DNA from: Deltaproteobacteria bacterium | GTDB taxonomy: Bacteria; SAR324; NAC60-12 | Assembly (NCBI GenBank): GCA_038150265.1 | Contig: JAYOTF010000009.1 | Span: 57,813-91,388, forward strand | Direction of reading: 5' to 3' | Length of the DNA: 33,576 bases | Position numbers and translations under genes: made by a program | Shown: positions 1-33,576 of the stretch, in pieces | How the letters are laid out: each line of letters starts with the position of its first letter | Position numbering within the stretch: position 1 is the stretch's first letter | Notes under the pieces: generated by a model | Seen by the model: only the letters and a program-made list of their open reading frames with translations | Told to the model about the DNA's origin: nothing | Database searches by the model: none

Positions 1-646
1 TTGCGACCGTCTGCGGGAAGTGCTGGTCGGAGGCGGTGCCCTGCAGCATGAGGAAGTTGGCTCCGGCGGTGAGCAGTTCCGGAAGCCCTTTGGTGGACCA
101 GGCGGGGTCGGGAGACGGCACCCTCAGGCCGAGGACGATCTGCGTTTGGGAAACCCTCCGGACCACCCGCAGCGCCATCCGGGCATCGTCGAGGCGCTCA
201 AAGCCGCTCAGCCAGATCAGGTCGGCGTAGGTATCAGAGAGGTAAATGGCCTGGTTTCCGTAGGCGGCTTCCCGCAGCAGCGCCGGCACAGTCTCTGGAA
301 GCGCTTGCACGACTCCAGCCTGCACGCCGTGGTCCCCCAGTACTTCCTTGAGCAGCGCTCGTCCGGAGTTGTTGAGCGCCTCGCAGCGGTCGCTCAACTC
401 CAGCGGCTTCAGGGCCTCCAGCGAGGCGCCGGCGGTGTTGGTCCGGAAGATCTGAGCGCCGGCACGCTTGTGAATGCGGTGGGCCTGACGGACCGGCTCC
501 GGAGCCTCCTGGTTCGCCCAGCTGAGCGTGGGGAGGTCGGTGAGGCCCAGTTGCTGGAGCGTGGGCGCCAGGTCGGCGTCGCTGACGAGGGGGGCTTCTT
601 CTTCAAGAATGGGGAGCAGTTCAAAGGACGAACCTGAGCGCATCAT
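1..646 (-). CDS. Divergent homocysteine S-methyltransferase (Hcy-binding barrel) family protein, 3' end runs off the window
   Basis: Manual translation of the minus strand from ATG 646 (or 643) is open to the window edge: MMRSGSSFELLPILEEEAPLVSDADLAPTLQQLG...WANQEAPEPVRQAHRIHKRAGAQIFRTNTAGAS...EALNNSGRALLKE. This matches the family pattern DGxMGT...NxxxPExVxxxHxxYxxAGAxIIxTNTFGA...ExNxxAxxLA. It is absent from the ORF track because it has no stop in the window. Confidence 0.75.
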   Translation of the reverse strand, partial: MMRSGSSFELLPILEEEAPLVSDADLAPTLQQLGLTDLPTLSWANQEAPEPVRQAHRIHKRAGAQIFRTNTAGASLEALKPLELSDRCEALNNSGRALLKEVLGDHGVQAGVVQALPETVPALLREAAYGNQAIYLSDTYADLIWLSGFERLDDARMALRVVRRVSQTQIVLGLRVPSPDPAWSTKGLPELLTAGANFLMLQGTASDQHFPQTVA

Positions 647-706
647 GGTGGAAAAACGGGGAAGAGGGGAACAAAAACAGTGACGGGAAAACGGCGGGGT
701 GAGGGT

Positions 707-2158
707 TCAGTGAAGCTCCGGAAACTGACGACGCATGAGGTGCAGCGCCTTCTTGGAGGCTCCGAGGATGTCGGTAATGAGCTTTTGCTCCACCGGATTG
801 CACTCTCGGGGATCGAGGTGATTTTCCGGGGCCTTGCCTTCGCGGAGGCGAGACACCTGGTGGCGCAGGCGCAGGCGCATGAGGAATTCATAGCCTTCCT
901 GGAGCAGCTTGTGGTCGTCGGGACGCAGCGCCTGAAGCTCCCGGAGGCGGTCCAGGCGGTCGCTCGTGTTCGTCAGCTCCAGGTGCTGCTGCAGGGAAAA
1001 GAAGCGGGCGCCGTCCACAATGGGAGTCATCGCCTTTTTCAGGTCAAAGGTGTGGTCGTGCTCGCCACCTTTTTCCAGAGCCAGCCCGCCCCACCAGTTG
1101 AGGGGGGGCTGCATCTGCTGGGCGTTCCGGGCAAGGTGATAGAAGAACAGGCGGTTCTGATCGTTCAGGAGGCTCCAGAGGTGCTGGCGCAGCAAATCGG
1201 CCAACTCGCTGGAACCATGGGCCGCCCGGAAATCGAAGAAGATGGTGCTGCGCATGATGGCCACGGGCTCCGGAGTCTCCACCCACTTGCGGAAGTAGCC
1301 CTTCCAGACAGAAAGGGGCTGGCACCAGAGCGGGTTCTGGGCCATGACGTTTCCCTGGCAGAGCGAGTACCCAACGCGGTCGAGCCGAGAGCAAATGGCT
1401 TCACCAAAGCGGAGGAACCAGCCCTGGACCTCGCCCAACTGCGCATCCGGGACATCCTCAAAGACGATGGCGTTGTCCTGATCGGTTTTGAGGGTCTGCT
1501 CCTGCCGGCCTTCGCTGCCCATGGTGAGGAAGACGAAGGGCACCGGAGGAGGACCCAGTTCCTCAAGGGCCTGGCGCAGCAGGGCTTCAAGGACGGTGTC
1601 GGCAAAGAGGCTGATGAGGCGGGTGATGCTGAGAACCGGCATGCCGGTTTCAATGAGCGTGCTGACGACTTCCGGAATCTGTTGCTGGAGCGCCGCCATC
1701 TCTTCAACGCTCCGGGCGGCTTCCAGAGAGCGGAGCAGGTAGAACTGCGAGTACCCCTGCGCAATGAGGGCGTGGTGCCGGACCAGTCCACAGACTCGGC
1801 CGGTGGGGTCGCTGATGCCGAGGTGCATGACGTTGTGCAGGTTCATCACCAGCAAGGCGTCAAAGACGGTCTTGTTCTCTGGAATGGCAAACAACGGCGC
1901 CGACATGACATCGCCGACGGGAGTGTCCAGGGGCAATCCGGCGGCAACGATGCGGTTCCGGAGGTCCTTGTCGGTGAAGATGCCCTGAAAGCCAACCGCC
2001 CCGCCTTCCACCAGAATGGCGCTGCTCTGCTGCTGCTGCATCAGGCGGGCGGCTTCCGTGACCGGAGTGGTGACGGCGCAGGTGGGCACTTCGCCGCGGA
2101 GCATCTCGGAGAGGGGCTGCTGGTAGTAGTGAAGGTTGGGAGAGGCGTTGGTGTCCAT
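707..2158 (-). CDS. CBS-pair + DUF294 putative nucleotidyltransferase (with DUF294_C substrate-binding domain)
   Basis: N-terminal CBS pair (GIFTDKDLRNRIVA...VGDVMS), NTase motif GSEGRQEQTLKTDQDNAI, the CQGNVMAQNPLW and IFFDFR motifs, and C-terminal DLKK...TSDRL. Confidence 0.85.
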   Translation of the reverse strand: MDTNASPNLHYYQQPLSEMLRGEVPTCAVTTPVTEAARLMQQQQSSAILVEGGAVGFQGIFTDKDLRNRIVAAGLPLDTPVGDVMSAPLFAIPENKTVFDALLVMNLHNVMHLGISDPTGRVCGLVRHHALIAQGYSQFYLLRSLEAARSVEEMAALQQQIPEVVSTLIETGMPVLSITRLISLFADTVLEALLRQALEELGPPPVPFVFLTMGSEGRQEQTLKTDQDNAIVFEDVPDAQLGEVQGWFLRFGEAICSRLDRVGYSLCQGNVMAQNPLWCQPLSVWKGYFRKWVETPEPVAIMRSTIFFDFRAAHGSSELADLLRQHLWSLLNDQNRLFFYHLARNAQQMQPPLNWWGGLALEKGGEHDHTFDLKKAMTPIVDGARFFSLQQHLELTNTSDRLDRLRELQALRPDDHKLLQEGYEFLMRLRLRHQVSRLREGKAPENHLDPRECNPVEQKLITDILGASKKALHLMRRQFPELH

Positions 2159-2179
2159 GGAGCCCAGGCACGTCCAAAG

Positions 2180-2413
2180 TTAGTTGGAAGGAACGACGGT
2201 CTCCTTGAGGTCCTGCACCATCTTGCCTGCCTGATCCGGAAGCCCTTCCGCCTGCTGCTCGGTCCACTGCACAGAGTCACCGATCAGGCCCTGAGCCGAT
2301 TCAATGAGGCCCTGGTTTTCCATCCAGTCGAGCACATCGACGTAGGTGAGGCCTTGAGTGCCCGCCCAGTAGGCGGCGGCAAGCAGAATCAGGATGAGGA
2401 GCAGGCGAAACAT
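2180..2413 (-). CDS. Small hypothetical membrane-anchored/exported protein (77 aa)
   Basis: ATG at 2413 lies 1 nt after the purA stop. Hydrophobic N-terminus MFRLLLILILLAAAYWAG followed by an acidic amphipathic tail. Confidence 0.65.
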   Translation of the reverse strand: MFRLLLILILLAAAYWAGTQGLTYVDVLDWMENQGLIESAQGLIGDSVQWTEQQAEGLPDQAGKMVQDLKETVVPSN

Positions 2414-2414
2414 A

Positions 2415-4534
<2,120 letters not shown>

Positions 4535-4629
4535 GGCCTCTGTTAAAAAAATATGGTTTGTCTTTGCGGATGAGTCGAAGCAAACTTTGGAACCCTACAC
4601 GATTTGACCCCGAAGAACCAGAAAAAACC

Positions 4630-5436
4630 GTGAAACTCAGCACGCTTAGCCTCTCTATTCCGGAGCCCTCCGGAAGTTTATACATCGTCTCGGACTCGCA
4701 CCTTGATCGTCATCAAGCCCCTCCGGATGAGTTTGTCGCAATGCTGGATGCGCTTCCTGATGCCGAGGTGGTGATCTGCCTGGGGGACCTCTTCAAGGTG
4801 TGGCTGGCGTTGCCTCGGTTCTGGTCGAAGCTCAACCGCGAGGTGATGATTGGCTTCTGGCGCCTGAAGGAGTGCGGGGCCACGAACGTCTTTGTGGTGG
4901 GCAACCGTGAAGTGCTGGTGCCCCGAGACCACCGTCCGGAGCGTCAGGAACTGCCCTTTCACCACATTGCTCCAGATGAGCTGTCTCTGCAGTGGGGCAG
5001 CTGGAAGCTGGGTTTTCTGCACGGAGACACGGTCAATTCGCAGGACAAGCAGTACCTGCGCTGGCGTCGGTTGTGCCGCAGCTCGCTCTTCCGCTGGTTC
5101 TTCCGGAGCCTGCCGAAGGTGCTGGCGGTCAAGATTGCCGACCGGGTGGAGGAAGCCCTGAACCACAGCAACCAGGAGTTCAAAATTGCCTTTCCGGAGG
5201 CCGAGGTGAAGCACTTTGCCGCCAAGGCCCTGGCGCAGTATGACGCTTACTTCCTGGGGCACTTTCACCGAGACGACACCATTCGGGTGGAAGGCTACCC
5301 CGGCTTCCTGCGGGTGGTTCCCGACTGGTTGGGCACACGCTCCATCCTCCGGCTTTCCGCCAGTGGCCAGCTCGAAACCCTGGTTTTCCGAGAGGGGCAC
5401 CTGATCCCGGTGGCTTCCGAACGTCCCCAGATTTAA
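4630..5436 (+). CDS. lpxH: UDP-2,3-diacylglucosamine diphosphatase (LpxH-like calcineurin-type metallophosphoesterase)
   Basis: SDSHL, LGDLF, GNRE, HGD..N..DKQYLRWR and GHFH motifs. The start is uncertain; GTG 4630 was chosen, and the ORF is open from 4558. Confidence 0.75.
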   Translation: MKLSTLSLSIPEPSGSLYIVSDSHLDRHQAPPDEFVAMLDALPDAEVVICLGDLFKVWLALPRFWSKLNREVMIGFWRLKECGATNVFVVGNREVLVPRDHRPERQELPFHHIAPDELSLQWGSWKLGFLHGDTVNSQDKQYLRWRRLCRSSLFRWFFRSLPKVLAVKIADRVEEALNHSNQEFKIAFPEAEVKHFAAKALAQYDAYFLGHFHRDDTIRVEGYPGFLRVVPDWLGTRSILRLSASGQLETLVFREGHLIPVASERPQI

Positions 5437-5560
5437 CGCCTGCGCTGCGGGTCAGCTCCGCCGGGATCCGCTGGGAGTCTGACCGTTTCCCGCCTGCTTG
5501 CACGATGCCTGCATTGCCCCAGAGCAAAATGCAGTCTTGAACCTTTTTCTGGTTACGGTC

Positions 5561-6721
5561 TTGTTCGCTCGGCTTTACACACGTCTCTTCCTCATCCTGC
5601 TCCTGATGGTGCCCACGCTGGTGAGCGCCAACGAACTCAAGCGCCCCATGCAGGGGGTCCGGAACCTGGGAATGGGGAACATTGGTGTGGCCCTCAGTTA
5701 TGATGAAAACGCCCTCTTCTACAATCCGGCCGGACTGGCTGCCGTGGATGCGCTGCTGGTGGGGCTTCCGACCATTTACGAGGTGTCTCAGGACACCATC
5801 GACATTGCGTCGGACATCAGCAACCTGAGCAGCGACAGCAGCACCGCCGATACCGTTCAGCTGGTTCTCGGGAAGGATGTCTTCTTCCGGACCTCACCGA
5901 TTGGCATGAACCTCGTGATTCCGTTCGGAAGCGCCTTTACGCTCGGAGCGGCTCTGACCTCCGAGGTCCGCTTCGAACTGGCGGCACGGAATCCGGTGTC
6001 TCTTGAGCTTTCCTTTGGCTCCCGGGTGGATGCCATTGGCATCCTGGGCTTTGGCACCACGATCAACAAGGGCCAGTGGCTCGTGGGGGCGAGTTACAAC
6101 CAGATTCAGCGAAACGATGTCCCGCGGGCCACGGTTTCGCTCGGAGACGCGCTCAGTGATGCCAAGCTGGAAGACACCGTTGGGCTGTCGTCCACGCTGT
6201 CTTCAGCATCTTCCTACGACATTGGCTTTCAGCGGCGGATGGCGTCCTTCCCCAGCCTGCAGATGACCTGGGGCGCCGTGGCCCACAACCTGGGGCGCCT
6301 GACCTTCAACCGGGCCGATAACGAAACCAACCCGGCTGACGTGGCCACCGAATATGACATCGGCCTCTCCATTCAGCCCAGCTGGGGACCCGTCCGCCTG
6401 CTCGGAGGCATTGACCTGCGGGACGTGACCATTGCCAGCGAAGACGACCCCTACTGCCGGTCCAACCGAGGCACCGACTGTACCTGGAAGCGCCTGCACA
6501 TGGGGCTGGAGCTGGGCTTCTTCCCCATTGATACCTCCACCAATGTGGTCTCGCTCCGCATGGGCTACAGCCAGGGCTACGCCAGCTTCGGTTTCGGGCT
6601 GGCCCCCCTCATCTTTACCCGCTTCTTCAACATCGACTTTGCCGTCTACAAGGCCGAGATTGGGAGTCGCCCCGGAACCCCACAGCTGCGACGGGCCTTG
6701 CAAATTCAGTTTGGATTCTGA
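5561..6721 (+). CDS. Outer-membrane beta-barrel protein (TraF/FadL/PorV-like N-terminal motif)
   Basis: Signal peptide ending ..PTLVSA, the motif RNLGMGNIGVA...ALFYNPAGLA, alternating beta-strand pattern and C-terminal Phe (LQIQFGF). The TTG 5561 start is inferred. Confidence 0.75.
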   Translation: MFARLYTRLFLILLLMVPTLVSANELKRPMQGVRNLGMGNIGVALSYDENALFYNPAGLAAVDALLVGLPTIYEVSQDTIDIASDISNLSSDSSTADTVQLVLGKDVFFRTSPIGMNLVIPFGSAFTLGAALTSEVRFELAARNPVSLELSFGSRVDAIGILGFGTTINKGQWLVGASYNQIQRNDVPRATVSLGDALSDAKLEDTVGLSSTLSSASSYDIGFQRRMASFPSLQMTWGAVAHNLGRLTFNRADNETNPADVATEYDIGLSIQPSWGPVRLLGGIDLRDVTIASEDDPYCRSNRGTDCTWKRLHMGLELGFFPIDTSTNVVSLRMGYSQGYASFGFGLAPLIFTRFFNIDFAVYKAEIGSRPGTPQLRRALQIQFGF

Positions 6722-6722
6722 C

Positions 6723-7625
6723 ATGAAACGCTTCTTCCCCCTCGTCTCCGGATTGCTGTTGCTGCTGGTTCCAGCCTGCGGTGACCTGGTGACCGAATCG
6801 GATGCGAGCGCCTGCAACAATGCGCTGGACGAACGCGACTACAGCACCGCCTTGAGCGTCTGCAGCGAACGCAAGGACAAGGCTGCCGCCTACATGGGCC
6901 TGGCGGGCTACGACCTCATCAACATCCTGGACTCCACGGAAAAGAGCGCCTCAGCCTATACGGCTCCGAGCGCCGGGGCCAACCTGGGAACGGATGCTGC
7001 GACGTCTCGGACCATTCTCAACCTGCTGGCTTTGGATCCTGAAAGCATTCCGGACGAGAGTACACGACGGACGCGCAACCACCAGTCGAAGAATTACCTT
7101 GATAACGCGTCGGCGCTGCTGCATCCGGATTTGACGGACTTGACCAGCGATGAATTGCTGCTGGATGCCTTTGCCCTGGCCTTTGCCTCTCAGTTGGAGC
7201 AGGTCCTGATCTTTGACAACGGAAGCGTCAGCGATAACGTGACCCCTACCATTACGCTAGGTTCGCCGGTTGTGGCAACCTGTGGAACCACGGTCAACAC
7301 GAGTGATGCAGACGTTCAAAGCGTTCTGGCCGCCGTGGATGGGCACCTCTGGACGGCTGAACAGAACTACTACAATTGCAATGTCCTGAAGGAATTTTTT
7401 GAGGACCCCAGTAACTCTGCCGAGGCGGCTACTGTAGCCGGTGGCGGAGCAACCCCTGCGACGGTTACCGAGGCCCTCTGTGCTCCGCTGACATCGTTGG
7501 GAGGCTACCTGACCAAGCTGGTTGACACCACCACCCGGCTGACCCTGAGTGGCGATTCCACGTCCACCATTTCAGATACCACGTCTGAGCTGGATTCCGC
7601 CTTGACGGATTTGGGCTGCCAGTAA
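6723..7625 (+). CDS. Hypothetical lipoprotein (300 aa), Ser/Thr/Asp-rich, several Cys
   Basis: ATG 6723 lies 1 nt after the barrel stop. Signal peptide MKRFFPLVSGLLLLLVPA-C with a lipobox-like VPAC; TPR-like helix pair ALDERDYSTALSVC...AAAYMGLAG. Confidence 0.8.
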   Translation: MKRFFPLVSGLLLLLVPACGDLVTESDASACNNALDERDYSTALSVCSERKDKAAAYMGLAGYDLINILDSTEKSASAYTAPSAGANLGTDAATSRTILNLLALDPESIPDESTRRTRNHQSKNYLDNASALLHPDLTDLTSDELLLDAFALAFASQLEQVLIFDNGSVSDNVTPTITLGSPVVATCGTTVNTSDADVQSVLAAVDGHLWTAEQNYYNCNVLKEFFEDPSNSAEAATVAGGGATPATVTEALCAPLTSLGGYLTKLVDTTTRLTLSGDSTSTISDTTSELDSALTDLGCQ

Positions 7626-7632
7626 CCTCCGC

Positions 7633-7661
7633 TTGAACCTCTGCCACGCTTTTGGCATACT
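7633..7661 (+). promoter_or_regulatory. Putative sigma70 promoter of the mutase-meaB-pyrD unit
   Basis: TTGAAC (7633-7638), 17-nt spacer, TGg-CATACT (7656-7661) with an extended -10 TG. Confidence 0.45.
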
Positions 7662-7717
7662 CCCCCGCAACCTGCCGTATCTTGCCTTGATGCAAGGCCA
7701 CCCTTTCGGAGAGTTGC

Positions 7718-9871
7718 ATGGAATCCAAGCCCCGCCCCACCCTGCAGGATTGGGCCGCTCAGGCGACCCAAGAGCTTCGAGGCCAACCGGTTGAGTCGAT
7801 CCATTGGTCGACCCCGGAAGGCATTGAACTGAAGCCTCTCTACACGGCAGCCGATCTGGAAGCACTGGAGTGGGGGGACTCGCTCCCCGGCTTCTTCCCC
7901 TTTGTCCGGGGCCCCCGGGCAACCATGTACGCCAACCGTCCCTGGACCATCCGCCAGTATGCCGGCTTCTCCACCGCCGAAGAGTCCAACGCGTTTTACC
8001 GCCGCAACCTGGCGGCTGGCCAGAAGGGCCTGAGTGTCGCATTTGACCTGGCCACGCACCGAGGATACGACTCCGATCACCCCCGGGTGGTGGGAGACGT
8101 CGGAAAAGCAGGTGTTGCGATTGACTCGGTGGAGGACATGAAGATCCTCTTCGACGGCATCCCGCTCAATGAAATGTCGGTTTCCATGACCATGAACGGC
8201 GCGGTGCTTCCGGTGCTGGCCGCCTACATTGTGGCTGCCGAGGAACAAGGTGTGTCGCAGGAGCAACTCAGCGGAACCATTCAGAACGACATTCTGAAGG
8301 AGTTCATGGTCCGCAACACCTACATTTACCCGCCGGAGCCCTCCATGCGGGTGGTGGGAGACATCATTGAGCACACCGCGAACTTCATGCCCCGCTACAA
8401 CTCCATCAGCATCAGCGGGTACCACATTCAGGAAGCCGGCGCGACGGCTGTGCAGGAACTCGCCTTCACGCTCGGAGACGGCCTGGAGTACGTTCGGTCC
8501 GCCCTGAAACGCGGAATGGCCATTGATGCCTTTGCGCCGCGGCTGTCGTTCTTCTTTGGCATTGGCATGAACTTCTACATGGAAATTGCCAAACTCCGGG
8601 CTGCACGCCTGCTCTGGGCCGAGCTCATTCAGCCCTTTGCTCCGGCCAAGGCGCAGTCGCTGATGCTCCGGACCCACTGCCAGACCTCTGGGTGGAGCCT
8701 CACCGAACAGGACCCGTACAACAACATCATCCGGACCACTGTGGAAGCCATGGCTGCGGTACTGGGCGGAACGCAGTCGCTGCACACGAACTCCTTCGAT
8801 GAAGCCCTTGGCCTGCCCACCGAAACCTCGGCCCGCATCGCCCGGAACACGCAGCTGATTCTGCAGGAAGAGTCGGGCATTCCCCACGTCGTGGATCCCT
8901 TTGGGGGCTCCTTCTTCATGGAGTCCCTGACCCACTCGCTGGCCAACGAAGCCCGGACGCTGCTTGAGGAAGTCGAAGGCCTCGGAGGCATGACCAAAGC
9001 GGTGGAGTCAGGCATGCCGAAGCAGCGCATTGAAGAATCGGCAGCACGCAGGCAGGCCCTCATTGACCAGGGCAAGGAAGTCATTGTCGGCGTCAACAAG
9101 TACCGCGTGGACGGCGATACGGGCGTGGAGGTCCGGGAAATCGACAACTCCGCTGTCCGGGAGTCGCAGCTCCGTCGCTTGGAACAGATCCGAGCCTCTC
9201 GCGATCAGGCGCAGGTGACGTCCACGCTGAATGCCATCCGGACTGCCGCCGAGTCCGGAGCCGGCAACCTGCTGGCGCTCAGCATTGAGGCCATCCGCGT
9301 CCGGGCCACCGTCGGGGAGGTTTCCGAGGCCATGGAATCGGTGTGGGGCCGTTACAATGCGCCAATCCGCGCCAGCTACGGGGTGTATGCCGGCAGCTAC
9401 CCGGATCAGGAGGAACTCGGCCAGGTGAAGGCGTTGGTGGAGCAGTTTGCAGTCTCAGAAGGGCGCCGCCCCCGCATGCTGGTCGCCAAGATGGGGCAAG
9501 ACGGACACGACCGGGGGGCGAAAGTCATCTCCACTGCCTTTGCCGACCTCGGGTTTGACATTGACATCGGCTCCCTCTTCCAAACGCCGGAAGAGGTGGT
9601 CAAGCAGGCTGTTGAAAATGACGTCCACGTCATCGGGGTGTCCAGTCAGGCAGCGGGTCACAAGACGCTGGTCACTGAACTGACGCAGGCGCTGCGGTCG
9701 CAAAATGCGGAAGACATCAAGGTCGTGGTCGGAGGCGTGATTCCGCCGCAGGATTATGACTTCCTTTACAACCTTGGCGTCTCCTGCATCTTTGGCCCCG
9801 GGACCCCGATCCCGAAAGCGGCCCGCGAGGTGCTGGCGGCCCTGTCGCCTTCCACGGCTCAAGCGGCCTGA
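7718..9871 (+). CDS. scpA: Methylmalonyl-CoA mutase (AdoCbl-dependent, fused B12-binding domain)
   Basis: [10 protein letters not shown] (Tyr specificity residue of MCM), [31 protein letters not shown] and the B12 motif QDGHDRG; 717 aa. Confidence 0.97.
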
Positions 9872-9937
9872 GTTCCAGAGCATGAATCAGCCCACTCAGA
9901 ACAGGACGCTACCCACACGCCCTGGCTCAGGAGGCGT

Positions 9938-10918
9938 GTGACCCATCCGGACTCCCTTCCAGACAACCTGCACCGCATCCGGTCTGGTGAACGCCGGGCG
10001 CTGGCCAAGGCCATCACGCTGCTGGAAAGCTCACGGACGGATCACCAAAAGCAGGCGCAGGACCTGCTGGAGGCACTCCTGCCAGAGTCGGGAAACGCCT
10101 TGCGCATCGGCATCACCGGGGTCCCGGGGGTGGGCAAGAGCACCTTCATTGAAGCCTTTGGCCTCTCCCTCATTGAACAGGGGCATCGGGTCGCGGTGCT
10201 GGCAGTGGATCCATCAAGTCCGGTGACCGGCGGGAGCATTCTGGGCGACAAAACCCGGATGAATGAACTGTCCCAGCATCCGGATGCCTTCATTCGTCCG
10301 TCTCCCTCGTCCGGAATCCTGGGAGGCGTCGGACGCCGCACCCGTGAAACGATGCTACTCTGTGAAGCCGCGGGTTACGACGTCATCTTTGTGGAAACCG
10401 TTGGGGTCGGGCAGTCTGAAACCCTGGTCGCCTCCATGACGGATTGCTTCCTCGTCCTCATGCTTCCGAATGCCGGAGACGAGCTGCAGGGCATCAAGAA
10501 GGGCATCCTGGAGTTGGCTGACCTGCTGGTGGTGAACAAGGCGGATGGGGACCAGGAGGCGCTGGCGCGACATGCGCAGCAGACCTACCGGCAGGCCCTG
10601 CGGCTGATGACATCCGGACAGGCCGAATGGAAACCGCCGGTGCTGACCATCAGTGCCCTCAAGCGCCAGGGGTTGAGCGACCTGTGGCAGGCCATCCGGG
10701 AGTTTGAGACGACCCGCAAGTCCTCTGGTGCGTGGGAGCAGAACCGCCGGAGCCAGCAGCACCGCTGGTTCTGGAGCCTGGTGGAAGAAGCCCTCCTCCA
10801 GCGCTTTCAGGAGCACCCGGCTGTCCGCAAGGCCATTCCGGAGGTGGAGCACCTGATCCATGAAGACGCCCTCCTGCCGTCCCGTGCCGCCCAGCGCCTG
10901 CTCAAGGCCTTCCAGTAG
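9938..10918 (+). CDS. meaB: Methylmalonyl-CoA mutase-associated GTPase MeaB/ArgK
   Basis: [43 protein letters not shown] and NKAD motifs; follows the mutase; GGAGG precedes the GTG start. Confidence 0.96.
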
Positions 10919-10946
10919 TCCCGTCACCCCACCGTTTCAGACCAAC

Positions 10947-12005
10947 ATGCTCCTGTCTTCCCTTTATGACGCCCTGCGTCCTTACGTGTTTCAGTTGGAC
11001 CCGGAAGTGGCCCATGAACGAACCTTTGCGCTGGTTGAATCCCTGGCTCGGGTGCCGGGCAGCCTGAAGGTCCTTCAGCAGGGCACACCCGGTCCCGACC
11101 CACGCCTGATGACGCGCCTTTGGGGGCACGTGCTGCCCAGCCCCATCGGCATTGCTGCTGGGTTTGACAAGGATGCCCGGATTTACAATGCGCTCTTTGC
11201 CCTCGGCTTTTCAGCTGTGGAGGTGGGCACCGTCACCCCGCGTCCGCAACCCGGAAACCCGAAGCCCCGCCTCTTTCGCCTTCCGGAAGATGAGGCGCTC
11301 ATCAACCGGTTCGGTTTCAACAACGCGGGAGCTGCCGCCATGCAGCAACGGCTGCAGCAACAGGCTCCTCAAGGGCTGCTGGGCGTCAACCTGGGCAAGA
11401 ACAAGGACACCCCGCTGGCAGAGGCTCCGGAGGATTACGTCCGCGGGCTGGAAGCCTTTCATGGGCTGGCCGATTACCTGGTCATCAACATCAGCTCTCC
11501 CAACACGGAAAACCTCCGGAGCCTTCAGAGTGAAGCGGCGCTGCAGGAATTGCTGGACCGCTGCTTCAGCCGCCGGGACCAGCTGGCTCAGCTCTCGGGC
11601 AAGGCGACTCCGCTGCTGGTAAAGCTGGCCCCAGACTGGGAGGCCGAGGCACTGGAGCAAAGCCTCAGCGTGCTCCAGACGTTTCCGCTGGATGGGGTGG
11701 TCGCCACCAACACCACTCTTGATCGCGCTGGCCTGCAGTCTCGTCATCGTGATGAAACCGGGGGCCTGAGCGGGCGACCATTGCAGGAGCGCTCCACGGC
11801 ATTCATCCGGCACCTGCGGAGCGTGCTTCCGGCCGAGATGCCGATTCTTGGGGTCGGGGGCGTGTTTACGGGGGCCGATGTGCACGAAAAGCTTCAGGCG
11901 GGTGCCACCCTGGTGCAGGTGTACACGAGCCTGATTTATCGCGGGCCCGGTTTGGCCCGGATGCTTCAGCAGGAGCTGCTGGCGTACCGGGAGGCGACGG
12001 CTTAG
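10947..12005 (+). CDS. pyrD: Quinone-dependent dihydroorotate dehydrogenase (class 2)
   Basis: AAGFDK, GTVTPRPQPGNPKPRLFRL, NRFGFNN, NISSPNT, KLAPD, TNTT, GGLSG and QVYT motifs. Confidence 0.97.
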   Translation: MLLSSLYDALRPYVFQLDPEVAHERTFALVESLARVPGSLKVLQQGTPGPDPRLMTRLWGHVLPSPIGIAAGFDKDARIYNALFALGFSAVEVGTVTPRPQPGNPKPRLFRLPEDEALINRFGFNNAGAAAMQQRLQQQAPQGLLGVNLGKNKDTPLAEAPEDYVRGLEAFHGLADYLVINISSPNTENLRSLQSEAALQELLDRCFSRRDQLAQLSGKATPLLVKLAPDWEAEALEQSLSVLQTFPLDGVVATNTTLDRAGLQSRHRDETGGLSGRPLQERSTAFIRHLRSVLPAEMPILGVGGVFTGADVHEKLQAGATLVQVYTSLIYRGPGLARMLQQELLAYREATA

Positions 12006-14248
12006 GAGATCAGGCGGAATCCGGAGCGCTTGATGTCCGGACGGTCGAGGATTTCGAGGTAGTGCTGGGCCAGCTGGTGGAGGTTTTCTTCTTCAAGGTG
12101 AAAGTCTTCCTCAGACGTGGTTTCCACCAGCTGCGAAAAGTGCAGGCGGGCCTCATAGAGGTTCTTCTGCTGAAACGCGATGGCGCCGAGGTGAAAGAGG
12201 GTGGCCGGTGGGTGCCCCGGAAACTGGAGTGACTGTCGGAAGAAGTCCTGAGCCGTGTCCCACTGGCGGAGTTCAAGATACAGGCGTCCGAGCTCATAGA
12301 GCAGCAGAGCCCGCTCTTCATAGGAGCCGAAGTGGTGTTCCAGCACCCGACGGGCATGAGCCAGGAAGGCTTCCGGATTGTGCCGCCGCCGCTCCCACAT
12401 CGGAAAGCGCAGGGGGCGGATGTTGGCCAGGCGTTGCGCTTCCTGGTCGGAGAGCTTGAGCAAGCGGGCCGTGAGCAGCTGGGTGTAGAGCTGGGCCCGG
12501 AAGCCGGAGTCGGTTCGCAGGACCATGGTGGCGCCGCAGTTCTTGCAGTGGAGCGGTTCCGGAGTCCAGAGGTCGTCCTGCTGAAAGGGCCGCCGCTGCT
12601 CCAGAGCCTCCGGATCGTAGTAGAGGATCTTCAGGTGGTAGTGGTAGGAGGCCCGGCAGGCGAGGCATGAGATGCGAACCGACAGGGGCTGCTGCTCCGA
12701 ATACACCAGGCAGGAAGCGTCAATGGTGTCGGGACACGGCTGCTCGTGAGCGGTGCAGAGCAGGAAGATCAGCTGCGCCAGCCCCTGCTCGCCTTCGCGG
12801 TAGTGCTCCAGCAGCTTGGGGATGAAGCGCACATCGGGCATGCGCTCAATGAGGTCGAAAAACAGCGTGTAGTGCTGGTTCAGCAGAGGCGTGAAGTGCT
12901 CCAGCAGCGTGGCCAGCACCGGCTCAGAGGGCGCCTGCTGAAACAGCTGCAGCGCATAATCGACTTCCTCATGCCGCTCGGCTTCCAGCAGGTCTCCCAG
13001 TGCATCCCCAAATACGGCCGCCAGTTGCTCGTTGAGCAGTGGCAGCTCCAGCTCCCACGGGTGCGGAAGGAGCAAGGGGTAGTTGCACACCTGAGGCTGA
13101 GGCAGCTCCCAGGCCCACAGCAGCAGCAGCTCCTTGGCCGAAAACCGAGGTGCCGCTGGACGCGGCAGGGTGCGGGGCGGGGGCCCTCCGGACTGGATGG
13201 CATGGTGAATGAGCGCGGCGTATTGACTGACCGAGATCAGGGACGAGGCGCTCAGGGCCTGCAGCTCCTCCCAGTGCGCTTCCGGAGGCACCACGGCTTC
13301 CAGCAAGCGGTCGCGCAGTGCTTCCAGCGGAAGGGCGGTCAGCAGCAGCAGCTCGGCCTCCTGAATGCGGATGATCGTCTGGTCCCACTCCGGCTCAATG
13401 AAATCCAGAAATCCTTGCAGCGTTTCAAGCACCAGTTCTCCAGAGGCGGCGCCCCAGTGCTGGGCGGCTTCCTGAAGGAGGCCCAGGAGCGGACGCGGTT
13501 CCGGCTGCTCGCCGAGGGCATCCAGGTGGCGAACGAGCTGCGGAGGCAGGCGGGGAGCCAGGTGCTCAATGGAGCCCATGACGACCTCGTAGAGGGTGCC
13601 AATGCCAGCGCCAGCGTCAAACTGCATCTTGATGAACTCCAGCAGCCCCCGGAAGTCGAACAGGCTGAGGAGGTACTGGGAAAACTGCGGGTCCGTGAAT
13701 TCCTTCCGGAAGTACTGGTAGCGCTCCAGCAGGCACCGGAGGCGCTGGGGGCTGTTGGCCTCCTGGCAGAGCACCTCAAACAGCGTGAGGGCCTTCAGGT
13801 GATTGGTCTGGTGAGCCTGGAGGAACTCCTCCAGGTCGTCCCATGCCTCTGGAAGCCCGGTGTGGAGCCAGGTCCGGGCGGCACACTGCAGCTCGGGGAG
13901 GTTGAGCTCATCGGCATGAAGCAGGCGCTGGAGCCACTGAAACAGAGGCGGGTGGGCGGCTTCGTAGTTGAGCTGCACCAGCGCTTCGGCACACGCGCAC
14001 CGCATGCCTCCGGAGCTTCGCTGAAACAGGCCCAGCAGCTTGAAGGCGTAGCGGTCGTTTCCGCTCCGGTTGATGAGGTGGATGGCCACCTCCCGAATTT
14101 CCGGAAGCGGCGAGTCCAGCATCGACTCAATGAACGGGTCCGGCTCATCGCGCCATTCGTTCAGCAGCTGATACGTCGCCCAGAGCCGGACTCGCTCATG
14201 CTCTGAGGTCAGAAGGTGCTGTAGGGTTTCCAGAGAAAGAATGCGCAT
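12002..14248 (-). CDS. Large helical-repeat protein: N-terminal HEAT-like repeats, CxxC...CxxC Zn ribbon, C-terminal TPRs
   Basis: HEAT-like segments LLTSEHERVRLWA and PEIREVAIHL; CLAC...CKNC; TPR segments LLYELGRLYLELRQWDTAQDFFRQSL and LFHLGAIAFQQKNLYEARLHFSQL. Confidence 0.75.
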   Translation of the reverse strand: MRILSLETLQHLLTSEHERVRLWATYQLLNEWRDEPDPFIESMLDSPLPEIREVAIHLINRSGNDRYAFKLLGLFQRSSGGMRCACAEALVQLNYEAAHPPLFQWLQRLLHADELNLPELQCAARTWLHTGLPEAWDDLEEFLQAHQTNHLKALTLFEVLCQEANSPQRLRCLLERYQYFRKEFTDPQFSQYLLSLFDFRGLLEFIKMQFDAGAGIGTLYEVVMGSIEHLAPRLPPQLVRHLDALGEQPEPRPLLGLLQEAAQHWGAASGELVLETLQGFLDFIEPEWDQTIIRIQEAELLLLTALPLEALRDRLLEAVVPPEAHWEELQALSASSLISVSQYAALIHHAIQSGGPPPRTLPRPAAPRFSAKELLLLWAWELPQPQVCNYPLLLPHPWELELPLLNEQLAAVFGDALGDLLEAERHEEVDYALQLFQQAPSEPVLATLLEHFTPLLNQHYTLFFDLIERMPDVRFIPKLLEHYREGEQGLAQLIFLLCTAHEQPCPDTIDASCLVYSEQQPLSVRISCLACRASYHYHLKILYYDPEALEQRRPFQQDDLWTPEPLHCKNCGATMVLRTDSGFRAQLYTQLLTARLLKLSDQEAQRLANIRPLRFPMWERRRHNPEAFLAHARRVLEHHFGSYEERALLLYELGRLYLELRQWDTAQDFFRQSLQFPGHPPATLFHLGAIAFQQKNLYEARLHFSQLVETTSEEDFHLEEENLHQLAQHYLEILDRPDIKRSGFRLIS

Positions 14249-14332
14249 GAGTCGCTGCAACTCGAGAGTGATCAACCGCTTGGAGGACAAAAAGCCCAAG
14301 ACGGTGCAAGGAGTGATCCCCGCAGGAACGGA

Positions 14333-14827
14333 TTACGTCATCAGGTTTGCCGAATCAATGATCTGCTGACGTTCCAGGTTGAGGCGGTTTTGTTCTTCCG
14401 ACCAGTTCCGGTTTTGTTCCATCTGCCGGTGGGCCCAGCGCATCACCGTCTTGCCAAATTCCTTGGGCAGGCCCAACTGCTTGGCCACCTGAATCAGGAC
14501 GTCCGCCTCCACCTTCTTGAGGTTCCCATCGACGACCGCAATGGACGCAATGTAGAAGAAGAGGCTGGCTCCTGTTTCCAACGGAACCTTGAGGGGTTCA
14601 ATGTCATAAAGCTTCTTCTGCTTGACCAGGGTCATCAGGTTCTGAGCTTCTTCTTTGGAATCAAGGAGGTGGATGGCCTCTTGGAGGGCAATCAGCTCAT
14701 TGGGTTCCACAATGCCATCTGCGACCACAACGCTCCCAATTGCGTTGACGACCCAGTCCCGAATTTCTTTGGAAAGTCCAGTGACAACCTGGTTCGTTAA
14801 CTTGGGGTCCAACCGAAGTACATACAT
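14333..14827 (-). CDS. TerB-family (tellurite resistance-like) protein
   Basis: Two TerB-type motifs, VVADGIVEPNELIAL and AVVDGNLKKVEADVLIQVAKQLGL. GC content is lower than in the neighbours. Confidence 0.75.
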   Translation of the reverse strand: MYVLRLDPKLTNQVVTGLSKEIRDWVVNAIGSVVVADGIVEPNELIALQEAIHLLDSKEEAQNLMTLVKQKKLYDIEPLKVPLETGASLFFYIASIAVVDGNLKKVEADVLIQVAKQLGLPKEFGKTVMRWAHRQMEQNRNWSEEQNRLNLERQQIIDSANLMT

Positions 14828-14976
14828 AAGTTTGAGATTTTTCCAAGGGGAAAAGAAAAAGAAATCAGGAAATCCCCCGAATGTCCACCTGGGGGCTCAA
14901 TTGACTTGCTCCCCACTAGAATAAGGCGTTATATGAGGGTTTTTCAACATCTCACGTACGTCCCAAACGGAGAAAC

Positions 14977-16455
14977 ATGGCAAACACCTGGCAGACCATC
15001 GGAATGAAAGATTCCGGACTTTTTCGAAATCAAGCTTACGTTGACGGTCAATGGGTCAATGCAGACAGCGGAGAGACCGACCCCGTGACCAACCCCGCCA
15101 CCGGAGAGGTCCTGACGACGGTCCCACGCTGTGGAGCTGATGAAACGCGCCGAGCGATTGAAGCCGCCAATGCCGCCTGGCCCGCCTGGCGCAAGAAAAC
15201 CGCCAAGGAGCGGGGCAAGATCATCCGCCGCTGGTACGACCTCATGATGGAAAATCAAGAGGACCTGGCTCGGCTGATGACCGCGGAGCAGGGCAAGCCG
15301 CTGGCCGAGTCGATGGGCGAAATCGTGTATGCGGCGTCCTTCCTCGAGTGGTTTTCGGAAGAGGCCAAGCGGACCTACGGAGAGACGATTCCGACCTACA
15401 ACCAGGACCGCCGCGTCATGGTCGTCAAGGAGCCGGTTGGGGTTTCGGCCTGCATCACCCCCTGGAACTTCCCGGCTGCCATGATCACGCGAAAGGCTGG
15501 ACCTGCCCTGGCGGCCGGCTGCCCCATGATCATCAAGCCGGCTCCGGACACCCCGCTTTCTGCCCTGGCGCTGTGTGAGCTGGCCGAGCGTGCAGGAGTG
15601 CCGAAGGGCATCCTCAGCGCCGTGACCGGAGACGCCATTGCCATCGGTGGAGAGCTGACCTCCAATGCCATTGTCCGCAAGCTCAGCTTCACCGGCTCCA
15701 CCGGCGTGGGGAAGATCCTCATGAAGCAGTGTGCAGACACCATGAAGAAGCTCTCCCTCGAGCTCGGAGGCAACGCGCCGCTGATCGTGTTTGATGATGC
15801 CGACCTTGACGCCGCCGTTCAAGGGGCGATTCAGTGCAAGTTCCGCAACGCGGGACAGACCTGCGTCTGTGCCAACCGCCTGCTGGTGCAAGATGGCATC
15901 TACGACCGCTTCATGGAAGCCTTTGCCGAAGCCGCCAAGCACCTGCGTGTGGGAGACGGCCTGAAGGGGGAAACCGACCAGGGACCGCTCATCAATGCGG
16001 CGGCTGTTGAAAAGGTGGAGAGTCACATTCAGGATGCCGTCAGCAAGGGCGCCCGTGTGCTGGCTGGAGGTCACCGTCACGAAAAAGGAGGCTGCTTCTT
16101 TGAACCCACTGTCCTGGCCGATGTCACCCCGGACATGAAAGTGGCCAAGGAAGAGACCTTCGGACCGCTGGCGCCGGCCTTCCGCTTCAAGACGGAAGAA
16201 GAGGCTTTGCAGATGGCAAATGACACCGAGTTTGGACTCGCTTCCTACTTCTTTACCCGCGACATCGGCCGCGTCTGGCGGGTGGCTGAGGGCCTGGAGT
16301 ATGGCATGGTCGGCATCAACACCGGTGTGATTTCCACCGAAGTCTCGCCGTTTGGCGGAATCAAGGAGTCCGGCATTGGACGAGAAGGTTCCCTCTACGG
16401 CATTGAAGAGTACATGGAAGTCAAGGCCATCCACATGGCTGGAGTCGATCGATAA
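14977..16455 (+). CDS. gabD: NAD(P)-dependent succinate-semialdehyde dehydrogenase
   Basis: ITPWNFP, FTGSTGVGK, LELGGNAP, FRNAGQTCVCANR, EETFGP and PFGGIKESGIGREGS motifs; GGAG RBS. Confidence 0.93.
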   Translation: MANTWQTIGMKDSGLFRNQAYVDGQWVNADSGETDPVTNPATGEVLTTVPRCGADETRRAIEAANAAWPAWRKKTAKERGKIIRRWYDLMMENQEDLARLMTAEQGKPLAESMGEIVYAASFLEWFSEEAKRTYGETIPTYNQDRRVMVVKEPVGVSACITPWNFPAAMITRKAGPALAAGCPMIIKPAPDTPLSALALCELAERAGVPKGILSAVTGDAIAIGGELTSNAIVRKLSFTGSTGVGKILMKQCADTMKKLSLELGGNAPLIVFDDADLDAAVQGAIQCKFRNAGQTCVCANRLLVQDGIYDRFMEAFAEAAKHLRVGDGLKGETDQGPLINAAAVEKVESHIQDAVSKGARVLAGGHRHEKGGCFFEPTVLADVTPDMKVAKEETFGPLAPAFRFKTEEEALQMANDTEFGLASYFFTRDIGRVWRVAEGLEYGMVGINTGVISTEVSPFGGIKESGIGREGSLYGIEEYMEVKAIHMAGVDR

Positions 16456-16464
16456 CTCCCTTCC

Positions 16465-16484
16465 GGGTCCTCGCAAGAGGACCC
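16465..16484 (+). terminator. Stem-loop after gabD (terminator or mRNA-stabilising hairpin)
   Basis: GGGTCCTC-GCAA-GAGGACCC: perfect 8-bp stem with a GNRA loop, but no U-tract. Confidence 0.4.
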
Positions 16485-16556
16485 TCCGACCTGAAAGGGT
16501 GAGGGCCCTGCCCCTCGCCCTGCTGTTCTCGCCGCCTCCTCTGTACCCACAACAAC

Positions 16557-18551
16557 ATGATTGCCAAGCTGCTGATTGCGAATCGGGGCGAAATTGCCTG
16601 TCGGATCATCCGGACCTGTCGTCGATTGGGCATCCGGACCGTTGCCGTCTATTCAGAGGCTGATCGAGACGCCCAACACGTCCGGCAGGCCGATGAAGCC
16701 TGCTGGATCGGCGAGGCTCCGCCGGCGCAGTCGTATTTGCGTGCCGAGCGGATTCTGGATGCTGCGCAGAAGCACCAGGCCGAGGCCGTGCACCCCGGCT
16801 ATGGCTTTTTATCGGAACAGGCGGCCTTTGCTCGTGCGTGTGAAGCGGCGGGCGTGGTCTTTGTTGGCCCTCCGCCAGAGGCCATGGAACGCATGGGCAC
16901 CAAAGATGAGGCCAAGCGCCTGATGGAGGCCGCCGGGGTGCCGGTGGTCCCGGGCTACCATGGCGCCGAGCAGGACCCGGCCTTCCTGCAGCAAGAGGCC
17001 GACCGCATCGGCTACCCTGTGCTCATCAAGGCCGTTTCCGGTGGCGGGGGCAAGGGGATGCGTGTGGTGCCGGAGCCGCTCATGTTTCTCGAAGCGCTGC
17101 GGTCGGCACGTCAGGAGGCCCGGAATGCGTTTGGTGACGACCGCGTGCTGCTGGAACGCTTTGTCTCCGGACCTCGGCACCTGGAGGTTCAGGTTTTTGG
17201 TGACACGCAGGGCCAGGTGGTGCACTGCTTTGAGCGCGAATGCTCCCTGCAGCGGCGCCATCAAAAGGTCGTGGAAGAGGCCCCTTCTGCGTCCATTGAC
17301 GACGCAACCCGGGCCGCCTTGACGGCAGCAGCGGTGCAGGCGGCGCGGGCCGTGGGGTACGTCAATGCCGGAACCGTTGAGTTCATCATGAATGACGACC
17401 GCGAGTTCTTCTTCATGGAAATGAACACGCGCCTGCAGGTGGAGCACCCCGTTACGGAAGCCATCACCGGACACGACCTGGTGGAGTGGCAGCTGCGGGT
17501 GGCCTCCGGAGAGCCTCTTCCGGTGACGCAAGCGCAGCTTCAGCGCTGTGGGCATGCCGTGGAGGTCCGGATTTATGCGGAGCATCCGGAGTCGGGCTTT
17601 CTGCCCAGCACCGGAACCCTGACGCGCCTGCAGCTTCCGGAGTCGGCGCCGGGTGTCCGTGTTGATTCCGGAGTGGTGGCCGGCGATGTCATCTCGCCAT
17701 ACTATGACCCGATGGTGGCCAAGCTCATTGCGTCCGGAAGCACCCGAGCCGAGGCGCTGGAACGGCTTCAGGGGGCTCTGGCTCAGACGCACGCTTCCGG
17801 ACTCCACACCAACCTCGGGTTCCTGCAGACGCTGCTGCGTCAGGAGCCGGTGCAGCAGGCGGAAGCCGATACCCTGTACATTGACCAGCACCTTGACGAC
17901 CTGTTGGCGCCTCCGGAGATCCCGGAGCCCGTTTGCTGGAGCGCTGCGCTGGCGGTCTTGCAGGCCCGCCGTCCTCAGGAGGTGCGTTCGCCGTGGGATC
18001 GCTTCGACAACTGGCGCATCGGTGGGGCCCTGCCGCATCATCTGCGCTTTCATGCTTACGGTGATGAAGCCTCGGTGCAGGTCCACTGGTCGGAGCAAAC
18101 TGCTGAATTTCTAACTGATTCCGGCGCAGTGGACGTGCAGGTGCTGGGTTCCGAGCCCTGGGAACTGCGTTGGGCGGAGGGGGCCTGGAAGGGGCAGGTT
18201 TTCCAGGAAGGCGAAACGCTTTGGGTCCTTCCACAGCAGGGCGCTGGGCAGGGAAGTCGCTTTGCCCTGAAGGTGCTTCCGGATCTTGAAGGCGCGCCTG
18301 CGGGAGAAGAGGAAGGCCTGCGCCTGACCGCTCCCATGCCTGGCAGCGTGACACAGGTGTGGGTGCAGGCGGGAGACGCCGTGAAGCGCGGGCAGCCGCT
18401 GGTGACCATGGAAGCGATGAAGATGGAACACACCCTGACGGCTCCGGAAGACTGCTGGGTGGCCGCCCTGCACTTCCCGGTGGGGGCGCTGGTGCCAGCA
18501 GATGCCCAGTTGGTCACGCTTTCCGAAACCGAACCTCAAGCCGAACCTTAA
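16557..18551 (+). CDS. Biotin-dependent acyl-CoA carboxylase alpha subunit (biotin carboxylase + BCCP; 3-methylcrotonyl-/propionyl-CoA carboxylase type)
   Basis: IANRGEIA, HPGYGFLSE, GGGGKGMR, ERECSLQRRHQKVVEEAP, EMNTRLQVEHPVTE and the biotinylation motif EAMKM. Confidence 0.93.
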   Translation: MIAKLLIANRGEIACRIIRTCRRLGIRTVAVYSEADRDAQHVRQADEACWIGEAPPAQSYLRAERILDAAQKHQAEAVHPGYGFLSEQAAFARACEAAGVVFVGPPPEAMERMGTKDEAKRLMEAAGVPVVPGYHGAEQDPAFLQQEADRIGYPVLIKAVSGGGGKGMRVVPEPLMFLEALRSARQEARNAFGDDRVLLERFVSGPRHLEVQVFGDTQGQVVHCFERECSLQRRHQKVVEEAPSASIDDATRAALTAAAVQAARAVGYVNAGTVEFIMNDDREFFFMEMNTRLQVEHPVTEAITGHDLVEWQLRVASGEPLPVTQAQLQRCGHAVEVRIYAEHPESGFLPSTGTLTRLQLPESAPGVRVDSGVVAGDVISPYYDPMVAKLIASGSTRAEALERLQGALAQTHASGLHTNLGFLQTLLRQEPVQQAEADTLYIDQHLDDLLAPPEIPEPVCWSAALAVLQARRPQEVRSPWDRFDNWRIGGALPHHLRFHAYGDEASVQVHWSEQTAEFLTDSGAVDVQVLGSEPWELRWAEGAWKGQVFQEGETLWVLPQQGAGQGSRFALKVLPDLEGAPAGEEEGLRLTAPMPGSVTQVWVQAGDAVKRGQPLVTMEAMKMEHTLTAPEDCWVAALHFPVGALVPADAQLVTLSETEPQAEP

Positions 18552-18565
18552 GCAGGAGACGACCC

Positions 18566-19135
18566 ATGCACCGCATTGCAACTGAACCCGGAAACCTGGA
18601 CGCCGAACGTCGCCTGGAGGCGGTCCGGCAGACTCCTGCCGAGGTGGTGGTGGTCAGCTCGGCCGATACCGAGCTGGCCGCCCTGGCCCGCATGTGGGGC
18701 CCGCGTCTGGGAAGCCGGCTGCGCCTGATGAACGCCGGCCCGCTTCAGCATCCGGAAGCGGCCGAGCACTATGCCGACCACGTCCTCATGCACGCGCAGG
18801 TGGCGCTCTTTCGTCTGCATGGTGGCAAGGGGTACTTTCCGCACCTGCTGGACGAGCTTCAGCACATCAAGTCTCATGGCGCGACCGTGCGGGCGCTGGT
18901 GCTTCCCGGGACCGACCAGTGGGATCCGGAGCTGATGGAGTACTGCGATTATGCCGAGCCCGTGGTGCGGCAGGTGTTCGACTACTTCCGGGAAGGGGGG
19001 CGAGAGAACCTGCAAACGGCTGCTGAGGCGGTGGAGGCGTTGCTGCGCCACGAGGTGGGCCCCTTTCCGGAGGCGGTTCCGACCCCGACTTTTGGCTGGT
19101 ACGAGCCCTGGCGCGATGCCCCCGCAACGGCCTGA
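18566..19135 (+). CDS. Stand-alone N-terminal domain of cobaltochelatase CobN (189 aa; split gene or remnant)
   Basis: MHRIATEPG...QTPAEVVVVSSADTELAAL...LRLMN...LQHP...LFRLHGGKGYF...LVLPG..QWDPEL...YFREGGRENL matches the CobN N-terminus. AGGAG RBS; stop at 19135. Confidence 0.75.
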   Translation: MHRIATEPGNLDAERRLEAVRQTPAEVVVVSSADTELAALARMWGPRLGSRLRLMNAGPLQHPEAAEHYADHVLMHAQVALFRLHGGKGYFPHLLDELQHIKSHGATVRALVLPGTDQWDPELMEYCDYAEPVVRQVFDYFREGGRENLQTAAEAVEALLRHEVGPFPEAVPTPTFGWYEPWRDAPATA

Positions 19136-19159
19136 GCCCATCCGTCTCGGGAGCTGGCG

Positions 19160-19777
19160 ATGAAGGAACTGCAGCAGATCGAGATTGCGGTGGCACTGGA
19201 CGCGGGTGAGGCTCCGGAAGAAGTGGCACAGCGGTTTCAGGTGCCGTTGCGGGAGGTGCAGCGCATTGCGAGCCTGGCCGAGCCTGAGCCCGAGGCTCCG
19301 GAGCCGGCTGCGAAGCCTCGCAGCGCTTCGGCCCGGCTGAATGAAGTGGAGCGGGCGCTGGTGGTGCAGCAGGTGGCCGAGGGGCACTCGCTGGAAGCCA
19401 CTGCCGAGTCCTTTGGCGTCCGGGCGTCTACGCTGAAGCGCTGGTGCAAGCAGGAAGGCGTGGTGCCCCGTCGCGAGGTTCGGCAGCTCAAGGCGGAAGA
19501 GGTGTGGGAGGTCCGTGAGCTGCTGGAAACCGGCGAGCCCCCGGACGCTGTGGCGCAGGCCTATGCCCTGACCCATGAAGCCGTGACCGAGCTGGCTGAG
19601 CCTCCTCACCGGGACCTGCCCTCGGCCACCCTGGCCTTTCTGCTGGAACTCTTCCGGGAGGACCCGAAGGCCTCCGTGGCCGCCATCTGCCAGGAAGCCC
19701 GGAACTGGGGCATGGACGTGGGGCCGGAAGCCGTGGAGTCCTACCGTCGCAAGCTCAAGCGGTTGGGGCGGCTCTAA
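19160..19777 (+). CDS. Tandem helix-turn-helix protein (about four HTH-like modules)
   Basis: Repeats such as LDAGEAPEEVAQRFQVPLREVQRI, VAEGHSLEATAESFGVRASTLKRW and LETGEPPDAVAQAYALTHEAV, plus a C-terminal module FREDPKASVAAI...VGPEAVESY. Confidence 0.7.
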   Translation: MKELQQIEIAVALDAGEAPEEVAQRFQVPLREVQRIASLAEPEPEAPEPAAKPRSASARLNEVERALVVQQVAEGHSLEATAESFGVRASTLKRWCKQEGVVPRREVRQLKAEEVWEVRELLETGEPPDAVAQAYALTHEAVTELAEPPHRDLPSATLAFLLELFREDPKASVAAICQEARNWGMDVGPEAVESYRRKLKRLGRL

Positions 19778-20793
19778 CTGGAGAAGGCGGGCGCCTGCAA
19801 CCGGGTGGTCCGCTCCAACAGGTCCACGCCCTGCTGCTTGAGCCACCAGAGGAGGTCAATGAAGACCCAGTTTTCGGCCAGCTTGTCTCCTTCCCGTCGA
19901 TAAAGATCCACCACCCGCATGTCGGCAGCAATGGAGCTGGCCGGCAGTCCCAAAAATCCTCCGCAGGGCTGGTTCGTCAGGTTGGGCCACCCGAAGAATC
20001 CTGCATAATTGCCTTCAGCCAGGCGGCAAAGGTGGCCGTTGAAGGTCTTGCCCTGAAGGCCACTCCGGAAGGGGTACTGGTGCTGTTCCTGGTAGCGTTC
20101 AATCGTGTAGGTGGCACCGATCCCGGCTGGGCCATACCAGACCATGTCGGAGTGCCACGTCCGGGCCAGGTACTCCGGAGGCGGAAAGTCGTTGCCGCTC
20201 TGGTTGAGGGCGCTCAGGTCGGCAATCATGCGGTTCACCAGCGCCAGCGTTTGGGTGGATTCCTCCGGATCCTGTGGCGCAAGGAGCAGGCCGTCGTGGG
20301 TGCGTGGGCCGGGGTAGACCAACGAGGCTCCGGTTTGCGGAGGGAGCGGCGAGAGGCCGAGCTGGTGCATCACGCCAATGAGGTCGCAGAAGAAAGAAGC
20401 CCGGGTGATCCGTCCGGAGGTGATCTGGTGAAACTCGGCATACCGCAGGCAGGTGAGCTTGCGGGGCGGAGGGAGTCCCAGCCACGGACGGTCGAGCAGG
20501 CCCATGAAGTGCCCCATGCTGATGACCCAGTCGGTGCCATCGATTTCACTGGTGCCGGCGAGGAAGATGTCCAGACGCCGCTGGACGCTTCCCCAGGATT
20601 GAAGGAAGGGCTTCCAGAAGGCATCAGCGATGGCTGCGCAGCCGTGCTGCTCATGAAAGGGATAAACGCCGTACCACTGCGTGGTGTCGCTGTGGTAACG
20701 CGCCAGGGTCGCCTCGACGGTTTCCGGAGTCGCGGTGCTGAGGTCGTGATAATAGTTCTGGATGAGCGATTTGAGAGGCTGATAGTCGGGCAT
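19774..20793 (-). CDS. Tandem SnoaL/NTF2-like (ester cyclase family) protein, 339 aa
   Basis: Two SnoaL-like halves (LRYAEFHQITSGRI; MRVVDLYRREGDKLAENWVFIDL) and WYGPAGIG. ATG 20793 lies 2 nt after the upstream stop. Confidence 0.85.
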   Translation of the reverse strand: MPDYQPLKSLIQNYYHDLSTATPETVEATLARYHSDTTQWYGVYPFHEQHGCAAIADAFWKPFLQSWGSVQRRLDIFLAGTSEIDGTDWVISMGHFMGLLDRPWLGLPPPRKLTCLRYAEFHQITSGRITRASFFCDLIGVMHQLGLSPLPPQTGASLVYPGPRTHDGLLLAPQDPEESTQTLALVNRMIADLSALNQSGNDFPPPEYLARTWHSDMVWYGPAGIGATYTIERYQEQHQYPFRSGLQGKTFNGHLCRLAEGNYAGFFGWPNLTNQPCGGFLGLPASSIAADMRVVDLYRREGDKLAENWVFIDLLWWLKQQGVDLLERTTRLQAPAFSS

Positions 20794-20795
20794 GG

Positions 20796-21836
20796 TTACA
20801 CCTGAAAAGAAGAAACCGGACGCTGTCGCGGAGCCGTGTAGTCGCGCATGCGGGCCAGCACATCGACCCCCAGTTGCTGATAAACGTCCATCAGGTCCAC
20901 GAGCACCCAGTTTTCCCGGATCTTTCCGGCTTCGAGTCGCCAGAAGTCGAGGCTCCGCAGGGTGAGCGGTTGTCCGGCAGGAGCGATGCCGAGCCAGCCG
21001 TCGTCGGTGAGGGTCTGGCGCATGTTGGGCCACCCGGTGACCGCCACGTATGGGCCTTCTGCAAAGAAGTGAGACACGAGGCCATCCGCATGCTGCCCAC
21101 GGTCGGGCATGGCCTTGAGGAACGGAATCTGGTGCCACCGACGAAATCCGGCAATTCCGCGTCCGGTTCCAATGCCTGCAGGGCCGTACCAGCTCATCCG
21201 GGGGTGCCAGAATCTTTCCAGCTCCATCACTTCGGGCCCTCCCTCAGCGGGGTGCCGGACCATGGCGGTGAGCATGTCGAGGACGGTTTGCCGAGACGTG
21301 GCGCTGGCTTCCGGAGTCGCCTCCAGGCAAAGCCCATCCTGCGTGGCGGGTCCGGGAACCTGCCACTCACGTCCCAGGCTTGGGGCGAGGGGCCATGCTT
21401 GCGCCTGCAGCATCACCTCCGGAAGGTCCCAGAGCGCCTGGACCTCATGCACCTGTCCGTTGAGGATCCGGTAAAACTCATGAAAGCGCATCGCCACCTG
21501 GTGTCCGGTGGGCGGGATGTCCCACCACGGCGCCTGGAAGGTTCCGGTGTAGAAGCCACAACAGCCCACCCAGTTGTCCCCGGCTTCTGTGGTGCCGGCA
21601 AGGACGATGGTCTCCCGGCGTTCCAGGTCTGGCCAGGCGGCGGCCAGGGGAGCCCAGGCGTGAGCATAAAAGGCCTCCGGACCGCTCATTTCAGGATACG
21701 GGTGCCCCAGCTGGACGGATGCCTGCGGAGCCAGCAGGTCCTGGAGCGCTTGCTGAACCGCAGCGGCCTCAAAGTCGTAGAGCGCTTTCCGGAGGGGGAG
21801 CAGGCGGGCTTTCAGGTCGGCAGGTGAGGGGCTCAT
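20796..21836 (-). CDS. Tandem SnoaL/NTF2-like (ester cyclase family) protein, 346 aa
   Basis: AWPDLERR...DIPPTGHQVAMRFHEFY; WYGPAGIG; GIAPAG..LRSLDFWRLEAGKIRENWVLVDL. Paralogue of the downstream gene. Confidence 0.88.
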   Translation of the reverse strand: MSPSPADLKARLLPLRKALYDFEAAAVQQALQDLLAPQASVQLGHPYPEMSGPEAFYAHAWAPLAAAWPDLERRETIVLAGTTEAGDNWVGCCGFYTGTFQAPWWDIPPTGHQVAMRFHEFYRILNGQVHEVQALWDLPEVMLQAQAWPLAPSLGREWQVPGPATQDGLCLEATPEASATSRQTVLDMLTAMVRHPAEGGPEVMELERFWHPRMSWYGPAGIGTGRGIAGFRRWHQIPFLKAMPDRGQHADGLVSHFFAEGPYVAVTGWPNMRQTLTDDGWLGIAPAGQPLTLRSLDFWRLEAGKIRENWVLVDLMDVYQQLGVDVLARMRDYTAPRQRPVSSFQV

Positions 21837-22375
21837 GCGCCCTCCGGGGCATCTGGACGAGGTGGCCGACGTTCGCCCCGGTCAAAGGCTTCCCAGCCGT
21901 GTCCGTTGAAGGGGTCCACTCCCAGCTGCTGCATGACGTGCGGGAAATCGACCATCACCCAGTTGTCGACAATCTTCCCGTCCTGCACCTTCCAGAAGTC
22001 CATGTAGCGGATTTCCACGCGTTTGCCGGTGGGAGCGATGCCCATGAACTCGCCGCTGTGGGTGGCTTCCTGCCGACCAAAGGCGGCCATCCACTCCCCT
22101 TCGGCAAGGCGAGCCTCATCGATGCAGACCTTGTTGGAGAAGGCGGCCTGAAACGGACGCTGCCAGTTTTCCTGAAACGCCCGGAGCCCGTGCTTGGTGC
22201 CGCATCCGGCGTTCCCCATCCAGCGGAATGACTCGTGGAAGAAGCGCCCCATGCCGTCGATGTCATGGTCGTTGAGGCCATCCACCATGGCTTCCACCAC
22301 TGCCCGAGTCTGCTCCGTTTTCCGGCGGTCGTTGTCTTGTGTCAAAGCCGCCTGAGGCGGACGTGATCCCTTCAT
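21833..22375 (-). CDS. Single-domain SnoaL-like ester cyclase family protein
   Basis: ATHSGEFMGIAPTGKRVEIRYMDFWKVQDGKIVDNWVMVDF is the canonical SnoaL-like cyclase motif. AGGAG RBS 5 nt before ATG 22375. Confidence 0.88.
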   Translation of the reverse strand: MKGSRPPQAALTQDNDRRKTEQTRAVVEAMVDGLNDHDIDGMGRFFHESFRWMGNAGCGTKHGLRAFQENWQRPFQAAFSNKVCIDEARLAEGEWMAAFGRQEATHSGEFMGIAPTGKRVEIRYMDFWKVQDGKIVDNWVMVDFPHVMQQLGVDPFNGHGWEAFDRGERRPPRPDAPEGA

Positions 22376-22457
22376 GATGGCTCCTGAAACGGAAGCGGGG
22401 GCCAGGAACCTTCCCCAACCCACCCACTCCCCAAAATGCGTGACGTGCAGAAAAATC

Positions 22458-22485
22458 TTGCCATGAGGCAAGGGCTCCGTAAAGT
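22458..22485 (+). promoter_or_regulatory. Putative sigma70 promoter for the rightward ABC/catabolic operon
   Basis: TTGCCA (22458-22463), 16-nt spacer, TAAAGT (22480-22485), immediately upstream of operator O1. Confidence 0.4.
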
Positions 22486-22492
22486 TGTGTTT

Positions 22493-22506
22493 TGAATACG
22501 TTTGCA
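22493..22506. promoter_or_regulatory. LacI-family operator O1
   Basis: TGAATACGTTTGCA, an imperfect palindrome with a central CG typical of LacI/GalR operators. Confidence 0.7.
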
Positions 22507-22549
22507 ATGCAAGGCAAAACCTTGTTTCGTGGGAAAGACGGTGTGTGGT

Positions 22550-22563
22550 CGCAAACGTATGCA
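22550..22563. promoter_or_regulatory. LacI-family operator O2
   Basis: CGCAAACGTATGCA, 12/14 identical to the reverse complement of O1 (TGCAAACGTATTCA). Confidence 0.7.
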
Positions 22564-22644
22564 AGCGCAGAGGAGCGGGGGGAAGCTCCGCGTGTCAATG
22601 ATCCATCAGACGCCGGTAAGGGCGTCGTCACTAGGAGAAGAGCG

Positions 22645-23886
22645 ATGATGAAGATGATGATGAAGGGCGCCCTGGCGGTGACCGGACTGGTGGCCTCTGC
22701 CTCCATGGCATCAGCAGGGTGTGGCATTTCCGGAGGATCGGTGCAGGTGCTGGCCAACGACTTCCCGGCGCTGCACGCCGTGGTGTCGGAAGCTGAAGCG
22801 TGCGCGGGCAACGGGGTGACCTTCACGAAGAACCACACGGCCGAGCACAAGGACCTGCAGGTTCCGGCGCTGACGACGAACCCGGCCAAGTACACCACGG
22901 TGCTGGTGGCAAACGGCACGCTGGTGCCACTGCTGAACGACAACCTGGTCCGTCCGCTGGATGCGCTGGTCGCCCAGCACGGCCAGGGCCTGAAGAAGAG
23001 CCAGCTCATCACCATTGACGGGCAGGTTATGGCGGTGGCCTTCATGGCCAATGCCCAGCACCTCTTCTACCGCGACGACATCCTCAAGGCGGCCGGCGTA
23101 GGCGTGCCGAAGAGTTATGAGGAGGTGGTGGCTGCGGCCAAGGCGATTCAGGACAAGGGCCTGATGAAGTACCCGTTGGCCGGGACCTTCAAGGCCGGTT
23201 GGAACCTGGGGGAGGAGTTTGTGAACATGTACCTCGGTTATGGCGGGGAGTTCTTTGCGTCGGGCTCGGCGGCTCCCGCGATCAACAATGCCAAGGGGGT
23301 GGCCACGCTGGAGATGATGAAGTCGCTGACGGATTACATGAATCCGGACTTTCTGACGTATGACTCCAACTCCGTGCAAGCCGAGTGGGAAGCCGGAAAC
23401 GTCGCCATGACGAACCTCTGGGCCTCCCGGATTGGGGCGGTGCTGGACAACGAAGGCTCAACGCCGGCTGTGGTGCAGGCGACCCGTTTTGCGGGGGCTC
23501 CGACGGTGGGAGGCGGCTCCATTCCGGCCACGACGCTGTGGTGGGACGGCTTCACCATTGCGCGGAACATCTCGGATGCGGATGCCGAGGCGTCCTTCCG
23601 GGCGATGATGAATGGCGTCTCTGCCAAGATGGCCAATGCTCATGCGGATGCCGCGACCTGGCTCATTGAGGGCTACGAGCCCGGAGCCACCTCTCAGGGC
23701 ATCCTCGATTCTGCCAGCGGAGGCGCCCAGCCGTACCCGATGGTGCCGTACATGGGGCTCATGCACACCGCCCTCGGCAACGAGCTGGTTGAGTTCTTCC
23801 AGGGCTCCGAGAGTGCCGAGAAGGCTCTGGCTGATGTCGAAGCTGCCTACACCGTGGCAGCCCGGGAAGCCGGCTTCCTGAAGTAA
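22645..23886 (+). CDS. Carbohydrate-type (CUT1) ABC transporter substrate-binding protein
   Basis: AGGAG RBS, signal peptide (..ASMASA), NAQHLFYRDDILKAAGVGVPKSYEEV and TTLWWDGF motifs; followed by two permeases. Confidence 0.9.
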   Translation: MMKMMMKGALAVTGLVASASMASAGCGISGGSVQVLANDFPALHAVVSEAEACAGNGVTFTKNHTAEHKDLQVPALTTNPAKYTTVLVANGTLVPLLNDNLVRPLDALVAQHGQGLKKSQLITIDGQVMAVAFMANAQHLFYRDDILKAAGVGVPKSYEEVVAAAKAIQDKGLMKYPLAGTFKAGWNLGEEFVNMYLGYGGEFFASGSAAPAINNAKGVATLEMMKSLTDYMNPDFLTYDSNSVQAEWEAGNVAMTNLWASRIGAVLDNEGSTPAVVQATRFAGAPTVGGGSIPATTLWWDGFTIARNISDADAEASFRAMMNGVSAKMANAHADAATWLIEGYEPGATSQGILDSASGGAQPYPMVPYMGLMHTALGNELVEFFQGSESAEKALADVEAAYTVAAREAGFLK

Positions 23887-23922
23887 CCTCTCCATCGAAG
23901 GGGGCTCGGCTCGGCTGGGCCC

Positions 23923-23943
23923 TCCTCCGGAGCTTCCGGAGGA
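23923..23943 (+). other. Intercistronic hairpin after the SBP gene
   Basis: TCCTCCGGA-GCT-TCCGGAGGA, a 9-bp stem. Such hairpins are common after SBP genes for differential mRNA stability. Confidence 0.45.
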
Positions 23944-23959
23944 CCTTCCGGGTTGCCTC

Positions 23960-24982
23960 ATGCCGCACAAGACGTTCTTCTGGTTCATCCTCCCTTCTGC
24001 CTTGGCGATGACGCTGTTCATCGCGCTCCCCATTGTTTCGGTGCTGGTGCAGTCGTTCTATGTGGAGCACGAACGGGTCTTCAAGGAAGTGGAAAACTGC
24101 ACCCCGTTCAGCTGCAAAACGGAGCTTCAGGTGGACGCCGAGGCCACGGCTGCCCTGGAAGCTGCCGAGCCGCTGGGCCGCTTCAACGGCTGGGGCACCT
24201 ACCTCAACCGCCGGCACCTTGCTGTGGAAGAGGTGGGGCAGGCCTGGGCGGAGCGGGCATCCCTCCCGGACTTTCTGGCAGCGCTTTACAACCTCCCGTT
24301 TTACAAAGCCCTCGCCTTCACCCTCACGTACCTGCTTGCCGTCACCCCGCTGGTGATCCTGCTGGGCTTTGCCATTGCCCTGGGCGTCAATGCGCTCCCG
24401 GGGCTGTTCAAGGGACCCGTGATCTTCTTTTCCCTGCTCCCGATGGTCATCACGCCCCTGATTGGCTCCCTGATTCTCTTCTGGATGATTGATGCCCGGG
24501 GCATCCTGGGTTCCCTGATCCAGACCCTGTGGGAAGATCCGGACCTTTCGCTGAAGGCCTCTCCGGTGCTGACGTGGGTCATGCTCATGGTTTACGGAGT
24601 CTGGCATTCGGCGCCATTTGCCTTTGTCGTGTTCTACGCTGGGCTGCAGACGGTGCCGCAGGACACGCTGGAGTCTGCAATGATCGACGGCGCCACCCGC
24701 TGGGAGCGCACCCGGTACGTGGTGCTGCCCTACCTGATGCCGTTGGTGATCTTTGTGACGCTGATGCAGCTGATGGACAACTTCCGGGTCTTTGAGCCGG
24801 TGGTGGGCTTCTCGGCACAGGCGAGCGCCACGTCGCTGAGCTGGATGATCTTCAATGACCTGCGTCAGGAGGTGCAGCTCTTTGGCTCGGCAGCCGCGAC
24901 TTCGGTCCTGACGATTGTGGGGGTCATCATCTTGCTGATGCCGGTCCTGATCCGGACCTGGAAGCAGTTCCACCAGAAGTAA
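23960..24982 (+). CDS. Carbohydrate ABC transporter permease (MalF/UgpA-like)
   Basis: Multiple TM helices and the EAA loop GLQTVPQDTLESAMIDGATRWER. Confidence 0.93.
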   Translation: MPHKTFFWFILPSALAMTLFIALPIVSVLVQSFYVEHERVFKEVENCTPFSCKTELQVDAEATAALEAAEPLGRFNGWGTYLNRRHLAVEEVGQAWAERASLPDFLAALYNLPFYKALAFTLTYLLAVTPLVILLGFAIALGVNALPGLFKGPVIFFSLLPMVITPLIGSLILFWMIDARGILGSLIQTLWEDPDLSLKASPVLTWVMLMVYGVWHSAPFAFVVFYAGLQTVPQDTLESAMIDGATRWERTRYVVLPYLMPLVIFVTLMQLMDNFRVFEPVVGFSAQASATSLSWMIFNDLRQEVQLFGSAAATSVLTIVGVIILLMPVLIRTWKQFHQK

Positions 24983-24989
24983 GGAGCCC

Positions 24990-25871
24990 ATGGACACACA
25001 GGCAACCCGTCTTGGCCCCACCGCCCGCTTCCTGGCCTTTGCCGGAGTGACGATCTGGCTCGTGGTCGCCGCATTTCCGTTTCTGTGGACGCTTTGGGGA
25101 TCGTTCAAGGTGCAGGGCGATTTCTTTTCCAAAGCTGATTGGCGAAACGCGCTTTACGGAGTGTTGACGATTGCCGAAACCGGAGGGCCGTTCACCCTCA
25201 ATGGCTACTTTGGCGCCTGGGTGGAGCAGGAATTCTGGCGGGCGGTGCTCAACACGGTGTGGGTAACGGGCTCAGTGGTGGTGCTGTCGCTGACCATGGG
25301 GACGCTGGGCGGTTACGCCCTGGCGCGTTCGTCGTCGCGCTACACGTTCTGGATCCTCATCACGGCGCTGGTGTTCCGGGCGATGCCGCACATCACGCTG
25401 GTGTCAGGGTACCTGCTGCCCTTCTTCAAGCTCAACCTGTGGGGGCACCTCTCCACCACCATCATTGTGCTGGTGGCCATCAATCAGCCGTTCACGCTGT
25501 GGATGCTGCACTCCTTCTTCCTCAGCATTCCGAAGGAACTGGACGAAAGTGCGCTCATGGACGGCTGCAACCGCTTGCAGGCGTTCTGGCACATCATCAT
25601 CCCGGTGATGTGGCCCGGAGTGATCACGACCGGACTCTTCAGCTTCCTGCTCGCTTACAACGACTTCGCCGTGACATCGATGCTGCTGAGTCAGGAGAAC
25701 CAGACGATGATCCCGAAGATTGCGAGCTTTCTGGGGACCACGCAGGTGGAGGGAAACGTCATGTTTGCCGTGTCAGCCGTCGTCTCGGCGACGGTCCCCA
25801 TTTTCATCCTTGTGATGCTCTTTCAGCGCCAGATCGTGAGTGGCCTCACGGCAGGCGCGGTGAAGGGATAA
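24990..25871 (+). CDS. Carbohydrate ABC transporter permease (MalG/UgpE-like)
   Basis: EAA loop SIPKELDESALMDGCNRLQAF and C-terminal QRQIVSGLTAGAVKG. Confidence 0.94.
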   Translation: MDTQATRLGPTARFLAFAGVTIWLVVAAFPFLWTLWGSFKVQGDFFSKADWRNALYGVLTIAETGGPFTLNGYFGAWVEQEFWRAVLNTVWVTGSVVVLSLTMGTLGGYALARSSSRYTFWILITALVFRAMPHITLVSGYLLPFFKLNLWGHLSTTIIVLVAINQPFTLWMLHSFFLSIPKELDESALMDGCNRLQAFWHIIIPVMWPGVITTGLFSFLLAYNDFAVTSMLLSQENQTMIPKIASFLGTTQVEGNVMFAVSAVVSATVPIFILVMLFQRQIVSGLTAGAVKG

Positions 25872-25895
25872 CCCATTTGATTCAAGGGAACAGCC

Positions 25896-26597
25896 ATGAG
25901 TGAGCCCCTTCATTCTGAAGAATTGCTGGCGCACCTGCGTCAGTTTGACACGCCGACCATCTGCAATGCTCTGGAGCTGGTGAGTCCGAATTACCGGACC
26001 ACGGGCTTCACGACCCGGCAGCTGGTCTGCGCTCGTCCGGAACTGCCTCCGATGGTGGGGTATGCCCGTACCGCGACCATCCGGGCCACGCATCCGGTGG
26101 ACCCGCAACGCAAGCGCGAGAACGCGCTGCGCTATTACGAATACTGCGCTCAGCCGCCGCTTCCAACCATCATTGTGGTGCAGGACCTGGACGCGACCCC
26201 AGGCTTTGGAGCACACTGGGGCGAGGTTCACTCCAACGTCCACCAGGCACTGGGGGCGCTGGGCGCGGTCACGAACGGCAGCATCCGGGACCTCGATGTG
26301 CTGGCAGATGGCTTTCAGCTGCTTGGGGGACAGGTGGGCCCGAGCCACGGGTGGGTGCATGTGGAAGACTCCGGAGTGGAGGTGAACATCTTCGGCATGC
26401 AGGTTCGCCACAACGACCTGCTTCACGCCGACCGACACGGCGCCGTGGTGATTCCTCATGAGGCCGCTGAGCAACTTCCGGCGTGCATTGACCTGCTGAC
26501 CCGCCGCGAACAGGTCATTCTGGAAGCCTGCCAGCGTGCTGATTTTTCCGTGGAGGTGCTGCGGGAGGCCATGAGCCAGTCCGCCGACCTTCACTAA
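25896..26597 (+). CDS. RraA/HMG-CHA aldolase family protein
   Basis: FDTPTICNAL, MVGYART, WGEVH, GAVTNGSIRDL and DLLHADRHGAVVIP motifs. Confidence 0.88.
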   Translation: MSEPLHSEELLAHLRQFDTPTICNALELVSPNYRTTGFTTRQLVCARPELPPMVGYARTATIRATHPVDPQRKRENALRYYEYCAQPPLPTIIVVQDLDATPGFGAHWGEVHSNVHQALGALGAVTNGSIRDLDVLADGFQLLGGQVGPSHGWVHVEDSGVEVNIFGMQVRHNDLLHADRHGAVVIPHEAAEQLPACIDLLTRREQVILEACQRADFSVEVLREAMSQSADLH

Positions 26598-26666
26598 CGC
26601 CTCCGGAGCGAGGTGGCTCCGGACCCGACCCTCATTTTTGACCTGCTTCAATCAGGAGTCTGTTTC

Positions 26667-27977
26667 ATGGCAATTGAATACCTCAAGCACGGCAAGAGCG
26701 CTGAGGCGCGTGCCGAAGACGATGCCCAGGTGCAGAACACCGTTTCCCAGATCCTTCAGGACATCGAGGACCGGGGCGATGGGGCGATCCGGGAGCTTTC
26801 AGCCCGGTTTGATGGCTACGCTCCGGAACACTTTCGGCTGAGTGAGGCCGAGATTGAAGCGGCGGTGGCCAAGGTCAGCGCCCGGGATCTGGACGACATC
26901 CGCTTTGCGCAGGATCAGATCCGGCGCTTTGCCGAAGCCCAGAAGGCGGCGCTGCAGGACATCGAGGTGGAGACGCTTCCGGGAGTCATCCTCGGGCACC
27001 GGAACATCCCGGTGCAGTCGGTGGGCTGTTACGTCCCTGGTGGGAAGTTCCCGATGATTGCTTCGGCCCACATGTCGGTCCTGACGGCATCGGTGGCTGG
27101 CGTGCCCCGGATCATTGCCGCTGCGCCTCCGGTCAATGGCGAACCGCACCCGGCCATTGTGGCTGCGATGCACCTGGGGGGTGCCCATGAGATTTACGTC
27201 CTCGGTGGGGTGCAGGCCGTGGGAGCAATGGCGCTGGGAACCGAATCCATCCGTCCGGTGGACATGCTGGTGGGGCCCGGAAACGCCTATGTCGCAGAGG
27301 CCAAGCGCCAGCTGTTTGGACGGGTTGGAATCGACCTCTTTGCCGGGCCGACCGAGACGATGGTGATTGCCGATGAGACGGTGGATGCCGAGATGTGTGC
27401 CACCGATCTGCTGGGGCAGGCGGAGCATGGTTACAACTCGCCGGCCGTGCTGGTGACCAACAGCCGGGCGCTGGCGGAGGGCACGCTGCAGGAAGTGGAG
27501 CGCCTGCTGACCATTTTGCCAACCGCTGAAACCGCTGCCGCCAGCTGGCGGGACTACGGAGAGGTGATCCTCTGTGGCACCCACGACGAGATGCTGGAGG
27601 TGGCCAACGACATTGCCTCGGAGCATGTGCAGGTGATGACCGACCGGGATGACTGGTACCTCGAGCACATGCACTCCTACGGCGCCCTCTTCCTGGGCCC
27701 CCGGACCAATGTTTCCAATGGGGACAAGGTGATTGGCACCAACCACACCCTGCCCACCAAAAAAGCCGGACGCTACACCGGTGGCCTGTGGGTGGGGAAG
27801 TTCCTCAAGACGCACAGCTACCAGAAGGTCCTCACCGACGAAGCCGCCACGCTTGTGGGCGAGTATGGATCACGACTGTGCATGCTGGAAGGCTTTGTGG
27901 GGCATGCGGAGCAGTGCAACCTCCGGGTGCGCCGCTACGGCCAGAAAGACGTCCCCTACGGAGCCGCCGCGGAATGA
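26667..27977 (+). CDS. Histidinol-dehydrogenase paralogue (HpsN/sulfopropanediol dehydrogenase-like clade), substrate unknown
   Basis: [55 protein letters not shown] and EGFVGH motifs. It has GDK instead of the HisD GDY, and no his genes are nearby. Confidence 0.85.
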
Positions 27978-28744
27978 GTCTGGTGCTTCCTCAAACGCCC
28001 TCGTTTCGTCTGGAGGGCAAGCGAGCCCTGGTGACAGGCGCATCGTCCGGAATCGGACTGGCGTGCGCGGTGGCGGTGGCGCGCGCCGGTGCGTCGGTCA
28101 CGCTGGTGGCCCGCCGTTGGGAACCCCTGCAGGCGCTCCAGGAGGCGCTTCAGGCGGAAGCCCTGTCTGCCACAGCCCAGGCGTTGGATGTGACGGACCT
28201 CGAGGCCGTCCGGACGTGGCTTGAGGAGCAGCCTCCGTTTGACATCCTGGTCAATTCGGCCGGGCTCGCCCGGCACACGCCGGCGCTGGAAACGCTTCCG
28301 GACGACTATGACGCGGTGATGGACCTGAACCTCCGGGCCGCCTACTTCCTCACCCGAGAGGTCGCCCGGCACCTCAAAAACGCGGGACGGCCCGGCAGCC
28401 TCATCAATGTCTCCAGCCAAATGGGACACGTCGGAGGCGTGGACCGAGCGGTTTACTGTGCCTCGAAGCATGGGCTGGAGGGCATGACCAAGGCCATGGC
28501 GATTGAGTGGGGACCCGTGGGAATCCGGGTCAACACGGTGTGCCCGACGTTCATCCGGACCCCGCTGGCCGAACAGACGCTGGCGATTCCGGAACGCCGA
28601 CGCTGGATTGAGCAGATGATCAAGCTGGGGCGAGTCGGGGAAGTGGAAGACGTCATGGGGCCCGTCGTCTTTTTGGCCTCTGAGGCGGCGGCGCTGGTGA
28701 CCGGAACCTCGCTGCTGGTGGACGGCGGCTGGACGGCAGACTGA
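27974..28744 (+). CDS. Short-chain dehydrogenase/reductase
   Basis: [20 protein letters not shown] and DGGW motifs; ATGA overlap with the upstream stop. Confidence 0.93.
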
Positions 28745-28752
28745 GCGCACGC

Positions 28753-29781
28753 ATGGGCATGGAACGAATCACCTCTGCCGATGTGGCCCGGCTTGCGGGG
28801 GTCAGTCAATCGGCCGTCAGCCGCGTCTTCACGCCGGGGGCGAGTGCCTCTGAAGAGATGATCCTCAAGGTCCGGGAAGCCGCCCAGAAACTGGGGTACC
28901 GTCCGAACATCGTCGCGCGCTCCCTCATCACGGGGCGGACCCGGATGGTGGGGCTGGTGGTGGCGTATCTGGAAAACCAGTTCTACCCGGAGGCGCTGGA
29001 ACGCCTCAGCCTGGCGTTGCAGAAGCAGGGCTACCACGTCCTCATTTTCATGGCCTCCAACCAGGAAGCCGGCGTCGATGCCGTGATTCAGCAGCTGCTG
29101 GACTACCAGGTCGATGGCATCATCGCCGCCTCGGTTTCCATGAGCAATCCGTTGACCACGCGCTGCGACACCGCCGGCATTCCGGTCGTCCTCTTCAACC
29201 GTGGGCAGGAAGACCGCCGCCTCAACGAGGTGACTTCCGACAACGTCTTGGGGGGACAGCGGGTTGCCGAGTTTCTGGTGGCTGGTGGGCACCAGCGCAT
29301 CGCTCACATCGCAGGCTGGCAGGGGGCTTCCACCGGACGTGACCGCGCTGAAGGATTCCTGCAGGGGCTGCGGTTGGCAGGGCGGGAGCCGGTTGCCGTT
29401 ATTGATGGCCTCTACAAGCAAGAGGCCGCGGTCCGGGCAGCAGCCGAACTGTTTGACAGCGCCGAGCCTCCGGATGCGCTCTTTGTCGGCAACGACCACA
29501 TGGCCTTTGCGGTGATGGACTACCTGCGGTATGAGCGCGGACTCTCCATTCCGGAACAGGTGTCCATCATTGGCTACGACGACGTCCCGCTGGCCGCGTG
29601 GGCGCCTTATCAACTGACGACGGTGCAGCAGCCCCTTGAGCAGATGGTCTCCACGACGGTGGAGACGCTGCTGGGCCGCATCGATGGCACCACCCAGGCA
29701 CCCCAGAAGGTGCGGCTCGAAGGACCACTGGTGGTCCGCCGCTCTGCTCGAATTCCTCAGGAGGACCATGCACGGCTTTGA
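28753..29781 (+). CDS. LacI-family transcriptional regulator
   Basis: TSADVARLAGVSQSAVSRVF HTH, LGYRPN hinge, and IIGYDD...LTTVQQP in the sugar-binding domain. Confidence 0.96.
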   Translation: MGMERITSADVARLAGVSQSAVSRVFTPGASASEEMILKVREAAQKLGYRPNIVARSLITGRTRMVGLVVAYLENQFYPEALERLSLALQKQGYHVLIFMASNQEAGVDAVIQQLLDYQVDGIIAASVSMSNPLTTRCDTAGIPVVLFNRGQEDRRLNEVTSDNVLGGQRVAEFLVAGGHQRIAHIAGWQGASTGRDRAEGFLQGLRLAGREPVAVIDGLYKQEAAVRAAAELFDSAEPPDALFVGNDHMAFAVMDYLRYERGLSIPEQVSIIGYDDVPLAAWAPYQLTTVQQPLEQMVSTTVETLLGRIDGTTQAPQKVRLEGPLVVRRSARIPQEDHARL

Positions 29782-30742
29782 TGAACAATTTCCGGATTTT
29801 CCCGCGTACATTCTCGGCATCACCAAGGAGATCTGGGAAGATCGGGGCCTGGCGACGCTGCACCGGTACTATGCTCCCGACCTGGTGGTCCGTTCGCCTT
29901 CCGGGGTTGTGGTGGGAAACGAGGGGGTCATTGCGGCAACGATGGCCACCCTTGCCGAGTTTCCGGACCGGCAGTTGCTCGGCGAAGACGTCATCTGGTC
30001 CGGAACCCCGGAGACCGGAATGCTCTCCTCGCACCGCATCTTCTCGACGGCGACTCATGCCGGCTCCGGAATCTATGGCGCGGCCTCCGGGAAGCCGTTC
30101 CGCTACCGCATCATTGCCGACTGTCATGCGATTGGGAACCAGATCAACGACGAGTGGCTGATCCGGGATCAGGGCGCGATTGTCCGTCAGCTGGGGCTCC
30201 TTCCGGAGGCGTATGCGCGCGAGCAGATTGCTCAGGAAGGAGGCCCCGAGCAGGCCCAGCGTCCCCTCACTCCTGAAACCGACCTGCCCGGACCCTACAC
30301 CGGACGTGGCAATGAAAACGAGTGGGGCCTCCGGTATGCAGACCTGCTGACGCGGGTGATGCAGGCCGACTTTGCTGCCATTCCTCAGGCGTACGACCGC
30401 GCCTGCCAGCTGGAGCACCCTGGTGGAGTGACCGCACATGGTCCGGCTGCCGCCGATCAGTTCTGGATGAGCCTGCGCGCCGCGTTTCCTTCAGCGACGT
30501 TTCAAGTGGAGCATGTGATCGGACGCGAGGACCCGCTGATGCCTCCACGTGCAGCGGTCCGTTGGTCCCTGCAGGGGCGGCACGACGGCTGGGGCGGGTT
30601 CGGACGCCCGACAGGCGCTGAGGTGTACGTGCTGGGCATCAGTCATGCCGAGTTCGGACCGTGGGGCCTGCGGCGCGAGTACGTGCTTTATGACGAAACG
30701 GCCATCTGGAAGCAGCTGCTGCTTGCCTCCGGAGCCCTCTGA
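29768..30742 (+). CDS. Tandem NTF2/SnoaL-like protein, 324 aa
   Basis: TLAEFPDRQLLGEDVIWSG...ATHAG...NDEWLIRD in the first half; LRAAFPSA...GRHDG..GRPTGAEV...REYVLYDE in the second half. GGAGG RBS. Confidence 0.85.
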   Translation: MHGFDEQFPDFPAYILGITKEIWEDRGLATLHRYYAPDLVVRSPSGVVVGNEGVIAATMATLAEFPDRQLLGEDVIWSGTPETGMLSSHRIFSTATHAGSGIYGAASGKPFRYRIIADCHAIGNQINDEWLIRDQGAIVRQLGLLPEAYAREQIAQEGGPEQAQRPLTPETDLPGPYTGRGNENEWGLRYADLLTRVMQADFAAIPQAYDRACQLEHPGGVTAHGPAAADQFWMSLRAAFPSATFQVEHVIGREDPLMPPRAAVRWSLQGRHDGWGGFGRPTGAEVYVLGISHAEFGPWGLRREYVLYDETAIWKQLLLASGAL

Positions 30743-30776
30743 CGTCCTTCGCCTCCAACCTGAATTCGGATTTGGT

Positions 30777-31751
30777 ATGACCCCCCTGGAACTTGAGGCC
30801 CGCATCGTCCGCTACGGCGACCTGCGTCCCTGCAAGAGTGCCTTCATTGACGCCCATACTCCCGGAAGCGACCAGAAGGAAAACTTCACCATCATCGGCG
30901 GCGGTGTTTCGGAGAGTCCGGACCAGCACGTGCACCTGCGTGAGACGCCCGGCTTCAACATTGGCGCGGCGGGACAACCGCCCAAGTGCTTCAATTCCCT
31001 GCACAGCCACCGGACGGCAGAGGTGTTCTTTGTCCTCAAGGGACGCTGGCGCTTCTTCTGGGGACGCTGGGGGAAGGCGGGAGAGGTGGTGCTGGAAGAG
31101 GGGGACCTGATCAACATTCCGACCGGCCTCTTCCGGGGCTTCGAAAACGTGGGCTCCGACTATGGCATGATCATGTCCATTCTGGGAGGCAACGATGCGG
31201 GCGGTGGGGTGATCTGGGCGCCACAGGTCATTGAGGCGGCGCAGGACTACGGCCTCATCCTGGGCGAAAACGGAGTGCTGTACGACCAGAAGCAGGGGCA
31301 GGTGCTTCCGGAAGGCGTCCGCCCCATGCCCCTGCTGACGGAAGAAGAGCTGCAGGCCTTCCCGGAACCGGGACCCGAGGACGTGATTCCGCACTTCATT
31401 GCCCGGTACTGGGACCTGATGGCCCTGGCGCGTCAGCGACCGGTGACCGTGATTGGTCCCGAGGGCTGGCTGCGCGACCGTCCCGGGTTTGAGGTCGAAT
31501 TCCTCACCCGAGGCTCGGGGGCGGAGGTGCCTCAGGCGCGGGGCCGACAGGAGGTGCTGATGCCGATGCGTGGGCACTGGCGCTTGAGCTGGGACGCCGG
31601 TGCCGTGACGCTCAACCCCGGGGACACCTGCTTGCTGCCGGCCCACCTGGAGCATGCCCTGGCCCCCACCATGAGCGGTGAAGCGAGCCTGTTTCGCATT
31701 TTTCAAACGGAGGATCCGGCTGGACCCACCCAAACCCTGAAAGGAGCCTGA
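30777..31751 (+). CDS. Tandem cupin-domain protein
   Basis: First cupin has the metal-binding motif NSLHSHRTAEVFFVLKG...EGDLINIPTGLFRGFEN; the second cupin is degenerate (QEVLMPMRG...NPGDTCLLPAHLEH). Confidence 0.85.
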   Translation: MTPLELEARIVRYGDLRPCKSAFIDAHTPGSDQKENFTIIGGGVSESPDQHVHLRETPGFNIGAAGQPPKCFNSLHSHRTAEVFFVLKGRWRFFWGRWGKAGEVVLEEGDLINIPTGLFRGFENVGSDYGMIMSILGGNDAGGGVIWAPQVIEAAQDYGLILGENGVLYDQKQGQVLPEGVRPMPLLTEEELQAFPEPGPEDVIPHFIARYWDLMALARQRPVTVIGPEGWLRDRPGFEVEFLTRGSGAEVPQARGRQEVLMPMRGHWRLSWDAGAVTLNPGDTCLLPAHLEHALAPTMSGEASLFRIFQTEDPAGPTQTLKGA

Positions 31752-32869
31752 TGCCTGTTGCCACCACCCATGTGGGGAGCTTGCCCCGCAGCCAGAAAGT
31801 GGTTGATTTCCTCTTCCTTCGCGAGCGCGGAGAGGCGTATGACCCGGACGCGTTTGATGCCTGCATGACCGAGGCGGTCTCGGAAGTGGTGCGGCGTCAG
31901 GTAGAAGCCGGGGTGCAGATCGTCTCAGACGGCGAGACCTCGAAGATCAGCTACGCCACCTACGTCAAGGACCGCTACACCGGATTTGCCGGAGACAGTC
32001 CCCGGAATGCTCCAGCGGACCTGAAGCAGTTTCCGACCTTCCTGGAACGCATTGCTCAGTCAGGGGGGACCCCAACGTATGCCCGCCCGATGTGTGTGGG
32101 GGAGGTGCGGCCTCGGGGGCAGGGTGAGCTGCAGAAGGACATTGCGAACCTGAAAGCGGCCATGGCGGCACACGGGGCGCAGGAAGGCTTCATGAATGCC
32201 GCATCTCCAGGCGTGATTTCGCTGTTTCTGCCCAACGACTTTTACCCGAGCCGTGAGGCGTACCTGCAGGCGTTGGCCACTGCCATGGCCGACGAGTACC
32301 GCACGATTCTGGATTCCGGACTGTACCTGCAGCTGGACTGTCCGGATCTGGCGCTCTCGCGGCACATGCTCTTTGCCGACCTGTCCGACGAGGCATTTCT
32401 GCAGGTGGCGGCGCTGCACGTGGAGGCCCTGCATCAGGCTCTTGAGGGCCTGCCCCAGGACCGCATTCGGCTCCACATCTGCTGGGGCAACTACGAAGGC
32501 CCGCACGTGTGTGACATTGACATGGCCAAGGTCTTTGACACGCTCATGACGGTACCGGCGCAGTACCTGCTCTTTGAAACGGCGAACCCCCGGCACGGAC
32601 ACGAGTGGACCGTGTTTCGAGACCGCGCCGCAGACATCCCTGACACCAAGGTGCTGGTGCCCGGAGTGGTGGACACGACCACCAACTTTGTGGAGCATCC
32701 GGAGCTGGTGCGGCAGCGCCTGGAACGGTTTGTCGACATCGTGGGCGCTGAGCGGGTGCTGGCCGGTTCCGACTGTGGCTTCGGCACCTTTGCCGGCTTT
32801 GGGGCCGTTGATCCCGAGATCGCCTGGGCCAAGCTGGCCACCCTTGCTGCCGGCGCCCAGCGCGTCTGA
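31751..32869 (+). CDS. Cobalamin-independent methionine synthase II-like / epoxyalkane:CoM transferase family Zn enzyme (C-terminal MetE domain only)
   Basis: TTHVGSLPR, VSDGE, LQLDCP, Zn ligands HICWGN...E...DCGF, and VEHPELV; 372 aa. Confidence 0.9.
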   Translation: MPVATTHVGSLPRSQKVVDFLFLRERGEAYDPDAFDACMTEAVSEVVRRQVEAGVQIVSDGETSKISYATYVKDRYTGFAGDSPRNAPADLKQFPTFLERIAQSGGTPTYARPMCVGEVRPRGQGELQKDIANLKAAMAAHGAQEGFMNAASPGVISLFLPNDFYPSREAYLQALATAMADEYRTILDSGLYLQLDCPDLALSRHMLFADLSDEAFLQVAALHVEALHQALEGLPQDRIRLHICWGNYEGPHVCDIDMAKVFDTLMTVPAQYLLFETANPRHGHEWTVFRDRAADIPDTKVLVPGVVDTTTNFVEHPELVRQRLERFVDIVGAERVLAGSDCGFGTFAGFGAVDPEIAWAKLATLAAGAQRV

Positions 32870-32891
32870 TCCTCCCGGACCCGGCGTCCGG

Positions 32892-33113
32892 TCAGTGGAT
32901 CCGGGTTTCGTCGTACTCTCCAATGATGCTGTTGCGCAGGTAGGAACCGACGGAAGACGCCTTCATCAGCGCTCGGTACACGCGTTCCGGAACCTCGGTG
33001 TAGGCCCAGATCTGGCCCCGTCGAAAGACCACCTCGAGCGTCCGGGTTTCGCGGTCGTATCCCACGGCATAGACCATGGACGAGTTTTGAACCTTGGTCA
33101 GGGTCTTGATCAT
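32892..33113 (-). CDS. KTSC domain protein
   Basis: SSMVYAVGYDRETRTLEVVFRRGQIWAYTEVPERVYRALMKASSVGSYLRNSI is a close match to the KTSC pattern. Confidence 0.9.
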   Translation of the reverse strand: MIKTLTKVQNSSMVYAVGYDRETRTLEVVFRRGQIWAYTEVPERVYRALMKASSVGSYLRNSIIGEYDETRIH

Positions 33114-33483
33114 GAGGACGTTTTCATGAAAGAAGGTTGCGATTCAGTGGAGGCCCCACGGCATCCACGATGGCAATTCTCCAGGAATGATTTTGTCAAG
33201 AAAAGATATATTTGAAGCAATTGGGCGCTTCATGCTCAATCAGTTCCTGGTTTAGCTGACTCAATCAGCAGGCCAGAAGGGCACCATCGGGCACCAAACA
33301 ACCGAACCGCTGAGGCGCCATGGGTTGTCCTGAGGCATCTATTGACTCTTCAGAGGTTTAGGAGGACCCTAGCGGAGGACCAACAGGCCGCTCACCTCCT
33401 GCTGACACGGAACCCAGGGCAATCGCCTGAAACAAATGGGTGGCAGAATGGGCTTAGCGGTTTTGTGGGGATGCCGTTTGGTG

Positions 33484-33567
33484 GTCATCCCAGCGCAGGC
33501 TGGGATCCAGTCCTTGAACCAGTTGCCTTCGCTTCCTTGACTGGATTCTCGCCTTCGCGAGAATGAC
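33484..33567. repeat. REP/dRS3-like palindromic dimer (inverted pair of hairpin units)
   Basis: Left unit GTCATCCCAGCGCAGGCTGGGATCCAGTC; reverse complement of the right unit GTCATTCTCGCGAAGGCGAGAATCCAGTC. Each unit has an internal 8-bp hairpin; spacer about 26 nt. Confidence 0.75.
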
Positions 33568-33576
33568 GGACCTTTC

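Follow-up and report, generated by a model that had tools for sequence, protein, structure and literature searches.

TCCGGA, a highly iterated and helically phased palindrome in the genome of a SAR324 bacterium

The palindrome TCCGGA was found 9,711 times in the SAR324 genome analyzed here (G000; 3.39 Mb in 87 contigs, 97.8% complete), which corresponds to 2.9 copies per kb and makes it the commonest of the 4,096 hexamers. The word arises at the level of the DNA itself wherever protein coding leaves room for it and is spread nearly evenly over the genome, and the distances between its copies follow the helical repeat of DNA. The bacterium is marine and uncultured, and SAR324 ranks among the most abundant groups in the dark ocean. 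To our knowledge, highly iterated palindromes (HIPs) still lack an agreed function some three decades after they came to notice in cyanobacteria. A first-pass annotation had proposed a genome-wide HIP-like palindrome in this non-cyanobacterial lineage, and the analysis bears this out. In our best reading, the word is HIP-like, and the 10.5-bp phasing is its new feature.

Distribution of TCCGGA in the window

The whole stretch of DNA (the window; 33,576 bases) contains exactly 108 copies of TCCGGA (3.2 per kb), the first at position 78 and the last at 32986-32991. In 100 dinucleotide-preserving shuffles the mean was 12.1 (sd 3.5, max 22) and none of the 100 reached 108, in agreement with an earlier manual estimate of 105-110 copies against about 11 expected. 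Comparison words are less frequent in the window (ACCGGT 8, GCCGGC 33, CCCGGG 16, AGGCCT 12). Pfam searches identified genes for PurA, ProC, methylmalonyl-CoA mutase with MeaB, PyrD, aldehyde dehydrogenase, biotin carboxylase, an ABC transporter, HisD and a LacI-type regulator, among others. The features are as follows.

78..32991, no strand: field of 108 dispersed TCCGGA, in housekeeping genes on both strands and in spacers
4659..4674, no strand: TCCGGA pair 10 bp apart (4659, 4669), about one helical turn
14100..15013, no strand: 913-bp gap without TCCGGA, holding an AT-richer TerB-domain ORF (14333-14827); gap GC 52.3%
17505..17917, no strand: cluster of 8 TCCGGA in 413 bp, in the biotin-carboxylase (acyl-CoA carboxylase alpha) gene
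23923..23943, no strand: hairpin of two TCCGGA 9 bp apart, with a 9-bp stem and a 3-nt loop
26602..26623, no strand: hairpin of two TCCGGA 16 bp apart, with an 8-bp stem and a 6-nt loop

The example positions named in the first-pass annotation (78, 362, 4659/4669 and eight in 17505-17917) are correct apart from one, given as 422, which should read 442. Successive spacings in the cluster are 61, 19, 51, 31, 66, 63 and 116 bp. Its 8 sites compare with 1.35 expected, and the cluster is only mildly unusual because the Poisson tail of 8.5e-5 per counting interval is spread over about 79 such intervals. Both hairpins, recognized earlier as built from TCCGGA pairs, are real and were confirmed by folding. 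The first is intergenic, 3' of a solute-binding-protein gene (-35.9 kcal/mol for the fold of the whole 23900-23965 segment), and the second bridges the short spacer from an RraA-like gene to the start of hisD (-18.1 kcal/mol for 26585-26640). Genome-wide, 40 of the 45 TCCGGA pairs at d=9 lie inside genes, showing that the 9-bp spacing is not terminator-specific. The word is indeed absent from the TerB-like ORF and from the 33.0-33.6 kb segment, which are AT-richer as had been pointed out (GC 52.5% and 54.6%), but this absence carries no meaning, with only 1.6 and 1.9 sites expected. The site-free stretch at 14100..15013 is not statistically unusual either, since gaps of at least 900 bp occur 7 times against 6.0 under a Poisson process.

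Genome-wide excess at the DNA level

Observed-to-expected ratios (O/E) of TCCGGA in G000 were 8.7, 7.6, 4.0 (3.95) and 2.4 under Markov models of orders 0 to 3, and 1.22 at order 4. A compositional artefact, arising from codon usage, from dipeptide content or from how often CCGG occurs, would draw on the fact that TCC, GGA and CCGG are common here, and on the halving of the ratio at order 2 and its fall at order 4. The order-4 model, however, conditions on pentamers that are mostly the motif itself. The half-words TCCGG and CCGGA are 2.5- and 1.8-fold over the codon shuffle, which together with the order-4 ratio places part of the signal at the pentamer level. The codon shuffle permutes synonymous codons within each gene, so that neither the encoded proteins nor the codon usage of any gene changes. 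Genes contain 8,489 TCCGGA against 2,019 +/- 34 after this shuffle (4.2-fold, z=188), and the excess is present in all three reading frames (1,993, 2,313 and 4,183 observed against 508, 699 and 811 expected; 3.3- to 5.2-fold). The artefact was thus tested and rejected, retaining practically no probability, and the enrichment outlives the very control on which the first-pass annotation had staked it.

Other observations also stand against composition. The density in non-coding DNA (2.37 per kb) is similar to that in coding DNA (2.95 per kb), and 8,487 of the 20,464 places that the proteins permit (41.5%) are filled with the word. Codon choice depends on context. The T-ending preference before CCGGA noticed earlier is confirmed and strong: T is the last base of 10.1% of four-fold codons overall (n=379,103) and of 71.8% of those directly before CCGGA (n=2,503). 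Likewise, TCC makes up 49% of serine codons before glycine and 29% elsewhere. The enrichment is limited to the full word; a proposed comparison with ACCGGT, GCCGGC and CCCGGG found none of them enriched genome-wide (O/E 0.66-0.68). Flanking bases show weak preferences only. The metagene profile is flat: sites do not accumulate at gene ends, nor are they enriched in terminator-like pairs. Restriction-site avoidance is marked by an under-represented palindrome, and in G000 the deviation has the opposite sign; such avoidance does occur in other SAR324 genomes, G084 (below) among them.

Helical phasing and its two registers

Distances between TCCGGA pairs in G000 show a sharp 10.5-bp period with a power of 1,260, compared with a mean of 135 (sd 51, max 387) in 200 trials of a jitter null. 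Among the 40 commonest hexamer classes this period occurs in TCCGGA alone (normalised power 44.6); the next-best values, 7.8 and 5.7, belong to words overlapping TCCGGA. Phasing is present in both genome halves (power 34.0 and 15.7) and is equal in same-frame and different-frame pairs (19.0 vs 19.5). In-phase distances are 1.31 times uniform and anti-phase distances 0.81 times (z=9.8). Non-coding sites alone gave a power of 3.7, being too few to show phasing. As an internal control, the in-phase to anti-phase ratio is 1.86 for pairs of shared sites and 1.92 for pairs of G000-only sites, whereas G000-only sites paired with G002-only sites, which are never in one genome, are unphased (0.89).

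Within SAR324, only part of a single family has the trait, over a GC range of 42-61%. TCCGGA is the top palindrome at 42% GC (G012, O/E 7.3), 53% (G005, 4.1) and 60-61% (genus g1, 7.1-9.0), and is thus independent of base composition. Other SAR324 lineages are almost without it; for example, G084 has 15 sites against 1,435 of the control word. Within the phylum the word is either multiplied or nearly purged. Other genera share the helical period, in one of two opposite registers, as seen in the pair counts at d=29-33, 34-38, 40-44, 45-49, 50-54 and 55-59.

G032: 190, 24, 101, 31, 76, 31
G039: 170, 45, 88, 50, 81, 45
G061: 14, 71, 18, 71, 39, 69
G062: 17, 93, 23, 110, 59, 107
G001: 50, 97, 55, 94, 84, 84

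The register is reversed in G001, which belongs to the same genus as G000, and in genus g19. The G001 spectrum, from 1.55 of 3.6 Mb, is marginal: its power of 11.0 at 10.85-10.9 bp lies below the highest value (11.6) of 200 null trials. Opposite registers within one genus, and the register of g19, are hard to square with a single conserved reader and call for an extra assumption.

A 10.5-bp period is a hallmark of face-of-helix effects, and intrinsic DNA mechanics could produce it if phased TCCGGA steps gave curvature or supercoil geometry with no specific reader; opposite registers could then correspond to adding or cancelling bends. Against this, no phased A/T or WW signal was found around TCCGGA. 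Near-cognate words are not phased with it (power 0.5-2.3, or 5.6 for words keeping one half-site, with controls up to 2.0), and the chemically similar palindromes ACCGGT, GCCGGC and CCCGGG lack the enrichment. Specificity for one exact word is what protein recognition typically gives, and a purely mechanical origin appears very improbable.

Retention and turnover of sites

TCCGGA is kept at synonymous positions beyond expectation. Where amino acids are conserved, retention between G000 and G002 is 1.82, 1.76 and 2.27 times that of the same codons elsewhere (z 7.0, 8.8 and 12.2; n=184, 215 and 307), and the corresponding values against G001 are 2.14, 1.73 and 2.88. Twelve control words mostly gave 0.3-1.6, with a maximum z of 5.7. 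Retention between G000 and G002 is independent of an in-phase neighbour (0.435 with one, n=223; 0.468 with anti-phase neighbours only, n=109) and so gives no showing of selection on pairs as such.

This retention excess does not tell selection from a conversion-type drive, under which it is equally expected. In such a drive, nicking or very-short-patch-type repair, or biased gene conversion, would turn near-cognates into TCCGGA, leaving the excess as a by-product without function. Turnover is indeed fast, with 525 aligned sites common to G000 and G002, 608 G000-only and 366 G002-only. The density also varies greatly inside one genus (g11, from 0.12 to 2.1 per kb), and a retron island on contig C45 carries the word at full density (3.0 per kb). 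However, single-site action predicts neither 10.5-bp phasing nor two opposite registers. One-step variants include CCCGGA (80), TCTGGA (55), TGCGGA (54), GCCGGA (42) and others. Every substitution class both creates and destroys the word, so that no single mutational path or mismatch type feeds it.

Dcm/Vsr very-short-patch repair in E. coli raises its target word and lowers the deamination products. The parallel with the present case is that a target word can become more frequent through repair. In G000, by contrast, Vsr (PF03852) was not found, the deamination neighbours are not depleted (TCTGGA/TCCAGA O/E 2.57, TTCGGA/TCCGAA O/E 1.34), nor are the one-step neighbours in general (O/E 0.5-3.0), and the effect is far larger and phased. 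A functionless drive is judged improbable.

DNA methyltransferases and repair enzymes

In a methylation-linked HIP, an orphan DNA methyltransferase would modify TCCGGA at N4-cytosine or N6-adenine, and the word would build up through a methyl-directed repair ratchet (Elhai's model) or through a hemimethylation reader that needs dense sites (Dam/SeqA/MutH-like). The density of 2.9 per kb is near that of GATC in E. coli. The multiplied-or-purged pattern also fits, suggesting that TCCGGA-specific enzymes circulate in the phylum. In addition, two G000 genes encode T-S-P-P-Y, which we take to be an N4-cytosine methyltransferase signature: M1 on contig C45 (PF01555, 81 bits) and MT2 on contig C51.

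Neither gene fits the role well. M1 lies in a retron-type trio (PADLOC RT_XIII, 6e-70) and occurs only in G000 and G001, while G002 has 7,726 TCCGGA with a mere fragment of it. MT2 is the sole, weak match to the Dam-type PF02086 in G000 (27 bits) and is present in 17 of 20 relatives, motif-free ones included. Its predicted structure (pLDDT 88.5) is nearest to tRNA m2G methyltransferases (Trm11, Z 18.8 and 18.5; TrmN, 17.1), with no DNA methyltransferase among the best 50 structure matches. The first-pass annotation suggested a search for an orphan TCCGGA/CCGG methyltransferase and a Vsr-type endonuclease; neither a C5 cytosine methyltransferase (PF00145) nor Vsr was found in the 97.8%-complete genome, and PF02384, PF07669, SeqA (PF03925) and MutH (PF02976) were not found in G000 either. 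Across 45 genomes of the family, the presence of PF01555, PF00145, PF02384 or PF02086 does not follow that of the motif, and no DNA methyltransferase family is common to the motif-rich genomes while being absent from the motif-poor ones. The undepleted deamination neighbours are a further point against methylation. Overall, methylation is an unlikely explanation, somewhat less so than drive.

A putative chromosome-wide reader

The reading we favour, at a confidence a little short of even, is that selection maintains TCCGGA throughout the chromosome as the recognition word of a putative sequence-specific DNA-binding factor. This factor would most likely act as a symmetric dimer, recognizing the whole palindrome and interacting with copies of itself bound at neighbouring sites of the duplex. 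We infer that binding is cooperative or bridging and that oligomer geometry sets the register, which would explain the opposite register in sister lineages. The Dam-GATC/SeqA system suggests, by analogy, chromosome compaction, post-replicative tracking or self-marking as possible functions. Between the two origins offered in the first-pass annotation, "methylation/repair-driven or protein-bound", the second gains indirect support from the motif-specific 10.5-bp phasing; the first finds none.

A broader version is put forward more tentatively: SAR324 may possess a reading system keyed to TCCGGA, in which an oligomerising protein drives the word near saturation, its geometry flipped between sister species and the word purged elsewhere. 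The protein could be a nucleoid-organising, replication-tracking or self-marking factor, and its assembly geometry would put neighbouring sites on the same or opposite helix faces. In other SAR324 lineages a TCCGGA-specific activity might be harmful, leaving the word nearly purged.

Comparison with known systems

Cyanobacterial HIPs include HIP1 (GCGATCGC) and the alternatives GGCGCC, GCsGC and rCCGGy (Elhai, 2015, PMC4390886; Xu, Lawrence and Durand, 2018, PMC5861425). Like TCCGGA, these are short palindromes that far exceed expectation in non-coding DNA and in all reading frames. They are restricted to certain lineages, have been gained and lost among relatives, and are conserved among related genomes beyond codon or amino-acid expectation, one-mismatch words partly so (Xu et al., 2018, PMC5861425). 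The word TCCGGA, a hexamer, and its SAR324 lineage make it HIP-like rather than HIP1, at a higher density (2.9 per kb). The main argument of Elhai (PMC4390886) is that HIPs co-occur with cognate orphan DNA methyltransferases, whereas no DNA methyltransferase family was seen to track TCCGGA over the 45 family genomes. HIP1 is described as periodic over tens of kilobases (Xu et al., 2018, PMC5861425), whereas TCCGGA follows the 10.5-bp helical repeat in either of two opposite registers.

The Dam-GATC/SeqA/MutH system of E. coli is likewise based on a dense palindromic word read genome-wide (Chung et al., 2009, PMC2691817), such reading being a proposal for TCCGGA. GATC differs as a 4-mer that is dense without enrichment. 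G000 also has no SeqA, MutH or Dam-type enzyme beyond the weak MT2 match, and G001 and genus g19 favour the opposite helix face.

Compared with TCCGGA, the uptake and Chi sequences known so far are longer, or else asymmetric and dependent on orientation; USS (Haemophilus) and DUS (Neisseria) have 9-12 bases, are asymmetric, and often form inverted pairs in terminators. TCCGGA could be a DNA uptake or recombination signal of this DUS/USS- or Chi-like kind, marking "self" DNA for transformation or recombination. It shares with USS and DUS the character of a lineage-specific short word, evenly spread over the whole genome at about one (here 1-3) per kb. HIP1 has recently been linked to transformation efficiency and gene transfer (bioRxiv 10.1101/2024.09.10.611283; PMC13756078). 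TCCGGA, however, is a 6-base palindrome unlike those words, has no terminator association, as seen in the flat metagene profile at gene ends and in the d=9 pairs, and is helically phased with no obvious role for phasing in uptake. We consider an uptake signal as improbable as a mechanical origin.

Implications

The SAR324 case moves the HIP question to another phylum, with no matching methyltransferase found and with helical-turn spacing in two registers as a structural clue. Close relatives provide natural contrasts: one genus includes both motif-rich and motif-free species, and in another both registers occur. These contrasts offer a route to the responsible gene through comparative genomics and DNA-affinity tests. 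Because TCCGGA saturates these SAR324 genomes and bends codon choice, it matters for analyses of codon usage, binning and horizontal transfer. If the reading system keyed to TCCGGA is real, iterated palindromes in general would be traces left by cooperative readers of the genome rather than by methylation or repair.

TCCGGA enrichment is a DNA-level feature

The window contains exactly 108 copies of TCCGGA, in agreement with the roughly 105–110 reported in the first-pass annotation against about 11 predicted; dinucleotide-preserving shuffles (n = 100) gave a mean of 12.1 and a maximum of 22. The individual site positions listed there are correct, except that the site placed at 422 lies at 442. 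The source genome G000 (3.39 Mb, 87 contigs, 97.8% complete; window at G000:C9:57813-91388) contains 9,711 sites at a density of 2.86 per kb, and TCCGGA ranks first among all 4,096 hexamers (19,422 on both strands), and the runner-up, with 10,913, is an overlapping word. The genomic observed/expected (O/E) ratios under Markov models of orders 0 to 4 are 8.67, 7.57, 3.95, 2.39, and 1.22, the order-4 value being low because the pentamers on which this model is conditioned, TCCGG and CCGGA, are themselves part of TCCGGA in about half of all cases. The sister palindromes ACCGGT, GCCGGC, and CCCGGG have genomic O/E ratios of 0.66–0.68.

In a crude gene model, 2,524 ORFs account for 85% of the genome, with densities of 2.95 sites per kb in coding and 2.37 per kb in non-coding DNA. 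Synonymous codons were then permuted inside each gene, preserving all proteins and per-gene codon usage. The genes contain 8,489 sites, compared with 2,019 ± 34 after shuffling (4.2-fold, z = 188), and the excess is present in the frames TCC-GGA (1,993 observed, 508 expected), xTC-CGG-Axx (2,313 and 699), and xxT-CCG-GAx (4,183 and 811). ACCGGT, GCCGGC, and CCCGGG reach 0.87, 0.64, and 0.92 of their own codon shuffles, so none of the three is enriched. TCCGGA occupies 8,487 of the 20,464 places that the proteins permit (41.5%). The preference for T-ending codons noticed in the first-pass annotation is confirmed, with four-fold codons ending in T at 71.8% before CCGGA vs. 10.1% in general, and the serine codon TCC has a share of 49% before glycine vs. 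29% elsewhere. The excess over the shuffle and the context-dependent codon choice show that the enrichment does not disappear after control for codon usage and dipeptides, and TCCGGA enrichment is therefore a DNA-level feature.

Sites are independent and evenly distributed

Symmetric preferences in the flanks of TCCGGA are weak (T 32% at −1, C 40% at −2, G 41% at −3), and the most frequent 10-mer containing it, CTTCCGGAAG, occurs only 275 times, indicating that the sites are independent and not copies of a mobile repeat. Windows of 5 kb contain 14.5 ± 4.1 sites with a minimum of 3, a near-Poisson distribution, and no motif-free islands were found in G000 at this scale. Contig C45, which bears a retron, carries the word at full density (3.0 per kb). 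The metagene profile is flat save for a dip at start codons (1.2–1.5 per kb), and spacings below 50 bp are depleted (900 vs. 1,308 expected).

The window encodes ordinary housekeeping genes, and an Rfam search of it returned no match. Both intergenic hairpins described in the first-pass annotation as built from TCCGGA pairs are real. Of these, as of close pairs in general, the spacing is not special: 40 of the 45 pairs at a distance of 9 bp lie inside genes, and the hairpins are therefore by-products of close palindromes rather than a class of terminators. TCCGGA is indeed absent from the terB-like ORF and the last 0.6 kb, as had been observed, but these gaps are within Poisson expectation.

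TCCGGA sites are phased on the DNA helix

The histogram of site-to-site distances in G000 peaks at about 9, 19, 31, 42, 52, 62, 73, 84, and 94 bp. At 10.5 bp the spectral power reaches 1,260, compared with a null mean of 135 (sd 51, maximum 387 in 200 trials) when every site was jittered by multiples of 3. Between 18 and 109 bp, distances no more than 1.5 bp from a whole number of turns occur at 1.31 times and those near half turns at 0.81 times the uniform expectation (z = 9.8). Of the 40 most frequent hexamer classes, TCCGGA alone is phased, with a normalised power of 44.6; the next values, 7.8 and 5.7, belong to words overlapping it, and the remainder do not exceed 5.2. The signal is present in each half of the genome (34.0 and 15.7) and has faded at about 300 bp. 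Power is equal for pair distances that are multiples of 3 and those that are not (19.0 vs. 19.5), which rules out an origin in protein periodicity. Non-coding sites alone, too few for this analysis, gave a power of 3.7. No phased A/T or WW signal was found around the sites, and near-cognate words showed no phasing relative to TCCGGA, except for a weak hint where one half-site is retained. The periodicity of cyanobacterial HIP1, the classic highly iterated palindrome (HIP), is counted in tens of kilobases according to Xu et al. (PMC5861425), and in that account differs from the 10.5-bp period of TCCGGA in not being helical.

Phasing was also assessed in relatives, using whole-genome pair counts in six 5-bp windows.

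TCCGGA pair counts by distance window in SAR324 genomes (genus in brackets)
Genome: 29–33, 34–38, 40–44, 45–49, 50–54, 55–59 bp; whole-turn vs. half-turn sum
G000 (g1): 152, 97, 165, 112, 187, 125; 504 vs. 334 (raw counts)
G001 (g1): 50, 97, 55, 94, 84, 84; 189 vs. 275
G032 (g11): 190, 24, 101, 31, 76, 31; 367 vs. 86 (z about 13)
G039 (g11): 170, 45, 88, 50, 81, 45; 339 vs. 140
G061 (g19): 14, 71, 18, 71, 39, 69; 71 vs. 211
G062 (g19): 17, 93, 23, 110, 59, 107; 99 vs. 310 (z about 10)

In g11, 13 genomes reach 25 or more pairs at 40–44 bp, and all of them favour these distances over 45–49 bp (sum 678 vs. 326). The corresponding counts are 83 vs. 44 in genus g4, 95 vs. 72 in the congener G002, and 43 vs. 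221 in g19. The matched stretches of G032 are unlike in sequence and scattered over 29–33 bp, and are therefore not repeats. In a 1.55-Mb sample of G001, whole-turn distances occur at 0.70 times and half turns at 0.97 times expectation (z = −3.3); the top period in the 5–30 bp range is 10.85–10.9 bp, with a power of 11.0 that lies below the null maximum of 11.6 among 200 (mean 4.9). Spacing spectra were underpowered for 400-kb samples from G001 and from G002, as for 100 kb from G062. Based on the pair counts, a helical-turn rule holds in every motif-rich lineage tested, in two opposite registers that occur even inside one genus.

Distribution of TCCGGA across SAR324

G000 belongs to the SAR324 lineage. 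The best matches of PurA are SAR324-cluster MAGs and single-cell genomes (57–70% identity), and relatives of MT2, a methyltransferase-like gene of G000, are labelled as 'Deltaproteobacteria' MAGs. Among 64 genomes of the order, enrichment is restricted to part of family f1. All three g1 genomes are rich (2.2–2.9 per kb), as are all three of g19 (1.4–2.3 per kb, 14–30 times the control word AGGCCT) and most of the 18 of g11 (up to 2.1 per kb), in which G036, G044, and G045 have just 0.12–0.16 per kb. Levels are intermediate in g4, g6, and g3, and enrichment was found in none of the nine g2 genomes and none of the 19 of family f2. TCCGGA is the top palindrome in G012 at 42% GC (O/E 7.3), and both top palindrome and commonest hexamer in G005 at 53% GC (O/E 4.1). 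No substitute hyper-abundant palindrome was found in 51–100 kb samples of motif-poor relatives.

A phylum survey of 72 genomes identified enrichment in other SAR324 families, with 357 copies of TCCGGA vs. 10 of the control word in G066 and 2.5–8 times the control word in genera g33–g35 of family f7. In G080, G081, G083, and G084, TCCGGA is nearly purged, with 15–76 sites in 3.1–3.4 Mb vs. 1,435–1,728 AGGCCT. The same word is thus multiplied or purged within one phylum. Near-elimination was likewise observed in G015, G017, G020, G067, and G068.

TCCGGA sites are retained yet turn over

Alignments to G000 covered 400 kb each of G002 and G001, at 82% and 74% identity, respectively. Retention was compared with that of the same codons elsewhere, using only sites at which all overlapped amino acids are conserved. 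Against G002, the retention ratios of TCCGGA are 1.82, 1.76, and 2.27 (z = 7.0, 8.8, and 12.2), and against G001 they are 2.14, 1.73, and 2.88. Ratios for 12 control words are mostly 0.3–1.6, the largest z (5.7) belonging to the one-off word TCCGGG. Retention shows no dependence on the phase of the neighbour, and an in-phase neighbour gives no higher retention.

Turnover is high, with 525 of the aligned sites shared, 608 only in G000, and 366 only in G002; the 135 triple-aligned sites with G001 as outgroup are too few to polarise gains and losses. These classes of site served as an internal control. Sites residing together in one genome are phased (in/anti ratio 1.86 for shared-shared and 1.92 for G000-only pairs), and sites of G000 only are unphased relative to those of G002 only (0.89). 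One-step variants at turned-over sites include CCCGGA (80), TCTGGA (55), TGCGGA (54), GCCGGA (42), TCAGGA (34), TCGGGA (29), ACCGGA (23), TTCGGA (20), and TACGGA (8). Variants of every kind thus occur, and no genome-wide depletion of the deamination neighbours of TCCGGA was seen, so that a single-mismatch repair path does not fit.

Search for a protein that writes or reads TCCGGA

The first-pass annotation had proposed a motif that is either methylation/repair-driven or protein-bound, and had suggested looking for an orphan methyltransferase and a Vsr-type endonuclease. PF00145, Vsr (PF03852), PF02384, PF07669, SeqA, and MutH were not found in G000 (97.8% complete). With PF00145 and PF03852 missing and neighbour words undepleted, the m5C/Vsr model was rejected. 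Two methyltransferase-like genes, M1 and MT2, were identified in G000.

C45:1404-5096 (L001), outside the window: retron-type trio of a reverse transcriptase (PADLOC RT_XIII, 6e-70), M1 (MTase_II), and a 311-aa ORF
C45:2844-3617: M1, 258 aa, beta-class N4/N6 DNA methyltransferase (PF01555, 81 bits)
C51:1-1387 (L095): MT2; full length in G002 at L097:451-2643

M1 carries the motifs FTSPPY and FAGGGT, and its nearest solved relatives are a putative methylase of Thermus and N4-cytosine enzymes. It is located between the reverse transcriptase and the 311-aa ORF, for which sequence comparison with Pfam, PADLOC, and PDB gave no match. The trio is kept in G001 (L084). M1 was rejected as the TCCGGA writer because it is part of this trio, only a fragment is present in G002, and no close relatives were found in other motif-rich genera.

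MT2 carries the motifs DPFMGGGT and ITSPPY after a long, charged, low-complexity N-terminus (Arg/Asp/Glu-repeat, 730 aa in G002; Lys/Glu-rich, 497 aa in G012). Its predicted model (pLDDT 88.5, pTM 0.89) has only generic methyltransferases as Foldseek matches (TM 0.3–0.5) and appears closest to tRNA m2G enzymes by VIA-align (Trm11 Z 18.8/18.5, TrmN 17.1, Trm14 16.4), with no DNA methyltransferase among its 50 best matches. Of 20 relatives, 17 have a conserved MT2 (41–93% identity). It was set aside as a putative writer, given its order-wide presence, motif-free genomes included, and its predicted tRNA m2G-like fold.

In a survey of 45 genomes of the family, the motif-rich ones did not consistently contain any of PF01555, PF00145, PF02384, and PF02086; the genomes are MAGs of 51–100% completeness, and absences therefore mean 'not found'. 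Several motif-rich genomes (e.g., G037, G043, and G047) have just a weak MT2-type match, and PF01555 matches are numerous in the motif-poor G006 (26), G049 (18), and G007 (12). Recognisable DNA methyltransferases are few in the small motif-rich genomes of g1, g11, and g19; in the large, less enriched G006, G007, G009, and G049, PF01555 and PF02384 each have between 8 and more than 20 matches.

TCCGGA in phage-like contigs and unrelated phyla

TCCGGA is dispersed and strongly over-represented in three phage-like IMG/VR contigs (L365, L376, and L418). L365 (46% GC) has 30 sites in 10 kb (O/E about 15), encodes a portal-like protein as well as a major head protein, and has no DNA match in the 45 SAR324 family genomes. 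Its methyltransferase (Methyltransf_24, adjoining a glycosyltransferase) was rejected as a relative of M1 or MT2, being unrelated to both.

In a scan of a species-wide contig collection for in-phase triplets, chance matches and tandem repeats predominate among those listed. Dispersed TCCGGA at 6–18 times expectation was observed in 6-kb stretches of a Lentisphaeria MAG (L519), Leptospira sarikeiensis (L487), a Desulfobacterales MAG (L504), and a Lachnospiraceae MAG (L533). As these stretches were chosen for containing a triplet, they give only a hint that TCCGGA may be iterated in unrelated phyla. Four further IMG/VR loci (L356, L369, L360, and L382) are tandem arrays of strict 15-bp period with TCCGGA in each unit, and probably encode protein repeats of five residues. 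Such arrays have no relation to dispersed TCCGGA and confound gapped-pattern scans.

A possible sequence-specific reader of TCCGGA

Cyanobacterial HIPs (PMC4390886) are the nearest descriptive class for TCCGGA, which may or may not belong with the methyltransferase-linked HIP model. No relevant publication on TCCGGA as a palindrome, on its over-representation or m4C, or on SAR324 palindromes or methylome motifs was found in the literature open to non-subscribers, and the literature matches listed for helical periodicity of genome-wide palindromes with a methyltransferase included nothing relevant.

A sequence-specific protein is suggested by exact-word specificity, saturation, retention, the variety of mutational routes, and most of all by motif-specific phasing. 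The TCCGGA pattern is best explained by such a protein reading the palindrome and linking neighbouring sites. Such a protein would recognise TCCGGA, and copies bound at neighbouring sites would interact with each other. We tentatively suggest that TCCGGA may be a selected recognition word for a sequence-specific DNA-binding factor.

Follow-up and report, generated by a model that had tools for sequence, protein, structure and literature searches.

Gene content and organization

The window, the whole 33,576-bp stretch of DNA that was analyzed, carries 13 intact open reading frames at positions 19774–32869 (Table 1). Three SnoaL/NTF2 genes, two tandem-domain and one single-domain, are transcribed leftward, and 10 genes are transcribed rightward. 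Gene number, Pfam families, and divergent arrangement agree with an earlier note on this DNA. That note had starts and stops overlapping or abutting, which describes part of the cluster: 4 of 11 within-operon junctions overlap (-4, -4, -14, and -1), 3 have gaps of 2–8 bp, and 4 are gapped by 24–73 bp. The label "self-contained island" did not hold. The cluster encodes no ABC ATPase, an alpha/beta hydrolase (esterase) sits on another contig, and composition is close to that of the surroundings and genome (63.2% GC versus 62.3% in the window to its left; 2.9 TCCGGA sites per kb versus 2.86 genome-wide). The cluster is a genuine repressor-controlled uptake-and-breakdown gene set.

Table 1. Features of the cluster, in window coordinates.
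Feature	Position	Strand	Basis
Tandem SnoaL/NTF2 protein A, 339 aa	19774..20793	-	Pfam PF07366/PF12680
Tandem SnoaL/NTF2 protein B, 346 aa	20796..21836	-	Pfam
Single-domain SnoaL/NTF2 protein C, 180 aa	21833..22375	-	Pfam
Sigma-70-like promoter match	22458..22485	+	Consensus match only
LacI-type operator 1 (predicted), TTGAATACGTTTGCAA	22492..22507	.	Matrix score 27.4
LacI-type operator 2 (predicted), TCGCAAACGTATGCAA	22549..22564	.	Matrix score 21.2
CUT1-type solute-binding protein (SBP), 413 aa	22645..23886	+	PF01547
ABC permease 1	23960..24982	+	PF00528
ABC permease 2	24990..25871	+	PF00528
RraA-family protein, proposed 4-hydroxy-2-oxoacid aldolase	25896..26597	+	PF03737
HisD-family dehydrogenase, clade H1, motif G-K-F-P-M	26667..27977	+	PF00815
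SDR, proposed reductase of ketone adjoining CH2OH group	27974..28744	+	PF13561
LacI-family repressor	28753..29781	+	PF00356 + PF13377
Tandem NTF2 protein, most widespread NTF2 group	29768..30742	+	Pfam, orthologue grouping
Bicupin, proposed O2-dependent ring cleavage	30777..31751	+	Pfam, invariant residues, model
MetE-fold (core synthase-like) protein, accessory, proposed homocysteine methyltransferase	31751..32869	+	PF01717

Two matching palindromes lie between the operons, as noted earlier. They were scored with a matrix built from 65 sites at 45 other loci and seeded with the window's own motif; 63 of the 65 are upstream of a cluster gene, at a distance of no more than 350 bp. Operators 1 and 2 are the best and second-best sites in the whole genome. 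Maximum scores in three genome shuffles were 22.5, 18.7, and 15.8, and therefore operator 1 alone is clearly above chance by itself. The operator family has the consensus TTGCATACGTATGCAA, and related sites occur in Klebsiella, Pantoea, Priestia, Deinococcus, and Ensifer loci. The promoter match lies 6 bp before operator 1 (1 found versus 0.1 expected in shuffles).

The SBP and two permeases are parts of a putative CUT1 importer; a MalK-type ATPase is not among them. Several MalK-like genes (45–50%) are found elsewhere in the genome, and the best genome matches to cluster ATPases of other species are at 47–50%. The SBP has no close relative among solved structures (best E 1.8e-11).

Distribution and interchangeable modules

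Cupin homologues were found in at least 572 species genomes and, within the host's family, in 25 of 45 genomes. Gene-neighborhood comparison found cluster genes syntenic in other genomes, which supports the earlier reading of LacI-controlled uptake leading to aldol cleavage. No described pathway matched, and no paper describing this cluster or pathway was found in the literature.

A core of cupin, alpha/beta hydrolase, and aldolase is present in 11 of 13 plasmid loci examined, and loci with this core span Alpha- and Gammaproteobacteria, Bacillota, and Deinococcota. Twelve of the 13 encode an aldolase, which has one or the other of two unrelated folds (RraA or HpcH), and RraA is replaced by HpcH in many loci. 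The esterase occurs in 36 of 100 clustered loci and is missing from the window cluster; its likely orthologue in the host genome lies on contig C26 (17759–18445). The esterase, missed by the earlier note, is a core part of the pathway. The NTF2 and MetE-like genes that the note included are not core and are absent from ring-cleavage loci of Klebsiella, Vibrio, and Thioclava.

Among 187 cupin loci, which are related to one another and often lie on contigs that end early, HisD clade H1 is present in 85, the 3-oxo-tetronate kinase gene otnK in 13, both in none, and neither module is in view in 89. The SDR accompanies H1 in 70 of 85 loci and otnK in 0 of 13. With scores of 456 and 534, the OtnK proteins exceed the NCBIfam cut-off of 350. 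Four otnK loci (L121, L183, L192, and L200) also carry NTF2 genes, and 9 of the 13 encode OtnI-like isomerases. In the Ensifer otnK locus, an NTF2 protein and an SBP are 61% and 40% identical to those of the window, and there is a related operator; HisD-type and otnK-type loci therefore share substrate-side parts. Ten loci contain a gene for a SolA-like N-methyl amino acid oxidase.

The available part of bioRxiv 10.1101/2025.05.18.654769 describes otnK, otnC, and otnI as threonate/erythronate genes and OtnK as phosphorylating the CH2OH of a 3-oxo acid. This OtnK-OtnC-OtnI lower pathway (Zhang et al. 2016, as given there) replaces HisD and SDR in 13 homologous loci. It is not in the window, and in four plasmid loci its input comes from cupin, hydrolase, and aldolase, not from a tetronate dehydrogenase. 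OtnK chemistry and the HisD/otnK swap indicate that the aldol product has a ketone next to CH2OH, and therefore a branched, hydroxymethyl-bearing substrate is needed. The new element is this module logic, in which the core is joined to either HisD/SDR or a 3-oxo-tetronate kinase.

Predicted protein functions

The HisD paralogue passes TIGR00069 (434 versus 243.8) and keeps the zinc and catalytic residues Q251, H254, E319, H320, D353, K354, H360, and H413; the HpsN set (Q248, H251, E318, H319, D352, K353, and H411) is present. In the PDB, it matches HpsN proteins best (E 1e-116 and 3e-112; best HisD 2e-81). Biosynthetic HisD was rejected, as a separate canonical copy, 41% identical, lies on host contig C3. 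HpsN was rejected as well. The HpsN motif G-R-Y-A/S-H (PMC11382572), with the sulfonate-recognizing His126, is replaced in the window by G-K-F-P-M, M130 standing for His126. All 65 aligned members of the separate H1 clade have G-K-[FY]-P-[ML], and identity to HpsN-motif proteins is 45–48%. At least eight related genomes hold both an H1 paralogue and a true HpsN, in separate places. The cluster resembles DHPS catabolism (hpsNOP; PDB 8V35, 8WWE; PMC11382572, PMC11131964) in pairing a HisD-family zinc dehydrogenase, with shared catalytic and metal residues, with an SDR and a LacI repressor. Unlike hpsNOP, it has additional cupin, NTF2, aldolase, and MetE-like genes, and hpsP and sulfolyase genes (suyAB, xsc, cuyA) are absent from the window and from annotated recurring neighbor families. 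The paralogue is proposed to be a 3,4-dihydroxybutanoate (or tetronate) dehydrogenase forming malate (or tartrate). The nearest solved relatives of the SDR are KduD (two entries), gluconate 5-dehydrogenase, and L-xylulose reductase, which act on ketones adjoining CH2OH.

In the N-terminal barrel of the cupin, H75, H77, and E81 are invariant (13/13), as is R120; the usual fourth metal-ligand His is Arg. Matches to its model (pLDDT 95) are tied at Z 18.6–19.5 among quercetinase, oxalate decarboxylase, and gentisate/salicylate dioxygenases, and the fold therefore cannot separate a dioxygenase from an isomerase, hydrolase, or decarboxylase. The best PDB sequence matches, weak and non-significant (E 0.09), are acireductone dioxygenases. 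O2-dependent ring cleavage is proposed for the protein. KduI/KduD, a cupin-plus-SDR pair without ring cleavage, counts against this proposal.

HMG/CHA aldolases (LigK/GalC) have an acidic metal ligand and, about 20 residues on, Arg-Asp. The RraA protein has this motif (E110, R131, and D132, each in at least 95% of 53 homologues) and scores far below the cut-off of the HMG/CHA aldolase model PRK09262 (22.6 versus 179 bits). SwHKA (Swit_5035; PDB 6R62; PMC10099721), an HpcH-type aldolase, lies between hydrolase and cupin in a homologous locus, so keto-acid aldolase activity is established for one pathway member; in the window, an RraA-fold protein takes its place. The available part of PMC10099721 names no natural substrate for SwHKA.

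In the MetE-like protein, H242, C244, E276, C342, S10, E62, and D196 are kept in at least 95% of 65 homologues and correspond, by motif position rather than structure, to the zinc ligands H-C-E-C and homocysteine-binding S-E-D of MesA-D (PMC7857596). All six NCBIfam models compared scored below cut-off (best 89.6 versus 406 bits). Like these core methionine synthases it has the catalytic MetE domain only, with zinc and homocysteine residues apparently kept; unlike them it is tied to a catabolic operon, and no MesX or corrinoid partner was seen in the cluster. It is proposed to be an accessory homocysteine methyltransferase salvaging the substrate's methyl. All 22 MetE-positive genomes of the host family are also cupin-positive. 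An esterase was found elsewhere in 8 of 10 genomes whose locus had none, and therefore MetE is no simple esterase replacement.

NTF2 protein A belongs to a separate orthologue group, with members in Vibrio pelagius and Phaeobacter piscinae. The group of protein B holds 38 proteins, one from V. pelagius, and that of protein C holds 37. The nearest solved relatives of protein C are SnoaL-type cyclases; NF033407, for SnoaL-type polyketide cyclases, gave 43.9 against a 200-bit cut-off, and the window contains no polyketide genes. The rightward tandem NTF2 protein has a SnoaL-like model fold (pLDDT 94.8), for which fold comparison gave no functional match. Its orthologues occur in Vibrio, including V. 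harveyi 1DA3. Vibrio is a genus reported to strip amino acids from mycosporine-like amino acids (MAAs; Dunlap and Shick, via the available part of PMC3083659), a link that for V. harveyi is at species, not strain, level. Cupin and NTF2 genes occur together in 11 of 12 NTF2-positive genomes among 400 gammaproteobacteria. A transporter and NTF2 module without ring-cleavage genes adjoins sarcosine oxidase genes in V. pelagius and lies near a Na/alanine symporter in P. piscinae. Protein A is proposed as a putative C-N hydrolase for one class of MAA substituent.

Proposed pathway

MAAs occur widely in algae, cyanobacteria, fungi, and marine animals; mycosporines and gadusol serve algae, fungi, and fish as UV sunscreens. 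Given the genes, operators, broad conservation, and module exchanges described above, it is marginally probable that the cluster is a regulon for breaking down mycosporines/MAAs and their cyclohexanedione core (4-deoxygadusol or gadusol), although every step is inferred. The "cyclitol-like" substrate suggested earlier comes close to this reading.

MAAs would be imported by the CUT1 transporter with an ATPase encoded elsewhere. The four NTF2 proteins would hydrolyze C-N bonds to set free glycine, serine, threonine, or amines, with 4-deoxygadusol left behind. The cupin, with O2, would split the methoxy-enol double bond to give the methyl ester of a branched 2-oxo-adipate. The alpha/beta hydrolase on contig C26 would free methanol, and the MetE-like protein could pass the activated methyl to homocysteine. 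The RraA aldolase would yield pyruvate and 4-hydroxy-3-oxobutanoate; the SDR would reduce the latter to 3,4-dihydroxybutanoate, the carboxylate twin of DHPS, which the HisD paralogue would oxidize to malate. A sub-variant in which HisD acts before the aldolase, giving oxaloacetate, takes a substantial minority share within the MAA/gadusol model.

In other bacteria, OtnK/OtnC would take the place of the SDR and HisD steps; the gadusol aldol product would be 3-oxo-tetronate, their known substrate. Gadusol suits the kinase branch better than the MAA core does, which is a real gap in the model. From the MAA core, the branch in otnK loci with NTF2 would end in hydroxyacetone phosphate, for which we know of no good metabolic fate, and this counts against the model. 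OtnI-like isomerases have no role in the model, and the SolA-like oxidase is unexplained by it.

The syringate/CHMOD route, in the available part of bioRxiv 10.1101/160747, has a similar logic: cleavage by a dioxygenase converts a methoxy group to a methyl ester, and an RraA-family enzyme, the HMG/CHA aldolase, frees pyruvate, with the DesC esterase as precedent for ring cleavage followed by an esterase. It uses LigAB and not a cupin, and the present proposal has a non-aromatic substrate and no tautomerase or hydratase.

That the cluster is the missing bacterial route recycling MAAs and gadusol, with four undescribed activities, falls a little short of probable. These would be NTF2-fold hydrolases for MAA C-N bonds, a His-His-Glu plus Arg cupin cleaving a methoxy-cyclohexanedione, a MetE-fold enzyme that draws on a methyl ester to make methionine, and a HisD-family dehydrogenase forming malate. 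In that case, the sunscreen on which a bacterium feeds would be predictable from how many NTF2, second HisD, and amidase genes it has and of which type.

Alternative substrates

The same architecture may act on another methylated, hydroxymethyl-bearing, or branched cyclic enol or sugar acid, such as another C7 cyclitol, a kojic acid/ascopyrone-type pyranone, or an O-methyl keto-deoxy acid, with the cupin perhaps an isomerase or hydrolase. This is unlikely but carries real weight: the module swap fixes only the ketone-next-to-CH2OH pattern of the aldol product, the cupin fold is uninformative, and NTF2-bearing otnK loci fit MAAs poorly. A linear 2-keto-3-deoxy-heptarate could give an aldehyde isomerizable by OtnI, which would explain otnI. 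Such substrates leave several NTF2 paralogue groups without explanation and do not account for the separable transporter-plus-NTF2 and HisD2-amidase modules. A pyranone would make the aldolase needless, yet nearly all plasmid loci encode one.

An N-methylated or N-glycated amino compound (betaine-like, pyridone, or Amadori-type), from which NTF2 proteins and oxidases would free sarcosine or an amino acid and MetE would take the N-methyl, is an improbable substrate. The recurring SolA-like oxidase, the sarcosine oxidase genes adjoining the NTF2 module of V. pelagius, a GMC oxidase in a Mesorhizobium locus, and the cupin of every MetE-positive host-family genome speak for it. Neither the window nor most loci encode any of these oxidases, the recurring neighbors include no Rieske or flavin monooxygenase of the kind usual in N-heterocycle routes, and the OtnK/HisD swap requires a free CH2OH.

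An ascorbate/reductone-type route is more doubtful still. The cupin would cleave an enediol, the hydrolase would free tetronate, and HisD or OtnK would finish, in keeping with the threonate/erythronate role of otnK, otnC, and otnI and the non-significant acireductone dioxygenase matches. The required tetronate dehydrogenase is absent from Vibrio, Salinivibrio, Thioclava, and Ensifer loci, and the aldolase, NTF2 proteins, and MetE are left without a role.

The "sulfonate-like" substrate of the earlier note, with the HisD paralogue as a DHPS-type dehydrogenase, is very improbable, since the HpsN matches and retained HpsN Lys353 are outweighed by the missing His126 and motif, the low identity to HpsN-motif proteins, true HpsN in separate loci, and the lack of a sulfolyase among annotated recurring neighbors.

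Significance

If the MAA/gadusol model holds, it names a sink, with marker genes, for the nitrogen and carbon of an abundant pool of UV-screening compounds and gives the biocatalyst SwHKA a native function. No genes assigned to bacterial amino-acid stripping of MAAs were found in the literature. If the substrate differs, a common pathway is still nameless, and the module logic narrows possible substrates.

The second HisD of roseobacter loci belongs to a third clade and was ruled out as hpsN. A second HisD clade occurs with an amidase in 15 of 17 loci, and in Deinococcus taeanensis a second HisD lies beside a carbon-nitrogen hydrolase, pairings that fit glutaminol from fungal mycosporine-glutaminol. 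A second HisD that lacks a nearby amidase in eleven Pantoea-type loci counts against the model.

None of the 13 open reading frames of the cluster is disrupted, and each falls in the family given for it in the earlier note. The two operators that it placed between the divergent operons were recovered as operator-like palindromes in the 269-bp intergenic gap, directly preceded by a sigma-70-like promoter match. Their scores, 27.4 and 21.2, are the top two of the 3.39-Mb host genome in a matrix scan; the maxima of three shuffled genomes were 22.5, 18.7, and 15.8. The matrix was built from 65 sites at 45 other loci and was seeded with the window's own motif, so the independent evidence is site placement: 63 of the 65 sites precede a cluster gene by at most 350 bp. 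No convincing operator marking further regulon members was found outside the window in the genome-wide scan (next-best site, 17.0).

The cluster had also been described as a self-contained island; it is not self-contained, and its composition does not set it apart as an island. It has no ATPase gene, and the esterase usual in other loci is located on another contig of the host genome, C26. GC content and TCCGGA density (108 copies in the window; 2.86 per kb across the genome) are the same as in the genome, which indicates long residence and rules out a recent horizontal island. Runs containing at least half of the window came, where labeled (five of six), from estuary or aquatic metagenomes, and no RNA dataset was among the listed runs containing the window.

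Co-occurrence of the genes elsewhere was borne out by neighborhood comparison. The best 80 cupin loci, which include several truncated contigs, contain HisD (53), MetE-like (52), LacI (52), NTF2 (50), SDR (48), permease (41), RraA (31), and solute-binding protein (30) genes. Among 600 candidate stretches from species genomes, at least 572 carry a relative of the cupin. In the host family, 25 of 45 genomes encode the cupin and 22 the MetE-like protein, every one of these being cupin-positive. Among 400 gammaproteobacteria (one unscored), 15 encode the cupin, 12 the NTF2 protein, and 11 both. No Harveyi-clade Vibrio was named among the best 120 of 937 cupin matches, where most rows are nameless and a roseobacter-type cupin would rank lower; the listing therefore does not count as evidence that this clade lacks the cupin. 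In some roseobacters (L043, L054, L061, and L067), the cupin gene lies apart from the others with its own operator just upstream, and the regulon is therefore split in those genomes. Possible fusions or read-through of neighbors were seen as single open reading frames in P0120 (SnoaL and cupin), L202:12892-14769 (HpcH and hydrolase), and L048:5217-7046 (SnoaL and HisD). Ensifer adhaerens pC also has, at a distance of 4 kb from its cupin gene, a large gene (L121:14349-18615) annotated with an SpvB/TcaC N-terminal domain; it does not belong to the cluster.

Gene content was compared across 187 cupin loci (L031-L137 and L142-L221), comprising 80 species genomes, 13 plasmids, 14 gammaproteobacteria, and 80 metagenome contigs. 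In this set, whose members are not independent of each other, 85 loci encode H1, the clade of the window's HisD paralogue (six assignments are borderline at 55–56%), 13 encode otnK, none encodes both, and 89 encode neither. The SDR gene accompanies H1 in 70 loci and otnK in none. The core genes can be read from distant loci. The Klebsiella michiganensis locus encodes LacI, HisD, SDR, an MFS transporter, hydrolase, HpcH aldolase, and cupin; NTF2 and MetE are absent from it. Loci of Vibrio pelagius, Salinivibrio, Thioclava, and an Ensifer plasmid encode cupin, aldolase, hydrolase, otnK, and otnC, with no HisD. The H1 and otnK types are regarded as one system because the Ensifer otnK locus has a related operator and an NTF2 protein 61% identical to the window's. 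3-Oxo-tetronate is the substrate of the kinase OtnK, and OtnC forms DHAP by decarboxylating the phosphorylated product (bioRxiv 2025.05.18.654769, excerpt). Given this chemistry and the exchange of H1 for otnK, the aldolase most likely releases a 3-oxo acid that ends in a CH2OH group; this acid would then be phosphorylated, or reduced and oxidized. The nearest solved relatives of the SDR are KduD, gluconate 5-dehydrogenase, and L-xylulose reductase, enzymes that act on a ketone next to a CH2OH group.

The aldolase of the 187 loci occurs in two unrelated folds. Among the HpcH-type aldolases of homologous loci, SwHKA has proven keto-acid aldolase activity and binds hydroxypyruvate (PMC10099721, excerpt). 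SwHKA (Swit_5035) lies in an IS4-flanked pathway fragment with SDR, hydrolase, and cupin genes on Rhizorhabdus wittichii RW1 pSWIT02 (L119:7620-11020). Four strong operator sites accompany the HisD, SDR, and LacI genes of locus L012 in another genome, G010, where no cupin was found; this set may be a lower module feeding on the four-carbon intermediate. A SolA/MTOX-like flavin oxidase is encoded beside cupin and NTF2 genes at L188:12147-13322 and nine other metagenome loci. In the sequence available, most of these loci show no H1 and no otnK; they are perhaps a third module type.

Judged from sequence, the cluster somewhat probably encodes the breakdown of mycosporine-like amino acids (MAA) or gadusol. 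The 2-methoxy-1,3-dione 4-deoxygadusol bears a tertiary alcohol and a CH2OH group, and O2 cleavage of its enol double bond would give the methyl ester of 4-hydroxy-4-hydroxymethyl-2-oxoadipate. Because ring cleavage would yield a methyl ester, an esterase would be needed next, like DesC, the proposed esterase after ring cleavage in the 3-O-methylgallate route (bioRxiv 160747, excerpt). Aldol cleavage would then release pyruvate and 4-hydroxy-3-oxobutanoate, and the latter would be reduced to 3,4-dihydroxybutanoate. This compound is DHPS with a carboxylate in place of the sulfonate, and HpsN-like oxidation would convert it to malate. Gadusol has one hydroxyl more than 4-deoxygadusol, and the same route would turn it into the OtnK substrate, 3-oxo-tetronate.

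Residues H75, H77, E81, and R120 of the cupin are invariant, and some forms of the protein have a single barrel. A fold search with the cupin gave no single functional match; acireductone dioxygenase was rejected, as PDB sequence matches were not significant. In a quick tree of 79 rows, in which the cluster esterases were sampled at random, the C26 esterase groups with esterases adjoining the MetE-like gene in two related genomes (SH-aLRT 95). The MetE-like protein keeps all seven residues for Zn and homocysteine binding listed in PMC7857596 (excerpt), which makes salvage of the methyl group to methionine plausible. The idea that MetE strictly replaces the esterase was rejected, since 37 of 187 loci contain both genes. 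Where a locus had MetE and no esterase in view, 8 of 10 genomes checked (10 of 24 GTDB loci) encode an esterase elsewhere. In the host family, 9 of 22 cupin-plus-MetE genomes, most of them incomplete, had no esterase match.

About 140 kb from its otnK locus, V. pelagius encodes a CUT1 transporter and four NTF2 proteins beside sarcosine oxidase genes. Three of these four proteins belong to the window's orthologue groups, and the module has no ring-cleavage genes. Phaeobacter piscinae has a similar transporter-NTF2 module near a Na/alanine symporter gene, and many Vibrio encode an NTF2 orthologue, V. harveyi 1DA3 among them. On a Phaeobacter inhibens DOK1-1 plasmid (L223:9626-12996), an ATPase gene and a single NTF2 gene are the only ones annotated in a stretch bounded by insertion sequences; the pair resembles a leftover or a minimal form of the upper module. 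Searches with the NTF2 protein gave no single functional match by fold (mainly residues 1–145) and only unnamed SnoaL clusters in the atlas. The solute-binding protein had no close solved relative to indicate its ligand.

A LacI-controlled catabolic regulon is a familiar type of system; the pathway and several of the proposed reactions are not. A literature search covering mainly open-access papers turned up none that describes the cluster or genes for the catabolism of MAA or gadusol, and the excerpt of a 2026 cyclitol review (PMC12904256) shows no such cluster or genes. Several findings count against the MAA/gadusol model. The cupin and NTF2 folds are uninformative on function, and genomes with MetE usually have the esterase as well. 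Four of the 13 otnK loci carry NTF2 genes, and an MAA core would give hydroxyacetone phosphate there. The SolA-like oxidase of 10 loci is unexplained by the model. OtnI-like genes occur in 9 of the 13 otnK loci without a role in the pathway (the one protein scored was below the NCBIfam cut-off). For the substrate, another branched or methylated cyclic compound is a tentative second candidate, an N-methyl compound is considered unlikely, and an ascorbate-type route is rated slightly lower still.

A sulfonate pathway is the least probable reading. The best solved relatives of the window's HisD paralogue are HpsN proteins, DHPS dehydrogenases. In H1, the Zn site, the catalytic residues, and the anion-binding Lys are conserved, and Met replaces His126, the HpsN signature residue (PMC11382572, excerpt). 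Related genomes encode true HpsN at other places, 45–48% identical to the window's paralogue. In a HisD tree with one outgroup, H1, HpsN, and H2, the clade of the second HisD of some loci, are separate and their branching order is not resolved. A reading of the second HisD as HpsN was ruled out by its motif, and neither H1 nor H2 is mentioned in the excerpt of PMC11131964.

H2 and an amidase occur together in 15 of 17 loci; a sixteenth (Priestia) has an annotated amidase. Loktanella atrilutea DSM 29326 and Martelella mediterranea DSM 17316 carry H1 together with a second HisD and an amidase, and Thioclava electrotropha Elox9 is of the otnK type. In Deinococcus taeanensis, a second HisD and a carbon-nitrogen hydrolase end the NTF2 operon. 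Glutaminol would need an amino-alcohol dehydrogenase and an amide hydrolase, which would correspond to the H2-amidase pairing. Against the MAA/gadusol model, 11 Pantoea-type loci encode a second HisD without an amidase. The H2-amidase module is absent from the window.

Features between and beside the two operons in the window
Feature	Position	Strand	Remarks
Methylmalonyl-CoA mutase, MeaB, dihydroorotate dehydrogenase, aldehyde dehydrogenase, biotin carboxylase subunit	7718-18551		Left of cluster; ordinary metabolism
189-aa ORF	18566-19135	+	No Pfam match; 94% conserved in L011
205-aa protein, several helix-turn-helix repeats	19160-19777	+	Stop overlaps left operon's stop
Operator palindrome	22492
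Operator palindrome	22549
Small KTSC-domain gene, 73 aa	32892-33113	-	PF13619; convergent on right operon's end

The 189-aa product presumably resembles the start of cobalt chelatase CobN. Locus L011 has a copy of the helix-turn-helix protein, 74% identical, in the corresponding position. As far as seen, the KTSC-domain gene is unrelated to the cluster.
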